Notes under the pieces: generated by a model
What the model saw: the letters and a program-made list of their open reading frames with translations, nothing else
Told to the model about the DNA's origin: nothing
The model's database searches: none
Made by a program: the position numbers and the translations under genes
Assembly: GCA_963798215.1 (NCBI GenBank)
Contig: CAWCSP010000004.1
Coordinates: 339,880-403,879 of the forward strand
DNA: 64,000 nucleotides
DNA from: an uncultured Acidobacteriota bacterium
GTDB taxonomy: Bacteria > Acidobacteriota > Thermoanaerobaculia > UBA5066
Reading direction: 5' to 3'
In this document: piece after piece, positions 1 to 64,000 of the stretch
Numbering within the stretch: the first letter of the stretch is position 1
Layout: the number at the start of each line of letters is the position of its first letter

Positions 1-2
1 AC

Positions 3-1292
3 AACCTCCACCGCAACATCGTCTTCCGCGACAACGGCGACAAGGCCAGTCAGGTCGAGCCGTTCACCGTCTACCCGCCATACGGCAGCGACAACCCCGT
101 CGACCTCTGGAAGTGGATGGACGCCTACGAGAAGAAGACCGGCGGCAACGTCCTTGCCATTCCGCACAACGGCAACCTCAGCAACGGCCAGATGTTCCCC
201 ATGGTCGAGGCCTTCGGGAAGAAGATCGACCGCGAGTACGCCGAGACGCGCGCGAAGTGGGAGCGCCTCTATGAGGCCACGCAGACGAAGGGGACCGGCG
301 AGTCGCACCCGTTCCTGTCGCCGAACGACGAGTTCGCCGACTTCGAGATCTGGGACAAGGGCAACCTCGACCTGAGCGTCGCGAAGAAGAAGGAGATGCT
401 CGAGTACGAGTACGCCCGGTCGGCGCTAAAGAACGGCCTGAAGCTCGAGCAGCAGCTCGGCGTCAACCCGTACAAGTTCGGGATGATCAGCGGCAGCGAC
501 GCGCACACGGGCCTCGCGGCCATGGAAGAGGACAACTTCTTCGGCAAGACGGCGCCTCAGGAGCCGAGCCCGGAGCGCATGACTGCCACCTTCGTTCACA
601 ACAAGAAGAACGGTCTCATGATCATGGACTGGGAGGTCGGCGCCTCGGGCTATGGCGCCGTGTGGGCGACCGAGAACACCCGTGAAGCGATCTGGGACGC
701 CATGCAGCGTCGGGAGACCTACTCGACCACTGGCACGCGCATGGCCGTGCGCTTCTTCGGAGGCTGGGACTTCGAGGCGAAGGACGCGCACGACCGGATG
801 CCCGCGAGGGTCGGCTACGCCAAGGGAGTCCCCATGGGCGGCGACCTGAAGAAGGCCCCCGCGGGAAAGGCTCCCACGTTCCTCGCGGCCGCCCTCAAGG
901 ACCCGATCGGCGCCAACCTCGACCGGATCCAGATCGTCAAGGGCTGGATGGACGCAAAGGGCGAGCTGCACGAGAAGGTCCACGACGTCGCGTGGTCGGG
1001 CAACCGCAAGCCCGACCCGGAGACCGGCAAGGTGCCGTCGGTGGGCAGCACGGTCGACGTCGCGAACGCGACGTGGACCAACACGATCGGCGCGCCCGAG
1101 CTCATCGCGGTCTGGAAGGACTCCTCGTTCGACCCCGCCCAGCGCGCCTTCTACTACGTCCGCGTGATCGAGATCCCGACGCCGCGCTGGACGGCGTACG
1201 ACGCGACGCGCTTCGGCACGAAGGCGCTTCCCGGGACCCGCATGACGATCACCGAGCGGGCCTACACGTCGCCGATCTGGTACACGCCGTAG
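3..1292 (+). CDS. DUF3604 domain protein (5' partial)
   Basis: Frame is open from the window edge (NLHRNIVFRD...). Motifs IPHNGNLSNG, GSDAHTG, YYVRVIEIPTPRW and ERAYTSPIWY are typical of DUF3604. Confidence 0.85.
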   Translation, partial: NLHRNIVFRDNGDKASQVEPFTVYPPYGSDNPVDLWKWMDAYEKKTGGNVLAIPHNGNLSNGQMFPMVEAFGKKIDREYAETRAKWERLYEATQTKGTGESHPFLSPNDEFADFEIWDKGNLDLSVAKKKEMLEYEYARSALKNGLKLEQQLGVNPYKFGMISGSDAHTGLAAMEEDNFFGKTAPQEPSPERMTATFVHNKKNGLMIMDWEVGASGYGAVWATENTREAIWDAMQRRETYSTTGTRMAVRFFGGWDFEAKDAHDRMPARVGYAKGVPMGGDLKKAPAGKAPTFLAAALKDPIGANLDRIQIVKGWMDAKGELHEKVHDVAWSGNRKPDPETGKVPSVGSTVDVANATWTNTIGAPELIAVWKDSSFDPAQRAFYYVRVIEIPTPRWTAYDATRFGTKALPGTRMTITERAYTSPIWYTP

Positions 1293-1303
1293 GCGGAGAC
1301 GAA

Positions 1304-1335
1304 GAAGGCGGGGGCGCCGGAGCGCCCCCGCCTTC
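1304..1335. terminator. GC-rich hairpin between convergent genes (probable bidirectional terminator)
   Basis: GAAGGCGGGGGCGC-CGGA-GCGCCCCCGCCTTC, perfect 14-bp stem. Confidence 0.7.
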
Positions 1336-1356
1336 GTGAATCCGGGGCGGGCTTCC

Positions 1357-1908
1357 TCAGCCCTTCTTGGGAGCCTCGCCGATCTTCACGAGGTCGACGA
1401 CGGTCTTGACGCCCTCGACGCCGCCGGCGGCCTTCAGCGCGAGGTCCTTGCGGCCCTGGTCCGGGAGCGTGCCGCGCACGGAGCACGTGGAGCCCGTGCA
1501 CTCGACGTACAGCCCCTTGTAGTGCGCGCCGACCTCGCCCTTGACCTTCGAGCGGACCGCCTTCTCGAGCTTGCTGTCGGCCATCTCCTTTTTGGTCTTG
1601 CCCGCGAAGATGCCTTTCTCGTTCTTCGCCTTGACCTGGTTGTCGATCTTCTTGACGTCCGCGTACTTGAGGACCTCGTCGGCCAGCTCCTGCGTGGCGC
1701 GGAGAGTCACCTCGCCGGTCAGGGTGACCTTCTCGCCCACGACCGTCACGTGGATCGTCCCGGCGTCGGGGCCGAGCTTCTCGTTGAGGAGCTTCGTGAG
1801 GGCGGCTTCCTTGTCGGCGTTGGCCGCCTTCGCGTCGGCGGCGAAAGCGGGGACGGCCGCGAGGGCCGCGGCCAGGCAGAGACCGGTGAGAACGATGCGC
1901 AGTTTCAT
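1357..1908 (-). CDS. Secreted BON-domain protein (two BON domains)
   Basis: Signal peptide ending AFA, then two BON-like repeats (VTLTGEV...VKKIDNQV; VRGTL...VEGVKTVVDLV). AAGGAG RBS upstream. Confidence 0.85.
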   Translation of the reverse strand: MKLRIVLTGLCLAAALAAVPAFAADAKAANADKEAALTKLLNEKLGPDAGTIHVTVVGEKVTLTGEVTLRATQELADEVLKYADVKKIDNQVKAKNEKGIFAGKTKKEMADSKLEKAVRSKVKGEVGAHYKGLYVECTGSTCSVRGTLPDQGRKDLALKAAGGVEGVKTVVDLVKIGEAPKKG

Positions 1909-1940
1909 GAGACGTCTCCTTTTACGCCCCCTACTATACG

Positions 1941-1974
1941 AAGAAAAGAAAACGGGGGCGACGGAGCGCCCCCG
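1941..1974 (-). terminator. Rho-independent terminator of the fdh operon
   Basis: On the minus strand, CGGGGGCG-CTCCGT-CGCCCCCG is followed by TTTTCTTTTCTT, just downstream of the gamma subunit stop. Confidence 0.75.
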
Positions 1975-2002
1975 CGGATGAAACCCTCCTGCCGGCGAGG
2001 GA

Positions 2003-2698
2003 TTACTTCTTCTCGATTCCCATGAGCTCGCGGTACCAGCGCGGATGGTGGAGTCGCGCCCAGGCCTTCGTGACGGTGCCCCGCGTCATCGAGCCGAACG
2101 TTCCGGGCTCGGCCGCCGTTCCGAGGTAGATGTGAAAGACGATCGTAACGGCGAACATGACGAACGTGACGTCGTGAAGCAGGATCGCGATCGTCCGGAC
2201 GAAATGCGGGAAGGAGAGCGGGAACCAGAGGACGACGCCCGACACGAGAAGGCCGAGCGCCGCGAGCGCCGACGTGAAGAAGAAGATCTTCTGGCCGCCG
2301 TTGTACTTGCCGACGTCGGAGTCGTCGGTCTGGTAGCGCATGTACGTGAAGAGCTTCGGGCCGATCCAGCTCCTCTCGTCGGGCCGGAGCTCCATCTCGG
2401 AGAACCAGGCGACGAGCATGACGAGGGACGCGAGAGAGAACGCGATGCCGGCCCAGGGGTGCAGCCAGCGGCACACGTTCAGGCCTCCGAGAAGGGGCGC
2501 CATCCACCCGAAGAGGGGCGTCCAGATCGGCATCCCGGAGAGCAGGCAGACGACGAAGGTGACGGCGACGCTCCAGTGGATGACGCGCGAAGAGAGACGG
2601 TGGCGGATGATCTCGTTCCCGACGACGACGTTTTCGCTGTCGCGGGCCACGACGACCGCCTCGTCCATCGCGCGGTCGCGAATCGGGGCAGCGCTCAT
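2003..2698 (-). CDS. fdnI: Formate dehydrogenase gamma subunit (cytochrome b556)
   Basis: HWSVA, CRWLHPWAG, GKYNGGQK, HIYLG and WARLHHPRWY motifs, 4 TM segments, third gene of the operon. Confidence 0.93.
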   Translation of the reverse strand: MSAAPIRDRAMDEAVVVARDSENVVVGNEIIRHRLSSRVIHWSVAVTFVVCLLSGMPIWTPLFGWMAPLLGGLNVCRWLHPWAGIAFSLASLVMLVAWFSEMELRPDERSWIGPKLFTYMRYQTDDSDVGKYNGGQKIFFFTSALAALGLLVSGVVLWFPLSFPHFVRTIAILLHDVTFVMFAVTIVFHIYLGTAAEPGTFGSMTRGTVTKAWARLHHPRWYRELMGIEKK

Positions 2699-2723
2699 GT
2701 TGCCTCCTCTTTCTCTCTTCCGC

Positions 2724-3620
2724 TCACGCCGGCGGCAGGTTGGATTCGGAGTCCGCGGCCCCCTTCACTTCCTTCTTGCCGAAGTTCAGGTAGTGACCGA
2801 AGGCGCCGACGACCGCCCCGACGACCGCGATGAGCCCGAGGGGACGGACGACGTTCTTCCAGAACCGCATGGCGATCGGGACGCGCGGGTCCCGGGCGAG
2901 GCCGCCGTACCACTCGGGGTGGTCCCCATGGGCGAGAACGGTGACGACGCCCGTGCCCCCGACGCCCTTCGGGTCGTAGAGCGCGGCGTTCGGGAATCCG
3001 TTCGCCTTGAGCTGCTCGACGCGATGGTTTCCGAGCGCGACCATGTCGTCCTTCGTCCCGAAGTGGAGGCAGCCCGTCGGGCAGGCCTTGATGCACGCGG
3101 GCTCGAGGCCCACCGAGACCCGGTCGACGCACAACGTGCACTTCGCCATCTTCCCCGTGGCGGCGTGGAACTTCGGGACGTCGAACGGGCAGCCGGTCGC
3201 GCAGTAGCCGCAGCCGATGCACTGCTCGGGGTTCACGTCCACGATGCCGTTCGCGTACTGCACGATCGCGCCGGGCGCCGGGCACGCCTCGAGGCATCCG
3301 GGCTCGGCGCAGTGCATGCACTGGTCCTTGCGCATGAGCCACATGAGGCCGCCTTCGACCTCGTGTTCGTTGAAGCGGATGAGGTTCCAGAAGGAGGGGT
3401 CGAGCGTCGGCAGGGTCTGGTACGTGCCGGTCTGGGCGGTCGGGACGACCTTCAGGTCGTTCCATTCCTGGCAGGCGACCTCGCAGGCCTTGCAGCCGAT
3501 GCAGGTCGAGGTGTCGATGTACTTGGAGACGGCCGGCAGGCTGCGCAGGCCGTTCGCGTTTCCGGACGAGAGGATGCCCGAGGCGGAGGAGCGGGAGATT
3601 TCGAGGTTCTGCACGCTCAT
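2724..3620 (-). CDS. fdnH: Formate dehydrogenase beta (Fe-S) subunit
   Basis: CIGCKACEVAC, CMHC..PGC..ACP, CIGCGYC..GCP and KCTLC...PAC..ACP motifs, with a C-terminal TM anchor. Confidence 0.95.
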   Translation of the reverse strand: MSVQNLEISRSSASGILSSGNANGLRSLPAVSKYIDTSTCIGCKACEVACQEWNDLKVVPTAQTGTYQTLPTLDPSFWNLIRFNEHEVEGGLMWLMRKDQCMHCAEPGCLEACPAPGAIVQYANGIVDVNPEQCIGCGYCATGCPFDVPKFHAATGKMAKCTLCVDRVSVGLEPACIKACPTGCLHFGTKDDMVALGNHRVEQLKANGFPNAALYDPKGVGGTGVVTVLAHGDHPEWYGGLARDPRVPIAMRFWKNVVRPLGLIAVVGAVVGAFGHYLNFGKKEVKGAADSESNLPPA

Positions 3621-3630
3621 GGCCGTCCCC

Positions 3631-6600
3631 TCACGCCTTCTCGAGCGTCACGAGGAAGCTCTTGTATTCCGGCGTCCACGTGTTCGGGTCGGTGATCGTC
3701 GGGGTGAGCGTGTTCGCGAGCGTTCCCGTGTGGCCCGGCTCGCCCGCGTATCCCCAGTGCAGCGGGAAACCGATCTGCCAGAGGGGCTTGCCGTCCACGT
3801 GCGTGGCCTTCAGGCGCTTCGTCACCATCGCGACTCCTTCGAGAGAGCCGCGGGCGGACGTGATCTTCACCTTGCTCCCGTTCGCGATTCCCTTCTCCTT
3901 CGCGAGCTCCTCGGGAATCTCGATGAACTGTCCCGGCTGGAGCATGTTCAGGCGGTCGAGGTGCTGGGTCCAGTAGTGGTACATCTCCGTGAGACGGTAC
4001 GTCGTGCACACGATCGGGAACTTGTCCCGCGTCCCATAGACGTCGAGATCCGACTTGAATTTCGGGAGGACCGGGTTCGACGTGACCTTCGGGTGGAGCA
4101 GGTTGTCGCACGCCGCCTCGAAGGCCTCGTAGTGCTCGGGGAATGGTCCGTCGTTCAGGACCGGCGCGTAGAGGCGCGCGACACCCTCGGGAAGCATGAT
4201 GAATGCGCCGAACGTGCCCGGAGGCGCGTCAGGCTTCATGTCGGGAACGTCGCCCACCCACTTCTCGCCGTTCCACTTGATCCCGGCGCGCGTCGGATCC
4301 CAGGGATTGCCGTCCTTGTCCGCGGACGCGCGGTTGTACATGACACGGCGGTTCGCGGGCCAGGAGAAGGCCCACTGGTGGAACATCCCGAGGCCCAGCG
4401 GGTCCGCGTTGTTGCGCCGCTGGGTCATGTTCCCGGCCTCCGTGTAGGCGCCCGACATGAGCCAGTTTCCGCACATCGTCGAGCCGTCGTCCTGGAGCTG
4501 TGCGAAACCGTCGAGCTGCTGGCCGGCGGCCTTGACGAGCTTCGTCTTGTCCTTCGGGTCGTGGATGTCCTCGAGCGCCTTCCCGTTCAGCTCCCGCAGC
4601 ACCTCGGCGAGGTCCGGGGAGACCGGGTTCGTGTAGGCCCACGAGACGTTCGCGATCTGCTCGGGGAGGGCGCCGCCCTCCTTCCGGTAGAGGTCGCGCA
4701 CCGCGAGGAAGATCCTTGCGAGGATCTCCTGGTCCATCTTCGCCTGACCGGGCGGGTCGAGCGCCTTCCACTTCCACTGGATCCAGCGCGCCGAGTTCGT
4801 GAACGAGCCGTCCTTCTCGGCGAAGTTGCTCGCCGGAAGAAGGAAGACTTCGGTCTGGATCTTGGACGGGTCGGCCCCGCCGTATTCCTTCGGGGCTTTC
4901 CAGAAAGTCGAGGTCTCGACCTCGTGGTTCTCGACGACGACGAGCCACTTGAGCTTCGAGTGGGCGCCGATCATCTTCTTGACGTTCGGTCCGATGCCGA
5001 CCGGATTCATCCCGAAGGTGATGAGCCCTTCGGGGCCGGGCTCCTTCCCTCCGGCCCGCATCGACGAGCCGCGGTACATGTCGTCGAAGATGTACATCCA
5101 GGAATAGTTCCCGTCGATCTTCGGCATCCATCCGTACCCGAAGTCGTTCTCCCTGGCGGCCGCCTTGCCGTACAGCCCCTTCAGGAGGGAGACCATGAAC
5201 TTCGGGTAGTTCTGCCAGTAGTTCATGCTCGCCCATGCCTGCTTCCCGAGCGTCGTGGGCGTCGCCGCCTCCAGGTATTCCTTCAACGTCTGCGCGTCGG
5301 AGGCCGGGGTCTTGAGGTACCCGGGGAGGATGTCGAAGACGCCCGCGGTGTCGGTGGCGCCCTGGATGTTCGAGTGGCCGCGGAGCGCGTTGACGCCGCC
5401 GCCGGGCCTCCCGACGTTCCCGAGCAGGAGCTGGAGCATGGCGGCCGTGCGGATCATCTGGACGCCCACGGAGTGCTGCGTCCAGCCAAGGGCGTACATG
5501 ACCGTGCCGACCCGCTGCGCGTTCCCGGTCGAGGTCACGGCCTCGGCGACCTTGAGGAAAGTCTCTTTCGGCGTCCCGCAGATCCGCTCGACCATCTCCG
5601 GCGTGTAGCGGTCGACGTGTTTTTTCAGGAGCTGGAAGACGCAGCGCGGGTTCTCGAGCGTCGGATCCGTGGAATACGTCTTCGTCTTCGGATCCGCCTC
5701 GTAGCCCCATGCCGTCTTGTCGTAGGAGCTCTTGGCGGCGTCGAACCCGGTGAAGAGGCCGTCCGCGAAGCCGAACTTCTCTCCCACGAGGTAGGGCGCG
5801 TTCGTGTGGATTCTGACGTAGTCCTCGTGAAACCTCTTCTTGTCGATCGCGTACCGGATGATTCCGAGGAGGTACGCGATGTCGGTCCCGACGCGAATCG
5901 GCGAATAGATGTCCGCGACCGCCGCGGTCCGCGTGAACCTCGGGTCGACGACGACGATCTTCGCGTTACGGGTCTTCTTGGCCTCGATCGCCCACTTGAA
6001 GCCGCAGGGATGGTTCTCGGCGGGGTTCCCGCCCATGCAGAGGACGATGTCGGCGTTCTTGATGTCGACCCATCCGTTCGTCATCGCTCCGCGTCCGAAC
6101 GTGGCGGCCAGACTGGCCACCGTCGGTCCGTGTCATACCCGGGCCTGGGTGTCCCGGTAGGGCACCCCCCACGCGGACGCGCTCTTCCAGTAGAGGTAGT
6201 TGAACTCGGTCGTGTCCGTGCAGCCGCCGATCATCGCCATTCCGGGGTTCCGGTTCACGACCTGCCCCTTCGCGTTCTTGGCGACGAAGCACCGGTCGCG
6301 CGTGTCCTTGATATGGCGGGCGATCTTCGAGATCGCCTCGTCCCAGGAGATGTCCTCCCACTTGTCCGAGCCCGGCTTTCTCACCTGCGGCTTCAGGAGG
6401 CGGTTCGCGCTGTTGATGTCGTCCTTCACCGTGGTGCCCTTTGGACAGAGCGTTCCGCGGTTGATCGGATGGTCGGGATCGCCCTCGACGTGGACGACCG
6501 CGGCCGTGGCGTTCTTCGCCTTGTCCCCCAGCGTGTGGATGATCAGTCCGCACGAGACCGCGCAGTATGGACAGGTACTGCGGGTTTCCGTCGTGCGCGA

Positions 6601-6708
6601 GATCTTGAACTCGCGCATTTCGGCGCGGGCCTCGTGGAGGTCGAAGCCGAGAGCAATGGCTCCGCCCGCCGTGCCCGCTTTCAGGAAGGTTCTCCGCGTA
6701 AGGCCCAT
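3631..6708 (-). CDS. fdnG: Formate dehydrogenase-N/O alpha subunit, selenocysteine-containing (UGA at 6133-6135)
   Basis: Tat signal MGLTRRTFLK and CPYCAVSCG...LCPKG. The two track ORFs join in frame as QARV-[UGA]-HGPTVASLAATFGRGAMTN, the canonical FdnG/FdoG Sec context. Confidence 0.95.
6095..6132 (-). promoter_or_regulatory. Bacterial SECIS element
   Basis: Apical hairpin GGUGGCC-AGUCU-GGCCGCC (6103-6121) begins 11 nt after the in-frame UGA and has GU in the loop, as in E. coli fdnG/fdhF. Confidence 0.85.
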
Positions 6709-6937
6709 GGCCGCCCCTCCTTCTGTTTCGTCCGGGGCCCTAGCAGAACTCCGGAAGGGGGCGGCTGTCAAGACTCGTTCTCAGGAGCGTTTACGCGCCG
6801 CCGAGCGCCTGAAATTTCTTCGGCCTCGATCTTGCTCCCGACGAACCGGTAGGCGACCGCGAACGCTGTCCCTTGCAGCATTTGCCCATCGAGGGCCGCC
6901 GCGTCTCGCGCGCGCCTCCCGAAAAAGGAGAAACGTC

Positions 6938-7468
6938 ATGAAGAGCAAAGCGGCGATCGGAAATCATCCCGTCCACCCCGCGCTGGTCTCGCTGCCGATC
7001 GGCGCCTTCTTCCTCGTGTTCGTCGGCGACGTCGCGCATGCGAGCACCGGCGCCGATTTCTGGTACGCGTTCTCGTTCGTCTGCCTGGGCGTCGGCATCG
7101 TGACGGCCCTCGTCGCCGCGATCGCGGGCTTCATTGACTACTTCGGCGTGCGGATGAGCGACGCCGGTTTCCGGATCGCGCGGATCCACATGGTGCTCAA
7201 TCTGACGGGAGTCGTCCTTTACACGATCAACTGGTTTCTGCGGCGGGGAAACGGAGCCCTCCATACGTCGCGGTGGGACCTCGTCTTCGGCCTCGAGGTC
7301 GTCACGTTCCTCGCTCTGGGTGTCTCGGGCTGGCTGGGCGGACGAGTCACGTTCGAGCACAAAGTCGGCGTCGTCGAGAACGCGGACCCGGAGGCGATGG
7401 AGATCGGCCGCCGGGAGACTTCGGTCAAGGCGCCGGTGCGGGATAACGCAGCGCCCCATCCGGCATGA
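6938..7468 (+). CDS. DUF2231 membrane protein
   Basis: HPVHPALVSLPIG, AIAGFID, HMVLN and GWLGG..F.H motifs. AAGGAG RBS before ATG 6938. Confidence 0.85.
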   Translation: MKSKAAIGNHPVHPALVSLPIGAFFLVFVGDVAHASTGADFWYAFSFVCLGVGIVTALVAAIAGFIDYFGVRMSDAGFRIARIHMVLNLTGVVLYTINWFLRRGNGALHTSRWDLVFGLEVVTFLALGVSGWLGGRVTFEHKVGVVENADPEAMEIGRRETSVKAPVRDNAAPHPA

Positions 7469-7976
7469 CGAAGGCGCCGGGTGTGAGGGTGGCCGGGACG
7501 ACCTGGTCAGGCCCCATGATGTGCTCGACCCGCATCCCGCCCGCCAGCAGGTAGTCCGTGATGATCCGGCGATGGCAGCGCCACCACACGGCCTCCGCGC
7601 ACATGATCGCGCAGCGGGTGTCGTGCGCGAGGGAGCGCAGCGCGTCGAGCCCGGCGCGGAATTCGGGGGTCTCGGCGTAGTCCGCGTAACTGCGGAACGC
7701 GGCCACGCGCCAGTACGCGTTGAGGGACGGCGGCGCGCCCTTCCGACGATGCCTTCGGCCGCCGAGCGCGGCGAGATGCCGGTAGGCGATTCCCTCGGCG
7801 GCGAGGGACTCCGGCAGAGTTTCCGCGTTGAACTGCGGCGTCGTCCTCGAGCGGGGAATGGAGCGCACGTCCACGAGCAGCGTGACGTCGACCTGCCACA
7901 GAAGAGACACGAACGCGGCGATGGTCCGCGTGGAGTGGCCGATGGTGAAAACGGGATGGCTCGTGAGGGAACTCAG
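7425..7976 (-). CDS. DUF488 family protein (start uncertain, possibly CTG)
   Basis: FTIGHSTR, LVDVRSIPRSR, LGGRR and MCAEAVWWRCHRRII motifs. No nearby ATG/GTG/TTG; a CTG overlaps the upstream TGA. Confidence 0.8.
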   Translation of the reverse strand: MSSLTSHPVFTIGHSTRTIAAFVSLLWQVDVTLLVDVRSIPRSRTTPQFNAETLPESLAAEGIAYRHLAALGGRRHRRKGAPPSLNAYWRVAAFRSYADYAETPEFRAGLDALRSLAHDTRCAIMCAEAVWWRCHRRIITDYLLAGGMRVEHIMGPDQVVPATLTPGAFVMPDGALRYPAPAP

Positions 7977-9598
7977 ATGTTGGCCAGCTCGCCGAAGTAC
8001 TCGTGGTCCTCGGCGAAGCCGCCTTCCCCTTTTCCGATCGTCCGAACGTCCTCGACGAACTCGATGGCGCTGATCCACTTGACCATCTTGAAGCCGAGCT
8101 GGTTCTCGACGCGGAGCCGCAGTGGCGCCCCGTGCAGACGGTGGAGCGGCCGGCCGTTCATCTCCCAGGCGAGCAGCGTTAGAGGATGGAAGGCGCTGTC
8201 GATCGACAGGCTGTCGTAGTACGGGCCGGCCACCTGTCCCGTCGTGAAATCGATCCCGTCGCCGAACGAATGGAAGACGACGCTCCGGGCCTCGGGCCTG
8301 GGGCGGACCAGCTTCATGAGGTCCGCCAGCCGAAGTCCGCCCCACTCGGCGATGCCGGACCAGCCCTGGATGCAGTGGTGCAGGGTGATCTGTGTCTTCT
8401 TGCCGAGCTTCTCGAGGTCGCCCAGGGAGAGCTCGACGGGATGCTCCACGAGACCGTGCACGCGGAGCCGGTAGTCTCTGAAGCCGCCGGCCTCGAGCGA
8501 GGTCCATTCCGGGGACGTCGGCATCTTCCCGTTGATCCAGAAGAAGGGAGAAATGTCGCCGCGGCCGAACTGCGCCACCGGCGCCGGACTGTCGAGCACC
8601 ATCCGCATGACCGGGGTGACGATCGTCTCCGCGGCATGCTGGACCTCCCGCGGGCGTCGCCACGCCGCCCAGTTGGCGAGCCCGTTTGCCACGACGACCG
8701 CCGCGATGCCGGCGAGGCCGAGTATCAGACCGGCCGGACTCGCGTCGTCGGACCCCCGCACGACGTGGTTCATGTTCCGGACGAGTCCGGTCATCGCCAC
8801 CATCGAGACGTGGCCGAGGATGAAGAGCACGAATGCGCACATGACGACGAAGTGGATCGACCGGCCGACCTGCCGGTTGCCCGGCAGGAACGGATACCAC
8901 CCGAACCGGTTCGTCAAGGCCGGCGACATCGAGGGACCGGTCAGGATGGCGAGCGGCGCAAGGATGAACACGACCGAGAAGTACGCGAGCTGCTGGAGCG
9001 CGTTGTACTGGAAGAAACCGTTCGGCTCCGGCGGACGGTGGAACGTGGCGTAATGGACGAAGACGGCCCAGGCTTCGGGCACGACGCTCCAGGTCGTGGG
9101 CACCAGGCGCTTCCACTGATCCGTAACGAACAGCAGAACGAGGAACACGAGACCGTTGCCCACCCAGAAGAGGACGCTGAGGAAGTGCCAGTGCCGGGCC
9201 ATTCCGACCGTATGGCGATAACCGGGAAGGCCGATCCACGGCGAGAGGTGGCGCGAGTCGTCCTTGGCCGTCCACACGCGGTCATGCGGCACCTCGACCG
9301 GCGTCAATCGAAGCCACTCGGTCCCGGGGGTGCAGTGGACGTTCCCGTAGAGCCGGGGGTGGTCCATGAGGATCTGCAGGCCGCTCCGGATGAGCAGCAC
9401 GAGGAACAGGAAGTTGACGTAGTGGGTGATCCGGAGCCACGCGGGAAAGCCGACGGGCCCGACGGCCGTTTCCGGCGCCGGCCCGAATCCGGACGCCAGG
9501 TGTGGAAGGCCGGCCAGTCCCCACTGGAGCCAGGCGGCGGCAACGAGGAGCAGGACGGGAGAAAGGAACAGCAGGAGAGCCTTCGGCCGGATGCGCAT
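7973..9598 (-). CDS. Cytochrome b membrane domain fused to sulfite-oxidase/MsrP-like molybdopterin oxidoreductase
   Basis: N-terminal RITHYVN, RHWHF and YNALQQLAY (cyt b). C-terminal HHCIQGWS and HGAPLRLRVENQLGFKMVKWI (Mo domain). Confidence 0.85.
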   Translation of the reverse strand: MRIRPKALLLFLSPVLLLVAAAWLQWGLAGLPHLASGFGPAPETAVGPVGFPAWLRITHYVNFLFLVLLIRSGLQILMDHPRLYGNVHCTPGTEWLRLTPVEVPHDRVWTAKDDSRHLSPWIGLPGYRHTVGMARHWHFLSVLFWVGNGLVFLVLLFVTDQWKRLVPTTWSVVPEAWAVFVHYATFHRPPEPNGFFQYNALQQLAYFSVVFILAPLAILTGPSMSPALTNRFGWYPFLPGNRQVGRSIHFVVMCAFVLFILGHVSMVAMTGLVRNMNHVVRGSDDASPAGLILGLAGIAAVVVANGLANWAAWRRPREVQHAAETIVTPVMRMVLDSPAPVAQFGRGDISPFFWINGKMPTSPEWTSLEAGGFRDYRLRVHGLVEHPVELSLGDLEKLGKKTQITLHHCIQGWSGIAEWGGLRLADLMKLVRPRPEARSVVFHSFGDGIDFTTGQVAGPYYDSLSIDSAFHPLTLLAWEMNGRPLHRLHGAPLRLRVENQLGFKMVKWISAIEFVEDVRTIGKGEGGFAEDHEYFGELANI

Positions 9599-9698
9599 CG
9601 CGTCGTCGTTCGGGAATGAAAGAACTTCTTCCCGCCGGTCCTACGCATTCCTCGTGCCCGGGGACGCTCCGGTTCGCGCCCGGGAGGGTCCGTACGTG

Positions 9699-10163
9699 TC
9701 AGCCGGTCGCCTTCGCGGGGGGCTGGTACGAGCCCGGCTCGGTCCGGAACGCGATCGAAAGCCGGTTCCAGCCGTTGATCACGACGACGGCGAGCGTCAG
9801 GTCCGCGGCCTCCTTTTCCGAGAAGTGCCGCCGAAGCTCCTCCCAGTCCGCGTCGGGGACGCCCGAGCGCGCGACGTCCGTCACCGCCTCCGCCCAGGCG
9901 AGCGCGGCGCGCTCCTTCGGCGTGAAGAACGGCGTCTCGCGCCAGACGGGGACCGCGTAGAGCCGCTGCTCGGTCTCCCCGGCCGTGCGGGCGTCTTTCG
10001 TGTGCATGTCGACGCAATAGGCGCAGCCGTTGAGGTACGAAGCCTGCAGCTTCACCAGCTCGACGATCCTCTTCGGCAGTCCCGACTGCCGCACGTACGA
10101 CTCGAGCCCGAGCATCGCCTGATACGCGCCGGGCGCCACCTTCGCCACCTCGATCCGTTCCAT
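9699..10163 (-). CDS. AhpD-like / carboxymuconolactone decarboxylase family protein
   Basis: ELVKLQASYLNGCAYCVDMH, WRETPFFTPKERAALAWAE and INGWNRL motifs. GGAGG RBS. Confidence 0.9.
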   Translation of the reverse strand: MERIEVAKVAPGAYQAMLGLESYVRQSGLPKRIVELVKLQASYLNGCAYCVDMHTKDARTAGETEQRLYAVPVWRETPFFTPKERAALAWAEAVTDVARSGVPDADWEELRRHFSEKEAADLTLAVVVINGWNRLSIAFRTEPGSYQPPAKATG

Positions 10164-10189
10164 GTGTGCCTCCCCGAAATGGTGCCGCG

Positions 10190-11041
10190 CTACGACGTGA
10201 GCCGGCCGTAGAGGTCGGGCCGCCGGTCCCGGAAGAACCCCCACGAAGCCCGGTCCCGCCGGACCTGCGCGAGGTCGATCGTCGCGACGGCGACACCTTC
10301 CTCGTCGCGGCCGAGCTCCGCGAGCTTTTCGCCGCGCTGGTTCGCGACGAACGACGACCCGTAGAAGACCTGCCCGCCCTCGTTCCCGACGCGGTTCGCT
10401 GCGACGACGGGCGCCACGTTGCACACGGCGTGGCCGAGCATCGCGCGCTGCCAGAGGTCCCGCGTGTCGAGCGCGGGGTTTTCGGGCTCGGACCCGATCG
10501 CGGTGGGGTAGAGGAGGACGTCCGCGCCCGCGAGGAGCATCGCGCGCGCGGCCTCCGGGAACCACTGGTCCCAGCAGATGCCGACGCCGAGGTGGGCGGG
10601 CTTCGCGTCCCACGCCTTGAAGCCGGTGTCGCCGGGGCGGAAGTAGAACTTCTCCTCGTAGCCGGGACCGTCCGGGATGTGGCTCTTGCGGTAGACGCCC
10701 ATCACGGTCCCGTCCGCGTCGATCATCGCGAGGCTGTTGTAGTACGCGTGGCCGGCCTTCTCGAAGAACGAGACGGGAATCGCCGCGCCGAGCTCCTTCG
10801 CGAGCGCCGCGAAGCGCGCGATCGTCGGGTGGCCCTCCGCGGGCCTCGCCCACGCGAAGAAGCGGTCGCTCTCCTCGCGGCAGAAGTACGGCCCCTCGAA
10901 GAGCTCCGGCGGGAGGATCACCGTCGCCCCTTTCCTCGCGGCCGCGCGGACGAGGGACTCGACCTTCGCGACGTTCTCGTCCACGGAGCGAGAGAGCGCG
11001 CACTGGACGGCGGCGAAAGTGACGTTCCGGATTTCCGTCAT
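10190..11041 (-). CDS. aguB: N-carbamoylputrescine amidase
   Basis: Nitrilase triad in [22 protein letters not shown] and [13 protein letters not shown] overlaps the TGA of the repaired aguA. Confidence 0.92.
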
Positions 11042-12103
11042 GCGGGCACCTGCTGGCTGATGCAGTGGAAGGCCCCGCCGCCCTCGAGGAGCTGCCGGGC
11101 GGGGACGGACACGGCGCGGCGGCCGGGGAAGAGCCGCGCCGATCGCGGCGCGGGCCGGCTCGTCGTTCGGGACGCCGTAGGCGGGAACGACGACGGTCGT
11201 GTTCGCGATGTAGAAGTTCACGTAGCTCGCGGGCATGACCTCGCCGTCCCGGCCCGTCACGAGGCCGGGCGACGGGATCGCCGTGACGTTCAGCCCTCGC
11301 CCCGCCGCGTCGCGCATCTTCGCGAGGTCGCGCGCGATCTGGAGGAGTACCGTGCGGTTCGGGTCCGCCGCGTCGGCGGGGGACATGCACACGACCTCGC
11401 CCGGCGCGGTGAAGCGCGCGATCGTGTCGACGTGCCCGTCCGTGTGGTCGTTCAGGAGGCCGTCGCCGAGCCAGAGGACGGTCGAGACGCCGAGCGCGTC
11501 CTTCACGCCGTTCTCGATCGCGCTCGCGGACATCCCCGCGTTGCGGTTGCGGTTCAGGAGGCACTGCCGCGTCGTGAGGCACGTCCCCTCCCCGTCCACC
11601 TCGACCGAGCCGCCCTCGAGGACCCACGGGAAGCGGTACGCGGGCAGGCCCGAAGCCTCCGCGACGCGCTCCGACACCGCGTCGTCGTGGGGAAGGACGT
11701 ACTTGCCGCCCCAGCCGTTGAATTTGAAGCACGCCGCCGCGCGCTCGTGGCCGGGGCCGGCGAGGAAGACGGGCGCGGTGTCGCGCAGCCAGATGTCGCC
11801 GAACGGGATCACGAAGAAGCGCGCGCCGAGGCCCGCAAGCGCCGTCGCCGCGCCGCGGCCCTTCTCGTCGTCCGGCACGAGGACGTGAAGCCGCTCGCCG
11901 CGCGGCGAGCCGGACAGGTCGCGGTCCGCGATCGCCGCGGCGAACTGCGTGAAGGCGTCGCGGACGCCGGGGAGAGCGTCCTCCCACAGGTCCTCGTGGC
12001 TCGGCCATGCGAGCCATACGGACTCGTGGCGGTCCCATTCGGCGGGCTGGCGGAAGCCGGCCGCGCGGGGCGTCTCCCCCGGCGGCCGCGGCGGCGCGGG
12101 CAT
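11038..12103 (-). CDS. aguA: Agmatine deiminase, with a one-base frameshift near 11134
   Basis: [24 protein letters not shown] and ASYVNFY motifs. The catalytic end [14 protein letters not shown] lies in another frame after GCG-G-CTC. Confidence 0.88.
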
Positions 12104-12122
12104 CGCGCCGGACTATAAAGGA
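12057..12122 (+). repeat. Left copy of 66-bp direct repeat (putative aguA -10 box plus first ~15 codons)
   Basis: CCGGCCGCGCGGGGCGTCTCCCC-C-GGCGGC-CGCGG-CGGCGCGGGCATCGCGCCGGACTATAAAGGA, 61/66 identical to 56509-56574. Confidence 0.92.
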
Positions 12123-12230
12123 CGGCGGTCCATGAGGTCGCAGGCCGGCGTCGCCGCGGCGATGCGGTTCCGCCTTCGTGGCTGCTAGACTGATCGCACC
12201 GCGAAGCAGCCAGCGAAAGCGTTTCGACCC

Positions 12231-14102
12231 ATGACGCCGGAGTTCGACCACTACACGATTTCCCGCGTCCTCGGCGAGGGGGGGATGGGGCTCGTCTACC
12301 TCGCGAGCGACCGGCGGACGGGACTGCCCGTGGCGATCAAGGTCATGTCCGGGCGCGCTCTGGACCCCGAGCTGCGGGCCCGGTTCCTGAAGGAGAACAG
12401 GATCCTCGCGGGTTTGAACCACCGGAACATCGTGCGGTTCTACGAGGTCACGGAGTCCCTCGAGGGCGTTCTCTCGATCGTGATGGAGTACGTCGACGGC
12501 GTCGACTTCCGCGCCTTCGAGGGGCGGCCGTTCCCCGAGCTCCTGCCGCTCATGATCCAGGCGCTCATGGGCCTCGCGTACCTGAGGAGCCAGAACATCC
12601 TTCACCGGGACCTCTCGTCGAACAACATCTTCGTCACGCTCGAGAACAGGACGCGCGTCACGAAGATCCTCGACTTCGGGGTCGCGAAGATCCTGCAGGA
12701 GCAGGCCGCGGACGGCGACGTGAGGACGCGGACGGGTCAGTTCCTCGGCAAGTTCGCGTTCGCGTCGCCGGAGCATTTCTTCCCGTCCGAGATCGACTGG
12801 AGGAGCGACGTCTACTCGCTCGGCGTCATCTTCCACCGTCTCCTGACGGGCAGGCCTCCGATCACCGTGGCGCGCAAGTCGAACTACTTCGACTGGATGA
12901 CGGCCCACCAGAAGGAGAACGCGTTCGAGGTCCTCGCGCCGCCCGACGCCCCGCCCCTGCCGGACGCCCTGCGAAGCGTGGTGAGGCGGATGCTGGCCCG
13001 GAACCGGGAGGACCGCCCCCAGAGCTACGAGGAGATCCTCCACGTCTTCGACCGCATTCAGCGGGGTCTCCCGTCCGATCTCGAGCCGAGTCCCGAAGAG
13101 CTTCGGACGCTTCCCCCGCCTGTCGAGGGGAGGATCGGCTCGTCGGGGAGCGGGAGGAGCGGGCCCACGATCTCGCCGTCGCGGCTGCCGACGCCCGGCG
13201 CCGGCTCCACCCCGTCGGCCCCCGGGGAACTGGAACGTCCCGCGCCCGTCGAGGCCTCCCAGCAGAAGCGCTGGCCCGACCTCGACGCGGCCGAGTCGCA
13301 CACCGAGCGCTTCGTCGCTCCGTCCCCGGCCCCTTTCCCCGGGGTTTCCGCCGTGCCCGCGGTACTCCCCGGCCCGCCATCGTTGCCCCTGGAACCCGAC
13401 GTCGATGCGTCCTGGCCCGGTGGAAATCCGGCGAGGACGGAGCTGCTTCCCCCGCCGGCGCCGCTCGACTCGACGAAGACGGCGACGACCGTGACGTCCG
13501 CGGAAAAGGAGGCGCCCCCGGAGATCCCGATGTGGACGGGAGGCGCGGCGAAGGACTCGCCGCCAGAGCCCGCCCGCCCCGCGCCCCCTCAGCTCGAGGA
13601 GAAGACGGAGCGGCTCGACGACGTGATCGAGAAGCTGAGGCGGCAGGCGCTCGTGGAACCTCTTCCGCCGGTCCCGGTCCGGCCGTCCGCTGAGGCTCCG
13701 CCTCCGCCGCCTCCACCGGAGCCCGTGCGGCGCCCCGAAGCGGAGCCCGCCCTCCCGCGCACCGCCGAACGCGCCCCGGCGCCGCCCGCGAAACCCGCCC
13801 GGCGGCTCGTCGTTTACGGCGCACCTCCGCCGGCGGTCCCGACCCCGCCGCCAGCGGCGCCGCGGGCCGTCGTTCCGGCGGCGCCCGCCCCCGCGCCGGA
13901 CGGGGCCGATCTCCGGGCGCGCCGCGTCGGCATCGCGCTGATCGTCGCGGCCATCGTCGTCCTCTTCGCGGCCGTCCTGTGGGTTCTGATCTCTCTTCTG
14001 CGCGGCCCCGGGGCGGGCGAGTCGCGCTCGAGCCGTGACGCCGGCCCGCCACCGTCCGTCGCCGCGGCGGACCCTGCATCCGTTCATTCCGAATCCGCAT
14101 GA
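12231..14102 (+). CDS. Hanks-type Ser/Thr protein kinase with Pro-rich linker and C-terminal TM (PpkA-like)
   Basis: LGEGGMGLVY, VAIK, HRDLSSNN, DFGVAK, ASPE and DVYSLG motifs; TM VGIALIVAAIVVLFAAVLWVLISLL. Confidence 0.9.
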   Translation: MTPEFDHYTISRVLGEGGMGLVYLASDRRTGLPVAIKVMSGRALDPELRARFLKENRILAGLNHRNIVRFYEVTESLEGVLSIVMEYVDGVDFRAFEGRPFPELLPLMIQALMGLAYLRSQNILHRDLSSNNIFVTLENRTRVTKILDFGVAKILQEQAADGDVRTRTGQFLGKFAFASPEHFFPSEIDWRSDVYSLGVIFHRLLTGRPPITVARKSNYFDWMTAHQKENAFEVLAPPDAPPLPDALRSVVRRMLARNREDRPQSYEEILHVFDRIQRGLPSDLEPSPEELRTLPPPVEGRIGSSGSGRSGPTISPSRLPTPGAGSTPSAPGELERPAPVEASQQKRWPDLDAAESHTERFVAPSPAPFPGVSAVPAVLPGPPSLPLEPDVDASWPGGNPARTELLPPPAPLDSTKTATTVTSAEKEAPPEIPMWTGGAAKDSPPEPARPAPPQLEEKTERLDDVIEKLRRQALVEPLPPVPVRPSAEAPPPPPPPEPVRRPEAEPALPRTAERAPAPPAKPARRLVVYGAPPPAVPTPPPAAPRAVVPAAPAPAPDGADLRARRVGIALIVAAIVVLFAAVLWVLISLLRGPGAGESRSSRDAGPPPSVAAADPASVHSESA

Positions 14103-14112
14103 AGGAGCGGCC

Positions 14113-14751
14113 ATGACCGAGAACCGACCCGGACGTCCAGACGACGTCGACACGACGGCTTCGAGCCCGGCCCCGGAAGGGAAATCCCTGAGAGACATGC
14201 TCTCCAATGCGCGTGCGCAGTCGAAGGGTCAGGGGGTGGTCCAGGGCTCGACGATCTTCTTCAAGAACCTCGCCGAGTCGATCGGGCACTCGAACCGGAA
14301 CCTGAAGATCGGCCTGGCGTTTCTCACGGCCGCGTTCGTCGTCGTCGCGGCCGCGCTGGGCACGCTCGTCTTCCAGGCGTTCCGGAGCCAGGTCGCGACG
14401 AAGACGAGCCTCGAGAAACAGATCCAGTCCATGGACGCCACCACGAGGAAGCAGATCCAGCCGGTCCTCGACGCGGTCGAGGGCCTCGAGAAGAAACTCG
14501 CCGAACAGCAGGAAGGGCAGAGACGCGAGCTCGAGGGAGTCCGCCAGCTTCTCCAGGCCGACATCGACGCGGTCAAGCAGGACGCCGCCGCGGGGCGACG
14601 GGACGCGGCCGAGGTTCGCACGTCACTGAAGGCCGTCGAGAAGTGGGCCGATGGATTCGGGAAGACCTACCTCCAGGACCGCGCCAACCTCGATTCGCGC
14701 CTCAGGCGGCTCGAAGGCGCGCCGCCCGCCCCCGCTCCGGCGACGAAGTGA
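14113..14751 (+). CDS. Single-TM coiled-coil hypothetical protein
   Basis: AAGGAG RBS, one hydrophobic segment, then a long coiled-coil-like region. Its stop overlaps the start of the next kinase. Confidence 0.7.
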   Translation: MTENRPGRPDDVDTTASSPAPEGKSLRDMLSNARAQSKGQGVVQGSTIFFKNLAESIGHSNRNLKIGLAFLTAAFVVVAAALGTLVFQAFRSQVATKTSLEKQIQSMDATTRKQIQPVLDAVEGLEKKLAEQQEGQRRELEGVRQLLQADIDAVKQDAAAGRRDAAEVRTSLKAVEKWADGFGKTYLQDRANLDSRLRRLEGAPPAPAPATK

Positions 14752-15932
14752 CACGGGGACCGGCGGCCGCGCGCTTCGGGCTCGGCCTCGACGACATCGA
14801 AATCGGCGAGATGGTCGGCCGGGGCGGCTCGGGAGAGGTGTTCGCGTCGCGTCACCACAGGACCGGATCCCGGCTGGCGGCGAAGATCTATCCCTTCGAC
14901 CGGATGGACCCCGCCTTCCGCCCGCGTGAACGGTTCCGGCGCGAGTGCCGGATCCTCTCGCGGATGGAGCATCCGGCGTTCCCGGCGCTCTACGGCTGCG
15001 GCGAGGAGGAGGACGGAAGCACCGGCTGGGCGTTGATGGAGTGGATCGAGGGCGTGCCCCTCTCGGCCCATCGCTCCGCGCCTCTCCACGAGATCGTTCG
15101 CCTCGCGCACGGCATTGCCTCGGCGCTCGACGCCCTGCACGTCCAGGGAGTCCTCCACCGCGACATCGCGTTCGACAACGTCCTCGTCGAGTCCCGGCGC
15201 TTCGGCCTCAACCCGAGGCTGATCGACCTCGGCATCGCGAAGGACGTCGCGTCGCACGAGGACCTCACGATGGCGGGCGCATTTCTGGGTCGCGTTCCGT
15301 TCGCGTCGCCGGAGCTTCTCGGCGGCGAGGGGGCCGCCGGCCTCGTCGACCCTCGCAGCGACGTGTTTTCGTTCGGCGTCCTCCTCTACGAGTGGCTCTC
15401 GGGGAACCCGCCGTTTCCCGGCGAGACGCCCGAGCGCGTCCTGAAGGCGCAGAAGAAGCGTGCGGCGCCGAAGTTGGTGCCGAGGGAGGACGCGGGCGAG
15501 GCGGGCGAGGCTCTTTCGGCGTTCGTCGAGAGCCTCCTCGAGACGGGAATCGAGAACAGGCCGACCTCCGACGCCGTCGTCAGGCGGCTGGGAGAGTTCC
15601 GGACGCTCTTCCCGCGCCCGGCTCCCGAGCCCGACGGGGCGCCGGCCTCCGTGTACCGAACGCCGTCCGTCGGTTACGCGCTCCTGCCGAGGCGCTTCGA
15701 CGCCGCTCCGGCGCTGCCCAGGCTGCGGGCGGTCTTCTTCCCGGAAAGCGCGCCCCGCGAAGAGCCGCCGCACGACGGGGCGCGGCCGGCCGCGCGGCCC
15801 GTTCTCCCGGCAACGGGCGATCCGGGCGGGCTCGGCTCGAGGCCCGGATTCGGCGGGATGGTCCTCGCCCTCGGGATCCTCGCGTTCGTGGCGGCGTGCG
15901 CCCTCGCGGCGTTCCTCGTGTTCAGGCGCTGA
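14748..15932 (+). CDS. Ser/Thr protein kinase with C-terminal TM
   Basis: VGRGGSGEVF, LAAK, HRDIAFDN, DLGIAK, ASPE and DVFSFG motifs. GTGA start/stop overlap. Confidence 0.85.
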   Translation: MTRGPAAARFGLGLDDIEIGEMVGRGGSGEVFASRHHRTGSRLAAKIYPFDRMDPAFRPRERFRRECRILSRMEHPAFPALYGCGEEEDGSTGWALMEWIEGVPLSAHRSAPLHEIVRLAHGIASALDALHVQGVLHRDIAFDNVLVESRRFGLNPRLIDLGIAKDVASHEDLTMAGAFLGRVPFASPELLGGEGAAGLVDPRSDVFSFGVLLYEWLSGNPPFPGETPERVLKAQKKRAAPKLVPREDAGEAGEALSAFVESLLETGIENRPTSDAVVRRLGEFRTLFPRPAPEPDGAPASVYRTPSVGYALLPRRFDAAPALPRLRAVFFPESAPREEPPHDGARPAARPVLPATGDPGGLGSRPGFGGMVLALGILAFVAACALAAFLVFRR

Positions 15933-17379
15933 CGCTTGCCGTCGGAACGGGCCGCGGAGCTGGCGCAGCCGGCGCCTTTCCCGTGGGCGCGGACGGAACG
16001 GGCTCGGGAGTCGCCGTGTCGGTCGCGGTGGGCGTCGGGGTCTGCGTCGCCGTCGGTGTTACGGTGGGCGTCGGCGGGTACTCCAGGGGCTGGAGCCCGT
16101 TGAAGGCGGCCGGCGGCCGGAACGACGGCTCCGCGGTCGCGCGCGGAGACTGCGCGACGGAGCGCGGCTTCGCCTGCGCGCGCGCATCTCGCGCCTCGGC
16201 CTCGCGCGCCGAAGCCGACGCGGGCGGTGCGGCGGGGAGCGGGGTCGCGGTCGGCGCCGCCGTCGGTGGGGGAACCGGCGATGGGGCCGGAGCGGCGGCG
16301 GCCGGCACCGGCGGCTCCGGCGCCGGAGAAACGGCGGCCGGCGGTCCCGGCACGGCCGCGGGTCGCCTGAGGTAGAAGCCGACGCCGGTGAGCACGGCGG
16401 CGACGACGAGCGCGGCGCCGCCGATGGCGGCGAGCCGGCCGCCGCGCGAGCGCGGCACGGGCGCCTCCGCTGCAGGTCCGGAAGCCGCGCCCGCGACGAG
16501 CATCCCGTCGTCGCCCGCGGGCGGGGGCGGCGCGCCGACGCCCGCCTGGCCGGTCCGTCCGAGCCCGAGGCGAGCGGGGGTTCCCCGGGAGAGGAGCGCG
16601 ACGGAGACGTTGTCCTTCGAGCCGGCCTCGAACGCGAGGCGGTAGATCTCGGCGGCCGTCTCCTGGAGGCTGCCCGTCGTCTCGATCGCCGTGAGGAAGC
16701 GCTCGGCCTCGAGGACGTCCGTGACGCCGTCCGTCGTCAGGACGACCGCGTCGCCGGGCCCGAGCGTCACGTCGCTGCGGACGTCGGGGACGACCTTCTT
16801 CTCCTGGCCGAGACTCCGCGTGAGGGCGTGCGCGAAAGGATTGCTCGCGTCGTCCTCGGGGGCGACCGAGTCGGAGCCGAGGGCCCGCCGCTGCTCGGCG
16901 AGGGCAGTGTGATCCACCGAGAGCTGCCGGACCTTCAGCCCGGAGACGAGAAAGACCTTGCTGTCGCCGATGTTCGCGACGACGAGGCGGTCGTCCGCGA
17001 GGACCATCGCGAACGCGAGGGTCGCGCCCATTCCCTTTTGCTCGGCGGAGGCCTTCCCGCGCTCGTAGATCTCACGGTTGACCTCGGCGATCCACTCGCG
17101 AATCTCGGCCTCGATCGCCGCCGCCGGCGTTGACGCCGCGTCCGCCCGCCCGGCGAAAGCCTGGATCTTCTCCCTCAGGATCTCCACGGCGAGGCGGGAG
17201 GCGACCTCACCGGCGTTGTGGCCGCCCATGCCGTCGCTCAGCACGGCGAACGCCCGCAGGGCGGAGCCCGGCGGAAGGACCGCGAGGATCGCGGCGTCCT
17301 CGTTCGACTCGCGGCGTCCCTTCTCGGAGAGACCGCCGGCGAGATACCGGGACGGGACCGTGCCCGCGTCGGCGCTCAC
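15922..17379 (-). CDS. PP2C/PPM protein phosphatase with TM and Pro/Thr-rich tail (PppA/Stp1-like)
   Basis: GRRESNEDA, SDGMGGHNAGEVAS, NIGDS, LTRSLG, TDGV and SKDNVS motifs. Confidence 0.9.
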   Translation of the reverse strand: MSADAGTVPSRYLAGGLSEKGRRESNEDAAILAVLPPGSALRAFAVLSDGMGGHNAGEVASRLAVEILREKIQAFAGRADAASTPAAAIEAEIREWIAEVNREIYERGKASAEQKGMGATLAFAMVLADDRLVVANIGDSKVFLVSGLKVRQLSVDHTALAEQRRALGSDSVAPEDDASNPFAHALTRSLGQEKKVVPDVRSDVTLGPGDAVVLTTDGVTDVLEAERFLTAIETTGSLQETAAEIYRLAFEAGSKDNVSVALLSRGTPARLGLGRTGQAGVGAPPPPAGDDGMLVAGAASGPAAEAPVPRSRGGRLAAIGGAALVVAAVLTGVGFYLRRPAAVPGPPAAVSPAPEPPVPAAAAPAPSPVPPPTAAPTATPLPAAPPASASAREAEARDARAQAKPRSVAQSPRATAEPSFRPPAAFNGLQPLEYPPTPTVTPTATQTPTPTATDTATPEPVPSAPTGKAPAAPAPRPVPTASVSA

Positions 17380-17388
17380 AGCGGCCTC

Positions 17389-18258
17389 TCAGTCCTCGCG
17401 ATAGGTCATGACGACACCGCCGATCTCGATGCGGTCGTTGTCCACGAGGCGCCGCGAGGCGTTCTCCTCGATCTCCTCGCCGTTGACGCGGGTCGGGTTG
17501 GTCCGGGCGTAGTTGATGAGGGACCAGGTGCGCCGGTCGAAGACGAGCTTTGCGTGCTTGGCGGAGACGGACTCCGGGAGGAGCTGGATGTGGCGGTACG
17601 GCGGTCCGGGGTCGCGGCCGATCGTCGTCTCGACGCGATCGCCGGGGGCGGTCCGGTAGATCCGGAGCTCGGTCTCCCGGTCGCCCTCGTCGAGGAGGAA
17701 GCGTCCCGGCAGCACGTCCAGCGCGCCGGCCGGAGGCTGGCCGGCGTGGACCAGGTCGCCGTCGGTCCATCCCGCAGGCGCGGGCCCTTCGGGAACAGGC
17801 GGCGGGGACGCGGAGCGCGACGGGACGTTGATCACGACTGGCTTTTTCAGAAGGACCGCGAGCACGACGACGAGCGTCGCGATGAGCACGAGGACGCCGA
17901 TGCCGAGCAGGATCAGGACGCTCGACGGCAGACCTCCCGGCTCGGGGACCGCGGATCGTTCCGCCGCGGGGCGGGCGGGCGCCGCCGCCGGCGCCACCGG
18001 CGCCACCGGCGGCTGAACGGCGGTGGCCTCGGGCGCAGGCGGGGGTGCGGCGAGCGGCGCGACTTGCTGCGGCGCGACCTGCTTCGGCGCGACGGCGGCC
18101 GGCGTGGGAGCCTCGCTCGCCGCAGGCAGCGGAGGCAACGGCGGAAGCGTGGGAATCGGCGTCTGCGCGCCCGCCACGGCCGGCGACAGGAGCAAGGCGG
18201 TGGCAGCCGCGGCGAGGAAGATCCGCTTCGCGAGGTTGCGGCCATTACGCATCGTCAA
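17389..18258 (-). CDS. Membrane-anchored FHA domain protein
   Basis: Signal peptide, Pro/Ala-rich segment, TM, then FHA motifs IGR...SVSAKH...TNPTRVNG...DRIEIG. Confidence 0.82.
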   Translation of the reverse strand: MTMRNGRNLAKRIFLAAAATALLLSPAVAGAQTPIPTLPPLPPLPAASEAPTPAAVAPKQVAPQQVAPLAAPPPAPEATAVQPPVAPVAPAAAPARPAAERSAVPEPGGLPSSVLILLGIGVLVLIATLVVVLAVLLKKPVVINVPSRSASPPPVPEGPAPAGWTDGDLVHAGQPPAGALDVLPGRFLLDEGDRETELRIYRTAPGDRVETTIGRDPGPPYRHIQLLPESVSAKHAKLVFDRRTWSLINYARTNPTRVNGEEIEENASRRLVDNDRIEIGGVVMTYRED

Positions 18259-18316
18259 TTTCCCTCGATCGGTCCGTTCGGTTCGACGAGGATACGCCGG
18301 AGGCGCGCGAGCCGCG

Positions 18317-19135
18317 TCACGCCGTTGGCCGAGGCGGGAGCCGGACCGCCGCGAAGTGCTCCGGGTCCGGGCGCTCCTCCGGGCGCCACGAAAGGCCGAG
18401 CCGGACGAGCTCCCTCGGAACGTCGGCCCCGGCCGACGGCCGGGAAGGCACGGCGAAGGCGGACAGGGCGACGGTCTTGTCGGCGTCCTCCGGTGCCCCG
18501 TCCCCGGCGAGGCGGCCCTCGAGGAGCACGTGGACCTGCGCGGCCAACCGGTAAGCGAGCGCGGCGCGGAGAGAGCGGCCGCGCGCCCCGGTGCGCATCT
18601 CCGGGGCGACGAACGGCGACCCTTCTTCCTCCGCGGCGTCGAGTCCCCGGAGTCCGGACGCGCCGTCGTCGCCGGGCCGCGGCTCGCAGAGGAACTCGTT
18701 CACGCTCAGGTGCCGCGCGTCGAGGCGCGCTCCTTCGCGCAGCCGCTTCAGCTCGTGGAGGGGGATGTGGACGCCGGCGGTGCCGCACTCGAGAGCTGCG
18801 ATCTGCACCTCGGCGAGGGCCGCGATCGTGCCGCGGCGGGTGCGGTGACCGCCGCCGGCCACGGGCTCGGAAGTCTGGAACGCGATGAATGATCGCCCGG
18901 CCACTTCGGTCGACCCGAAGTCGAGGACCCGGGGGAGCAGCGGATGGTCGAAGCGGGCCGTCGCGGCGTAGATCGCGTCCACCGCGGCCGCCGCAGAGCG
19001 CGACGCCGGGTCGAAGCCGTCGACGCGGATCCACGCGGCGACTTCGTCCGTCTCGCGCACCGCGCGGTAGCGGAAGGGCAAACCGGTCTGCTCGGGCCCG
19101 TCGAGCAGCCGGTATCCCGGAATCCACGAGGGCAT
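18317..19135 (-). CDS. Degenerate protein-kinase-like protein (putative pseudokinase)
   Basis: IPGYRLL, ARFDHPLLPRVLDFG, FVAPE and LSWRPEERP echo Hanks subdomains, but there is no Gly loop, VAIK or HRD. Confidence 0.55.
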   Translation of the reverse strand: MPSWIPGYRLLDGPEQTGLPFRYRAVRETDEVAAWIRVDGFDPASRSAAAAVDAIYAATARFDHPLLPRVLDFGSTEVAGRSFIAFQTSEPVAGGGHRTRRGTIAALAEVQIAALECGTAGVHIPLHELKRLREGARLDARHLSVNEFLCEPRPGDDGASGLRGLDAAEEEGSPFVAPEMRTGARGRSLRAALAYRLAAQVHVLLEGRLAGDGAPEDADKTVALSAFAVPSRPSAGADVPRELVRLGLSWRPEERPDPEHFAAVRLPPRPTA

Positions 19136-19237
19136 CGTGCCGGAATCTTAGGCCGGACCGCCGAACGGCCGGACCCTGGGGATTTTCCTTGCTTCCGGCG
19201 GGTGCGGGCGGTACATGTGCGGGCAAAGGGGCGATTC

Positions 19238-19984
19238 ATGGAGCAGGCGCGCGTCCGGGTCGGGCTGAAGGTCTGGGACGACCAGGTCGAGATGGATCTG
19301 ACGCTCCCGTCGGGTCCGGCCCGGCTCGATTCGCTCCTGCCCGTCTTCCAGAGGGTCGCGGACGGGTTCGTCGATCTCGCCGTGGAGCGCGCCCGCGCGG
19401 AGGGACGAACCGTCTCCTGCCGGAAGGGGTGCGGCGCGTGCTGCCGTCAGCTCGTCCCGATCTCCGAGGTCGAGGCGCGGCGCATCGGCCGGCTCGTGGA
19501 AGAGCTCCCCGAGCCACGACGGCGGGAGGTGAGGGAGCGCTTCGCGCGGGCCCGCGAGCGCCTCGCCGCGGCGGGCCTCCTCGCGAAGCTCGAGGACCGG
19601 GAGAGCTTCGCGGACGGTGACTCTCTCTCGTTCGGGCGCGCGTATTTTCAACTTGGGATCCCGTGTCCGTTTCTGGAGGACGAGAGCTGCTCCGTCCATG
19701 CCGACCGGCCGATCGCCTGCCGTGAATACCTCGTCACGTCGCCGGCGGCCAACTGCGCGGATCCGAAGCCCGGGATCATCGACATGGTGGAGCTGCCCGG
19801 CAAGGTCTGGACGGCCCTGGCGCGAGCGGATGCGGCTGGCCGGGCGTCGCGCTTCATCGCGTGGGTGCCGCTCGTTCTGGCCCCCGACTGGGCGTCGACG
19901 CATCCCGACGAGTCCGAACCCCGTCCCGTCGAGGACGTCTTCCGCAGCGTCCTGAGTCACTTCGCCGGACGCGGGGGCGCCTGA
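19238..19984 (+). CDS. YkgJ-family (CxxxCxxCC) cysteine-cluster protein
   Basis: CRKGCGACC, CPFL...CSVH..RPIACR motifs. Confidence 0.85.
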   Translation: MEQARVRVGLKVWDDQVEMDLTLPSGPARLDSLLPVFQRVADGFVDLAVERARAEGRTVSCRKGCGACCRQLVPISEVEARRIGRLVEELPEPRRREVRERFARARERLAAAGLLAKLEDRESFADGDSLSFGRAYFQLGIPCPFLEDESCSVHADRPIACREYLVTSPAANCADPKPGIIDMVELPGKVWTALARADAAGRASRFIAWVPLVLAPDWASTHPDESEPRPVEDVFRSVLSHFAGRGGA

Positions 19985-20158
19985 GGGTGCGGCCCGGCCG
20001 GGGGGCCGGAAGCCGATGGATTACAATTCGACAGTTCAAGTCGGATTTGAGCGCTCCGTCGCACCGCCTCGGCGGGCCGGAGGTCTCGAAGGAGCAGGCA
20101 TCTGGCTCGGAAACGTGAAACCGGGTCGGCCCCGAAAGAGGACCGGAAAACTCCGACG

Positions 20159-21127
20159 GTGAAAGCCGCGGCCGTGCAGCTTCCCGTCGAGCCGCCCGTC
20201 ACGCTCGCCCGGCTGCGCCACTACCGGAAGCTGACGAAGGCGGTGACGGCTCATCTGCGCGCCCAGCTCGAGGCGACTCTCGAGACGCTGACCCCTCTCT
20301 TTCACGCCGAGACGGTGTTCGGCGACTACGTCCAGAAGAGCATCCTGTCGGTCAAGCCCGACCCGGAGTCCGGCCCGCGGGGTCAGCTCGGTCCTGACCG
20401 GTGGGGCCGCGGGTCGGAGCTCGTCGTCAAGAGGGACGCGGCCCTCCCCCCGACGGTGAAGGAGCTCCAGGACGCGCGGAAGTACGCGAAGGCGAACATC
20501 TCCCTGAAAGAGGCCGTCAAGGGTGCCGATCGCGCGTTCCACGATCTCGAGAGCCTCTACGACTCGGTGGCGAAGAAGAAACCCTACGATCTCGGCGTCG
20601 GCCTGACGCCGCCGCTGCCCATCAACACCTCGGCTCTCGAGATCCTTCCGTTCGACTATCCCTTCGTCGCACGCTCGGATCGCCAGACGAAACGCGTGAT
20701 GGTCACGGCCCCGCTCACGTGGATCGTGACGTACGCGGGGTTCTCCCTCGCGCGTCTCCGCGCCCTCATCGCGGACCCGAATCGCTCGCGCGACGAGCTC
20801 CAGCGCGTCCTGACGCACCACCTTCTCCTGCACGTCGTCCTGGAACGCAAGGACGGGTTGCGCGGTCTCCTTCAGGCGCTGAACTTTCCCGTGAAGACCG
20901 AGACGGTGCCGGAATTCGGCGAGTTGCCCCTGACGATCGTCACGTCGGCCGTCCGGACGGAACGCCCGTCCGACGACGTCATTCTGGAAAGCACAGACCT
21001 GTCGGGGGTGGATGCGGCGGAGGAGATCGTGCGCGTCACGAACGTCGCCGGAATGACCGACGCGCGCCGCGCGCGCTTGCTCGAAATCGTCGAAGCCGAG
21101 AAGAGCGGGTCAGACGGAGACGCCTGA
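20159..21127 (+). CDS. Hypothetical protein, paralog A
   Basis: Aligns by eye over its length with 21160-21936 and has a ~55-aa insertion. TACAAT at 20022-20027 upstream. Confidence 0.75.
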   Translation: MKAAAVQLPVEPPVTLARLRHYRKLTKAVTAHLRAQLEATLETLTPLFHAETVFGDYVQKSILSVKPDPESGPRGQLGPDRWGRGSELVVKRDAALPPTVKELQDARKYAKANISLKEAVKGADRAFHDLESLYDSVAKKKPYDLGVGLTPPLPINTSALEILPFDYPFVARSDRQTKRVMVTAPLTWIVTYAGFSLARLRALIADPNRSRDELQRVLTHHLLLHVVLERKDGLRGLLQALNFPVKTETVPEFGELPLTIVTSAVRTERPSDDVILESTDLSGVDAAEEIVRVTNVAGMTDARRARLLEIVEAEKSGSDGDA

Positions 21128-21159
21128 AGCGCGCCGCGACGAACGGAGGATTGATCTAG

Positions 21160-21936
21160 ATGGACGAAGGGTACGATCTCCAGAAACTCCGGTCGCTCCG
21201 GAAGCTGACGCGGGCGATCGCGGAATCGCTCCGCACGGAGCTGAAGGAGCATCTGGGCACCGTGACCCTCCTGCTCCGTCCCCGCACGGTCCTCGGCGAC
21301 TTCGTCGAAGGCAGCGCGAAGGGAGAAGTCAAGGGCTCGGACGCCGCGTTCCGGGATCTGCGCGGCCGGTACGAGGCCGTCGCGGGGGGGCGCCCGTACG
21401 GGCTCCCGAAGGAGCTCGCGTCCCCCATCGAGCTCCTGAGCTCGAACGTCGAGCTCGTCCCGCTCGATTACCTGCACGTCGCGAAGTCGGGCTCGGAGAG
21501 CAAGACGATCACGGTGACGCAGCCGCTCAAGTGGATCCTCACGTACTCGGGCCTCGCGCCGACGCGCCTGAGGGAGCTCATGGCCGCGAAGATCCCGGAC
21601 GCCGGCCAGGTCAAGAACGTGATCCTGCACGCGCTCGTCCTGGAGACCGTCCTCACGCGGCAGCCGGGGCTTCTCGCGGTCTTCGAGGCGCTCCGGTTCC
21701 ACGTCGTCACGGAAAAGCTCCCGGGCCTCGGGGAGGTTCCGGTCACGTGCATTTCCTCGAGCGTCCGGACCGTGCGGCCTCCGGACGACGTCCTCATCGA
21801 GAGCACCGAGATCTCGGGCCTCGATGCGTTCGAGGAAGTCGTGAACGCCGAGGACATCGAGAACATGAAGGACCCGTTCCGCGAGAAACTCCTCGAGGTC
21901 ATCAAGGAGAACGCGCCGGAGGCCCTCAAGGGTTGA
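21160..21936 (+). CDS. Hypothetical protein, paralog B
   Basis: GGAGG RBS. Shares RKLT.A, PL.WI.TY.G and RP.DDV..EST..SG.DA.EE with paralog A. Confidence 0.8.
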   Translation: MDEGYDLQKLRSLRKLTRAIAESLRTELKEHLGTVTLLLRPRTVLGDFVEGSAKGEVKGSDAAFRDLRGRYEAVAGGRPYGLPKELASPIELLSSNVELVPLDYLHVAKSGSESKTITVTQPLKWILTYSGLAPTRLRELMAAKIPDAGQVKNVILHALVLETVLTRQPGLLAVFEALRFHVVTEKLPGLGEVPVTCISSSVRTVRPPDDVLIESTEISGLDAFEEVVNAEDIENMKDPFREKLLEVIKENAPEALKG

Positions 21937-21964
21937 CGCCGGCCGCGGGTCTGCCGGCGGCGAT

Positions 21965-23506
21965 CTAGCTCTCGAGGAGCGCGAGCCGGCTCACGTGGCG
22001 GAAGTTCAGGGCGACTGCCGCTTCGACGTCCGCCGCGAGCTTCGCGGCTTCGGACCCGGCCGCTTGCAGGGCCGCCGCCATCTCCCGCTCGATCGCCGGC
22101 CGACCGTGCGTGCCGTCGAGAAGCTCGAGGAAGGTCCTGACGAGGGGATCCACCTGAACGCTCTGATGTTTGAGGTTCGTGACCATCGTTGCCGAGCGGG
22201 CCTGGAGCCGGGCAAGGGCGCTCGCCCGGGGGCGTTCGGAAATCTCCGTGACGAAGGGGCAGGCCGCGCGGTGGAGCCGGGTCACGTTCGCGCCGTAAGC
22301 GTTGAGGAGAAACCGGAACAGACGCGCTTCGTCTTCCGTCGTGACGGGCCGGCCCCCGGCCGCCGAGACGCGCGCACGGGCGGCCTCGACGAGCTCGGGC
22401 ACCGGGATCCAACGCGGCCAAAGCAATCCGAGCTCGAGGAAGGCCGCCTTCGAAAGGGGATGAGGGGTCGTCACGTCCCCTTCCTTTTCGGTCTTGAACG
22501 TCACGGCCTGGTCGGACGCGATGTCGGGATTCGCGGGCTCCGGCCGCGTGTTCGCGCTCACGCAGAGCGACCGGAGGACGTCCGGGTCGGGCTGCGTCGC
22601 GGCGGCGGCGTCCTCCCGACAGAGCAGGGTCTGCCGGAAGCGCCGGAAGATGAGGAAATCCCGGTACTGCTGCTGGAGGACGAGGTTCGCGGCTCCGACC
22701 TCCAGCAGGAACCGGCCGGCGGGGCTGCCGGCGTCCCAAACGGTCATGTCGCAGTAATCGGCTTCCGACAGGAACTTGAGGCGGTGCCGGCTCGCGCGCG
22801 TCACGAAGTCGACGAACAGAAGAGGTTCGTTTTCGTCGGAGAGATCGTCGTGGAACAGGACGGCGTCGGGCTGCCTGCCCTGGTGCTCGAGCGTGTCCTT
22901 CAGGATGGCGGAGAAGAGCGGCCGTGGCGGCGCGGCCTCCGCGAGGAACCTCACGAGACCCCTCGCCTGGCTGATTCGCTCGGCGGGTTCCTCGAGGTCC
23001 CGCACGTGCCACCGCATCATCTGGCGCATCGCGTTCCGAACGTGACACCCGGGAAGGGCGTTGTAGCTCACGAACGCGACGCCGTTCGGAGCGAGAGTTT
23101 CGGAGGCGATCGCGAGGACCCGTTCCTGCACGGGCGGCGGCACCCAGGAGTAGAGGCCGTGCGCGATCACGTAGTCGAACGTGCCGAGGCCCGACACGTC
23201 GAGAAGGTCGGCGTGGCGGAGCGTCACGTTCGCGAGGCCGAGGGCGGAGATCTGCTCCTGTCCCTGCGCGACGGCGGAACGCGCGAAATCGAGGCCGAGA
23301 AAGGTGCTTCCCGGAAGAGCGTACGCCATCGGGATGAGATTGCCCCCGTCGCCGCAGCCCAGCTCGAGCACGCGGCAGCTCCCGGGGGGAGGGGCGGGGA
23401 GGCCGTACAGCGCCGCGATCGTCGCGAGGCGATCCGGATGGGTCTGCGAGAACGGCAACCCGGGGTACGTGACCGCGTCGTACGCGGTCGGCTCTCTTTC
23501 CGCCAT
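21965..23506 (-). CDS. Class I SAM methyltransferase with MethyTransf_Reg domain (Rickettsia PKMT-like protein-lysine methyltransferase)
   Basis: YD...YP....THP..LAT.A.L.G, VLELGCGDGGNLIP, FDYVIAHGLYSWVP, GVAFVSYNALPG and QQYRDFL..RRFRQTLLC match the PKMT1/2 pattern as I recall it. Confidence 0.8.
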   Translation of the reverse strand: MAEREPTAYDAVTYPGLPFSQTHPDRLATIAALYGLPAPPPGSCRVLELGCGDGGNLIPMAYALPGSTFLGLDFARSAVAQGQEQISALGLANVTLRHADLLDVSGLGTFDYVIAHGLYSWVPPPVQERVLAIASETLAPNGVAFVSYNALPGCHVRNAMRQMMRWHVRDLEEPAERISQARGLVRFLAEAAPPRPLFSAILKDTLEHQGRQPDAVLFHDDLSDENEPLLFVDFVTRASRHRLKFLSEADYCDMTVWDAGSPAGRFLLEVGAANLVLQQQYRDFLIFRRFRQTLLCREDAAAATQPDPDVLRSLCVSANTRPEPANPDIASDQAVTFKTEKEGDVTTPHPLSKAAFLELGLLWPRWIPVPELVEAARARVSAAGGRPVTTEDEARLFRFLLNAYGANVTRLHRAACPFVTEISERPRASALARLQARSATMVTNLKHQSVQVDPLVRTFLELLDGTHGRPAIEREMAAALQAAGSEAAKLAADVEAAVALNFRHVSRLALLES

Positions 23507-23584
23507 GAGGGAAAGCGATCATAGACGGAGTCCTCGCGGGCTCTTACCCGCGCTAGACTCGGGCGGCAATTCGAGGAGGCCGCG

Positions 23585-25078
23585 ATGTCCAAGCGCCCGC
23601 CGTCCGGCGACGTCGACGTGAGGATCGGGACCGGGACCCAGGCGTCGCCGGAGCCGCTCGACCCCGACACGCCGTTTCGCCTCCTCGTCCTCGGTGATTT
23701 CGGTGGCGCGGGCGCCAGCCCGCTGGGCACACGGACGCTGCATGCCGCCGACCTTGACGTCCTCGAGGAGGAGATGGGCCGTCTGCAGGTGACGCTGGAC
23801 GTGCCTCTCGGGGGCGGGCGACGCGCGAGCATCCAACTCCGGGATCTCGACGATTTTCACCCGGATCGCCTCCTCGAGAAGGTCGACGCCCTTTCAGCTC
23901 TGGGCGAGACTCTCGAGCGTCTCGAGAATCCCCGGACGTTCGCCGAAGCGGCGCCCGAGGTGCGGGCATGGGCTGGCGCCCCGCCGCAGCGCGAAAAGGC
24001 GGTCGAAGCGGCCGCCGGTGGTGGTGGGGACGACATCGTGAGCGAGCTTCTCGCGGGCGCGGCGCGGCGGCCAAAGCCCGATTCCGCGTTCGAGGCCGAG
24101 CTGAAGGCGATCGTGAGGCCCCATCTCGCCCCTGACGAGGACGCCGATCTGCCGCGCCTGAGGGATGCGGTGAACGAGGCGCGCTCCGGCCTCCTCCGCG
24201 CAATCCTCCGCAATCCACGATTCCGGGAGGTCGAGGCGGCGTGGCGCGCTCTCGATCTTCTCGTCCGCCGAGCCGGGGACGAGTCCGTCCGGATCTTTTT
24301 TCTCGACGCGTCGCGAGAGACTCTTCGCGCCGACCTCACGAGTCACGACACGCTCTCGGGCACGGGCCTCTACCGGCGGCTTGTCACGGAGACGATCGAC
24401 ACGCCGGGAGCCGAGCCGTGGGCCGCCATCCTCGGGCTCTACGAATTCGGGCCGACGATCGCCGACGCGGCCTTCCTTTCGCGCATGGCCAAACTTGCCC
24501 GCGCCGCGGGCGCTCCATTCCTGGCGGGCGCCCTTCCGGAATTCGTCGGCTGCGCGTCGCTTGCCGCGACGCCGGATCCCGACGACTGGAAGAGGTCCGA
24601 GGATGACGGAACGGTCATCTGGGAGGAGTTACGGGCCCTGCCGGAGGCCGCCTGGATCGCCCTCGCCCTCCCGCGTCTAATGCTGCGCCTGCCGTACGGA
24701 GCGAAAACCGACCCGATCGACTCGTTCCCGTTTGAGGAGATTCCGGGCGTGCCGGACCATGAGGCCTACGTCTGGGGGAATGCGGCGATCGCGTGCGCCC
24801 TCTCTCTTGCGGGCGCTTTCGAGCAGGGCGGGTGGGACCTCAGGCCCGAGACGGCGGCGGAGATCCCGGGCCTGAGCGCGCACGTCTTCCAGGACGGTCT
24901 CGAAACCCGCGTGACGCCGCCGTCGGAGGTCGTCCTGACGATTCGCGCCGCGGAGAAGATCCTCGAGGCCGGGCTCGTTCCGGTGCTGTCGCTCAAGGGA
25001 AGCGAAAGCGTCCGCATCGCGCGCCTCCAGCCGATCGCAAGCTCTCTCCGCATCCTCGCAGGACGGTGGGGAGGCTGA
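23585..25078 (+). CDS. TssB-like/TssC-like single-chain sheath fusion protein
   Basis: N-terminal PFRLLVLGDFG...LDDFHPDRLLEKV (TssB-like). C-terminal ILRNPRFREVEAAWRAL, APFLAGA, LRLPYG and YVWGNAA (TssC-like). Confidence 0.8.
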   Translation: MSKRPPSGDVDVRIGTGTQASPEPLDPDTPFRLLVLGDFGGAGASPLGTRTLHAADLDVLEEEMGRLQVTLDVPLGGGRRASIQLRDLDDFHPDRLLEKVDALSALGETLERLENPRTFAEAAPEVRAWAGAPPQREKAVEAAAGGGGDDIVSELLAGAARRPKPDSAFEAELKAIVRPHLAPDEDADLPRLRDAVNEARSGLLRAILRNPRFREVEAAWRALDLLVRRAGDESVRIFFLDASRETLRADLTSHDTLSGTGLYRRLVTETIDTPGAEPWAAILGLYEFGPTIADAAFLSRMAKLARAAGAPFLAGALPEFVGCASLAATPDPDDWKRSEDDGTVIWEELRALPEAAWIALALPRLMLRLPYGAKTDPIDSFPFEEIPGVPDHEAYVWGNAAIACALSLAGAFEQGGWDLRPETAAEIPGLSAHVFQDGLETRVTPPSEVVLTIRAAEKILEAGLVPVLSLKGSESVRIARLQPIASSLRILAGRWGG

Positions 25079-25116
25079 CGGGCTTCGAATCCGGGGCGCG
25101 ACCCCAAGGAGGTCTC

Positions 25117-26001
25117 ATGGCGCTCAAGTCCCCGCGTTTTGCGTCCAATTCCCGGCTGCAGCGCGCCGCCGAAGATCGACCGACGCTGGGCTCGGGCGAG
25201 CACGGCGAAGCCACGAGGCTGGTGCAGCAGGCCCTGATCGATCTCGGGTTCGACCTGCCGATCTCGACCCGAAAATTCGGATCACCGGACGGAATCTACG
25301 GACACGAGACGGTGGCGAAGGTTCGGGAGTTTCAGGCCAAGTTTCACCTTCACGTCGACGGAATCTCGGGCCGACACACATTGGAAAAACTGGATGAGCT
25401 GCTGCCGACCGCCGGCACGCCGCTTCCGCCCCTGCCGGTCTCGGGCTTCACGCACAAGGTTCGCTTGCACCTGCGGTCGATCGACATGCCCAGGGTTCCG
25501 GAGTTCAGGCAGCTGAAGGTCATGGAGGAGGTCTTCGCCCAATACGCGATCGAGATCGAAATGGCGAGCGGGGAGAGTGTGCTGCTGAAGCCGGGAGTCG
25601 CGCTCACGCTGACCGTCGTAGACGGTGATTGCAAATGGGATCAACTGTCCGACGAGCAGCGCCTCCTGGAGAATTCCGGCAGCAAGCAGGGAGTGGGGCC
25701 CAACGACATCACCGTCTACTATGCGACGACTCTGCGGGAGACGAACGGAAACACGCTGCAGGGATGCGCGGGGAGCGAGCAGAGCCGGCCGGCGGTCATG
25801 ATTGCGTCGGACGCGGTCGACAAGACCACGATGGCACACGAGGTGGGCCACATCCTGCTGGGCTCGAGTTTCTCGCCCGTTCACGATATCGACGCCAGGA
25901 ACCTCATGTGCGAGGCTCCCATCTGCACGGGCAATCCGGCCTACCTGAACGACGCGCAACTCAAGGCGATCCGTTCGAGCCGGTTCCTCAGGCCCGTATG
26001 A
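25117..26001 (+). CDS. Peptidoglycan-binding domain plus zinc metallopeptidase
   Basis: LVQQALIDLG...DGIYGHET...FQ...VDGISG..T (PG_binding_1) and AHEVGHILLG...H....NLM (metzincin-like). AAGGAGG RBS. Confidence 0.8.
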   Translation: MALKSPRFASNSRLQRAAEDRPTLGSGEHGEATRLVQQALIDLGFDLPISTRKFGSPDGIYGHETVAKVREFQAKFHLHVDGISGRHTLEKLDELLPTAGTPLPPLPVSGFTHKVRLHLRSIDMPRVPEFRQLKVMEEVFAQYAIEIEMASGESVLLKPGVALTLTVVDGDCKWDQLSDEQRLLENSGSKQGVGPNDITVYYATTLRETNGNTLQGCAGSEQSRPAVMIASDAVDKTTMAHEVGHILLGSSFSPVHDIDARNLMCEAPICTGNPAYLNDAQLKAIRSSRFLRPV

Positions 26002-26086
26002 GGGTCGAATTCGCCAACGCCACGCGAGGCAGGCTTCCGATCCGCTGGCAGCACGTGAGAGTCGCGAGTCCGAAGGAGGCACCGTA

Positions 26087-26761
26087 GTGGATTCCGGATT
26101 CGGTTACCGCCCCCCCCGCTTCCACCTCCTCGATCAGGAACTCCACCTGGACCCGGAGATCCAGCGACTGGGCCGGGAGCTCGAGACGCGGCTGGCGGCG
26201 AGGCAGATGATCCAGCTCTGGCTTCGTCCCGACTTCACCCTGCCCACCTGGCAGAGCATGATGTCCCTGCCGGTCCCGCGCCCCGCCGGGCCTCTGTTCA
26301 CTCCCGGCGCCGGACCCTCCACCCCGCGGCCCGGTGAAATCTCCGACGTCACGAGCGCGATCTTCCAGCTTCCCCCCATTCAAAGCCTGGTCGAACGGGC
26401 CCACGACGAGGGCCTGCGCCAGCTCCGCCTGCTGCGCGCCGAGTGGAATCGCGCCTCGCCGGGAGACCGCACGGTCATGGTGAGCATGGCCGGCATCGTG
26501 CTCGCGTCGAGCGTCGGGATCATCGTGGCGAACCAGCCCACGCGTGAGGCCGCGTTCAATCTCATCAAGGGCCGGGACATTCCGATCCCGGGCGTCGACG
26601 GACTTTCCTTCCAGATCCTCGACCGCGGCGGCTCCGTCACGGTTCCGCTCGGCCACGGCTTCTCCGGAACCGCCCGGCTCCAGTTTCCGGGCGCCCCCAA
26701 CGACCCCAACTACGGCGTCATGATCAACCTGGACGTCCTGGAGCTGCTTCGCAACCGGTAG
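26087..26761 (+). CDS. Hypothetical protein
   Basis: AAGGAGG RBS before GTG, coding-like codon use, no recognised motif. Confidence 0.65.
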   Translation: MDSGFGYRPPRFHLLDQELHLDPEIQRLGRELETRLAARQMIQLWLRPDFTLPTWQSMMSLPVPRPAGPLFTPGAGPSTPRPGEISDVTSAIFQLPPIQSLVERAHDEGLRQLRLLRAEWNRASPGDRTVMVSMAGIVLASSVGIIVANQPTREAAFNLIKGRDIPIPGVDGLSFQILDRGGSVTVPLGHGFSGTARLQFPGAPNDPNYGVMINLDVLELLRNR

Positions 26762-26824
26762 CCGACGAATCTCTGGTGGGGGACGGAGGTGCAGGCCGGC
26801 CGGGTGCGGGGACAGGAGACTTCT

Positions 26825-27389
26825 TCAGGTCGGGACGATGTCGAGACGGTCCGCGAGAAGACGCTGAGAGGTGGGTTGGACTCGCCCGTGCGAAGAGACC
26901 TCCAGGGCGATCTCGACCAGCATGACGTCCCAGATCGCGCTTGGATCGCTCGATAGCCCCCGCCGGCGACGACTTCGACCGTGACCGGCTCGACGTCCGG
27001 CTTCGTGGCCGCGGGACGCGGGTCCGTGGGCTCTCTCTCGCCACGGGACCTCGGCCGCCTTCTCGACGATCCTGATCTTGCTCCGCCGACGCTTTCGAAG
27101 AAGAACCGGATGTAGGCCCGCACGGTATCAAGGTCGAGTGCGAGGCCTTCCCGTTCGTCCAGCTCGTAGACCGTCTCGGCCTGTCCCCGAGCGCGAAGAC
27201 TCGATCACCCTCGAGGCCGTATCGATAGCGGATCCTGCCCACGGGGGTTTCCACGTCGAGATCCACGACCCGGGCTCTCCTGTAGAACGGAGTCGCAACC
27301 GCAAGGACGTCCACGGGAAACGACCGGAGAATCGCCGCACGGCCGGGTTCCGCGACGGCGATCCGCTCGACCAGCTCTGGATCCTTCAT
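26825..27389 (-). pseudogene. Frameshifted hypothetical gene (candidate second immunity/accessory gene)
   Basis: Can be stitched across several frameshifts: MKDPELVER...ALGDRP / ETVYELDEREGL...YIRFFFESVGG / SKIRIVEK..VPW / ...VMLVEIALEV...LDIVPT*. Confidence 0.5.
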
Positions 27390-27989
27390 GGACGATCTCC
27401 CACGTCATGGTGTCCCGGCTCCGCGAGCGGCAGAACGACCGGCACATCGATTTGCACGGGATCGCTCGTCCAGAAGGCCGAACTCGGGGCGTTTGTCGCG
27501 CGGGCCGATCGGCATCACGACCTCGGTTCCCTGAATCTGCCGCGTCTCCTCGCGCGTTCCCTCGACCCTCCAGTAGTACCCTAGCGTGAAGCTGACGTTC
27601 TGGAAGACGGCCGTCGGCGTTTCACTCGCCGGCCGGGGCCCCCGCCTCGAATACTCGAGGTATTCCTGAACCGGGAGCGGGATGCGGACCGTCTCGTGAA
27701 ACGTGCTCCCGGCCCTGAGCGGGGTGACAAACGGTGCCACCGGAGAGGTGACGTTGACACCCTTCGGGAGGTCCGCGAGCTTCTTGGTCAGCCGAACGGT
27801 CTTCGTCCCCGGGACGAGCTCGATGTAGATCACGTCCGGACCCAGATGCCAGGTGGGCATCGACCGGTAGAGCCGGTTCAGGAGGTAGACGTCCCGCGGG
27901 GTTCCGTTTCGAACCTCGTAGTCGAGGACCAGGTGCTGGTCTGCGATCACGAAAGTCGCGTGCATCTCGAGGCCCGCGTCACCGACCAT
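27386..27989 (-). CDS. Hypothetical protein (candidate immunity), probable frameshift near 27470
   Basis: GAGGAG RBS, directly downstream of the effector. Removing one base gives ...TSDPVQIDVPVV...GDRP*, whose TGA overlaps the next ATG. Confidence 0.6.
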
Positions 27990-28016
27990 AGGTTCCTCCT
28001 CGCACTCCGTCCGTCG

Positions 28017-29297
28017 TCACCACGGCGCACCTCCCGGCCACGTCGACGGATAGTAGGTCGGCCGTCTCGGGATCCCGAGGTCGTCTCGCAGCGAGTTCTC
28101 GGTCGGATGAGAGGCGCTGTAGTCCGGCACCGCCTGCGTGGTCCCGTCCGGCGCGACGACGGAGGTGCCTCCGTCGCCGACCGTCGAACGCTCCTCGCCT
28201 CGCGCCGACGAGCCGCTCTGGCCCGCATAGCCGTCGTAAGGCCCGTTCGCGTTCGTTCCCGTGGCATTGTGCGTCGCGTGGACCAGCTCGTGGCCGAGGA
28301 TGACGGTCGAACCCGGGCTGCCGGCCACGGGGTCTGCCGGGTCCGTGGTGTTGTGGCTCGGATTCCACGAGACGGTGCTGTCCGTGCCTTTGCTCGGATC
28401 CCGGGTGTCGGCGTCCGAGCCGTCCGCCTGGCAGTAGCCGTTGGCGTCGGTCGTTTGCTTGATCGTGACGGTGTGCCCGCTCGCCTGGATCTTCGAGAGG
28501 ATCTCACGGCCCGTTGGGGTGCTCGCGAGCGTCGCCAGCGCCGCGAGCGTCTGGAGCTGGAACGACGGGCTCCCCTGGATGATGATCGAGCTCCCGAAGA
28601 AGATCCTCTGGTTGTCCGCCCCGTGGAACAGGTTCCAGAGCGCGTTTGTGAACTGCTGCCACGTCGAAGGCGGCGTCAGTGCGAACCCCCCGCGCCGGCC
28701 CCGGCGCCTCCCCCCGACCGCCGCCCCTGTCGCCGATGATGACCGTCGGGCAGCCCATCGTGATCTGTTCGGCGGGCCGATGGCCTCGATGATCTGTCGC
28801 CGAGGCGGCAGGCCGAGGGTTTTCGATCATGACGGTCGCGGAGCCGTCGTGACGACACCCGGCCCGTGCGGCGGAATGGGCCGACGGCGATCGGCGCGGA
28901 GCTCGCCATCGATGCTGCGCGCCGGCCGAGCGGCGGCGGTGATCCCTCGTGTAGGCGATGTTTGCGGCCGCGGCCGATGGCCGGGTCGGCGGTTCAGACC
29001 GCCGCGAGTCACGCGGCCGATTGGCCGCGACGATCGCCGCCGGTCGCCCGGGCGTGGCCGGCAGCAGCGGCTGCGGCTGCCTCGGCGGGCCGGAACGCCG
29101 TGCGCCGTCTCGAGGGTCCGTAACGTCGCTCTGCATGGACGTGCTCGCCGCGAGGAGCCCGGACCCTGCCGCGAGCGGGATCCCCTTCCACGCCGGCTGG
29201 CCCCCGATCAGGACAGTCAGGGCGGGCGGTACCGTGAGGACGGGCGGCGTCGGGTGCGCGACGGGATCGCCGAGTCGGGCCGCGGGACCTGAGGCAC
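28017..29297 (-). pseudogene. PAAR-domain effector with C-terminal M91 (NleD-like) zinc metalloprotease, multiply frameshifted in the N-terminal half
   Basis: GAGGAGG RBS and GTG. PAAR pieces GPAARLGDPVAH..TVLIGGQPAW and ITMGCPTVIIGD. Intact C-terminal frame IIIQGS...TPTGREIL...VSWNP...LGHELVHA...EERSTVG...TENSLR. Directly downstream of vgrG. Confidence 0.72.
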
Positions 29298-29344
29298 GAT
29301 CGAACCTCCTCAGCAGCCTGCGGACGTAGGCATCGCGAGACTCT

Positions 29345-31597
29345 TCACGATGACTTGTACCCCGTCTTCGCGTCGTCGGCGGCGGCCGGTTCGTGTTTCT
29401 TGGCCTCCGGCGGGTCTTCGGGCGAGGCGGGATTCGAGCCGGCACCCGAACCGGCCGCGCCGCCGGAGTTGATCAGGACCATCGTCCCCTGGATGGAGAC
29501 CCCGGCAGGGCCGATGTCGATGAAATTGCCTCCGACCTTCAGGCTGATTTGCATGCCGGCCTCGATGATGAGGGTCGTCCCGGCCTTCAGGTGAATGGCC
29601 TGACCGGCGTCGAGGGCGTGGTTCTGAGCGACTTTCTCCTGCTGGTCCCCGCCCACCGTCAGGCTCTGGCCTCCATCCACCGCCTCCATCCGACCACCCT
29701 TGACGTGGAGGTGCTCGTCCTTTTCGACGAGGGCCTTCCGGGCTCCCTTCACGACGGTCTGCAGCGCCTCCTCGCCCACCGGCTCCGTCCCGACGGTGAG
29801 GAACATGGAACCACCGACGATCTGGGAATGTTGCTTTCTGGCGCGAAGGCCGACGTTTCCATAGACGAGTTCCTTGTAGTTACCCCAGGTTTTTCCGTCC
29901 TTCTCTCCACCCACGGTCAGGTGCTTGTTGCTCCCCACGCTCTCCATCGACTCGCCCTTCACTCGGGTGTCCATGTTCCGTTCGGCGTGAAGGAAAACCT
30001 GCTCCTTGCCCTTCGTGTCGTCGAAGCGCCACTCGTTGAACCCTTCGCCCCCGAGCGTCGTGTTCGACTTGATCCCGGACACCTTGTTGTCGTTCTTGTG
30101 CTTGCCGTCCGGTCCGTCGCCGAGGTAGGGCGGCATCTGGTCGGAGTTGTAGACGGTTCCGACGATGATCGGCTGGTCCGGATCCCCTTCCAGGAAGTCG
30201 ACGATCACCTCCTGGCCGATCCGCGGCCAGAAGGAAGCGCCCCAGCGCCGACCCGCGACGGGCTGCCCGACCCGGACCCAGCACGAGCTGTCGGTGTCGT
30301 TCTTCCCCTCCCGGTCCCAGTGGAACTGGACCCGGACGCGGCCGTATTTGTCCGTGTAGATCTCCTCGCCCTTGGGCCCGACGACGACCGCCGTCTGGGT
30401 TCCCCTGACCGTGGGAATGGGCGTGACTCTTGGCGGACGGAAGGGCAGATCGACCGGGAAGCAAGAAAAGTGATTCTGGTAGGTGAAGCCGCCGACTCCG
30501 GAGCGCAGGTCGGCTGCCTCGGACGCGGAATGGCCGACCTGATAGACGACCCAGGCTCCGTCCCCCTCGAAATGGCGCTCGAGCGTGAACTTGTGGCCCG
30601 AGACGACCTGGCGGCAGTTGCTCGCGGCATGCACGAGGACGCTGGCGGACGCCTCGGCCTGCGCCCTGAGGTCCGTGGTCCGGGAGTTGTCCTGGAAGAT
30701 CTTCTGGATCTCTGCCGGCTGCTCGCCACCTGACTTGTTGATTCCGTCGAAGCGCTGGGCGTAGGCGCCAGGAAAGTCATAGAGCTCGAGCGGGGCATTC
30801 GCGGCGACTTTCAGCTTGTGGCTGGACTTGCCTGCGGTGACGGACGCCTGGATGGGCACCGGGGCCTCCGGGGCCTCGAGGTGCTTGTGGGGCAGCTCGA
30901 AGCAGTGGTCCCAGAGCGTCACCTTGCTCGAACGCAGCTCCTGCGCCTTTTCCCATGCATTGACGCGATCCTCCTCGCGAGTCCCGCCCCCGACGGCTTC
31001 GAAGATGAGCTTGCTCGGGCCCGGACTGATGTCCGAATGGCTTCCCGGCGTGTTCGCGATGACCATCTTGTGACTGCCGTCCGCGTGCTTGAAGAAGTAG
31101 TAGATCCCCTCTTCCTCCATGAGCCGGCTCGCGAAGGCGAAGTCGGACTCACGGTATTGCACGCAGTAGTCGCGGGGCTGGAAGGTTCCATTGATTTCCC
31201 AGGCGATGTCGAGACCCTTCAGGACTTTCTTCAGGATGTCGGGAATCGAAAGGTGCTGGAAGATCCGGCTCTGCGTCTTCCGGGACAGGAGGAAGGCCTC
31301 GGGCACGAGGTCCAGGAGGTAGCGCGTGAACGTTGCATCCCGCGCGCCCTGAGCGACGCGAAAGCAGACGCCGTTGATCCACCGTTTCGGGCCTCCCGGC
31401 AGACTGATCTCGGCGGTGACCTTCTGCCCGAGGAGGCTCTCAAAGGGAATCTTCGTGGCGTTCTCGGCGACACACTCGAGCTGGAAAAGGAAGGGCTGTG
31501 AAATCGCCTCGTGCCCGGAGAAGCCGCTCAGGAGGAGATCGTTCTTCCCGAGCGGCGTCTTGACGACGAGCCTGCGACCATCCTGCGTGTAGGCCAT
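29345..31597 (-). CDS. tssI: T6SS spike protein VgrG
   Basis: CVQYRESD..F.SRLMEEEGIYYFF, QTAVVVGP.GEEIYTDKYGRVRVQFHWDR and PRIGQEVIV.FLEGDPDQP motifs. Confidence 0.97.
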   Translation of the reverse strand: MAYTQDGRRLVVKTPLGKNDLLLSGFSGHEAISQPFLFQLECVAENATKIPFESLLGQKVTAEISLPGGPKRWINGVCFRVAQGARDATFTRYLLDLVPEAFLLSRKTQSRIFQHLSIPDILKKVLKGLDIAWEINGTFQPRDYCVQYRESDFAFASRLMEEEGIYYFFKHADGSHKMVIANTPGSHSDISPGPSKLIFEAVGGGTREEDRVNAWEKAQELRSSKVTLWDHCFELPHKHLEAPEAPVPIQASVTAGKSSHKLKVAANAPLELYDFPGAYAQRFDGINKSGGEQPAEIQKIFQDNSRTTDLRAQAEASASVLVHAASNCRQVVSGHKFTLERHFEGDGAWVVYQVGHSASEAADLRSGVGGFTYQNHFSCFPVDLPFRPPRVTPIPTVRGTQTAVVVGPKGEEIYTDKYGRVRVQFHWDREGKNDTDSSCWVRVGQPVAGRRWGASFWPRIGQEVIVDFLEGDPDQPIIVGTVYNSDQMPPYLGDGPDGKHKNDNKVSGIKSNTTLGGEGFNEWRFDDTKGKEQVFLHAERNMDTRVKGESMESVGSNKHLTVGGEKDGKTWGNYKELVYGNVGLRARKQHSQIVGGSMFLTVGTEPVGEEALQTVVKGARKALVEKDEHLHVKGGRMEAVDGGQSLTVGGDQQEKVAQNHALDAGQAIHLKAGTTLIIEAGMQISLKVGGNFIDIGPAGVSIQGTMVLINSGGAAGSGAGSNPASPEDPPEAKKHEPAAADDAKTGYKSS

Positions 31598-31620
31598 TCA
31601 GCTACCTCCCGGACGGAGAG

Positions 31621-34347
31621 TCAGTCGAACTCGTAGCGGAAGTTTCCGCCGTCGCCGACGGTGACGCGCACGCGCGACATCGTCCGGCCCTCGGCCATCC
31701 GGGCGAGGAACTCGCCGGACATCTCGGGGAGGACCGTCCGCGTCAGGATGTGGTCCACGTTGCGCGCGCCGCTCTCGACTTCCTTGCAGCGCGCCACGAT
31801 CTCGGCAATGACGGCCTCGTCGTAGCTGAACGCGGCGCCGTGGTTCTCCTTCAGCCGGCTGCCGATCCGACCGAGCTGCAGCTTGATGATCTCCCGCATG
31901 ACCTTGTCCGAGATCGGGTAGTACGGGACGATGACCATGCGTCCGAGGAGCGCCGGCTTGAAGATCTTGTTCAGCTCGGGCTTGATCGCCTCCACGAGCT
32001 TTTCGGGCTCGGGCGCCGTCTCGGGGTCGGCGCAGAGCTTCATGAGCGTGTCCGTGGCGGCGTTGGACGTCAGGAGGATCACGGTGTTCTTGAAGTCGAT
32101 CTCGCGCCCCTCGCCGTCCTCGAGCATCCCCTTGTCGAAGACCTGGTAGAAGAGCTCCATGACGTCGGGGTGCGCCTTCTCGACCTCGTCGAGAAGGACG
32201 ACGGAGTAGGGCCGGCGCCGCACCGCCTCGGTCAGGACGCCGCCCTCGCCGTACCCCACGTACCCCGGGGGCGAGCCCTTGAGCGAGGAAACGGTGTGCG
32301 CCTCTTGGTACTCCGACATGTTGATCGTGATGAGGTTGCGCTCGCCGCCGTAGAGCGTCTCGGCCAGCGTGATGGCGGTTTCGGTCTTGCCGACGCCGCT
32401 CGGCCCGACGAGGAGGAAGACGCCGATCGGCCGCCGCGGATCCGTCAGATTCGCGCGGGCGGTGCGGATCCGGCTCGCGATCGCCTCGAGGGCGTGCGAC
32501 TGGCCGATGACACGCTGCTCGAGCCGGTCCTTGAGCGCGAGAACGGTGTGGATCTCATCCGTCAGCATCTTCCCGACCGGGATCCCGGTCCAGCCGGAAA
32601 TGACCTCGGCGATCGTCTGCGACGTGACGCACGCCTGCATGAGGGGGGATTCGCCCTGCAGCTTCTCGAGCTCCCTGTTGAGCGCGTCGAGCTCGGCCTT
32701 GAGCGCTGCGGGGTCGGGCGGCGGGCCTGCCGGCGCGGCGGGGGCGGCGGCCGGTGTCACGGACTTCTCTCCGGGTCCCGCGGGCTTGGCGGGGGCCGCC
32801 TTCTTCCTCGGGGCTGCCAGATCCTCCAGTGTCGTGCGGATCTCTCGGATCTTCCCGATCAGCTCGCGCTCCTTGTCCCATTGCGCCTTGAGGCTGGCGA
32901 GGCTCGCCTCGGCGGCGGCCTTGCGCGCCGTGAGCTCGGCGAGGCGTTCCTTGTGGTCGGCGCCGGTGGCTTCCTCGCGCGCGAGGACCTCGATCTCGGC
33001 CGCGCTGTGGTCGATCGCCCTCTGCGCGTCCTCGACCGCGGGGGGAGTCGCGGCCTGACCGATCGCGACGCGGGCGCAGGCCGTGTCGAGAACGGAGACG
33101 GACTTGTCGGGCAGCTGCCGCCCCGAGATGTACCGGTGCGAGAGACGGACCGCGTCCTCCACCGCCTCGTCGAGGATGCGCACCTTGTGGTGGTTCTCGA
33201 GAGGCTCCGTGAGGCCGCGCATCATGATGATGGCGGTTTCCTCGGTCGGCTCTTCGACCTTGACGACCTGGAAGCGCCGGGCGAGCGCCGCGTCCTTCTC
33301 GAAGTACTTCTTGTACTCGGCCCAGGTGGTGGCGGCGATCGTGCGCAGCTCGCCGCGCGCGAGGGCAGGCTTCAGAAGATTCGCGGCGTCGTTCTGGCCG
33401 GCCTGGCCGCCGGCGCCGATCATCGTGTGCGCCTCGTCGATGAAGACGATGATCGGCTGGGGCGAGGCCTTCACTTCCTCGATGACGGACTTGAGCCGGT
33501 TCTCGAACTCCCCCTTGATTCCGGCGCCGGCCTGCAGGAGCCCGAGATCGAGGGTCCTCACGGCGACGTTCTTCAACGGACCCGGAACGTCTCCCTGAGC
33601 GATGCGGAGTGCGAAACCCTCGACGACGGCCGTCTTCCCGACGCCGGCCTCGCCGGTGAGGATGGGATTGTTCTGGCGTCGCCGCGTGAGGATGTCGATG
33701 ACCTGGCGGATCTCGAAGTCCCGCCCGAGGATCGGGTCGATGTGGCCGCCTTTCGCGCGGGCCGTCAGGTCGACGGTGTACTGGTCGAGCGCCTTCGTGC
33801 GGCCGGGGACGCCCGTCGCGCTTCCCGCCGCATCGCCGGCCGGTGCCTCGCCGAGCGCGGCCGCGTCGCGGTCCTCGACCGAGCCCGAGACGATCTTGTC
33901 GAAGTCCTTTCGGAGCGTCTCGACGGAGATCGCCGCGAACTCCTTGGAGATCTCGCGCGCGAGGCGGGCGAATTCGTCCTTCTCGAGGAGGGCGAGGAGA
34001 ATGTGCGCCGAGCGCACCCGCGAGGCGCCGAAGTCGATCGAGCCGACGAGCCAGGCTTCCTCCACGAGTTTCGGGAGGCGCGGGGACAGGGCCGGCGTGC
34101 GGGTGTTTCCGGTCTTGAGCCGGTCGAGGGATCTCACGAGGTCCTTGGCGAGGCGGGACTCGTCGATCTCGAAGCGGCGCAGGACCCGGTGAAAGTCCGT
34201 GTCCGGCGTCTCACCCAGCTTGACGAGCAGGTGCTCGACGTCGACGTCGTAGTTCGTTCGCGACAGGCAGAGCCCGGCGGCGCCCTCGAGGGCGTTGCGG
34301 CAGGTGTCGTTCAGTCGGCCTATGAGGGACTTCAGATTCGCGCTCAT
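31621..34347 (-). CDS. tssH: T6SS ATPase ClpV
   Basis: RRRQNNPILTGEAGVGKT, GPSGVGKTETA and ESGARNVD motifs, ClpV-type N-domain. Confidence 0.97.
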   Translation of the reverse strand: MSANLKSLIGRLNDTCRNALEGAAGLCLSRTNYDVDVEHLLVKLGETPDTDFHRVLRRFEIDESRLAKDLVRSLDRLKTGNTRTPALSPRLPKLVEEAWLVGSIDFGASRVRSAHILLALLEKDEFARLAREISKEFAAISVETLRKDFDKIVSGSVEDRDAAALGEAPAGDAAGSATGVPGRTKALDQYTVDLTARAKGGHIDPILGRDFEIRQVIDILTRRRQNNPILTGEAGVGKTAVVEGFALRIAQGDVPGPLKNVAVRTLDLGLLQAGAGIKGEFENRLKSVIEEVKASPQPIIVFIDEAHTMIGAGGQAGQNDAANLLKPALARGELRTIAATTWAEYKKYFEKDAALARRFQVVKVEEPTEETAIIMMRGLTEPLENHHKVRILDEAVEDAVRLSHRYISGRQLPDKSVSVLDTACARVAIGQAATPPAVEDAQRAIDHSAAEIEVLAREEATGADHKERLAELTARKAAAEASLASLKAQWDKERELIGKIREIRTTLEDLAAPRKKAAPAKPAGPGEKSVTPAAAPAAPAGPPPDPAALKAELDALNRELEKLQGESPLMQACVTSQTIAEVISGWTGIPVGKMLTDEIHTVLALKDRLEQRVIGQSHALEAIASRIRTARANLTDPRRPIGVFLLVGPSGVGKTETAITLAETLYGGERNLITINMSEYQEAHTVSSLKGSPPGYVGYGEGGVLTEAVRRRPYSVVLLDEVEKAHPDVMELFYQVFDKGMLEDGEGREIDFKNTVILLTSNAATDTLMKLCADPETAPEPEKLVEAIKPELNKIFKPALLGRMVIVPYYPISDKVMREIIKLQLGRIGSRLKENHGAAFSYDEAVIAEIVARCKEVESGARNVDHILTRTVLPEMSGEFLARMAEGRTMSRVRVTVGDGGNFRYEFD

Positions 34348-34390
34348 GGTCGCTTCCTTCCTCGTCTGACGTCTGGAACGGAGGCCTATC

Positions 34391-35380
34391 CTAGTTCATG
34401 GATTCGAGAATCAGGTCCGAGGCGTCCGCGGGCGACGGGCCGCTCTTGAGCCAGGTCGTCCAGCCGAGCATCGGCGGGGCGGTCGCGTCGGACCTCAGGT
34501 GGCACTCGGGGATCTCCTCCCTCTTGAGGACCAGCTGGACGTCGAAGTCGTACTCGACGCCGACAAGGAAGCGGACGAGGTCGTTCAGCGGCGCCCAGCC
34601 GCTTCCGCGCGGCAGGAAGACCTGGAAGGAGGCGAAACCCAGCGGGCCGAGGCGGAGCCGGAAGCGGGACTGGTTGTTCCAGACGTGGTCGCCACAGACG
34701 AGATCGTGGCCGAGCCGGCTGTTGCGGGACCCCAGGCAAGACTGGTCCTCCGGCTCGAGGTCGAGCCACTGGCCGACGAACTGCCGCGTGGCGACGGGAA
34801 CGCCGAAGTAGTCGCGGAGGATGCCCTCGAGAGCGCTCGCGGAGTGGGGGCGCTGCGCGATGAGGCCCGCGTACAGGAGGATCGCGTCGTCGGGAACGCT
34901 CTGGCGCCCGCGGAGCCCGCCCGTTCCGAGGCCGACCAGCGCGAAAAGGCCATCGACGAACGGGTCGTCGCCGCCGCTTTCGTACACGATGGGAAAGCGG
35001 TACTTCTGCCACGCGCGGTGGAACAGCGACAGGAAACGGTGGTTGAACAGGTCGAGGAACTCCCAGAGCGCATGGTCCTTGTAGCGGACCCGCTCGATCA
35101 GGAGCTCGGTGTATGGGATGGGGAGGACGCCGAGCGGGCCGGTCGTTCCTCCGATCGCCACGGTGACCTCGGGGGGGCGGTCGGGGTCGGGATCGATGCG
35201 CAGGTCGTGGATCTCGCTGGGCGGGAACTCCAGAGTGGCGCGGGTCCTAAAGCGCGCGATCTCCCGCGCGGGCGGCCCGTCGTGGCCGACCGGGGCGCGC
35301 GACGGCGAGAGCCGGGCCAGCAGCCGGACGGCCTGAAAGAACCCGAAACGCTCGGGACGCGTCCGCAGCCGCTCGTTCAA
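34391..35380 (-). CDS. tssG: T6SS baseplate TssG
   Basis: FGFFQAVRLL, GPLGVLP..YTE, FLDLFNHR and LGWTTWL motifs. TTG start overlaps the tssF stop (start approximate). Confidence 0.93.
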   Translation of the reverse strand: MNERLRTRPERFGFFQAVRLLARLSPSRAPVGHDGPPAREIARFRTRATLEFPPSEIHDLRIDPDPDRPPEVTVAIGGTTGPLGVLPIPYTELLIERVRYKDHALWEFLDLFNHRFLSLFHRAWQKYRFPIVYESGGDDPFVDGLFALVGLGTGGLRGRQSVPDDAILLYAGLIAQRPHSASALEGILRDYFGVPVATRQFVGQWLDLEPEDQSCLGSRNSRLGHDLVCGDHVWNNQSRFRLRLGPLGFASFQVFLPRGSGWAPLNDLVRFLVGVEYDFDVQLVLKREEIPECHLRSDATAPPMLGWTTWLKSGPSPADASDLILESMN

Positions 35381-37233
35381 AGGACGATCTGATCGCCGGT
35401 ACGCGGCGGCCAGCGGCGCAGGATTCCCTCGCGCTGCTTCGTCGACACCACGAGCTGGCTGAAGGAGTTCACGGAGGCGTAGAGCGAGAGGAAGCGCTCG
35501 AGCACGGACGCGAACAGATAGACGCCCGAGCCGACGAAGTTCTGTTCGTCGAGCTCGACCGACACCTCGAGTCCCCGCACGAATCCCGGGTGGATGTCGC
35601 GAAGCGGCCGGACGACCCGGCGTGCGGAAAGGTTCGAGATCCCGTCGATCTGCTGCCGGGTGACGGACGAATCGGAGATGTCGTAGAGCCGCAGGATTTC
35701 CCGCAACGCCTCCGGGCCCTTCTCTCCCTCGCGCTCGACGAGCGACAGGATGTTCAGGGCGAGGTGCGAGATGAGCCTCCATTGGGCGCCGCGCCGGAGC
35801 GGCGGCCGGAGGCTCGCGGTCGGTTTCACGAGGCTTCGGATCGCGCTGAATACCCCGGGCCCCTCGAGCTGGAAGTCCCCGTCGGGATTGCCGAACGGGA
35901 GGCGGCCGGGAAGGTCGCGGTTCGAGCTGGTCACGTGCACGGTGAGGGTGTCGGTGTCGGGCACGGTCGGATCGAAGTTCATGTCGACGAGCGTCAGAAA
36001 GACCTCGGTCCCATCGTCGTCCTTGCGTTCCGACGGGCGCCGGCTCGCGTGCCAGAGCGCCTGCTGACCCGCGCGCTCCGCATCGTGGCGGAACGCGAAG
36101 AACGGCTGATAGGTCCGCACGGTCTCGACGTCGGCACCCGTCGACGTCACGCTGTCGACCGACCAGACCTCGTGCGCTCCCGGACGCCTCAGATTCGGGA
36201 TGACGCGATACTCGTGACTCAGGTGGGTCACCCGGATGGGCTCGGCCATCTGCGAGAAGAGGTTGACGATGGGCGTGGCGTGCAGACGGAAGGTCTGCGC
36301 CGAGACGCTCCGTTCCGAGGCGAAGGGGTGCGCGAGAAGGATCCGCACGTCGAGCGTGTCCGTGAAGCCGCGCCCCTTGAGCCGCTCGAGTCCGTCGAGG
36401 TCCACGAAGAGGAACTTCTCCGGGAAGGAGAAGTACTCCTGAAGGACGCGGTACCCCCGGAAGAGGCGGTCCGGCGTCGGCAGGAGGGATTCGGCGTCGG
36501 CGAATCCGACGGGCCGGAGAGCCTCCGGCCCCAGCCTGAGCGCCTCGGAGTCGGGAGTGGAGGCCTGAGGCCTCAGCTCGACGGCAAGGGCGTCGTTGAA
36601 GAGCGTTTCGTAGAGCGCGTGCACGACCTTGCCTTCGCCCTGAAGGTAGAAGCGAACCCGGGAAAGCGGACGCTCGTCGCCCTCGGACGTCTTTTCCTTG
36701 AGCTCGGACAGCGCGGCGCCTCCGAGAACCCGCAGGTCGAGGTGGAGCATCGTCCGCGCATCCCGGCCGCCGATCGTGACCGCGGGCGCCTGTTCGAAGC
36801 GGGCGGCTCTCACGTCGAGGGGCCAGATCGTGACCGGATAGGCGGTCCGGAAGCGACACGGGATTCCGTCGACCGGAGCGGACGCGAGCGTCGAACCTTT
36901 CGGAATCGTCTGTCCCGTCTGCATGCTCACTTGTTCGGCGTTGAGGACGAACTGGACCACGGACATCGAGGGCACGGGCGCGAGGAACGTGGGGTACAGG
37001 ATTCCAAGAAGCGATTCCGTGATCTCGGGGAATTCGTCGTCGATCTTGAGGCGCACGCGTGCCGCGAGGAACGCGAACGCCTCGAGAAGCCGTTCGACGT
37101 GCGGGTCGTCGCACTTGTCCGGTTCGAGCTGCAGGCGGGACGCGACTTTCGGGTACTTGTCGGCGAATTCGGCGCCCATGTGGCGGAGGAAACTCAGCTC
37201 GCGCTCGTAGTACTCCAGAAGGTCGGTGCGCAT
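35377..37233 (-). CDS. tssF: T6SS baseplate TssF
   Basis: YYERELSFLR, DPHVERLLEAFAFL, LQEYFSFPEKF, YASVNSFSQL and WPPRTG motifs. Confidence 0.96.
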   Translation of the reverse strand: MRTDLLEYYERELSFLRHMGAEFADKYPKVASRLQLEPDKCDDPHVERLLEAFAFLAARVRLKIDDEFPEITESLLGILYPTFLAPVPSMSVVQFVLNAEQVSMQTGQTIPKGSTLASAPVDGIPCRFRTAYPVTIWPLDVRAARFEQAPAVTIGGRDARTMLHLDLRVLGGAALSELKEKTSEGDERPLSRVRFYLQGEGKVVHALYETLFNDALAVELRPQASTPDSEALRLGPEALRPVGFADAESLLPTPDRLFRGYRVLQEYFSFPEKFLFVDLDGLERLKGRGFTDTLDVRILLAHPFASERSVSAQTFRLHATPIVNLFSQMAEPIRVTHLSHEYRVIPNLRRPGAHEVWSVDSVTSTGADVETVRTYQPFFAFRHDAERAGQQALWHASRRPSERKDDDGTEVFLTLVDMNFDPTVPDTDTLTVHVTSSNRDLPGRLPFGNPDGDFQLEGPGVFSAIRSLVKPTASLRPPLRRGAQWRLISHLALNILSLVEREGEKGPEALREILRLYDISDSSVTRQQIDGISNLSARRVVRPLRDIHPGFVRGLEVSVELDEQNFVGSGVYLFASVLERFLSLYASVNSFSQLVVSTKQREGILRRWPPRTGDQIVL

Positions 37234-37715
37234 CACTCGCCCTTGACCGCGAAGTTGCCGCTCCCGAGCTGAAGCGTCGTGTCGAAGGAGATCGGCTCCG
37301 GGACCGGATCGATGCGCAGTCGCGCCTCGATCTTGAAGCGGAAGGCGCGTTCGAGGGCGGACGCGTTCGCGACGCTCACGACGACGTCCTCGAGGCGGGG
37401 CTCGAACCTCCGGAGCGCGGTTTCCAGCGCGAGGGTGAGGCTGCTCTGGTCGGCGGCGTCTTTCACGGTGACGTTGGAGAAGTCCGGAAGGCCGTACGCG
37501 AGCAGGGAATCGGCGAGGAGCGGCAGCTCGTCGGGCACCTCGAACGCGAGGCGGGTGTTGAGGAGCCACTCGAGGTCCCGCCGGAGGGCCTGCTTGACCT
37601 GTCGAAGGGCCTTCGAGCGCGAGACGGGCGGCTCGTTCTTCGCCTCGGGCTCGAAATCCACGAGGCGGTCGAGGACCGACAGGTTGATCCGGATCTCCTC
37701 GTCGATCCTCGGCAT
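37233..37715 (-). CDS. tssE: T6SS baseplate TssE (gp25-like)
   Basis: SVLDRL, RRDLEWLLNTR, YGLPD and RFEPRL motifs. Confidence 0.95.
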   Translation of the reverse strand: MPRIDEEIRINLSVLDRLVDFEPEAKNEPPVSRSKALRQVKQALRRDLEWLLNTRLAFEVPDELPLLADSLLAYGLPDFSNVTVKDAADQSSLTLALETALRRFEPRLEDVVVSVANASALERAFRFKIEARLRIDPVPEPISFDTTLQLGSGNFAVKGE

Positions 37716-37779
37716 GGTGCGTGGCCGGGGCGGGTGGCGAGGCCGGCGACGAATCGCCGGCCTTTGGCCGTCCCGTCCC

Positions 37780-39264
37780 TTACCCTCTCGTCGGAGGCGG
37801 CAGCTCCGCCACCAGGCGCAGGGAGACCGACAGCTCGTCGAGCTGGAAGTGCGGCCTGAGGAACGCGATCGCCTTGTAGACGCCGGGCTTGCCCGGCACC
37901 TCCGCGACCTCGATGCGGGCCTCTCGAAGCGGGAACTGCGCCTTGACGGACGGCGAGGCCGTGTCGTCGGGCGTGACGTAGTTCGAGATCCACCGGTTGA
38001 GGAAGAACTCCACGTCCTTGCGCGAAGCGAAGCTGCCGATCTTGTCCCGCATGATCGTCTTGAGGTAGTGGGCGAAGCGGGACACGGCGAAGATGTAGGG
38101 GAGCTGCGTCGAGAGACGCGCGTTCGCGTTCGCGAAATCGGTGTCGTACTTCTTCGCTTTCTGGGCCGATTGCCCGCCGAAGAACGCCGCGTAGTCGGTG
38201 TTCTTGCAGTGGACGAGCGAGAGGAACCCGAGGTCCGAGAACTCCTTCTCGCGGCGATCGGTGATCGAGATCTCGGTCGGGCACTTCAGCGCCACGTCGC
38301 CTTCGTCCGTCTGGAAGGTGTGGACCGGAAGCCCCTGGACGAGCCCGCCCCCCTCCACGCCGCGGATCGCGACGGTCCAGTTGTAGAGAGCGAAGGCCTC
38401 GGTCAGGCGCGTCCCGAACGAATAGGCGGCGTTCCCCCAGAGGTACTTCTTGTGGTCCTTGCCGTCCACGTCCTCCTCGAAATTGAACGACTCGGTCGGC
38501 ACCGTTTCCTTTCCGTAGGGGAGGCGCATGAGCGTGTGGGGGAGGGTGAGCCCCACGTAGCGCGAGTCTTCCGAGTCGCGGAACGAGCGCCACTTCGCAT
38601 ACTCGGTCCGGTCGAAGATCTTGGCGAGGTCGCGCACTTCGGTCAGCTCGGTGTAGCTCTGCCAGCCGAACATCTCGGGAGAGGCCGCCGAGATGAAGGG
38701 CGCGTTGGCCGCTGCGGCGACGCCCGCGATCTTTTCGAGGAGCGACATGTCCTGCGGGTGGTTTCCGAACTCGTAATCCCCGATCAGCGCGCCGAATGGA
38801 GCGCCGCCGAACGTGCCGTACTCCTCTTCGTAGATCTTCTTGAAGAGGGCGGACTGGTCGAACTCCGCTGCCCGCTCGAGGTCCTTGAGGAGGTCCTTCT
38901 TGGAGACGTTCAGCACGCGGATCTTGAGCATCGTCGAGGTTTCGCTCTCGAAGACGAGATGCTTCAGGCCGCGCCAGCTTCCCTCGAGCTTCTGGTAATC
39001 CGGGTGGTGCATGATCTCGTTGAGCTGCGCCGAAAGGAGCTTGTCGATCGCGGCGATGCGCGCGTTGATCGTGTGCTCGAGGTCCTTGGAGAGGACCACC
39101 TGCCCCTGAAGCGCCTGCTGGACGAACTCGGCCAGCATGTCCTTGGCGTTGTCGACCTGGTCCTCGCGAAGGGCCAGGCGCCCGCTGTCGAGGATCTTGT
39201 TGAGAAGACCCCCGTCCTGCTCCTGAACGACGGATTCGGCTTTCTTCTCGGGGTTCTTACTCAT
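37780..39264 (-). CDS. tssC: T6SS sheath large subunit TssC (VipB)
   Basis: LEGSWRGL, YEEEYGTFGG.P, KCPTEISITDRRE, SRFAHYLK and LRPHFQL motifs. Confidence 0.97.
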   Translation of the reverse strand: MSKNPEKKAESVVQEQDGGLLNKILDSGRLALREDQVDNAKDMLAEFVQQALQGQVVLSKDLEHTINARIAAIDKLLSAQLNEIMHHPDYQKLEGSWRGLKHLVFESETSTMLKIRVLNVSKKDLLKDLERAAEFDQSALFKKIYEEEYGTFGGAPFGALIGDYEFGNHPQDMSLLEKIAGVAAAANAPFISAASPEMFGWQSYTELTEVRDLAKIFDRTEYAKWRSFRDSEDSRYVGLTLPHTLMRLPYGKETVPTESFNFEEDVDGKDHKKYLWGNAAYSFGTRLTEAFALYNWTVAIRGVEGGGLVQGLPVHTFQTDEGDVALKCPTEISITDRREKEFSDLGFLSLVHCKNTDYAAFFGGQSAQKAKKYDTDFANANARLSTQLPYIFAVSRFAHYLKTIMRDKIGSFASRKDVEFFLNRWISNYVTPDDTASPSVKAQFPLREARIEVAEVPGKPGVYKAIAFLRPHFQLDELSVSLRLVAELPPPTRG

Positions 39265-39796
39265 TGGGCTCTTCCTTCTTCGGCTCCTCGTCCGTCACGA
39301 CGCCGAGCTGCTTCCCGAGCTGCTTCTGGGCGTTCGGGTCCTTGAGGAGGTCCGTCAGCATCGCCTCCAGCTTGTCGTTCCCGTCGGTCTTCGACAGGAT
39401 GTCGCGGAGCTTCTGGCGCGCTTCGACGAGCTTTCTCAGGGGCTCGACCTGCTGGACGACCTGATCGGGCTCGAAGTCCGTCATGTTGTTGAACTTCATC
39501 TCGACGTTCATCTTGCTGCCGTCGTCGGAGAGCTTGTTGTCGACGCGGAGGGCAAGGCGTGGCGCCTGCGCCGCGAGGACCTGATCGAAGTTGTCGCGGT
39601 CGATTTCGATCAGCTTCCGGTCCTTCAGCCTGGGGAGCTGCTCGACGGGCTGGCCGGAGAAGTCGCCGAGGACTCCGACGACGAACGGCAGCTCCTTCAT
39701 CTCGATCGCCCCGCCGATCTCGACGTCGTACGTGATCTGCACGCGGGGAGGGCGGATCCTCTTCAGTTTCTGCTGGATGCTTTCCTTTTTCGGCAT
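39257..39796 (-). CDS. tssB: T6SS sheath small subunit TssB (VipA)
   Basis: RPPRVQITYDVE, ELPFVVGVLGDFSG and DFEPDQVVQQV motifs. Confidence 0.97.
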   Translation of the reverse strand: MPKKESIQQKLKRIRPPRVQITYDVEIGGAIEMKELPFVVGVLGDFSGQPVEQLPRLKDRKLIEIDRDNFDQVLAAQAPRLALRVDNKLSDDGSKMNVEMKFNNMTDFEPDQVVQQVEPLRKLVEARQKLRDILSKTDGNDKLEAMLTDLLKDPNAQKQLGKQLGVVTDEEPKKEEPNE

Positions 39797-39816
39797 GACT
39801 CCCTCCCTCAGGTTCC

Positions 39817-40917
39817 CTAGCCGCCGGACTCGCCCTTGAGGCCGAGAGTTTCGCGCAGACCGGCGAGAACGTTGGTGTCCTTGATCACGTCGACGAGCCA
39901 CGCGTCGAGCGGCATCTGGCCCCAGGTGATGGCGCGTTGGACGAGGTACGAGACGGGGCTGTGCGGCTCCGTCCTCCGGAAATAGTCGGCGACCTGCGCG
40001 AGCTGGGCGAGCGCCTGGTCCCGCGCCCGGATGGCTCCGCCCGGGCCGCCGGCGCCGCCGGCCGCCGTTTCGCCCCCGGCCCCTTCCGCCGCGTCGGACG
40101 GGTCGGGCTCCTCGATCCTCTTCTCCTTGACGACCTTCTCGAGGAGGCTCCGAATCCCGTCGAGTGTCTTCGTGAGACCGCCGAGCCCCGGGGTCTGGCG
40201 CGCAAAGCGCGCATCCATCTGACTGTCGAGGGCTTTCAGCGCCGCCCAGGTGTCGGTGACGTCCGCGTAGAGCTCCTCGTAGAAGGCGCGGCGCGTCTCG
40301 CTCTTGGCCTTTCGGATCTCCTCGCCCGTGATCTTCCCGTCCGCCTGCGCTCGTGCACGCTTCTCCTCGAGCAGCTGGAGCGCCTCGCTGGAGAGCTTCG
40401 ACGTGTCGGCAGGAAAGTCGTACTGAAGGGCCTCTTCCCACTGGAAGAAGTTGAAGTTCCCGCCGGTGCGCTTCGTCAGCGGGACCTTCCTCGCCGCTTC
40501 CGCGGTCTGGCGGTCCAGCCACGCGAATGCGTTCGCCCTCGCCTCGAGATCGTTGCCCTCGTCGATCTCGGGATAGAGCGTGTCCCAGAAGGTCTCGAGA
40601 AACCCGTTCGCGAGCTTCAGTGAATCCCTGAGCCCCGGGAATCCGTGCATGTTCACGGCCGCTTCGGAGAGCCAGGCCACGATCTGGAGGTCCTTCGTCT
40701 TGCCGCTCAGGCTCTCGCCGGCGAGCTCCGCGACTTTCTCCCAGTCGGCGACCTTCAGCTCGCGGACCCAGTCGCCCTGTGCCACGTCGTCGTCGGCGCG
40801 GCGCGCTTCGCGGATCTCGTCGTGGAGCCCCGAGTACTGGAGGTTCTCCCCGCTCGGCTTCTCGCCCGGGATCGGCGCGAGCAGCGCGTCGAGGTTGAAC
40901 ACGGGAGCTGACGGCAT
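39817..40917 (-). CDS. tssA: T6SS TssA (ImpA_N, short form)
   Basis: LLAPI, ADW..V, KTKDLQIVAWL, FW..LYP and YFRRTEPHSPVSYL motifs. Confidence 0.93.
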   Translation of the reverse strand: MPSAPVFNLDALLAPIPGEKPSGENLQYSGLHDEIREARRADDDVAQGDWVRELKVADWEKVAELAGESLSGKTKDLQIVAWLSEAAVNMHGFPGLRDSLKLANGFLETFWDTLYPEIDEGNDLEARANAFAWLDRQTAEAARKVPLTKRTGGNFNFFQWEEALQYDFPADTSKLSSEALQLLEEKRARAQADGKITGEEIRKAKSETRRAFYEELYADVTDTWAALKALDSQMDARFARQTPGLGGLTKTLDGIRSLLEKVVKEKRIEEPDPSDAAEGAGGETAAGGAGGPGGAIRARDQALAQLAQVADYFRRTEPHSPVSYLVQRAITWGQMPLDAWLVDVIKDTNVLAGLRETLGLKGESGG

Positions 40918-41042
40918 CGCGACGATTTCCTCCGGTCAAAGAGAGACGCTTATGCCATTCGAGGGGCAACAGTTAGAATGGAGACAGGATAGCGACGGCG
41001 CGATGCCCGGTCAAGAGCCAGTCTCAGCGGCGAGGAGAAACC

Positions 41043-41855
41043 ATGCCGACACCAAGAGAACTTTATCAGGCCGGTCAACTTCAGGCGGCGATCCAGGCCC
41101 TCACGGCCGAGGTCAAGGCGAAGCCGGCTGACGGCCCCACCCGGATCTTCCTGTTCGAGCTCCTCGCGTTCGCCGGCGACTGGGATCGAGCCCAGAAGCA
41201 GATCGACGTCCTCGGGCAGGCGGGTCCGAACGAGGCCCTTGCCGTACAGGTGTACCTTGCGAACATCGAGGCCGAGCGCATGCGCGAACGCCTCTTCTCG
41301 GAGGGCCTTCATCCCCACTTCCTGAATGAACCGCCGCCCTACGTGGACCGCCACCTGGAAGCCGTCAACCGGATCCGGGAAGGGAACTTCGCAGAGGCCC
41401 GGACCCTCCTCGACCAGGCGGAGGAGGAGCGGCCCGCGCTGCCGGGGACGCTGAACGGACGGCCCTTCGCCGATTTCCGCGACTGCGACGATGTGATCGG
41501 GCCCGTCCTCGAGCTGATCGTCAAGGACAAGTACACGTGGCTGCCGTTCGAGCAGATCCGCCGCGTGGAGATCAGCCCCCCGTCGAAGCTCCGGGACCTC
41601 GTCTGGGCGCGCGCGAAGATCGAGGCTCTGGACGGCACGGTCGGCGACGTGTTCGTGCCGGCCCTCTACGAGGGAACGCGCCGGAGCACGGACGACCAGC
41701 TTCGGCTCGGACGGATGACGGCCTGGCTGCCGTTGGCCGACGACCTGTCCCGCGGCGCCGGGCTCAAGACGTTCCTGGTGGACGACGACGATGTCGCGCT
41801 GTTCGAGGCGCGGCAGATCGCGTTCCAGGCGCCCGCTTCGACCGCAGGTTCCTGA
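41043..41855 (+). CDS. tagJ: T6SS accessory TagJ (ImpE/SciE)
   Basis: LFELLAFAGDWDRA..Q, Y.WLPFEQI, P..LRDLVW, P.LY and LGR.T.W motifs. Confidence 0.92.
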   Translation: MPTPRELYQAGQLQAAIQALTAEVKAKPADGPTRIFLFELLAFAGDWDRAQKQIDVLGQAGPNEALAVQVYLANIEAERMRERLFSEGLHPHFLNEPPPYVDRHLEAVNRIREGNFAEARTLLDQAEEERPALPGTLNGRPFADFRDCDDVIGPVLELIVKDKYTWLPFEQIRRVEISPPSKLRDLVWARAKIEALDGTVGDVFVPALYEGTRRSTDDQLRLGRMTAWLPLADDLSRGAGLKTFLVDDDDVALFEARQIAFQAPASTAGS

Positions 41856-41860
41856 GCGCA

Positions 41861-41895
41861 AGAAAAAAGACCCTCGCGGGGGCCGCGAGGGTCTT
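41861..41895 (-). terminator. Rho-independent terminator after hcp (may also stop tagJ)
   Basis: AAGACCCTCGCGG-GGG-CCGCGAGGGTCTT stem with a T-tract on the minus strand. Confidence 0.75.
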
Positions 41896-41924
41896 CCGTG
41901 CCGGACGAGGGCGACGTCGGGGGC

Positions 41925-42416
41925 TCAGACGACGTGCTGTTCCTTGTAGTGGTAGCCCGCCTTGGTCGCGCCGCCAAGGGAGCCGTCCTCCTGCTGCTCC
42001 TTGTACTCGACCTCGCACTTCGCGAAGTTCATCGAGATCTGGTCGGTCGGGACGACGTCGCCGGCGCCCCCCGATCCGCCCGTCTGGAAGCTCGTCACGA
42101 GGAGGTCGGTGAACGTCCACTTCAGATACTCTTGCTGTTCCTTACCCGCCTTGCGGGCCACGATGGTGGCCGTCTTGAAGTGCTCGCCGGTCGCGACGGC
42201 GAGGAACAGCTTCGGTGACGCCTTGCTGACCTTCATCGTGAAATGGAAATCCCCTGCTGCGACCTTTCCGGCGCCGCCTCCGCCTCCACTCGACTCCGTA
42301 CCCTGTTGCTGGTGGCCGAACGACCAGCTCATGATCTCGATCTCGCCCTTGTGCTTCTGGTCCTTGCTCTCGCCGTCGATACCGGTGATTTTCAGGAAAT
42401 AGTCTACTGCCGCCAT
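41925..42416 (-). CDS. hcp: T6SS tube protein Hcp
   Basis: YFLKITGIDGESKD..HKGEIEIMSWSFG, KASPKL and ISMNFAK motifs. Confidence 0.96.
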   Translation of the reverse strand: MAAVDYFLKITGIDGESKDQKHKGEIEIMSWSFGHQQQGTESSGGGGGAGKVAAGDFHFTMKVSKASPKLFLAVATGEHFKTATIVARKAGKEQQEYLKWTFTDLLVTSFQTGGSGGAGDVVPTDQISMNFAKCEVEYKEQQEDGSLGGATKAGYHYKEQHVV

Positions 42417-42516
42417 GGGCTGCTCCTTTCATCCGCGTGGATGGATCCGTGAATGTCGGTGGTTTCCGGCCCCTTTCCGTTCATGACGTTTCGATCGCGA
42501 CTCGCGTCTGGTGGCC

Positions 42517-42544
42517 AACATAGTCCGCGTGCGGCGGAATTCAA
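42517..42544 (-). promoter_or_regulatory. Putative sigma70-type promoter for hcp
   Basis: TTGAAT-N16-TATGTT, about 100 nt upstream of the hcp ATG. Confidence 0.45.
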
Positions 42545-42606
42545 CCTCACCTCGACAGACGCGTGACGCCGGTCATCCTGCAACGAGGCGGTTCGTCGAA
42601 TGTCTC

Positions 42607-43140
42607 TCACGAGTTCGTCATCAGGTTGAAGCTGAACACGACGGGACCCGACGTGGGCCCCCCGCTCGTCTGCTCCTTGGCCTGCATCTCGATTCTCCCG
42701 TACGAGAGGTCGAATTCGCACGGCGGAAGCGCACCGCCTCCGCCCCTCCCGAGGTCTCCGGCCTGCACCTTTACGACGAGGACCTCGGAGAGCGTGACCT
42801 TGAAGTACTCGAACTGCTCCTTGCCCGCCTTGCGGCACGTCAGGACCGCGGACGGGATCTTCTCGTTCTTCGCGATTTTCGCGAAGAGCTTCGGGGTCGA
42901 CTTGTCGATCTTCGCGCGGATCGTCACGCTCGACATTCGGACCACGCCGGCGCCCTGGTTCGTGAAGGCATCACGGCCGCTCACCGCATTCAGGCTGAAG
43001 CTGTCGATCTGGATCTCGCCTGCGTGCTTCGGATCGGCGCTCTCGCCGTCGACTCCGTCGAGCTTCAGAAACATGTCGACTTCGGACACCGCGCCCTGCG
43101 GGGGCGCATGAGGGGGAACGAGCTCACGAACGAGCGGCAT
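42607..43140 (-). CDS. hcp: Second, divergent Hcp
   Basis: MFLKLDGVDGESADPKHAGEIQIDSF, DKSTPKL and RKAGKEQ.EY motifs. Confidence 0.9.
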   Translation of the reverse strand: MPLVRELVPPHAPPQGAVSEVDMFLKLDGVDGESADPKHAGEIQIDSFSLNAVSGRDAFTNQGAGVVRMSSVTIRAKIDKSTPKLFAKIAKNEKIPSAVLTCRKAGKEQFEYFKVTLSEVLVVKVQAGDLGRGGGGALPPCEFDLSYGRIEMQAKEQTSGGPTSGPVVFSFNLMTNS

Positions 43141-43242
43141 GGCCGTTTCCTTTCCGTTCCTTCGCCGAGAATGAGACGCGCATCATATGCCGTGAGTCAA
43201 GGTGTGCCGAACGTCACAGTGGTCCGCGCCTCGCGGGCCGTT

Positions 43243-44466
43243 TCAACCAGCGTCGAGGAGTCTGGCGAGGGGAACATCCCAGCCTTCGGGCTCCACCGGG
43301 GGAGTGGGCGCCGGCGGCGGGGCGGGTGAAGGGGCGTCGACGGTGGAAGCAGCCGGGGCGGCCGAGGCCGTCGCCGGGGGTTGTTCCGGAGGAGCGGGGG
43401 TTTCCCCCCGGGCAGGGCTTTCCGACACGCTGGGCGCCTCCGGAGCGGCCTCGCGGCCGGGCTCCTTCGGAGGGGCTGCCGGCTGGACTTCGGCGGGTTC
43501 CGCTGCCGCTCCGAGCCTGATCTCCGCGACGGGCGGATCGGCGGCCGGCGGAGCGCTGGCCGCCGGAGCGGGTTCGGGAGCTGGGGGCGGGACCTCTTCG
43601 ACGAAATCGGTCGGAATCGCCGCGGGGTGGAACAGGTAGACGTCTTCCGCCCGCACGTCGCGGAAGAACAGCACGCCGCAGGGCGCCGACGATCCGATTC
43701 TGTAGAGAACTCCGGCCGGGGCCACCGACGAGGCCTTCGCGAGCCGTTCGGTCCAGAGTTTCAGCTGGTCGAGAGGGCCGCTCTCCTCCGCGAGAGGGAG
43801 GCGAAGTGCCGCGGCGCCGGCGGCGGGACGCCGGGCGGCGGCGTCGAGGCCCGCGAGGAGGGCCGGCCATCGGATGGAGGCGTCCCCGCCGAAAAGGGCC
43901 GTGGCGAGAGGCCCGACACGTTGATGCGCGAGGGCCTCGGCGAGGCGCAGGCGGATCTGCTTCTGCGTCCGGACGGGGACGTCGATCCGGGCGCCGCGAA
44001 GCTCCTGGTAGACGTCCGTGACCGAGCCCCCCGCGTCGTACTTCCGCCGGATCTCCCGGGCGCGGCTCTCGAACGCAGGCAGGTAGTCGAGGGCCGTCAG
44101 GACGGAGGCCGACGGCTTGCCGGCAGGCAGGATCGTGAAGAGGGCGAAGGGGAACTTTCGGAGGCCTCCCTGGTCCGTGCTTCCCCAGATCGCGCCGGCC
44201 GCCATCTTGCGGCTCTCGGGCAGGCCGAGCAGGAACGCGTGGAGGGGAATCTCGGCCGGGCGGCAGTCGTCGCGCGCCGACCAAAGGCGGCTGAAGCCGT
44301 TGGATAGCCAGTCGCGGAACTCGCGCGAGGCGTCGTCGGTGAGGCCCGCGGAGATGAAGTCCTTGTAGACGGGAAGCTTGCCGAACGCGAAGAGCGGCCA
44401 CGACTCGGTCGGGGGCGGATCGTCGGCCGATGGCTTGCGGAAAGAGGATAGGAAGCCGAAACCCAC
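43243..44466 (-). CDS. tagF: TagF (DUF2094)-like T6SS regulator with Pro/Ala-rich tail
   Basis: FGKLP..KDF and STDQGGLRKFPF resemble the TagF GKLP..GDF and S.D..GR.FP motifs. Located directly after tssM. Confidence 0.75.
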   Translation of the reverse strand: MGFGFLSSFRKPSADDPPPTESWPLFAFGKLPVYKDFISAGLTDDASREFRDWLSNGFSRLWSARDDCRPAEIPLHAFLLGLPESRKMAAGAIWGSTDQGGLRKFPFALFTILPAGKPSASVLTALDYLPAFESRAREIRRKYDAGGSVTDVYQELRGARIDVPVRTQKQIRLRLAEALAHQRVGPLATALFGGDASIRWPALLAGLDAAARRPAAGAAALRLPLAEESGPLDQLKLWTERLAKASSVAPAGVLYRIGSSAPCGVLFFRDVRAEDVYLFHPAAIPTDFVEEVPPPAPEPAPAASAPPAADPPVAEIRLGAAAEPAEVQPAAPPKEPGREAAPEAPSVSESPARGETPAPPEQPPATASAAPAASTVDAPSPAPPPAPTPPVEPEGWDVPLARLLDAG

Positions 44467-44484
44467 GTCGCGCTCCTGGAACGG

Positions 44485-47400
44485 TCAGTTCGGGAGAATG
44501 GGCGGCATCGGCTCGTCGAGGCGGATCTCGAAAGCGCCCTCGAGCAGGTCCCGCGGGTTTTTCCCGTCCGGAATCTGGACGCGAATCGTCCAGACCTTCG
44601 GGTCCGAGAGCTCGGTCCGCGCCTCGCTCGCGAGGCGGATGAAGTAGAAGAGCTTGAGGGGACCGCCGGTCATCTCGTAGGTGCTCGTCCAGCCCCCTTC
44701 CCCGGACTGCTCGTTTCGGCCGCTGATCGTCAGGAGGGCGTCGGAGGAGCTGAGCCGCCAGACGAACGGAGGGGGAACCCGCTGGGACTTGATGTCCGTC
44801 GAGGGACGCAGGATCACCCCCCGGTCGAACAGCGTGATCTGCGAGACGCGGTCCTTCAGGGGGCGGCGTCCCGCGCCGGGCTCGCGGTCGAGAGCGAGGA
44901 CGCTGATCTCGCGCCCGCCGGGGCCGCCGGGCCTGCCGGCGAGCGAGGTGGACCCCGTGGCGCCAGCGCCGCTGATGAAGCGTTGCCAGAGGCGCGCCAC
45001 GGCGAGGGAGCCCCGGTTCTGCTGGATGAAGTCGAACGAGGGCTCCGCGCCGCCGAGGAGCGGGTCGACGGCGTACGCGTCCGAGAGGACGCCGACCTCG
45101 GCGAGGGCGCCGAGAACGTCGGCCTGAGAGATCGTGGAGAGGTTCCGGCGGATCGAGAGGCCGCCCGTCGGGCGTTCGGCGGCGTAGTCGGCGCGCTCCT
45201 GCTTCAGGCGGCTCTCAGTGATGAACGGGAACTGGCCCGAGCAGCAGGACGCGAGCCTCTGGTATAGGGCGTCCCACTTGGGATTGAACTGTGGCTCGAT
45301 CGCCGTCCGGAGCAGGCTGGCGCCCCGGTCCTCGAGGCTCTTCAGCGACCGTCCGTGGGGGCCCGACCTGATCCTGAGGTCGCCCGTGAAGGCGTGCCAC
45401 CCCCGGAGCGTCGCCCCGTCGGCTCCCGTTGCGAGCTGTTTCCACGAGTTCAGCTCGTCCTTGTCGCCGAGAGCTCCCACGGTTTTCCTGAACGTCTCGG
45501 CGGCGGCGAGGAGGTAGTCGGGGATCGCGGCGGGCCTCGCCGAGACGCGCGTTCCGAAACGGCTGTTGTAGTACCCGATGACGGGGTTGAGGTTCGCGTT
45601 CGTCTGGACGAAGCCCTGCAGGTCGGCGAGCGTCAGCTGTCCGGCCTGGTCAGGCGCGCCGCCGCCCCCCCCTCCTCCGCCCGGGGACCAGGTCCCGACC
45701 GCAATCTGGTAGGCGCGCCAGCTGCGCGCCGTCAGCGCCGACCCCGGGACGTAGAACCCGCCGCCCGCGGTCCTCACGGGGCTGCCCGTGGCGTCGAGGA
45801 AGCGCTGGAGATAGTCGATCTCGCCCTGGGAGAGGGCCTTCACCTCGCTCTTTGCGTCGTCGCGTGAGAGCGCGTTCGTCTGCCGCTCGGCGAGCGAGAC
45901 GACGCCGTTCGCGTACGGGATCATCATCTGCGTGAACGGCTTCTGGAAGCAGATCGCGGGGTTGCACCCGGGCCCGATCGACGCGGTCAGGAACTCCTGC
46001 ACGGGCGGAAGCACGCGCGCGAGGAGCGCGAGTTCCGCGGTGCGGCGCGCGAACGGTCCGACGTCGCTCCACCGGAAGCGGGAGTCCGGGATCGTCCTCT
46101 CGAAGTCCGATGCCTTCGCGACGGAGGCATTCTTGAGGTCTTCCTGGCGCTTCTGCCATTCCTCGAGCTTCTGCTTCTTGCCGTCGAGGGACGAGATCGT
46201 GTTCACCTGCGTGAGGATCTTTCCGTCGTCGCTCGCCCGGAAGGCGTCGAGGTCGGAGTACGCGCCGACGTCGGAGAGGAGGCCGCTCACGAGGACGGTC
46301 GGGTTCGCGAGCTTCGTCTTTCCCGGCGTCGTGGTCTCGTCGAGGAGAAACGCGAAGCCGCTCTTCTGCGCGCCGAGGTTCGCGGAGTCGACCTGGAGGC
46401 GCCCGATGAGCTCCTGGAGCCGCGACGTGTTGATGCGCGTCTGCGCCGCCGGGTGGAACGTCGGAGCGATCGTCGCGCCCGGGAGCGACGGCGGAGGAGG
46501 AGCGGGCAGGGGCGGCGGCAGAGTGACGCCGCCGGCCGTCGACGGCGCGGCCGCGGTCGTCGCGGCCGGGAGGGGCGGGGCCGGCGGCCCGATCGTCAGG
46601 AGCTGCGCGTACGACTCGTTCAGGTACCGCTGCCACTGATCGAGCGTCGCACCCGGGAATCCCCGCTCTCCGGGCCGCGGGGTCTCGAGGTGCTTGGCGA
46701 GCGCGTCGTAGTTCGCCTTGAACTGCTTCGCGGTGTCGGCGGCGCGCTTGAGGTAGCTCTCCTGCTGCGGATCCACGATCCCGGTGAGCGCGGTATAGAG
46801 CCGGACCCACTCCTCCAGCCCCTTCATGAGCTTCCAGTCCCAGCGCGCGAGGTTCGCGACGGTCCAGTACCGCTCGAACGTGTCGATGGGGCGGCTCGGG
46901 TCGGGGACGCTGACCTTCAGCTCGCCCGCCGTGCGCCCGCGCGCGAGCTGCGTGACGAAAAGGTCCGGCCGCGGGTCGGACGGCGTGATCTGCGCCGCCC
47001 ACTCGTCGATCTGGGCCGCGAACTCGCTTCCGACCATTCCCTTCGTCTTCTGGGCGAAGGTCGCGAGATTGAGGAGCCGCAGGTCCTCGGCGCGGAACGC
47101 ATCGGTGCCGTCCGCCTTCTTGAGGCTCTGGTCGAAGCCGCGCCACGCGAGGAAGCTCTGGAGGGCCCCGAAGAACGCGGGGTAGTCGGAGAAGGTCTCC
47201 CAGTTCAACGCGGCCATCCGCGCCTCGGACTCCTTCAGGAGCGGCCGCACGACCCCGTCGAAAAAGAGCGCCTCCTGGACGGTCGCGAGGAGCTGCTGGA
47301 TCTCGTTCGACTTCGCGCCTCTCAGGAACAGGCCGAGCAGGAACGGGTGCCGACCGAGCTCGACGCGGTCCTCGTAGAGGAGACGGGTCAGCTCGTACTT

Positions 47401-48864
47401 CTGGGCGATCGTGCACGGTGTCTTCATGCAGGCCTGCGCCTGCGCGGCGTGCGTACGGATCGGGTTCAGGATTCGCCGGAGCGAGAGGAACGCGGGGATC
47501 ATCGTGAGGACGATCAGAGGCAGGATCGCCCACGTGAGGATCCGGAACGCGAGCGTCGTCTTCTTCTCGCGCTCGGCTGCTGCGCGGGTCTTCGCGACGA
47601 GCCCCTGCTCCGGGAAGACCTTCTTCTCGTAGAAGTCCTTGATGAAGAAGGCGCGTGACTTCTTGAAGATGTTCTCGAGACTCTCGATCACGTCGCCCTG
47701 CGAGCCCGAGGGACCCTTCAGGAGGTCGCGGGTGGCCTGCGCGATCGGCTTGCCCTGCTGGACGCCGCTCGAGATGTAGAACCCGCGGAAGACGAACGGC
47801 TCGTCGTAGCGGCTCTGCGTGAGGATCGCGTCGAGGTAGCGCCGGACCGGGTCCTTCAGGGCGCGAAGCTCCTCGGGGAAGACGAGGAACCGGTCGGCGT
47901 TCGCAACGTTCTCCTCGGTCGCGAGGAACTTCAGCCGGAGCTTGTGGACGCGCGTGACGATCTGGTCCCAGGCCGCGTCCACGACGTTCGGGTCGTACGG
48001 CTTCTCGGGGCCGGCGGGGTTCGACCAGCCGAAGAGCTGGCGCTGTTCGACCGGGTCGAGCTTCGTGAAGAACTCCGAGAACCCGAGCGCACGGTCGGCC
48101 TTCGTGATCAGGAAGAAGATCGGGAACCGGATGTCGAGGAGGCGCTGGATGTGGATCAGCTTCGCCCGGATGTTCTGCGCCTTCTTCTCCTGCTCCTCCG
48201 GGGTGTCCTCGAGGAGCGACGTCGCAGGGATCACGACGAGGACGCCGTTGATGGGGCAGTAGCTCCGGTGCTTTCTCAGGAGCTTGAGGAAGCTCGACCA
48301 CTCCGACGCGTCGGGAGCCGCCTCCTCCTGGAACGTGAAGCGCCCGGCCGTGTCGAGGATCACGGCCTCGTTCGCGAACCACCAGTCGCAGTTGCGCGTC
48401 CCTCCGGCTCCCGAGAGCGCGTCTCCGCCCACGGGGAACTCCAGCCCGGAGTTCTTGAGCGTCGTGCTCTTGCCCGACTGCGGCTCCCCGATCAGGAGGT
48501 ACCAGGGCAGCGAGTAGATGTCGAGCCCGGCCCCCTTGAGGTTCTGGACCGCCTCGAGCCACTTGGCCGAGAGGTCCTTCAGAGCCTCGCGGACCTCTTC
48601 CTTCGACGCGCCGGCGGACTGCGAGTCCTTCCGGAGCTCGCCCTCGAAGGCCCGGCCCTTCTGCTTCTCGCGGCCCTTGCGCAGCCACTCGAAGAGGACG
48701 ACGGCGGCCACGACGACGAGCAGCCCGAGCAGGAAGAGCCACCAGTATTTCTCGAGGCCCAGAAGGCGGATCAGGAAGTAGCTGACCGGGATGAAGAGAA
48801 TGGCCGTGCCGAGGTACTTGAGCGGCTTCGGGAGGCCCTGGATCAGCGAGAGAAACTCCTGCAT
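44485..48864 (-). CDS. tssM: T6SS membrane complex TssM (IcmF), long atypical periplasmic region
   Basis: LPWYLLIGEPQSGKST, TRNCDWWF..EAVILDTAGR, PINGVLV, RGFYISS and FFIKD motifs, 3 TMs. Confidence 0.92.
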   Translation of the reverse strand: MQEFLSLIQGLPKPLKYLGTAILFIPVSYFLIRLLGLEKYWWLFLLGLLVVVAAVVLFEWLRKGREKQKGRAFEGELRKDSQSAGASKEEVREALKDLSAKWLEAVQNLKGAGLDIYSLPWYLLIGEPQSGKSTTLKNSGLEFPVGGDALSGAGGTRNCDWWFANEAVILDTAGRFTFQEEAAPDASEWSSFLKLLRKHRSYCPINGVLVVIPATSLLEDTPEEQEKKAQNIRAKLIHIQRLLDIRFPIFFLITKADRALGFSEFFTKLDPVEQRQLFGWSNPAGPEKPYDPNVVDAAWDQIVTRVHKLRLKFLATEENVANADRFLVFPEELRALKDPVRRYLDAILTQSRYDEPFVFRGFYISSGVQQGKPIAQATRDLLKGPSGSQGDVIESLENIFKKSRAFFIKDFYEKKVFPEQGLVAKTRAAAEREKKTTLAFRILTWAILPLIVLTMIPAFLSLRRILNPIRTHAAQAQACMKTPCTIAQKYELTRLLYEDRVELGRHPFLLGLFLRGAKSNEIQQLLATVQEALFFDGVVRPLLKESEARMAALNWETFSDYPAFFGALQSFLAWRGFDQSLKKADGTDAFRAEDLRLLNLATFAQKTKGMVGSEFAAQIDEWAAQITPSDPRPDLFVTQLARGRTAGELKVSVPDPSRPIDTFERYWTVANLARWDWKLMKGLEEWVRLYTALTGIVDPQQESYLKRAADTAKQFKANYDALAKHLETPRPGERGFPGATLDQWQRYLNESYAQLLTIGPPAPPLPAATTAAAPSTAGGVTLPPPLPAPPPPSLPGATIAPTFHPAAQTRINTSRLQELIGRLQVDSANLGAQKSGFAFLLDETTTPGKTKLANPTVLVSGLLSDVGAYSDLDAFRASDDGKILTQVNTISSLDGKKQKLEEWQKRQEDLKNASVAKASDFERTIPDSRFRWSDVGPFARRTAELALLARVLPPVQEFLTASIGPGCNPAICFQKPFTQMMIPYANGVVSLAERQTNALSRDDAKSEVKALSQGEIDYLQRFLDATGSPVRTAGGGFYVPGSALTARSWRAYQIAVGTWSPGGGGGGGGAPDQAGQLTLADLQGFVQTNANLNPVIGYYNSRFGTRVSARPAAIPDYLLAAAETFRKTVGALGDKDELNSWKQLATGADGATLRGWHAFTGDLRIRSGPHGRSLKSLEDRGASLLRTAIEPQFNPKWDALYQRLASCCSGQFPFITESRLKQERADYAAERPTGGLSIRRNLSTISQADVLGALAEVGVLSDAYAVDPLLGGAEPSFDFIQQNRGSLAVARLWQRFISGAGATGSTSLAGRPGGPGGREISVLALDREPGAGRRPLKDRVSQITLFDRGVILRPSTDIKSQRVPPPFVWRLSSSDALLTISGRNEQSGEGGWTSTYEMTGGPLKLFYFIRLASEARTELSDPKVWTIRVQIPDGKNPRDLLEGAFEIRLDEPMPPILPN

Positions 48865-48870
48865 GGCGCC

Positions 48871-49566
48871 CTACGCCAGCCCCATGGCCTGCACGACGGT
48901 CCGGAGGTCGTCGACGGAGCGGGCCCACATGAGCCACGTGATCGCGTAGTAGAGAAAGAGGATGCCGACGCCGACGATCGCGACGCGCGCGAGGGTGACG
49001 GCCGGGGAGAGCTTGCGCGCCGGCGCGGCCGTGACGTGGTACGCGTCCGGCGTGACCTTGTCGCCCAGGTCGGCGAGGTACTCCGCCAGGAGCCGGTAGA
49101 CCCGGTTCTTGATCTCGACGGCCTTCTCGGGGCGCTCGCGGTACTTGCCGCGGAACCCGAGGGCCAGCCCGGTGAAGACGATCGCCGCGAGCTCCACGTC
49201 TTCCGGACGGAGCTCCTTGGCGATGTTGAAGAACTGGTCGCCGCCGATGTTCGTCTTGAAGTACTTCTCCTCGAAGATGCGCTGCTCCCATTCGGCGCTG
49301 TGCTCCCAGCCGGAGTGGAGGAGGATCTCGTCCGCGAGGACGACGAGGGGATACCGCGCCTTCTCGTAGAGCGCGTCGAGCCGCGGGTCGCCCCTCACGG
49401 CGCGCGCCTGCTCGTCGAAGATCTCCTCGAGATCGGCCGCGACCGCGCCGGGCTCGAGCTTGACGCCGCGGCGGACCTTCTGCCGGAACGAGCTCAGGAA
49501 CAGGAAGAGGCGGGAGCAGACCCGGAACAGGTCGGTCGTGCTCGTGCCGCTATCCACGGGTCGCAC
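48871..49566 (-). CDS. tssL: T6SS TssL (DotU), no OmpA domain
   Basis: ARYPLVVLADE, W, GGDQFF and LALGFRGKY motifs, C-terminal TM. Start may be GTG 49557. Confidence 0.92.
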   Translation of the reverse strand: MRPVDSGTSTTDLFRVCSRLFLFLSSFRQKVRRGVKLEPGAVAADLEEIFDEQARAVRGDPRLDALYEKARYPLVVLADEILLHSGWEHSAEWEQRIFEEKYFKTNIGGDQFFNIAKELRPEDVELAAIVFTGLALGFRGKYRERPEKAVEIKNRVYRLLAEYLADLGDKVTPDAYHVTAAPARKLSPAVTLARVAIVGVGILFLYYAITWLMWARSVDDLRTVVQAMGLA

Positions 49567-50920
49567 TCAGGGGCTTGGACACGACGTACAGGAAGAACTT
49601 CAGCTTCGGGTCGAGCATTCCCGAGATCGCCATGACGTGGTCCTTCACGACGTTGCCCCAGTAGATCCCCTCTTTCTCGATCGTGAAGTAGTAGTGGTCG
49701 TCCCCGGCGGGAAGGCCCGAGGGGATGCGCTTGAGCATCTCGAGGTCGAGACCGAAGAGCCGCCGCTGCCGAAGCAGCGGAATGTCGCGCACGGCGCCGA
49801 CCTTCATCGTGTTGAGCCGCTCCTTCAGGTCGCGCTCGGGCAGGTCCGTCTCCACCGAGAGGAAGAACTCCGCCTCGCTCGTGAACCACTCCGGCTGCAG
49901 GTCCGCGGCGAGGAGGTCGTCTCTCAGGACGAACTCGACGCGGATGAAGCGCGAGGCGACGACCTTCTCCGTCAGGAGCTCGATGTTGTGGCAGAGGTCG
50001 AAAAAGCAGGGGCCGAGGCGGTCGTGGTCGTAAAGCGGAACCTTCAGGGGCCGCCGCCCCTCGTCGAAGATCGCGAGGTCCCCGAGGAGCCGGGCGAACT
50101 CGCAGTAGACCGGGAACGGATGGACACGCGGGATCCGCGTGAGCTGCTGGAGAACGTAGACGAAGCTGCCGAGGATCTTCAGCTTCATGAGCGTCTGCCA
50201 GCCCGAGGTCCCCTCCGATTCGATCGCGAGGCGTCCCGAAGCGACCTCGGTCAGGACGAGCCGGTGCTTGGCCTCGAGCCGGTTCGTGACGGATTCGCAC
50301 AGGGTCTGGAGGGCCTCGGACGCCCCGATCTCCGTCACGGGCGGGATGAAGTCCTTCGACAGGATCGGGAAGTTCTTTCCCTGGCCCGACCTCTCGACGA
50401 TCGCGAGCGGCAGGCACTCGTAGCCGTCCCGGTTCTCGTTGCCGAAGAAGAGGCGCCCGTTCACGAGGCGCGTCTCGACGGACTGGCGGTTCGCGCCGGT
50501 GTTCTCGTCCGGAACTTCGAGAACCTCGGCGGTCTGCCGGCGGTCCTGGCCGCGGCGGTCTTCGCCGGGGAAGAACGTGTTCGGCGCTTCCTCGCGGAAC
50601 ACGGGGATGCCGAGGAACACGTCCATCCGCCCGCCGGCCTGCTCGAGCTCGGCCTTGAACGGGCGGGGGAAGATCCGGAGGTTCCCGCCGGCCGAGAGGA
50701 TGGACCCGTCCTTCAGCTTCGCCTCGATGTCGCGCAGCTCGAAGACGAAGTTCTCGAGCTGGTCCGCCGCGACGTCCATTCGCGTGACGCCCCAGAAGAA
50801 CGGCTGGATCCGCCGCACCTCGTCGTGGAGCGTCTCCTCCCGGAAACGCTCCGCCGCCTGCAGGTGATGCGGCCGAAGGAACATTCCTTCGGCCCAGAGC
50901 ACAGGCCGGGACTTCTTCAC
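49550..50920 (-). CDS. tssK: T6SS baseplate TssK
   Basis: VLWAEGMFLRPHHLQ, FFWGV, HP...Y and P.YDH..LG.CF motifs. Confidence 0.95.
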   Translation of the reverse strand: MKKSRPVLWAEGMFLRPHHLQAAERFREETLHDEVRRIQPFFWGVTRMDVAADQLENFVFELRDIEAKLKDGSILSAGGNLRIFPRPFKAELEQAGGRMDVFLGIPVFREEAPNTFFPGEDRRGQDRRQTAEVLEVPDENTGANRQSVETRLVNGRLFFGNENRDGYECLPLAIVERSGQGKNFPILSKDFIPPVTEIGASEALQTLCESVTNRLEAKHRLVLTEVASGRLAIESEGTSGWQTLMKLKILGSFVYVLQQLTRIPRVHPFPVYCEFARLLGDLAIFDEGRRPLKVPLYDHDRLGPCFFDLCHNIELLTEKVVASRFIRVEFVLRDDLLAADLQPEWFTSEAEFFLSVETDLPERDLKERLNTMKVGAVRDIPLLRQRRLFGLDLEMLKRIPSGLPAGDDHYYFTIEKEGIYWGNVVKDHVMAISGMLDPKLKFFLYVVSKPLSATRG

Positions 50921-51390
50921 GGCTCGGCGATCGAGAATTCCCGGTCGCGGATCTGGACGTGAATCGTCTTGCCCTTCCACTGGTTCCGGCGCAGGACGAC
51001 GAGATAGCGCCCGGGGTCTTCGGTCTGGAAACGGTAGTCCGCGACGATCACGAGGAACGTGTCGTCCTTGCCCGCCGGGATCGTCAGCTCCGTCGCGCAG
51101 CGCCCGTCCGCCTGCGAGAAGGTCGCGGTCCGCGTCCGGTCCCTGAGGGAGTCCCGGAGCGGATCGTAGAACCACTTCTCGCGGAGGGCGCGGATCCTCT
51201 CGACCTCGGACTCGGTGGCCCGCACGGCGTCGACGGTCAGGAGCGTCCCCCCGTTGATCTCGGGCCCGCAGCGGAACGCGACCGTCGCCGCCGCGGAGCC
51301 GCATCCCGCCGCGAGCGCGGCGCCGGCGACCGCGAGGACGAGGGCGGCGAGTCGGGGGCCGCGGTCCGCGTTTCCGTGTGTGTTCGGCAT
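50917..51390 (-). CDS. tssJ: Lipoprotein, TssJ-like
   Basis: Lipobox LAAGC, IN.G, and FLVIVADY. Directly upstream of tssK. Confidence 0.65.
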   Translation of the reverse strand: MPNTHGNADRGPRLAALVLAVAGAALAAGCGSAAATVAFRCGPEINGGTLLTVDAVRATESEVERIRALREKWFYDPLRDSLRDRTRTATFSQADGRCATELTIPAGKDDTFLVIVADYRFQTEDPGRYLVVLRRNQWKGKTIHVQIRDREFSIAEP

Positions 51391-51395
51391 CGCGT

Positions 51396-53294
51396 CTACT
51401 TCCTCTTGTTGAGCTTCTGGAATTCCGTCTGCGAGACGTGCGCCGCGGCCTGAAGCACCTGGTCCTGGACGAGATCGGGGTTGAGGTCCTTCACGAGGTC
51501 GCGATACTGATTCCACCATTCCGCCGTCTCCCCGCGGAGCTTCCACCCCGCTCCCGCTTTCCCCGCTTCGATGACAGACGGGCTGATTCTCTTCCAGAGC
51601 CTGGTGAACCACAACCTCGGCGCCTCGTGGTGGCCCGCCGAGATCGCGATCTGCCAGCGCCGCAGCTCGGCGAGGTAGTCGCGCACGTCGTCCGGGTTCA
51701 CGTCCCTGCCCTCGGCCGCGGCGGCCAGGAAGCCGCTCAGGCGATCGCGGAAGTTCGGAAGCCGGAAGCTCGCAGTCTCGGCGCCCGGCATCGTCATCGC
51801 CTCGACGAGGCCGAGGGTGAACGTCTCGACGTCCTGGGCGAAGCGCAGGACGTCGCGCAGGACGGCGAGCCGGGGCTCGAGCGTCGGAGCCTTGCCGTCC
51901 TCGGGCGCCAGGAGAGCGCGCCACGGAACGGCGGTCATGGCCGCGGCCGCTTTCGGGACTGCCGTCGCGGGCCGCGCGGCCGCCTCGGCCTCGGCGAGGC
52001 GGCGTTCCAGCTCGGCCACGCGGCGCCGGAGCCGTAGCTCCTCGAGGTTCGGAACGTCGCCCGGCACGGTCACGGGGAACTGCAGCCGGAGCTGCTCGAG
52101 GACGCGCGGTCTCCTCTCCGGCGCAAGAGCGTGGAGCTCTCGCACGACGAGCGACTTGAGCGCCTCGCGCCGGTCGGCCGGCGTCGAAAAGCGGTAAGCG
52201 GCGCTCTCCCTCACGAGCTCGTCGGCCAGCTCGCGCGCCTTGCGGTCGAGGGCAACCTCGTCCAAGGTGAGCGGAGCGCCGGCGATGCCGGAGCCCGGTT
52301 CCGCGGCCGCGGGCCGAGGATCGTGCAGGGGCGGCTGCGCGCGCCGCGCGGCGGCCGCTTTCGGAATCGCCGCGGGCGCGGACGGGACGGCGGCGACGGG
52401 CCCGGGCGGCGCAGACGGGGCCGGAGGCCGCGCGGGCGGCGCCGGAGACGGTTCCTCGGAGGGTGCGAACGCGGGCAGCCGCCGGGCGAGCCACGAGCCG
52501 ACGGCGCTCTCCTCGTCCTGCCGCAGGAGCTTGAGCAGCTCGTGGCGAAGCGTCGTCTCGAGGTCCATCGCCGAGGATTCGATGCACCGACGCTGGCACT
52601 CCTCGATCAAAAAGCCGACCTTGGGCGAGAGGATCAGCTCGTCGGACCCGGTCTTGAGGCCGAGGGGCTGGAGGAAAAGGTCGTTCAGCCACTCGTAGGG
52701 CCCCGCGAAGAGACGCCCTTCCCACAGCTCCGTCAGGGCCTGCTCCCGTGACCAGTTCGCGTCCCTGAGGATGCGTTGAACGCTCGCGGTGCGCGAGCGC
52801 AGGAGCGCGTCGCAGAGGTGGCGGGTGTCGGCGAAGAGCTCTCCGCGCTGCGCGGCGGCCTCGCGGGCACCGCGCACGATGCTCTGGACGGCCGGGTCCG
52901 GCCACGCTTCGCCCCGCAGGACGCGGGGAAATGGCATCTCCGGGAGCGTCGCGTCGACGAGGCGGACCCTCACCGGCGTCGACGACACGAGGAAGACGTC
53001 CCCCGACCGGATCTCCACCTCTCCCTTGACCTGACCGGACTGGACCGAGGTCCCGTTCGTGCTGCCGTTGTCCTTCAGGAAGAGCCGCCCTCTCTCGAAG
53101 CGGACCTCGGCGTGAGCCGACGAAACTCCGTAGCCGTACGAAAGGACGAACTCGTTTCGCGTGCTCGTCTTCTTGTCCAGCGAAACCCGGCCGATGTGGA
53201 CGGTCGCGGGCTCGTCCGTGGCCGGTGTCACGTGACGGAGCCCTTCCATCGGCCCGAGCCAGACCTCGACCGCGACGAAGACGGGACGGCTCAC
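51396..53294 (-). CDS. FHA domain protein with a Clp N-domain-like module (TagH/Fha-like)
   Basis: FHA: IGR...GVSSAH...DNGSTNGT. Then IVRGAREAAAQRGELFADTRHLCDALL and LSPKV..LIE (Clp_N-like), a Pro linker and a helical C-terminus. Confidence 0.75.
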   Translation of the reverse strand: MSRPVFVAVEVWLGPMEGLRHVTPATDEPATVHIGRVSLDKKTSTRNEFVLSYGYGVSSAHAEVRFERGRLFLKDNGSTNGTSVQSGQVKGEVEIRSGDVFLVSSTPVRVRLVDATLPEMPFPRVLRGEAWPDPAVQSIVRGAREAAAQRGELFADTRHLCDALLRSRTASVQRILRDANWSREQALTELWEGRLFAGPYEWLNDLFLQPLGLKTGSDELILSPKVGFLIEECQRRCIESSAMDLETTLRHELLKLLRQDEESAVGSWLARRLPAFAPSEEPSPAPPARPPAPSAPPGPVAAVPSAPAAIPKAAAARRAQPPLHDPRPAAAEPGSGIAGAPLTLDEVALDRKARELADELVRESAAYRFSTPADRREALKSLVVRELHALAPERRPRVLEQLRLQFPVTVPGDVPNLEELRLRRRVAELERRLAEAEAAARPATAVPKAAAAMTAVPWRALLAPEDGKAPTLEPRLAVLRDVLRFAQDVETFTLGLVEAMTMPGAETASFRLPNFRDRLSGFLAAAAEGRDVNPDDVRDYLAELRRWQIAISAGHHEAPRLWFTRLWKRISPSVIEAGKAGAGWKLRGETAEWWNQYRDLVKDLNPDLVQDQVLQAAAHVSQTEFQKLNKRK

Positions 53295-55432
53295 GGCCGC
53301 CCCCCGGACGCGTGCTCGTCCTCGCGAATCTCGGCGAGGATCTGCTGAATCTCGAGATGGAGAGGCTGTCGCTCGAAGAGAAGGGACTGAAGCTCCGTGA
53401 GGATCCCGACGAGCTCGGGCAGGATCCGCTCGAGCTTCTCCTCCCGGAAGAGAGGATCGAAGTCGGCGGGTCCGGCCGCGACCGAGAAACCCGCCACCCG
53501 AGTCACGAGGCGCAGGGCGAGAAGAAGCGCCCGCTCCCAGAGCGCGTCAGGGATCGCGTTCGGCCGGTGGGCCTGGCGGTCGTTGCGGCCCCAGAAGACC
53601 TGCGTCCTCGAGAAGGCGGGCGCCGCGTCGGGAGCCCGCTTGAAAAGCGCCGCGAGCGAGACGTCCCGTCGGGCCTCCTGCGGCGCCCCGGCGATCTCCC
53701 GCCCGAGCCGGTCGGCCGCCTTGAGGACGGTGGCGAGGTCCTGGTCATCGTTCCGGAGCAGCAGGCGGAGAAGGGAAACGCCGAGAGCGTAGAGGTCGGT
53801 CGGCGTACCGAAGTCGGGGAAGACCCGATAGCGGGCGCCCGGGAGCCTCGTGCCGAGCGCGAGGCGGAGGCGCCGGAGGCCGCTCTCCTCCAGATCGAGC
53901 AGGTCGCTCGCGAACGCCGTCTCGTCCGCCCGGATCTCGCCGGGTGTCGCGCGGACGGCGAGGCCCGCGAATCCGAAACCGAGAGTCGGGTCCGGGAGCG
54001 ACACGAAGATCGTGTCGCGCGGCCGCGGCGCGGGGTAGAGGCCGTACGGGTCGGAGAGGCGGCCGCGGAGGCGGAAGCGCCTCGCGGCCGTGCCCTCCTC
54101 GTCGAGGTCCGTGAAGACGAACTCGCCCGGCCGGTACCCGGCGAGGCGGAACTCCTGGATCTCGGGGGCCGCGTAGGGAACGGTCAGCCCCTCTCCGGGC
54201 AGGACGACGGTGGGCGAGCCCGGAGCCGGGAGCGGGACCGCGGCTGCGGCGAGACCGTGGATCCGAACCTGGAACGTCCAGAGGACCGGGAGGCCGTCTC
54301 CCGCCCCCGAGAGCTCGAAGAGGAGGTGGCGCGGGTGGAGGTCGAGGTGCGGCCGCCCCGTGGACCGGTAATAGTCGATGAGCCCTTCGAGAATCTGCCG
54401 AAACGCGGCCAGCTTGAGGAACAGGATCTCCACGGCGTCGAAGCCCGAGCTCTCGGCGGGGAAAAGCAGCCTCCGGGCGGGCGCCGGCGGACGGGCGAGC
54501 CAGGCCCAGCGCGGAGGAAACGCGCCGCCGGCGTCCGGACCCGGCACGGGCAGGTCCTCCCAGGGGCGGCCGCCGAGCGTGTCGGCGAGAGCCTCGAGGT
54601 CGAGCGGCGAGGCCACGGTCAGGAGGAACGGCGACCCGTAGAAGGTCAGCGGCGTCAGGAGATCGCCGATCCCCGCGCCGGCGGGAGATCCCGGAGGAAG
54701 GGCGCGCACCGCTTTCGCGGTTTCCGCGCCGACGAGGGCGGCGGCCTCTTCCTCCGAGCAGACCTCGCGGAGCGCGCGGCCCAGGTCGTCGAGGAGGTCG
54801 GTAGCGGACCGGACTGCGGCCCCTGCCGCGGCAGCGGGGGACGTCGAGTAGACCGTGGGCGCATCGGGTCCGCGGCCGCAGGGCTCGCACCAGACGAAGC
54901 GCTTCAGAGTCGTGGCGAAGGCGGGGAGCCCGGCGGCGGCGAGCCAGGCCTCGTCGCGGCAGAGCGAGAGCGGGTGGCGGCAGCGCGGGCAGGGCGGCAC
55001 GAAAAACGAGCGGGCCGGACGTGAGTAGACGAGGGGCGGAAGACCGCGGGCGGTCTCACCCGGGCGCTCGTCCGCGCGGACGAGGCGCGGAAAGTGCGGC
55101 GACAGCGGGCGCAGCTCGAGGAGGCGCGCGTTCTCCCGTTCCCAGCGTTCCTCGAGGTCGCGGTTCGTCATGCCGAGGGTCGCCGGCGTCGCTCCGTCCG
55201 GCCAGGCGTCCGGCATCAGCTTGAGCGCGCAGAGCTCGATGAGCGTCCCGTCGTCCCCCTTGACCGCGGCGAGGTACACGCGCGCGAAGTCGTCCGCCTC
55301 CGAGAGACGCACCCAGGGGCTGCGCCCGCCGCCCTGGCCGGGAGTCTCGAGGACGACATGCAGGCCGAAAGGAGAGTCCACCTCTGCCCACGGCAGAAGT
55401 CGTGCGGTCTCGAGGCCCCCGGGTTCTTGCAC
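53291..55432 (-). CDS. Atypical kinase-like protein with Cys cluster
   Basis: CALK, CPRC...LCRD...CEPC, PHLDLHPRHLL, YAAPEI and DLYALG, separated by large insertions. Confidence 0.55.
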   Translation of the reverse strand: MQEPGGLETARLLPWAEVDSPFGLHVVLETPGQGGGRSPWVRLSEADDFARVYLAAVKGDDGTLIELCALKLMPDAWPDGATPATLGMTNRDLEERWERENARLLELRPLSPHFPRLVRADERPGETARGLPPLVYSRPARSFFVPPCPRCRHPLSLCRDEAWLAAAGLPAFATTLKRFVWCEPCGRGPDAPTVYSTSPAAAAGAAVRSATDLLDDLGRALREVCSEEEAAALVGAETAKAVRALPPGSPAGAGIGDLLTPLTFYGSPFLLTVASPLDLEALADTLGGRPWEDLPVPGPDAGGAFPPRWAWLARPPAPARRLLFPAESSGFDAVEILFLKLAAFRQILEGLIDYYRSTGRPHLDLHPRHLLFELSGAGDGLPVLWTFQVRIHGLAAAAVPLPAPGSPTVVLPGEGLTVPYAAPEIQEFRLAGYRPGEFVFTDLDEEGTAARRFRLRGRLSDPYGLYPAPRPRDTIFVSLPDPTLGFGFAGLAVRATPGEIRADETAFASDLLDLEESGLRRLRLALGTRLPGARYRVFPDFGTPTDLYALGVSLLRLLLRNDDQDLATVLKAADRLGREIAGAPQEARRDVSLAALFKRAPDAAPAFSRTQVFWGRNDRQAHRPNAIPDALWERALLLALRLVTRVAGFSVAAGPADFDPLFREEKLERILPELVGILTELQSLLFERQPLHLEIQQILAEIREDEHASGGRP

Positions 55433-55505
55433 TGCCGGGGATGATCGGATTCCCCCGGGGCGCCGTCAAGGCGCGGAGCGGGCGGGCGCGCCGGGTCGTG
55501 GGCGC

Positions 55506-56471
55506 TCAGACGTGGAAGATCAGCCGCTGCTTGCCGAGTACGACGACGTCGCCGTCCTCGAGACGCTGGTTCTCGACGAGCTTGCCGTTCACAGCCACGC
55601 CGTTCTCGGAGCCGAGGTCGGAGATGAAGCATCCGTCGGACGTGAGGGTGACCTGCGCATGCCGGCGCGAGACGTCGGGGGAGGGGAGCTGAAGATCGCT
55701 CTGCACCAGACGGCCGATCACCGAAACGCCGGGCTTCAGCGCGAATTCCTTCACGGGCTCGTCGCCGGCGAGAAGGGAAAGCCGCGCGCGCGGCAGGACG
55801 ACCGTTGCGCTGTGGGACGGCGGGGGCGTCTCGGAAGCGGAGGGAGCCGGCGCGCCGGGCGAGGGCACCCGCACGACGGTGATCACGGTGCCGTCCGGCG
55901 TGAGGCTGTCCGCGGCCTGGCGGGCGGCCACCGGCGCGGGCGGAGGAGACGGTGGCGGCGGCGGGGGCTGGGTCGATGGAGACGGAGACGGGGCAGGCCC
56001 CGGCGGCGGCGCCCCGGCCTCGAGCTCGTCCTCCGAGCGGAACGCGGCCACGAACGTATCGCGCACCCTGAGGACGTCCTCGAGGTCGCGGCGCTCGTCG
56101 GCGAGGCGCTTCTCGAAGCCGGCGATCTGCTTCGTGAACTCGTCCTCGGGGAACTCCCCGAGCTCCTCGCGGAACTCGAGCTCTTCCTTCTCGAGCGAGA
56201 GCTGCTCGACGGCACGTTCGACCGCGGCGCGCAGCACCTTGAGCCGCTGGTACTCGCGTTGTGCCTTCTCCTTGAGAGGCTGCGATTCGCGCGCGAGCTC
56301 GCCGCGGCGCGCTTCGTAATCGCTCTTCACGCGCGCGTAGACGACCGGCGAGACCTTCTGGTTCTTCGCCTCCATCTTCGCAAGGCGCTCCTCGAGGACC
56401 ATTTCTTCTTTGCGAATTCGAACGAGCTCGTCGATGGGGGAAAGGTCGATCTGCGTGAGTTCCGCTCGCAT
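55506..56471 (-). CDS. Coiled-coil plus C-terminal FHA domain protein
   Basis: IGR..SD.....DVSRRHA...DLGSENG..VNG. GGAG RBS before ATG 56471. The ORF extends in frame to the aguA remnant ATG at 56555. Confidence 0.85.
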   Translation of the reverse strand: MRAELTQIDLSPIDELVRIRKEEMVLEERLAKMEAKNQKVSPVVYARVKSDYEARRGELARESQPLKEKAQREYQRLKVLRAAVERAVEQLSLEKEELEFREELGEFPEDEFTKQIAGFEKRLADERRDLEDVLRVRDTFVAAFRSEDELEAGAPPPGPAPSPSPSTQPPPPPPSPPPAPVAARQAADSLTPDGTVITVVRVPSPGAPAPSASETPPPSHSATVVLPRARLSLLAGDEPVKEFALKPGVSVIGRLVQSDLQLPSPDVSRRHAQVTLTSDGCFISDLGSENGVAVNGKLVENQRLEDGDVVVLGKQRLIFHV

Positions 56472-56508
56472 CGAGGCGTCTCCAGGAGTTCCGAGTCTAG
56501 CGCCTGCC

Positions 56509-56574
56509 CCGGCCGCGCGGGGCGTCTCCCCGGGCGGCGGTTTCGGCGCGGGCATCGCGCCGGACTATAAAGGA
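56509..56574 (+). repeat. Right copy of 66-bp direct repeat (aguA 5' remnant, contains the SRPBCC stop codon)
   Basis: Encodes [16 protein letters not shown] on the minus strand, versus agu[17 protein letters not shown]. Confidence 0.92.
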
Positions 56575-57083
56575 AGGGGAGCGCCGAGCCCGTCGGCGTG
56601 CTTGCGCAGCGCGGTCAGCAGGTCGCCCCACCACAGCCCGATCATCCGGACGAACGCGGCGCCCTCGAGGCCGTGGCGCACGGGATGGCCCGCGGGGAGC
56701 GCGCTCCAGCCGAAATGGTGGACGGTGACGAGCGTGCCGTCACCCCGGGGGACGAATCGGATCGTGACGCGCGTCGCCTCGCCGGGCGCGAAGTTCACGC
56801 CGCGCCACTCGAGCTCGAGAAGCGACGGCGGCTCCCACGCCAGAACCCGGCCGATGGCGTGCGTACGCGCGTCGGGCGGCTCGCCCCAGGTTTCGAAGAG
56901 GCGGCCGCCCGGCCCCGGCTCGAAGCCGAGCGTTCCACGCCGCGTCCCCGCGATGCGGAAGCGCGGCCCCTGCCGCCACCAGAGGTCTGTCTCCTTCGTG
57001 AAGACGTCCCACGCGGTGGCGGGAGGGACGGCGACGAAGACCGACACGCGCGCCGCGTCGCCGGGAGGAGGAGTTGCGGTCAC
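56565..57083 (-). CDS. SRPBCC/AHSA1 (START-like) domain protein
   Basis: AWDVFT....WW, GRVLAWEPP, T.VTV.H.GW and WWGDLL motifs. Coupled to ArsR. Confidence 0.85.
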   Translation of the reverse strand: MTATPPPGDAARVSVFVAVPPATAWDVFTKETDLWWRQGPRFRIAGTRRGTLGFEPGPGGRLFETWGEPPDARTHAIGRVLAWEPPSLLELEWRGVNFAPGEATRVTIRFVPRGDGTLVTVHHFGWSALPAGHPVRHGLEGAAFVRMIGLWWGDLLTALRKHADGLGAPLPL

Positions 57084-57424
57084 CGCCTCTTCTTCCCGTG
57101 GGCGCGCTCGGCGTGCCGCTTGAAGGAGGCGAGCTCGAGCGTCCAGAACTTCTCGACGTCCGCGACCCACGCCCCGAGCGCATCGAACGGACCGGGCCTG
57201 AGGCGGTAGACGCGGACGCGGGCGTCGCCCGCCTCGGCGCCGTGCGCCTCCTCGACGAGGCCGGTCTCCCGGAGGACGCGCAGGTGACGGCTCATCGCGG
57301 GGGCGCTCAGGCCGAGGGACGCAGCGAGCTCGCCCGCGCGCCGGGGCTTCACCCGCAGGAGGTCCACGGCGCCGCGGCGCGCGGGGTCCGCGAGCGCGGC
57401 GAGCGTCCCGTCGAGTCCGTTCAT
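57080..57424 (-). CDS. ArsR/SmtB family transcriptional regulator
   Basis: ALADPARR...L and S.PAMSRHLRVLRETGLV motifs. Confidence 0.9.
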   Translation of the reverse strand: MNGLDGTLAALADPARRGAVDLLRVKPRRAGELAASLGLSAPAMSRHLRVLRETGLVEEAHGAEAGDARVRVYRLRPGPFDALGAWVADVEKFWTLELASFKRHAERAHGKKRR

Positions 57425-57875
57425 CCCTTCGGCTTCGGGCTGCGGAGGCGCTGGGAGAACCACCAGTGGTGGCCGCCGACATCCACGCACTCGTAGCTCT
57501 TGTCCGACCAGTAGTCCTCGCCGTAGTCCGAGACCTTCGGCTCGACGACGATCCGGGCACCCTTCGCCCGCGAGCGCGCGCAGTGGGCGTCGATGTCGTC
57601 GACGTACATGAACAGGTTCTGCGTGTTCCCGCCGCCTACCTGTCGGGGACTCCGGATCTGCGGGTATTTGTCGGCCTTCTCCGCGCCGGCGACCATGATG
57701 ACGCCTTCGCCGTAGACGAGCTCGGAGTGCTCGATGCGCCCGCCGTCGCCCTCGACCTTGAGGCGCACTTCGAAGCCGAACGCGTCGCAGAGCCAGTCGA
57801 TCGCGGTCGCCGCGTCGTCGTAGTAGAGGGAGGACGAGATGCGGGGCCAGCCGGGGGGGTCGGTTTCATGGGCAT
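57421..57875 (-). CDS. VOC/glyoxalase family protein, frameshift in a C7 tract (57853-57859)
   Basis: MPMKPTP / GWPRISSSLYYDDATAAIDWLCDAFGFE...HSEL...YVDDIDAH...GHHWWFSQ. One extra C restores the frame. Confidence 0.8.
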
Positions 57876-57876
57876 C

Positions 57877-59196
57877 TCAGTCGGGCAGCGACTCGCGCGT
57901 AAGGTTCCGGTTCGCGTCCTTCCCGACCCAGATGTTGTCCTCGACGCGGATGCCGCCCATCGGGATCAGGCGGTCCACGAGCGCCCAGTCGACCGCGGCG
58001 CGGTGCGGGCCCTGGCGTACGGGGTCGAGGAGCATCGGGATGAAGTACAGGCCCGGCTCGACCGTGAAGAGCATGCCCGGCTCGATCGGGCGGACCGTGC
58101 GAAGGGCCGGATGGTCGGAGGGCGGAGGCGCGGGCGTGCCCGTCCGGTCGGCCTGCCTGCCCGCGACGTCGTGGACCTGCAGGCCGAGAAAGTGGCCGAG
58201 GCCGTGCGGGAAGAACGGAAACGTCAGGCGCGTCGTCACGGCTTCCTCGGCGGAGACCTTGAGGACACCGACCTCGGCGAGGAGCTCGCCGACGTAACGC
58301 TGGCCGCGCAGGTGGAAATCCCGGTAGTGGAGCGGCGGCCGCGCCTCGAGGCACAGCTTCGCCTGCAGGGCCTTCATCCCGTCGAGGAGGCGCGCGAAGA
58401 CGGGCTCGACGCCCTCCCTCACCCACGTGCGCGTGATGTCTGACGCGTAGCCGTTCACGGTCGCGCCCGCGTCGACGAGGAGCACCTTCGACGGGGCCGG
58501 TAGCCTGCCGCGCTTGCCGTGGTAGTGGAGCGTCGCGGAGCGGTCGTCGAGGGCGACGATCGACGTGTACGGGAGCGCCTCTTCCACGTCGCCGATCGCC
58601 GCGAGGTACGCGTGGTGGAGCTCCATCTCGGAAGCTCCCGCGCGGAACGCCTTCTCGATCGCCCGGTAGCCGGGCGCGGCTTTCGCGTTCGCGACGGCGA
58701 CCTGCTCGGCCTCCCAGGCGGTCTTGTAGGAGCGCTCCCAGTCCAGCCGGGCGACGAGCCCCTTCGGGTTCACGTTCTGGGGGCGGAAGCCGTGCGCGGC
58801 GGCCTCGTCCGCGGCCCCGCCCACGAAGGCCGTCCGCGCGAAGCCGTTGCCGGCTTCCTTCCACGCTGCCTCGGAGGTCGCGACGTCGACGACGTCGAAC
58901 TCCCGCGCGACGAACGCGGGCGCGGGCGCGGGCGGCGCGTACCAGTAGTCGCGCGGCTGGACGCGGACGAGGCGCGGCTTCCTCCCGGGGACGACGTCGA
59001 GGAGGTGGTACGGCCCTTCCACGGGTGCCCAGTGCGCGAACGTCGGCGTCGGGTGGAACGGCGCGTCGTTGTCGTCCGCGAAGTACGTGAACGGGACGCC
59101 GGAGTGGACGACCAGCCGGTCGAAGCCGGTCTCCTCGAGGGCCCGCGCGGTCGTTTTCGCGAGACGGGCGAGGTGTTCCGCGTAGAGATCGGCCAT
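57877..59196 (-). CDS. pepQ: Xaa-Pro dipeptidase (prolidase)
   Basis: F.DD...F, LHY, DAGA...GYASDITRT, FPHGLGHFLGLQVHDV, TVEPGLYF and GGIRVEDN motifs. Confidence 0.92.
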   Translation of the reverse strand: MADLYAEHLARLAKTTARALEETGFDRLVVHSGVPFTYFADDNDAPFHPTPTFAHWAPVEGPYHLLDVVPGRKPRLVRVQPRDYWYAPPAPAPAFVAREFDVVDVATSEAAWKEAGNGFARTAFVGGAADEAAAHGFRPQNVNPKGLVARLDWERSYKTAWEAEQVAVANAKAAPGYRAIEKAFRAGASEMELHHAYLAAIGDVEEALPYTSIVALDDRSATLHYHGKRGRLPAPSKVLLVDAGATVNGYASDITRTWVREGVEPVFARLLDGMKALQAKLCLEARPPLHYRDFHLRGQRYVGELLAEVGVLKVSAEEAVTTRLTFPFFPHGLGHFLGLQVHDVAGRQADRTGTPAPPPSDHPALRTVRPIEPGMLFTVEPGLYFIPMLLDPVRQGPHRAAVDWALVDRLIPMGGIRVEDNIWVGKDANRNLTRESLPD

Positions 59197-59204
59197 GGCT
59201 CTCC

Positions 59205-60380
59205 TCAGGCGGGCGCGAGGCCCAGGCCCTCGGCCTGCTCGACGAGGCGCCGGAGGGTTTCGTGGAGGTCTCGGCGCGCGCTCTCGATCTCGGCGCGCAG
59301 CTCGTCGAGCTTCGCCTCGGCGGCTGCACCGGCCCGGGCGCGGGCGGCGGCATAGTCCTCCTGGAGCTTCTCGAGGCGGGCCGACGCGCGGAGACGGGCC
59401 GCCTCGAGCTCGACGAGGGCCGCGTGGGCCGCGACGCTCGCCGCCGAGCGAATCTCCTCCCAGCGCGCCGCGAGCGCGTCCGCGGCGTCAGAGGCGAGGA
59501 GCGCCGGCGAGGCGACGGCGCCGGCGCCGGAGGTCAGGCGCGCGATGACGGCGGCCGTCGGGGCGCGGCGGAGGGACGTCACGATGCCGAGCTTCTCGCC
59601 GGCCCAGAGCAGGTAGTAGCTCGCGTCGAGCTGCCACCAGCGGAAGCCCTGCGCGGCCGAGCTCGGGTAGAAGTGGTGGTTGTTGTGCCAGCCCTCGCCC
59701 ATCGTCACGAGGGCGAAGATCATGCTGTTGCGGCTCGTGTCCGTCGTCGGGAACACGCGGCGCCCGAAGACGTGCATGACCGAGTTGATCGTGAACGTCC
59801 CGTGCCAGAGGAGGACGGTCGCGACGAAGTAGCCCCACACGAGGCCCGTCCATCCGAAGAGGACCCACGAGAGCAGGCCGTAGAGCATCGTCGCGGCGTA
59901 CTGGTTGCGGTCCAGCCAGACGAGCTCGGGAAACTTCGAGAGGTCGGGGATGCGCGTGAAGTCCGTCGCGTCGTACTTGCCCGAGAGGATCCAGCCGATG
60001 TGACTCCACCAGAAGCCGTCCTGCTTCGGGCTGTGGATGTCCTCCGGCGTGTCGGAGTACTTGTGGTGGTGGCGGTGGTTCGAGGCCCACCACAGGACGC
60101 CCTTCTGCGCCGCCGTCTGCCCGAGGAGGGCGAGGAGGAACTGCGGGACGCGCGAGAGGCGATAGGCCTTGTGCGAGAAGTACCGGTGGAAGCCCGCGGT
60201 GATCGCGAACATCCGCAGGTAGTACGACGCGAGGCAGAGGAGGACGCCCTTCCAGGAGAGCCCGACGAGCGCGACGCCCGCGATCGCCGCGACGTGGACG
60301 AAGGCGAAGCCGAAGGCCGCCACGGGGCGGACGTGGTGGCCGCGCGCGGACGGAGAGGCGGAGGCGGTCGTTTCGGACAT
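59205..60380 (-). CDS. Acyl-CoA (delta-9) fatty acid desaturase with C-terminal helical extension
   Basis: His boxes HRYFSH, HRHHH and HNNHH, plus GEGW. Confidence 0.9.
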   Translation of the reverse strand: MSETTASASPSARGHHVRPVAAFGFAFVHVAAIAGVALVGLSWKGVLLCLASYYLRMFAITAGFHRYFSHKAYRLSRVPQFLLALLGQTAAQKGVLWWASNHRHHHKYSDTPEDIHSPKQDGFWWSHIGWILSGKYDATDFTRIPDLSKFPELVWLDRNQYAATMLYGLLSWVLFGWTGLVWGYFVATVLLWHGTFTINSVMHVFGRRVFPTTDTSRNSMIFALVTMGEGWHNNHHFYPSSAAQGFRWWQLDASYYLLWAGEKLGIVTSLRRAPTAAVIARLTSGAGAVASPALLASDAADALAARWEEIRSAASVAAHAALVELEAARLRASARLEKLQEDYAAARARAGAAAEAKLDELRAEIESARRDLHETLRRLVEQAEGLGLAPA

Positions 60381-60470
60381 CGGAGAATTCCTTCGAAGGA
60401 AGATCGCCCGGCGTGAGCCGGGCGAATGAATCCTAAGCCCCTGAAGCCCCCGCACAAAGCGGGGATTGGG

Positions 60471-61109
60471 TCACTTCGTGGCAGGGGCGGGAGCGGCGGG
60501 GGCCGCGGCCGTCTTCGGCGCCGGTCTGTTCGCCTCGACGGAGATCACGAGGTCCACGTCGTCCGAGAGCATCGGGCTCTGGTCGACGATCGCGTTCCAG
60601 CTCACGCCGAAGTCCTTGCGGTTGAGCTTGCCGATCACGTCAAAGCCGGCCTTCTGCCCTCCGCGGCCGTCGTTCGCGAAGCCGTTCGAGGTCACGGTGA
60701 GGGTGACGGGCTTCGTGACGCCGCGCATCGTGAGGTCGCCCGTCACCTCGTACGTGTCCTTGTCCTTCGCGGCGATCTTCGTGGACTTGAACGTGATCTC
60801 GGGGTACTTCGCCGTGTCGAAGAAGTCGGCCGAGTTGAGGTGCTTGTCGCGGGTCGGGTTGCCCGTGTCGAGGCTCGTCGCGTCGATCTTGAGCTCGACG
60901 GAGCTCTCCTCGGGCTTGTTGCGGTCGAGGGTGATCGTCCCCTCGAACTTCGCGAAGTGGCCGCCGACCTTCGAGACGAAATGGCGCACCCTGAATCCGA
61001 ACTGGGTGTGGGCCTTGTCGAGGACGAACGTCTCCTTGTCGGCGCGCGCGGAGGCGGCCGAGACGAGAAGAGCGAGCGCCATGGAAGCGAGGACGCGGCG
61101 TCGGAACAT
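60471..61109 (-). CDS. YceI family protein
   Basis: Signal peptide; D.AH...F.VRH, RDKHL.SADFFD..KYP and GDLTMRGVTKPV motifs. Confidence 0.93.
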   Translation of the reverse strand: MFRRRVLASMALALLVSAASARADKETFVLDKAHTQFGFRVRHFVSKVGGHFAKFEGTITLDRNKPEESSVELKIDATSLDTGNPTRDKHLNSADFFDTAKYPEITFKSTKIAAKDKDTYEVTGDLTMRGVTKPVTLTVTSNGFANDGRGGQKAGFDVIGKLNRKDFGVSWNAIVDQSPMLSDDVDLVISVEANRPAPKTAAAPAAPAPATK

Positions 61110-61222
61110 GGGGGAAGTCTCCTTTTTTCGGTAGAGTGGGGGGCGCCCCTCGGGGGGCGGGAAGTCTACCGGGAATCCGCTGCCGAAGTGGTGACGGATT
61201 TCACGGGACACGAGAGGAGCTC

Positions 61223-61660
61223 ATGGCCGAGACCGCCGTTCAGGATTTCAAGAGCCACCGGCGTTTCGATCCCTGGTACCACTTCTTCGCCGCTCCGGTC
61301 CTGGTCGTCGCGTTCTTCGTCGCCCTGTGGCGCGCGATCAAGGCGCCTTCGGCGTGGGCCGTCTGGGAGGTCGTCGTCGCGGCGGCCCTCGTCGTCCTCG
61401 CGCTCAAGGCCCGGACTTTCGCGCTCAAGGTCCAGGACCGGGTCATCCGCCTCGAGGAGCGCCAGCGCCTCGGCGTCCTTCTCTCCGAGCCGCTGCGCTC
61501 CCGCATCGGCTCCCTGACGGAGCAGCAGCTCATCGGGTTGCGCTTCGCGTCTGACGGCGAGGTCGCGGGCCTCGTCGAAGCCGCGCTCGACGAGAACCTC
61601 AGCGGCGAGGCGATCAAGAAGCGCGTCACGAGCTGGAGGCCGGACCTCTTCCGGGTCTGA
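61223..61660 (+). CDS. DUF6526-like membrane protein
   Basis: Q....H.R..P.YHF, QDRVIRLEE, IGLRFASD.E and IK..V..WRPD..RV motifs. Confidence 0.75.
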   Translation: MAETAVQDFKSHRRFDPWYHFFAAPVLVVAFFVALWRAIKAPSAWAVWEVVVAAALVVLALKARTFALKVQDRVIRLEERQRLGVLLSEPLRSRIGSLTEQQLIGLRFASDGEVAGLVEAALDENLSGEAIKKRVTSWRPDLFRV

Positions 61661-61667
61661 CCTTCCG

Positions 61668-62456
61668 TCAGCCGATCCGCGGGCCCGCAGACTTCAGGAA
61701 GTCCCGGCGGGCCCCCTCGATCGCCTCGCGCGCGGCGAGGCTGAGGCGTTCGACGTCGTCGTCCGTCATCCCCGCCGTCGGGATCGGTGGCAGGAACCGC
61801 ACGCGCACGGTCCCCGGCCGGACCATCCAGCGGTGCGCGTCGAGGACCTCCCACATCGGCGAGGTCGCGAACGGAACGACGGGCACCTGCGCGGCAATCG
61901 CGAGGTGGAACGCGCCCTTCTTGAACGGGAGCATCTCGGGCCCCGCGTTCCGGTGCCCCTCCGGCAGCACCCAGACGCTGAGGTCCTCGCTCCGGATCCT
62001 CTCGGCGGCGGCACGAAGCGACTCGCGCGCGGCGATCGCGTTCGACCGGTCGATCAGGATGTGCGTCGACACCTTCCAGAGCCACCCGAAGACCGGGATC
62101 TTCAGGATCTCCTTCTTCCCGACGGCCACGCTCCGGTCCGGGAAGAACGTCGCCCACGTCGCGATGTCGAGGTTCGACTGGTGGTTTCCGACGACCACGG
62201 CGGGCCGTGTGTCGAGCATCGTCGCCCTGTTCTCGACCTCGACCTTCCAGAACAGGAAGCGCGTCATCACGAAGCCGAAGCTCCGGATCCAGACCATCGC
62301 GGCCTTTTGGCCGTTTCGGAAGAGCGCGTAATGGATGAGCGCGACGACCGCGAATCCGACGAACGACAGGCCGCCGACCGCGCAGGCGAGGACGAACCAG
62401 ACGCGGTACACGAGGTGGCGAAGGAATCCGCCGGGCCCGCCGGAGGGTGAGGGCAT
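61668..62456 (-). CDS. plsC: 1-acyl-sn-glycerol-3-phosphate acyltransferase
   Basis: NHQSNLD, IDR, PEG.R and PFKKGAF motifs. Confidence 0.9.
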   Translation of the reverse strand: MPSPSGGPGGFLRHLVYRVWFVLACAVGGLSFVGFAVVALIHYALFRNGQKAAMVWIRSFGFVMTRFLFWKVEVENRATMLDTRPAVVVGNHQSNLDIATWATFFPDRSVAVGKKEILKIPVFGWLWKVSTHILIDRSNAIAARESLRAAAERIRSEDLSVWVLPEGHRNAGPEMLPFKKGAFHLAIAAQVPVVPFATSPMWEVLDAHRWMVRPGTVRVRFLPPIPTAGMTDDDVERLSLAAREAIEGARRDFLKSAGPRIG

Positions 62457-62473
62457 GACGCATTATCGACGGG

Positions 62474-63817
62474 ATGCCGGACCCGGTGAACCTCGCGATC
62501 CTCGGGGGAGGGGCGGCCGGCCTCCTCGCGGCGATCCGGGCCGCCGGGGCGGGTGCGGAGGGTGTCGTCGTGCTCGAAGCGGCGGCGCAGCCGGGCCGCA
62601 AGATCCTCGTTTCGGGCGGCGGGCGCTGCAACGTCCTCCCGATGGAGGAGGCGCGCGAGCGCTTCGTCTCGGCCTCGCCCGCGCGCGTCGTCGGGCGATA
62701 TCTCGCCCGCGTCCCGCTCGAAGAGCAGCGCGCGTTCTTCGAGGAGCTCCTCGGCGGGCCCCTGCGCGAGGAGCCCGAGGGGAAGAAGCTGTTTCCGCCG
62801 ACGAACCGCGCGAAGGATGTCCGGGACGCGCTCGTCGCCCGGGCCCTCGCAGCGGGCGCGACGATCCGGACGGGCGTCGTCGTGCGCGAGGTCGGCTGGA
62901 CCGACGGGGGTTTCTCGATCCGGCTCGCGGAGGGGCCCGACGTCCGCGCCGCGGGCGTGATCCTCGCAACGGGCGGCCTCTCGGTCCTCGGCGGCGGCGC
63001 CGACGGCGGCGGCTTCGCATGGGCCGGAGCCCTCGGCCACACGGTGCTTCCGACGTATCCGGCCCTCGTGCCCCTGACGGGCGACGCGCCCGCGCACCAC
63101 GCGCTCGCCGGCGTGAGCGTAAACGCGCGCGTCACGGCGACGTGCGTGGCGAGCGGCGAGAACGCCGGATCGGAAGGCGGATTCCTCTTCACGCACAGGG
63201 GCTGGAGCGGCCCGTCCGTCCTCGACGTCTCGCACGTCGTCGAACGGGCGGCGCGCGCGGGGGCGCGCGCCGAGGTCCGGGTCTGCTTCGGAGAAGAGGG
63301 AAGAAGAGAAAGAGAAGAGGAGAAGATTTCTTCGAGTGGTCCCGTGCGGGCCGTGGAGGCGAAGCCCGCGACAGATGTCTCGGCGATCGCGGCCGCGTGG
63401 GATGCGCGCCTCGTCGCCGGTGCCCGCTCCGGCGTCTCCCTCTTCAACCTTCTAAGAAAATCTTCTTCTTTTTCTTCTTCTCTCCCGGACCGCCTCATCC
63501 AGCTCGTGCTGGCGGAGAGCGGCGTCGCGGATCAGCCGCTCGCGCGTCTGACCCGCGACGCGCGGCGGAAGGTGGCCGCGACGCTCGCCACGTTTCCGCT
63601 CCCCGCGACGGGAACGGAGGGCTACCGGACCGCGGAGGTCACCGGCGGCGGCGTCGCCCTCGACGAGGTCGACCCCGGCAGCGGGAGGAGCAGGGTCGTC
63701 CCCGGGCTGTGGCTCGCGGGAGAAGTGCTCGACGCCTTCGGCCCGATCGGCGGCTTCAACTTCCAGTGGGCGTGGGGCACGGGCTGGACGGCGGGCGTTT
63801 CGGCCGCGCGGCCGTAG
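62474..63817 (+). CDS. HI0933/BaiN-family FAD-dependent oxidoreductase
   Basis: GGGAAG, GRKILVSGGGRCN, LFTHRG.SGP.VL, VTGGGV and GE.LD..G.IGGFNFQWAW.TG motifs. Confidence 0.92.
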   Translation: MPDPVNLAILGGGAAGLLAAIRAAGAGAEGVVVLEAAAQPGRKILVSGGGRCNVLPMEEARERFVSASPARVVGRYLARVPLEEQRAFFEELLGGPLREEPEGKKLFPPTNRAKDVRDALVARALAAGATIRTGVVVREVGWTDGGFSIRLAEGPDVRAAGVILATGGLSVLGGGADGGGFAWAGALGHTVLPTYPALVPLTGDAPAHHALAGVSVNARVTATCVASGENAGSEGGFLFTHRGWSGPSVLDVSHVVERAARAGARAEVRVCFGEEGRREREEEKISSSGPVRAVEAKPATDVSAIAAAWDARLVAGARSGVSLFNLLRKSSSFSSSLPDRLIQLVLAESGVADQPLARLTRDARRKVAATLATFPLPATGTEGYRTAEVTGGGVALDEVDPGSGRSRVVPGLWLAGEVLDAFGPIGGFNFQWAWGTGWTAGVSAARP

Positions 63818-63818
63818 A

Positions 63819-64000
63819 TCAGATCGGAGGGTCGTCCCACCACTTCGAGAGACTTCCCCGCGGCAGGACGGGCGTGGACGCGCCCGCGTGCGCCCAGTGC
63901 GACACGTCGTTGAAGAGCATGAGCCGGGCGACGGACGGGCCCTTGAAGTCGAGCACGTTCAGGCAGGCCGGGCTCTGGTCGAGGCGGTCGCGGTACGTGC
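63819..64000 (-). CDS. Histidine phosphatase family protein (3' end only)
   Basis: ...YRDRLDQSPACLNVLDF....RLMLFNDVSH...* resembles a CobC/PGM C-terminus. Confidence 0.55.
   Translation of the reverse strand, partial: TYRDRLDQSPACLNVLDFKGPSVARLMLFNDVSHWAHAGASTPVLPRGSLSKWWDDPPI

Follow-up and report, generated by a model that had tools for sequence, protein, structure and literature searches.

The primary papers on homology-facilitated illegitimate recombination (HFIR) are those of de Vries and Wackernagel (2002), Prudhomme et al. (2002) and Meier and Wackernagel (2003). HFIR combines one homologous with one non-homologous end (PMC3240628, PMC5361080 and PMC11751169, the latter two in a T6SS context), and is reported from bacteria capable of natural transformation and from conjugation in E. 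coli (PMC3240628). In the experiments of PMC3240628, Campbell-type insertion of circles in E. coli gave a duplication-diagnostic PCR product in 56/60 Lac- clones, and duplications of 109-950 bp flanked the insert in 14 sequenced clones. For T6SS loci, reported cases are displacement of effector modules in Vibrio cholerae, which leaves orphan immunity genes (PMC5361080), and effector swapping in the T6SS islands of Pseudomonas aeruginosa (PMC11751169).

Here, we analysed a window of 64,000 nt (positions 339880-403879 of contig C4) in genome G000, an assembly of 4,118,545 bp in 5 contigs that is 90% complete. In this window a 44-kb T6SS cluster lies between two 66-bp direct repeats, which are probably the scar of a T6SS-less allele having been joined to a T6SS-bearing allele through two crossovers, one of them homologous and the other illegitimate, in an HFIR- or Campbell-like manner. 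Compared with HFIR, the locus would share homology at one end, a non-homologous joint at the other, extra sequence beside the anchor and the lack of a dedicated recombinase, whereas the G000 case comes from comparative genomics alone and, if the T6SS was the incoming DNA, its 44 kb is far above usual experimental inserts. Compared with Campbell-type insertion, the direct repeats would represent the common homology around the insert, and recombination between them would restore the empty site; however, the homology at G000 is only 66 bp, and the circle, a hypothetical form, would first need an illegitimate joint. As in V. cholerae and P. aeruginosa, homologous and illegitimate recombination would have reshaped a T6SS locus and a stranded remnant would mark the earlier state, but in those species small effector/immunity modules inside the cluster are exchanged, whereas the G000 remnant marks the boundary between a whole cluster and a housekeeping gene.

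The repeat pair and its surroundings

The two repeats (Table 1) are identical at 61/66 positions in a gap-free alignment, and their similarity ends on both sides. Mismatches are found at 56532, 56539 and 56541-56543, so that four of the five fall inside 5 nt, seen as a clustered CCGCG>AAACC change in the aguA codons of the right copy. The perfect end blocks of 23 and 31 nt each occur twice in the window (shuffles predict 0.01 and 0.00), and matches to the 66-mer longer than 60 nt at ≥90% identity are confined to two places in the whole genome, which disposes of a dispersed repeat. The runner-up genomic match, at C4:1078771, reaches 77% over 60 nt and is GC-rich. The aguA, FHA and SRPBCC-side genes at the repeats are all on the minus strand, and in each copy a TATAGT box precedes an ATG by 8 nt and 16 aguA codons follow; in the right copy the stop codon TAG of the SRPBCC gene falls within TATAGT. 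The arrangement of TATAGT, 7-9 nt and a start codon recurs in 16/20 aguA loci of the genus. The direct repeat described by the first-pass annotation (which counted ~15 aguA codons per copy) is confirmed, as is its finding that the island has no recognisable integrase.

Table 1. Coordinates of features at the G000 locus (numbering of the window)
Feature	Position	Strand	Basis or remark
aguB, N-carbamoylputrescine amidase-like (CN_hydrolase)	10190..11041	-	Pfam PF00795, E 1.6e-52
aguA, agmatine deiminase (PAD_porph)	11038..12103	-	Pfam PF04371, E 6e-95, profile positions 1-295 of 321
Left repeat copy	12057..12122	-	Working aguA 5′ end: TATAGT, ATG at 12103, codons 1-16
Spacer, ~60 nt, between aguA and STK1 -10 boxes	12123..12185	.	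Holds 12-nt palindrome TCGCCGCGGCGA
TAGACT -10-like box, first kinase gene (STK1)	12186..12191	+	Conserved left edge of T6SS module
T6SS module	12231..56471	.	Pfam; colinear with G014, G006, G020, G002
Terminal FHA-domain gene	55506..56471	-	Pfam FHA, E 2.9e-17
TAGACT -10-like box of FHA gene	56494..56499	-	Conserved right edge of T6SS module
Novel (putatively illegitimate) joint	56508..56509	.	Fusion of aguA codon 16 with FHA promoter-upstream sequence
Right repeat copy	56509..56574	-	SRPBCC/aguA junction relic: TATAGT with SRPBCC stop, ATG at 56555, 16 aguA codons
SRPBCC/AHSA1-family gene	56565..57083	-	Pfam PF08327 (AHSA1)
ArsR-type regulator	57080..57424	-	ORF translation with HTH-like stretch; start MNGLDG
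VOC/glyoxalase-family gene	57421..57876	-	Pfam PF00903 (Glyoxalase)
pepQ, Xaa-Pro dipeptidase	57877..59196	-	Pfam PF21216 and PF00557

Identity to the aguA 5′ ends of relatives G010 and G022 is 95-97% for the left copy and 88-92% for the right copy, which contradicts the proposal of the first-pass annotation that an island had supplied aguA with a replacement start. At 56532 the right copy and G022 share one base, as fits two copies that came from different alleles. Moreover, ~10 nt upstream of the right copy (GGCGCTCCCC) also match the G010 junction. By this comparison, the right copy is what is left of an SRPBCC|aguA junction that was truncated behind aguA codon 16. In all contexts conservation upstream of aguA ends where the repeat ends: the left copy, G010, G022, G014 and G021 have CGTCCTTTATAGT at this limit, the right copy has CTTCC and G001 has CGTCCCTTATAGT. 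A homology boundary predicts such a coincidence, and a staggered cut does not.

On the left side, the aguB start overlaps the aguA stop (ATGA). Frame analysis and alignment to 8/8 relatives place 1 extra nucleotide in aguA near 11138, not noticed in the first-pass annotation; it puts the last ~30 codons of aguA out of frame and fuses the ORF to aguB. On the right side, the SRPBCC gene has a GTG start overlapping the ArsR stop, and the ATG of the VOC gene is out of frame with its body, with a C-run of 7 C vs 8 C in G022.

The regulatory part of the T6SS module encodes two Ser/Thr kinases, PP2C and FHA proteins, a methyltransferase and a fused VipA-VipB-like gene, and its VgrG/effector region, at ~25-31 kb, is variable. 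The core genes are VgrG, ClpV, TssG, TssF, TssE, TssC, TssB, TssA, TagJ, Hcp (two copies), TagF, TssM, TssL and TssK, followed by an FHA protein, a 713-aa protein of no assigned family and the terminal FHA gene. Pfam found 12/13 core parts (TssA, B, C, D(Hcp) twice, E, F, G, H(ClpV), I(VgrG), K, L and M) and recognized no TssJ among the island ORFs. Both edges of the module are -10-like boxes whose promoter function is putative. At the left edge TGCTAGACTGA or TTGTTAGACTGA is kept in G000, G014, G002, G006 and G020, with divergence upstream of the box; the spacer of G000, which has a similar counterpart in a metagenome contig from run X4, is missing in G006 and G020, where the aguA and STK1 promoters stand back to back, and G002 has an unrelated spacer of ~56 nt. 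At the right edge, the ATG of the right repeat copy opens a 349-codon ORF in frame with the FHA gene, overlooked in the first-pass annotation, and the conserved FHA start is M29 of this ORF. This start, its GGAGA Shine-Dalgarno sequence and the TAGACT box (TACACT in G006) are kept in G006, G020, G002, G014 and G042, and the full GCGCTAGACT is found in G000, G002, G014 and G042.

Empty and occupied sites in relatives

In the sister species G022 and G010, the nearest relatives, the order is pepQ-VOC-ArsR-SRPBCC-aguA-aguB, and the 66-mer is present once. This is the empty site predicted by the first-pass annotation, base for base, with the SRPBCC stop inside the TATAGT of aguA. TssC was found at E≤1e-10 in 0/4 of G022, G010, G021 and G001, and hence T6SS-less alleles exist in the closest lineages of the rpoB tree, which covers 20/29 genus genomes and leaves out G002. 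All comparisons are between species, with ~83-91% nucleotide identity at the locus.

Occupied sites give a different picture from that of a mobile element. In G006, G020, G002 and G014 a colinear cluster lies in the same pepQ...aguA neighbourhood, and colinearity and the same two bounding promoter-like boxes hold in 5/5 T6SS-bearing genomes compared. In the four other genomes flanking repeats longer than 14 nt are absent (0/4), and the relic is not at their right junctions. Pairwise identity of the T6SS core (86-92%) tracks that of aguB and pepQ (87-92%) in 10/10 pairs, and 2/3 T6SS segment trees agree with the flank and rpoB grouping, the tree of 31621-41000 being discordant. Since the cluster is colinear in 5/5 genomes, its identity tracks the flanks and 2/3 trees are congruent, it is resident rather than foreign. 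The 44-kb cluster has long been part of the pepQ...aguA region in this genus; some species have it, and in others it has apparently been deleted.

Composition was also compared inside and outside the cluster, a contrast raised by the first-pass annotation. Against 10-kb windows the T6SS core lies at the 4th-10th percentile of GC and the 88th-93rd percentile of tetranucleotide distance, and against 179 windows of the same size the whole cluster lies at the 90th percentile of tetranucleotide distance, with a GC of 0.688 vs a genome mean of 0.700. The core is thus mildly atypical, but no more so than the flank at 1-10000, which is not part of the cluster; the composition of the cluster is only mildly atypical and does not mark it as foreign.

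With these data we can weigh the view that the cluster is a site-specific island at the aguA 5′ end, with the 66-mers as attL and attR and a recombinase acting in trans from elsewhere, comparable to SXT/R391 at the prfC 5′ end. Islands that target the 5′ end of a protein gene likewise combine a large insert, near-identical short repeats and an intact target gene, and here imperfect direct repeats stand at both ends, the aguA 5′ end stays complete, the empty site in G022 and G010 is exact, and 9 tyrosine-recombinase matches occur elsewhere in the genome, together with 2 rve transposase and 2 resolvase matches. However, tyrosine recombinase (PF00589), rve transposase (PF00665) and resolvase (PF00239) have no match in the window, the nearest recombinase match on the same contig is ~338 kb off, and among the Pfam-scanned ORFs of the 44-kb interval there is no recombinase, integrase, excisionase, transfer or conjugation gene. 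The cluster moreover occupies this locus without repeats in four other species and shows the same degree of divergence as the chromosome around it, and in G014 it sits at a different junction, adjoining pepQ. Its edges are promoter-like rather than att-like boxes, and the upstream edge of the repeat is the limit of aguA promoter conservation. A site-specific island is therefore very unlikely. Of what the first-pass annotation proposed, its fallback of an old or homology-driven insertion comes close to our reading, whereas a foreign, self-contained island is contradicted by the four repeat-free species and mobilisation in trans is unlikely.

The novel joint and its origin

The adjacency of SRPBCC and the aguA promoter is also found in G010, G022 and G014, and that of the kinase and aguA promoters in G006, G020 and G002. 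The fusion of aguA codon 16 to FHA-upstream sequence was found beside the FHA gene in none of 58 loci from the genus and wider relatives, and two pattern scans of genome contigs gave no further match. This fusion is thus the sole new joint at the locus; the FHA-upstream sequences of relatives are too divergent to place it, or any microhomology at it, to the base.

A single new joint in a metagenome-derived assembly could come from a chimera of a T6SS-less and a T6SS-bearing strain. In favour of this are the 90% completeness and the 5 contigs of the genome; the window also has at least two apparent single-base frameshifts, a sign of imperfect base-level quality, and no run contained over 0.14 of the words sampled. 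Nevertheless, a 193-nt contig from run X4 reads across the novel joint and shows 4 differences, and a 33-kb contig from run X1, of a different study, is continuous over 55800-57394, lacks any deletion at the relic and is ~12% diverged. A chimera would also need a k-mer common to both sides of the joint, and the relatives' sequences have none. We regard such an artefact, and with it a misassembly at the right junction, as extremely improbable; the presence of the joint in contigs of two independent metagenomes, one of them ~12% diverged, indicates that it is real and old.

Gene order in the neighbouring clade suggests another route. In G014 the order is pepQ-T6SS-X-VOC-ArsR-SRPBCC-aguA, its SRPBCC|aguA junction being the same, and pepQ adjoins the FHA gene in G042 too. 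A within-genome tandem duplication with its ends at the FHA promoter and aguA codon 16 and the cassette between them, followed by reciprocal losses, would place the cassette on the opposite side of the T6SS and leave a 66-bp remnant; one duplication and two losses would turn the G014 order into that of G000 and yield the exact joint, with no DNA transfer. This requires three events, however, and no other remnants of a duplication are seen at the junctions. Furthermore, a homologous pepQ-VOC spacer of ~200 nt is common to G022, G010 and the outgroup G006, and the ancestor of the G000 clade most likely had pepQ-VOC rather than pepQ-T6SS. Hence, the duplication seems improbable.

The polarity of change could also be the reverse, with the repeat-flanked form ancestral to G000, G022 and G010 and the empty sites produced by precise deletion between the 66-bp copies. 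Recombination of these repeats would restore the observed empty site exactly, the G000 T6SS branches as vertical descent predicts, so that the clade ancestor may have had the cluster, and the joint is old, as the diverged X1 contig attests. Gene trees disagree on how G000, G022 and G010 branch, and a single loss could suffice. Against this, G014 has an intact SRPBCC|aguA junction, which implies that the junction predates the scar, and deletion leaves the origin of the relic unexplained; a T6SS-less junction is needed first anyway. We consider this order of events unlikely.

We return to the reading in which two alleles were joined by a homologous and an illegitimate crossover, a mechanism whose nature and direction we infer. 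An earlier T6SS-less allele, with SRPBCC against aguA and its stop codon in the aguA -10-like box, would have been joined to a T6SS-bearing allele of the same locus. The first crossover would be homologous; at the second, the only illegitimate joint, aguA codon 16 would have met the stretch immediately upstream of the FHA promoter. The promoter-like box, start codon and 16 codons of aguA would thereby be doubled, the left copy serving aguA and the right copy staying on SRPBCC, with no dedicated recombinase involved. T6SS-bearing DNA, linear or as a circle with ~66 bp of aguA, may have entered a T6SS-less genome, or a short T6SS-less tail with its homology anchor in SRPBCC may have been joined into a T6SS-bearing genome. 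In the latter case a 66-nt tail would give the same structure, and, contrary to what the first-pass annotation had assumed, the 44-kb cluster need not be the piece that moved. Sliding identity in 100-nt windows over the cassette and aguA/aguB, compared with 5-8 relatives, gave no switch or breakpoint. The event that formed the scar is old, and intermediate forms are missing. The mechanism would be an ordinary one, which the G000 locus may record with unusual legibility.

The duplicated aguA start and its surroundings

The first-pass annotation had described a 66-bp direct repeat around a T6SS cluster, with the stop codon of the SRPBCC gene inside the right copy and with no recognisable integrase, and this observation was confirmed as a whole. 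On the plus strand of the window the two copies align without a gap at 61 of 66 positions, and their similarity stops sharply at both sides. The repeat has perfectly matching ends of 23 and 31 nt; the window contains exactly two occurrences of each block (0.01 and 0.00 expected), and the 31 bp on the promoter side are 100% identical between copies. A search for further 66-mer copies, which had been proposed as a check, returned just two long matches in the whole genome (4.12 Mb, 5 contigs), and the third-best match (locus L003) reached only 77% over 60 nt. Read on the minus strand, each copy contains TATAGT with an ATG 8 nt downstream, and then 16 codons, which in the left copy run on into aguA; the TATAGT of the right copy encloses the SRPBCC stop codon.

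Genes were identified by Pfam scans, except that ArsR was read by eye. Twelve of 13 T6SS core parts were recognised, and TssJ was not recognised in Pfam scans of the window ORFs. No recombinase or transfer gene was seen among the window genes by Pfam, and six-frame family searches of the whole genome gave 9 matches to tyrosine recombinases, 2 to rve and 2 to resolvases, none of them in the window. For the 713-aa unknown, ESM Atlas returned kinase-like clusters at 0.93-0.94, which is a lead only.

Features of the window, with gene order as read on the minus strand
Feature	Position	Strand	Content
TGA in formate-dehydrogenase alpha subunit	6130-6132	minus	in frame, QARV-TGA-HGPTV
DUF2231 membrane-protein ORF	6200-7468
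3.4-kb segment	6783-10195		between formate-dehydrogenase-like genes and aguB
aguA 3' part	11130-11145		one extra base
Left copy	12057-12122		working aguA 5' end
Second sheath-like gene	23585-25078	plus	one ORF with VipA and VipB domains
Segment of lowest conservation within cluster	25082-29300
713-aa unknown	53291-55432
Right copy	56509-56574		relic
Mismatches between copies (n = 5)	56532, 56539, 56541-56543
SRPBCC stop inside TATAGT of aguA	56565-56574
VOC start	57840-57880		ATG out of frame with gene body
Start of order		minus	pepQ, VOC, ArsR, SRPBCC, right copy
T6SS module, first part		minus	FHA gene, 713-aa unknown, FHA gene, TssK, TssL, TssM, TagF
T6SS module, next part		minus	two Hcp genes, TagJ, TssA, TssB, TssC, TssE, TssF, TssG, ClpV, VgrG
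T6SS module, last part			variable region, fused VipA/VipB-like gene, methyltransferase, FHA, PP2C, two Ser/Thr kinases
End of order		minus	left copy, aguA, aguB

The second sheath-like gene has ∼30% identity to TssC, is followed by a protein with a peptidoglycan-binding domain and is kept in four relatives (G014, G006, G020 and G002). The equivalent of the least conserved segment in G014, G020 and G006 holds two VgrG copies and different genes, and this segment is probably an effector/immunity region. The 3.4-kb segment, which holds part of the DUF2231 ORF and a cytochrome b561/molybdopterin-oxidoreductase fusion, has no counterpart at this position in 6/6 relatives spanning both sides (G022, G010, G021, G014, G006, G020), and another relative, G001, has ∼1.8 kb of unaligned sequence there; the segment thus reads as a second indel at the aguA locus. 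The TGA that splits the formate-dehydrogenase alpha subunit we take to be the customary selenocysteine site of such enzymes. Compared with 8/8 relatives, aguA of the source genome (G000) has one additional base, which shifts its last ∼30 codons and creates a 637-codon aguA-aguB fusion ORF, either as a real pseudogene or fusion or as an assembly indel. The C-run at the VOC start has 7 C in G000 and 8 in G022, and the two shifts together suggest single-base indel errors of the assembly.

Arrangements of the locus in related genomes

The aguA region was searched in 40 relatives and G000 (G025 and G030 gave weak matches only and support no claim made here) and the right junction in 29 genus genomes, and arrangements were obtained by mapping window proteins onto the fetched loci. 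The empty site that the first-pass annotation had proposed to look for, SRPBCC directly against aguA, is present in G022 and G010, which read pepQ-VOC-ArsR-SRPBCC-aguA-aguB with a single 66-mer copy, 95-97% identical to the left copy and 88-92% to the right, and with the SRPBCC stop within TATAGT. No TssC was found at E<=1e-10 in G022, G010, G021 or G001 (completeness 89-99%). The compared genomes are different species, G000 and G022 having only 83-91% nucleotide identity around the locus. The order is pepQ-VOC-ArsR-SRPBCC-[T6SS]-aguA in G006 and G020, pepQ-VOC-[T6SS]-aguA in G002, and pepQ-[T6SS]-4.3 kb-VOC-ArsR-SRPBCC-aguA in G014, where the SRPBCC|aguA junction is the one seen in G010 and G022; in G042 pepQ adjoins the FHA gene, and G021 and G001 read pepQ-other-aguA.

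The small genes vary in further ways. VOC lies between aguA and aguB at loci L023 (G016) and L028 (G005). The SRPBCC gene repeatedly terminates in whichever -10-like box comes next, namely the TATAGT of aguA in G000, G010, G022 and G014, and in G020 (locus L039, 2480-2660) the TAGACT box that belongs to the FHA gene. The pepQ-VOC spacer of ∼200 nt, common to G006, G022 and G010 and missing from G000 and G002, where VOC abuts pepQ, holds TTGACA and an AT-rich near-palindrome (TTAACTATTCTAAGAA), and is probably the promoter and ArsR operator of the VOC-ArsR-SRPBCC cassette itself.

The first-pass annotation had read the T6SS cluster as an island that entered at the 5' end of aguA. The cluster is colinear in G000, G014, G006, G020 and G002, all the way from the first kinase to the FHA gene at its end, and has the same edges everywhere. 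One edge is a TAGACT box upstream of the kinase; the other, upstream of the FHA gene, is a -10-like box of TAGACT type (TACACT in G006) with GGAGAC...ATG after it, which makes M29 the conserved FHA start within the 349-codon ORF that opens at the ATG of the right copy. Flanking repeats >14 nt were found in 0/4 of the other T6SS-bearing genomes. A tree of the C-terminal half of rpoB from 20/29 genus genomes (nine without a single-piece match, G002 included, were left out) gave (G000,G022),G010, then (G014,(G021,G001)), then G042, then (G006,G020), and the flank trees agree with this grouping and place G002 with G014. The T6SS segments 44485-53000 and 14643-21900 gave the same three groups, and segment 31621-41000 was discordant. 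Pairwise identity of the T6SS core (86-92%) tracks that of aguB and pepQ (87-92%) in 10/10 pairs. In composition the cluster departs only mildly from the genome: among 179 equally long windows, the 44-kb interval ranks at the 90th percentile for tetranucleotide distance, and its GC is 0.688 (genome mean, 0.700). Positions 1-10000, which belong to the flank and not to the cluster, are equally atypical. The cluster is thus a resident of the locus and no foreign island.

Age and origin of the joint

Together with ∼10 nt of upstream sequence (GGCGCTCCCC), the right copy matches the SRPBCC|aguA junction of G010; hence we regard the right copy as a truncated relic of such a junction, without independent insertion, and the proposal that the left copy was supplied as a replacement start is not borne out. 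The upstream end of the repeat is the limit of aguA upstream conservation in every context, and its downstream end, past codon 16, abuts the FHA promoter region. This joint of aguA codon 16 with the FHA promoter region is the only one without a counterpart in any relative. A transposon target-site duplication was ruled out, 66 bp being too long and no transposase being present, and so was a templated 66-nt insertion, as the homology to the G010 junction reaches past the repeat.

The joint is real and old. The best public run contains <=0.14 of the sampled words. Logan contigs were aligned to 55800-57400; coverage by runs X2-X4 was partial, uncovered parts being uninformative. Run X4 has a 193-nt contig over 56373-56565 that spans the joint with 4 differences, and a 520-nt contig that shows the left copy together with aguA and spacer sequence; a contig of run X2 stops with a loose end 23 nt inside the relic. 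In run X1, which belongs to a different study, a 33-kb contig spans this entire region. It has 164 mismatched letters and 33 gap letters, the relic is free of deletions, and at 56539 and 56541-56543 its letters are those of the left copy. Since this ∼12% diverged relative has the relic but lacks the clustered change, the arrangement is older than their split, and the AAACC cluster is a later change in the G000 line. In the species-representative collection, from which G000 itself is apparently absent, two pattern scans gave 0 matches to the joint, and a metagenome search with the 349-aa ORF that starts at the ATG of the relic gave 2 loci only, with distant FHA proteins (32-39% identity), and these were set aside.

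Because only one joint is new and every other adjacency is known from relatives, we favour a homologous crossover with one illegitimate joint, in line with the homology-driven origin that the first-pass annotation had listed; its other suggestion, mobilisation in trans, is unlikely. The order of events drawn from the junctions would begin with an arrangement like that of G006 and G020, followed by a T6SS deletion fusing SRPBCC to the aguA promoter, after which T6SS-less and T6SS-bearing alleles would be joined into the G000 mosaic. The 44-kb cluster may have come back into a genome that lacked it, or T6SS-less DNA with its anchor in SRPBCC may have contributed a 66-nt tail that was joined into a T6SS-bearing genome; sliding identity (100 nt) of the cassette and aguA/aguB against 5-8 relatives had no clear switch, and does not decide the direction. 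Tandem duplication with reciprocal losses within one genome could also yield this locus from a G014-like order, and the pepQ-VOC spacer shared by G006, G022 and G010 argues against a G014-like ancestor and therefore against that route.

A crossover with one illegitimate joint has described counterparts. HFIR of linear DNA, with one homologous and one illegitimate end, fits the G000 locus as the process is outlined in PMC3240628, PMC5361080 and PMC11751169. Campbell-type single crossover of a circle carrying short homology fits as well; in Escherichia coli it mostly left duplications flanking the insert, with a duplication PCR product in 56/60 clones and duplications of 109-950 bp in 14 sequenced clones, according to PMC3240628.

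Promoter reading of the repeat and its meaning

TATAGT followed after 7-9 nt by the start codon precedes aguA in 16/20 genus loci, whatever lies upstream. Genome-wide, we counted the hexamers after which, at a distance of 5-10 nt, an ATG or GTG opens an ORF of >=100 codons. TANNNT hexamers do so far more often, with 9/27 for TATAGT, 41/136 for TAGACT and 71/163 for TAGAAT, versus, for example, 6/116, 8/173 and 52/944 for permuted hexamers. Six of the eight tested TANNNT hexamers gave 30-44%, TAGAGT and TACAGT gave 15%, and permuted controls gave ∼5% for most (range 0-9%). These counts suggest that leaderless transcripts are common in this organism, and together with the 16/20 loci they make the repeat best read as a putative aguA module, in which a leaderless-type promoter and start are joined to 16 codons. 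At both junctions, scans for consensus promoters and terminators found neither a -35/-10 pair nor a terminator, so the promoter reading depends on the conserved -10-like box and the genome-wide counts.

It is improbable, in our judgement, that the relic acts as a captured second promoter and leaderless start and that the repeat pair makes the T6SS a cassette excisable and re-insertable by RecA only. If so, a copy of the aguA -10 box and ATG would read through, in frame, to the gene that heads the T6SS membrane-complex operon, the FHA protein would be N-terminally extended, T6SS expression could be tied to agmatine/polyamine metabolism, and the whole 44-kb cluster could be excised and re-inserted via RecA alone, switching without a recombinase. 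Hints of an active relic are the ORF from its ATG, which runs in frame without a stop over 28 codons to the FHA start, the identity of the promoter-side bp, the retention of the relic in the diverged relative of run X1, and the frequency of -10-like boxes 5-10 nt before start codons in G000.

We see in the G000 locus a clear case of a recombination scar of known kind and no new class of system. It warns genome scans that direct repeats with an exact empty site can mimic an integrated island even where the supposed island has long resided at the locus. Sister species can thus differ by a complete T6SS cluster without mobile-element machinery, as alleles with and without the cluster recombine via conserved flanking genes, and in this case an imprecise event produced a datable scar, which proves that a T6SS-less junction preceded the present arrangement.

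Follow-up and report, generated by a model that had tools for sequence, protein, structure and literature searches.

Described lysine methylases and covalent control of type VI secretion

PpkA, PppA and Fha make up the threonine-phosphorylation pathway of the H1-T6SS, a known layer of post-translational control, and threonine phosphorylation is to our knowledge the only well-described covalent control of type VI secretion systems (T6SS). Among protein-lysine methyltransferases, PKMT1 and PKMT2 of the obligate intracellular pathogen Rickettsia ('OM PKMT R') methylate outer-membrane proteins, the autotransporter OmpB among them, and methylation of OmpB protects Rickettsia from ubiquitylation. 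In the accessible portions of the two sources, known members of this OM-PKMT family methylate many lysines of exported proteins (PMC8232902, PMC11784438), and KmtA of Acinetobacter sp. Tol 5 ('OM PKMT A') methylates more than 130 lysines on the trimeric autotransporter adhesin AtaA (PMC11784438). According to the same portion of that paper, Asp102 and His146 of RpPKMT1 bond AdoMet, and just 27 of 142 genomes show co-occurrence with TAA genes; type VI secretion is not discussed in the part covered by a text search for 'secretion system' (PMC11784438). The flagellin lysine N-methylase FliB of Salmonella carries a [4Fe-4S] cluster and an N-terminal CX4CX3CC motif, has no recognisable domain, and is linked to PF03692 only by a motif termed 'similar', as given in the available excerpt (PMC8598068). 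A literature search outside subscription journals found no paper tying an OM-PKMT-family enzyme, or methyl-lysine in Hcp, to type VI secretion.

A four-gene block in an acidobacterial T6SS locus

The window, by which we mean the whole 64,000-nucleotide stretch of DNA analysed, contains a complete T6SS locus. A sequence-only reading had proposed that a YkgJ protein, two paralogues and a convergent methyltransferase lie within this island and adjoin a sheath fusion gene; all four genes and their placement were confirmed. They encode a YkgJ-type cysteine-cluster protein of 248 aa (19238-19984, plus strand; PF03692), paralogue A of 322 aa (20159-21127, plus), paralogue B of 258 aa (21160-21936, plus), and an OM-PKMT-family methyltransferase homologue of 513 aa (21965-23506, minus; PF10119, PF21782 and Methyltransf_12, a class I SAM-MT domain), to which we refer as PKMT. 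The last of these genes is convergent to paralogue B and divergent from a sheath-like gene (23585-25078, plus) that fuses VipA with the VipB N-domain (PF05591, E 1.6e-7; PF05943, E 1.1e-57) and in which Pfam found no VipB_2 C-domain (PF18945). The fusion is thus an additional, sheath-like gene next to a canonical tssB/tssC pair elsewhere in the repertoire. Pfam also identified a Ser/Thr kinase (12231-14102, plus), a PP2C phosphatase (15922-17379, minus) and an FHA protein (17389-18258, minus). The T6SS core, in which candidate substrates are found, extends over 29345-56555, mostly on the minus strand, and by Pfam comprises VgrG (29345-31597, minus), ClpV (31621-34347, minus), TssC (37780-39264, minus), TssA (39817-40917, minus), TagJ (41043-41855, plus), two Hcp genes (41925-42416 and 42607-43140, minus) and TssK (49550-51304, minus), together with TssG, TssF, TagF, TssM, TssL and further FHA proteins.

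The sequence-only reading had matched an N-terminal pattern of the methyltransferase to Rickettsia PKMT1/2. We found that the resemblance is stronger than claimed, as residues 7-474 align with PKMT1 (PDB 5dnk, E 6.7e-68) and residues 7-476 with PKMT2 (PDB 5doo, E 5.2e-62). The best remaining PDB match reached only E 2.7e-11, and a grouping with small-molecule methyltransferases, which had been named as an outcome that would tell against the proposal, was not seen. The dimerisation/'regulatory' domain PF10119 (residues 214-297; E 3.6e-18; 66.5 bits, cut-off 25.5) and PF21782, the middle and C-terminal winged-helix domain (E 1.7e-16), are both present, and D73 and H116 align with Asp102 and His146 of RpPKMT1 and are invariant in 28 homologues. 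Judged by sequence, the product of 21965-23506 is a bona fide full-length member of the OM-PKMT family; we infer enzymatic activity, lysine as the accepting residue and a T6SS protein as the substrate.

The YkgJ-type protein matches PF03692 (E 1.7e-7; 32.3 bits, cut-off 23), and its close relatives bear the database name 'YkgJ family cysteine cluster protein'. Its cysteines C61-x3-C65-x2-C68-C69, C143, C151, C161 and C173 are all invariant in 23 homologues. The subfamily was found only in TssK-positive genomes (17/17 in the even sample and 26/26 in family f41, both described below), and tssK lies immediately 3' of the gene in 10 of the 16 places inspected. Of the 'one or two lysine-methylating enzymes' envisaged by the earlier reading, one stands by its PKMT family membership, but nothing was found to support the YkgJ-type protein as a methylase. 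The relation then drawn between its cysteine cluster and that of FliB was not borne out: the motif type alone is common, and FliB has CX4CX3CC where the YkgJ-type protein has CX3CX2CC. Given these differing motifs, the merely 'similar' standing of PF03692 and the absence of any NCBIfam match to three subfamily members at E up to 10 (with the presence of a FliB model in that library unconfirmed), homology to FliB is not established.

Paralogues A and B share 36% identity (E 2e-56), with an insertion in A relative to B. Neither matched a Pfam family above its curated cut-off or any NCBIfam family, and none of 270 homologues of paralogue B is named. A predicted model of paralogue B (pLDDT 89.7) gave no Foldseek match at E <= 1e-3, the top VIA Z being 3.9. 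T6SS core or sheath-like genes lie at most 10 kb from the paralogue family in 36 of 42 loci (each of at least 15 kb) outside the genus, and the sheath-like fusion is immediately 3' of the family in 10 distant loci. The paralogues belong to a T6SS-linked family without a known fold. We regard them and the YkgJ-type protein, whose cysteine cluster would bind Fe-S or Zn, as further T6SS accessory proteins that share one variable block in the genus; they are not obligate partners of PKMT. The four genes do not form a constant set: outside the genus, the paralogue family is accompanied by PKMT in 8 of 66 loci and by YkgJ in 3 of 66.

Distribution and neighbourhoods of PKMT

We took TssK (PF05936) as the marker of T6SS-positive genomes in 401 Acidobacteriota genomes (the even sample), 121 genomes of family f41 and 151 genomes of the Gemmataceae. 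In the even sample PKMT was found in 21 genomes and TssK in 44; every PKMT-positive genome has TssK (21/21), and PKMT occurs in none of the 357 TssK-negative genomes. Likewise in f41, where PKMT was found in 28 genomes and TssK in 55, TssK is present in all 28 PKMT-positive genomes, and 0 of 66 TssK-negative genomes have PKMT. Counted by genus, the 10 PKMT genera of the even sample all fall among its 28 T6SS genera (of 227), and the 17 of f41 all fall inside its 29 (of 60); these statistics ignore phylogeny, and related genomes are not independent. The restriction is kept although PKMT and tssK often lie on separate contigs or are separated by more than 1 Mb (1.7 Mb in G486 and 1.1 Mb in G521, each within a single contig). 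Of the 29 genomes of the genus, 13 carry PKMT, every one T6SS-positive, and exactly the same 13 carry the sheath-like fusion; two further members (G008, G017) possess the T6SS core but lack the block. A lack of linkage to T6SS loci had been put forward as grounds for rejecting the proposal, and the occurrence of PKMT homologues only in TssK-positive genomes of both Acidobacteriota samples speaks strongly against such a lack. The phyletic pattern linking PKMT to T6SS-positive genomes is new here, and the restriction to such genomes in the Acidobacteriota points to an undescribed T6SS-linked methylation step.

In the Gemmataceae PKMT is enriched with T6SS without being exclusive to it: among the 151 genomes, a sample of unstated genome quality, 67 have both, 12 TssK only, 38 PKMT only and 34 neither, which gives PKMT in 67 of 79 TssK-positive and 38 of 72 TssK-negative genomes (odds ratio 5.0).

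PKMT recurs in T6SS clusters of two phyla, with varied gene orders. The arrangement of the genus, paralogue B followed by convergent PKMT and then the sheath-like fusion, is found in 13 of 14 loci, and seven Blastocatellia loci have PKMT, a convergent MTS-type methyltransferase and paralogue B. Elsewhere the order is tssF-PKMT-tssE (G089), or tssK lies 490 nt downstream of PKMT (G530). Gemmataceae loci read tssA-tssB-tssC-hcp-tagJ-YkgJ-MTS methyltransferase-PKMT on a single strand (G547), hcp-YkgJ-PKMT (G623), and tssK, tssA, PKMT, vgrG (G649). The neighbours of PKMT in T6SS clusters are core or baseplate genes, not sets of vgrG, adaptor and immunity genes. In the Acidobacteriota PKMT behaves as a T6SS accessory gene, and so does the YkgJ-type gene, both being found in T6SS-positive genomes only and placed repeatedly inside T6SS clusters. 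Close physical linkage is unusual in the phylum sample: T6SS genes lie within about 9 kb in only one of 20 PKMT regions inspected, and one further PKMT gene (G102) is 13.7 kb from tssK. The surroundings of PKMT loci without T6SS linkage are mixed, with genes for polysaccharides, toxin-antitoxin systems and SAH hydrolase.

The 19 of 20 regions that are not next to T6SS genes, and the 38 of 105 PKMT-positive Gemmataceae genomes in which TssK was not found, would suit an enzyme whose targets are general proteins of the surface or outer membrane, such as adhesins, autotransporters and porins, and which does no more than share a lifestyle, regulon or mobile island with the T6SS. Both characterised systems, as the accessible text has it, also target type V secreted proteins (PMC8232902, PMC11784438). 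However, PKMT is absent from all 357 and 66 TssK-negative Acidobacteriota genomes, it is repeatedly inserted among core T6SS genes (tssF-PKMT-tssE, PKMT-tssK, tagJ-YkgJ-MT-PKMT), and no autotransporter or adhesin gene is conserved among its neighbours; we consider this explanation unlikely.

Confinement to T6SS-positive genomes is equally expected if PKMT is itself T6SS cargo, that is, an effector methylating target proteins in prey or host cells, and its patchy distribution, its tandem copies (three in G003, two in G007) and the proximity of the G649 gene to vgrG and an FHA-DUF4123 adaptor-like gene are in keeping with this. Such a role is nevertheless rather improbable: PKMT has neither an N-terminal extension nor a known delivery domain and aligns with cytoplasmic PKMT1 from residue 7, no conserved small immunity-like neighbour was seen at its loci, several lineages place it amid baseplate or core genes instead of vgrG/PAAR/adaptor sets, and one lineage has, on the strand of PKMT and two genes upstream of it, a gene for SAH hydrolase, as would fit an enzyme at work in the producer. 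That the methyltransferase targets a firing regulator encoded nearby (Fha, the kinase or a TagF-type checkpoint) instead of a structural or exported component, so that the threonine-phosphorylation pathway would gain a switch based on methylation, is more doubtful still, for although kinase, PP2C and FHA genes directly adjoin the block in the window and FHA and kinase genes flank PKMT modules in Blastocatellia and Gemmataceae, the family members studied so far modify abundant exported proteins at many sites and do not serve as switches, and PKMT is also found 1 Mb from any such regulator.

Putative role and comparison with known systems

The case for a T6SS-linked PKMT is a comparative-genomic one throughout. 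We hold the chances to be about even that 21965-23506 codes for an active, T6SS-dependent, SAM-dependent protein-lysine methyltransferase, which most likely methylates a protein belonging to the T6SS or travelling through it. The enzyme would act on lysines in the cytoplasm of the producer, with Hcp (the tube), VgrG (the spike), proteins of the sheath type or cargo as candidate targets and a regulator as a less likely one. This reading mirrors the characterised OM-PKMTs, by which exported OmpB (Rickettsia) and AtaA (Acinetobacter) are multiply methylated. The Hcp encoded at 41925-42416 contains 16 Lys against a single Arg. In the T6SS genomes of f41, lysine content shows no difference by presence or absence of PKMT for Hcp (K/(K+R) 0.89 with and 0.90 without PKMT), TssB, TssA, TagJ, TssK, TssL and TssF, and so no particular substrate is indicated.

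More tentatively, there may be a dedicated T6SS methylation layer, in the Acidobacteriota and Planctomycetota at least, in which PKMT would methylate tube, spike or cargo proteins at many sites before they are fired into the target. PKMT would often be accompanied in it by the YkgJ-type Fe-S protein and an MTS-type methyltransferase of about 500-580 aa, and methylation of the injected proteins might mask their lysines from attack inside the target cell, much as methylated OmpB protects Rickettsia. Should the machine or its cargo be the substrate of PKMT, a widely studied nanomachine would gain a new post-translational layer, and the OM-PKMT family a third class of substrate after OmpB and AtaA.

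With Rickettsia PKMT1/PKMT2, the product of 21965-23506 has in common a four-part architecture, the Pfam domains and the AdoMet-bonding Asp and His, and the tandem paralogues in some genomes, such as the three in G003, recall the Rickettsia pair. Two residues of RpPKMT1 with an effect on the binding of OmpB, Leu103 and Ile130, are replaced by Phe74 and Leu101 in the alignment. Unlike PKMT1/2, however, the gene is part of the T6SS locus of a soil acidobacterium, and its family was seen only together with T6SS in the Acidobacteriota; we know of no T6SS in Rickettsia. KmtA is a member of the same enzyme family and, so far as the accessible text describes it, sets the precedent of a single enzyme dedicated to methylating one exported fibre protein of an environmental bacterium at many sites, but it falls in a separate sequence cluster and acts on a type V adhesin. 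FliB and the YkgJ-type protein both have a cysteine-rich motif ending in CC and eight conserved cysteines, and FliB modifies an exported polymer (available excerpt of PMC8598068); its motif is, however, N-terminal, whereas that of the YkgJ-type protein is at residues 61-69. With PpkA, PppA and Fha, whose kinase, PP2C and FHA counterparts adjoin the block, the proposed system would share the use of locus-encoded accessory enzymes that covalently modify a T6SS protein, although the chemistry is phosphorylation in the one case and would be methylation in the other.

The methyltransferase and its setting in the T6SS locus

The genome has a high GC content, and close homologues of its proteins carry the labels Thermoanaerobaculia or Acidobacteriota. 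It holds a complete T6SS locus, whose parts were assigned by Pfam: a Ser/Thr kinase, a PP2C phosphatase and an FHA protein lie at 12.2-18.3 kb, and VgrG, ClpV, TssG, TssF, TssC, TssA, TagJ, two Hcp, TagF, TssM, TssL, TssK and further FHA proteins at 29.3-56.6 kb. Between these two parts are a gene for a YkgJ-type protein (19238-19984, + strand; PF03692), two paralogous genes A and B (20159-21127 and 21160-21936, both +), a convergent methyltransferase gene (21965-23506, -) and a sheath-like fusion gene (23585-25078, +), so that the sequence-only reading, which put the first four inside the locus and next to the fusion gene, holds. The products of A and B are 36% identical to each other (E 2e-56), with no Pfam match above the curated cut-off and no NCBIfam match. 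The fusion joins VipA to the N-domain of VipB and is without the VipB_2 (gp25-like) C-domain; it is a second sheath-type gene, present in addition to canonical tssB/tssC. A promoter and terminator scan of 19000-25300 gave no signal exceeding the shuffled background.

The methyltransferase has 513 aa, with PF10119, PF21782 and class I SAM-MT domains. The likeness to Rickettsia PKMT1/2 noticed earlier in its N-terminal pattern extends over residues 7-474, which align with PKMT1 (5dnk, E 6.7e-68) and PKMT2 (5doo, E 5.2e-62), the next solved structure in the search being at E 2.7e-11. In RpPKMT1, AdoMet is hydrogen-bonded by Asp102 and His146, according to the available text of PMC11784438; by alignment their counterparts here are D73 and H116, both invariant in 28 homologues. 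It belongs to the OM-PKMT family of protein-lysine methyltransferases (hereafter PKMT) and does not group with small-molecule methyltransferases. Some genomes have several copies: three stand in tandem in one genome of the genus (L012, G003:C4:1282702-1287384), with 71-73% identity to the window protein, and two in another (L024, on G007:C2).

Four other features of this stretch were recorded. Just 3' of the sheath-like fusion, 24793-26001 (+; probable start near 25118) combines a PF01471 peptidoglycan-binding domain with an HEVGH zinc-protease motif, and its product is a candidate T6SS cell-wall effector. Between the FHA and YkgJ genes, 18317-19135 (-) encodes a protein of 272 aa that matched no family and contains 2 Lys vs 31 Arg; relatives occur in only 13/80 of the paralogue loci described below, essentially those of the window's own genus-like group. 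A 637-aa protein encoded just outside the T6SS locus (10190-12103, -) fuses a PF04371 agmatine-deiminase-type domain to a PF00795 carbon-nitrogen hydrolase domain. One in-frame stop (...TQARV*HGPTVASL...) interrupts the reading frame of a molybdopterin subunit of formate-dehydrogenase type at 3631-6771 (-); as the stop is at the usual selenocysteine position, this is probably a single selenoprotein gene.

Distribution of PKMT and T6SS genes

We compared the occurrence of PKMT homologues (E <= 1e-20) with that of the T6SS marker TssK (PF05936) across 401 evenly sampled Acidobacteriota genomes. Of these, 21 have PKMT and 44 have TssK; TssK is present in every one of the 21 PKMT genomes, and PKMT is missing from all 357 TssK-negative ones. 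The 10 genera with PKMT are all among the 28 T6SS genera (227 genera in all). The same pattern was observed in f41, a Pyrinomonadaceae-like family sample of 121 genomes: 55 have TssK and 28 have PKMT, with TssK in 28/28 PKMT genomes, PKMT in 0/66 TssK-negative genomes, and 17/17 PKMT genera among 29 T6SS genera (60 in all). Two unpublished genomes (G470 and G457) enter the f41 counts solely as TssK-positive and PKMT-negative. The corresponding Fisher and hypergeometric values are uncorrected and make the association look too strong, since related genomes do not count as independent. The linkage of PKMT homologues to T6SS, whose absence would have spoken against the sequence-only reading, is borne out at the level of genomes, and comparative genomics gives good support to a methyltransferase of the PKMT family that depends on T6SS.

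This phyletic pattern is independent of physical linkage. Of the PKMT regions fetched from the phylum sample, 20 in number (the G318 place was left out), only one contained T6SS genes, and on complete contigs PKMT and TssK can be 1.1-1.7 Mb apart (G521, G486). Unlinked PKMT genes have conserved neighbours that are lineage-specific only. A tree built from 43 PKMT sequences by a quick method, with two partial rows dropped, requires at least two origins for the physically linked sequences and places the unlinked ones of f41 in a separate clade. Among 29 genomes of the window's own genus, the 13 with PKMT are the same 13 that carry the sheath-like fusion; two have a T6SS core but lack the block, with the caveat that the contigs of both end near vgrG. 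The one linked region of the phylum sample has the order tssF-PKMT-tssE (L117, on G089:C10); the two unknown genes adjoining PKMT there are unrelated to the paralogues (hhalign probability 0.1-0.2). On G530:C215 (L181), PKMT and tssK share a strand, with PKMT 490 nt upstream, the position that YkgJ occupies in relatives.

Outside the Acidobacteriota, 105 of 151 Gemmataceae genomes have PKMT and 79 have TssK: both genes occur in 67, TssK alone in 12, PKMT alone in 38 and neither in 34 (odds ratio 5.0; the sample comes with no genome quality values). The association in this family is one of enrichment, not exclusivity. Several Gemmataceae T6SS clusters have PKMT in line with T6SS genes, as confirmed by Pfam. 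In G547, one strand reads tssA-tssB-tssC-hcp-tagJ-YkgJ, then a PF05175 methyltransferase with DUF7059 and DUF7782, then PKMT; G623 has hcp-YkgJ-PKMT with two more YkgJ paralogues nearby, and G649 has tssK, tssA, PKMT and vgrG. In one Gemmataceae T6SS gene run, an MTS-type methyltransferase with DUF7059 and DUF7782 (L204:10012-11751 (-)) is paired with PKMT. In the cluster of G623 (L202, G623:C124:10000-29900), the YkgJ-type paralogues, three in number, lie at 4186-4935, 8529-9320 and 15502-16287, together with a 1292-aa kinase-WD40 protein.

The paralogues and the YkgJ-type protein

At E <= 0.001, paralogue B matches 270 homologues, all unnamed and none with a Pfam domain. Scanning species-representative genomes for it yielded 80 loci, 14 from the window's own genus-like group and 66 from other Acidobacteriota classes, Gemmataceae and Proteobacteria, which were mapped with profiles made from the window's proteins. 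There are 42 non-genus loci with a length of at least 15 kb, and 36 have a T6SS core or sheath-like gene within 10 kb; none was found within that distance in L027, L050, L054, L057, L060 and L088. The sheath-like fusion is directly 3' of the paralogue family in 10 distant loci, and in several loci paralogue B is positioned in the core cluster, between hcp and tagF. The confident AlphaFold model of paralogue B (pLDDT 89.7) gave no Foldseek match in the PDB at E <= 1e-3, no usable ESM Atlas match, and a best VIA-align Z of 3.9 among 48,161 chains.

In the genus-like group, PKMT and YkgJ stand beside the paralogues in 13/14 loci, the remaining one being a 1.9-kb contig. Outside the genus, PKMT is present in 8/66 paralogue loci (in one as fragments only) and YkgJ in 3/66. 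The four-gene cassette is not conserved as a unit, and the methylation module first proposed is supported in part, for the T6SS-dependent methyltransferase. Where non-genus loci have a full-length PKMT (seven loci), they share a different order: PKMT, convergent PF05175 methyltransferase of about 505 aa, paralogue B. TssK was found in 5/5 of their genomes tested. This MTS methyltransferase (500-580 aa) is paired with PKMT in 7/7 Blastocatellia-type modules (L033:8013-9524 (-), L025, L045, L066, L073, L077 and L080); one query did not find it in the window's own genome, which is 90% complete. Of five non-acidobacterial genomes with the paralogue family, three have a full-length PKMT and one has a stop-bearing remnant. 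A betaproteobacterial locus with paralogue, kinase and PP2C has PKMT fragments only (L058:958-1606 (-); G549:C19:225664-226041), in different frames and one with a TAA stop, probably a decayed copy. In f41, paralogue B occurs in 3/10 PKMT-positive genomes vs 0/10 PKMT-negative, T6SS-positive genomes. As it is missing from 7/10 PKMT-positive genomes tested, it was rejected as an obligate partner or general substrate of PKMT.

The YkgJ subfamily is likewise confined to T6SS-bearing genomes, with TssK in 17/17 of its genomes in the phylum sample (of 401) and 26/26 in f41 (of 121); in 10 of the 16 places fetched, its gene immediately precedes tssK, two further places having been left out. Its association with PKMT in the phylum sample is strong but dominated by one genus (16 with both, 5 PKMT only, 1 YkgJ only, 22 neither). 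Among T6SS-positive f41 genomes the corresponding counts are 16, 12, 10 and 17 (P = 0.18), and YkgJ lies upstream of tssK in 13/26 PKMT-positive vs 6/19 PKMT-negative loci (P = 0.24; 4/49 loci could not be judged). Since the coupling within f41 is not significant, the two are separate T6SS-dependent genes. The FliB relation suggested earlier for YkgJ is weak: the protein is of the PF03692 cysteine-cluster type, but it matches no NCBIfam model, and its structural model (pLDDT 82.2) has no Foldseek match at E <= 1e-3. FliB binds its [4Fe-4S] cluster via CX4CX3CC, and in the available text of PMC8598068 PF03692 is described as no more than a similar motif.

Substrate of the methyltransferase

Within the locus, no protein is richer in lysine than Hcp (16 K, 1 R). 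The Lys content of Hcp and of six further core proteins does not differ between genomes with and without PKMT, and ClpV shows a weak opposite trend (P = 0.03, 11 vs 7, uncorrected). Core-protein lysine content does not track the presence of PKMT, and naming a substrate on this basis was rejected. A putative recognition motif, KX[GAVI]N, gave 0-1 matches per protein and was discarded, there being no known consensus according to the available text of PMC11784438.

We found no paper by title or abstract on T6SS and lysine methyltransferases, no literature match for T6SS with Hcp and methylated lysine, and nothing relevant by title or abstract on an accessory methyltransferase, T6SS and Acidobacteria; subscription journals and supplements were outside the scope of these searches.

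That PKMT is itself a T6SS effector seems improbable: the gene sits between baseplate and core genes, its product is without delivery domains, and its neighbours are not immunity-like. The most economical reading is that its substrate is a part of the T6SS or a protein carried by it, which enzymes of this clade would multiply methylate as their relatives do with exported proteins: the available texts describe multiple methylation of OmpB and other outer-membrane proteins by the Rickettsia relatives (PMC8232902) and of AtaA by an Acinetobacter relative (PMC11784438).
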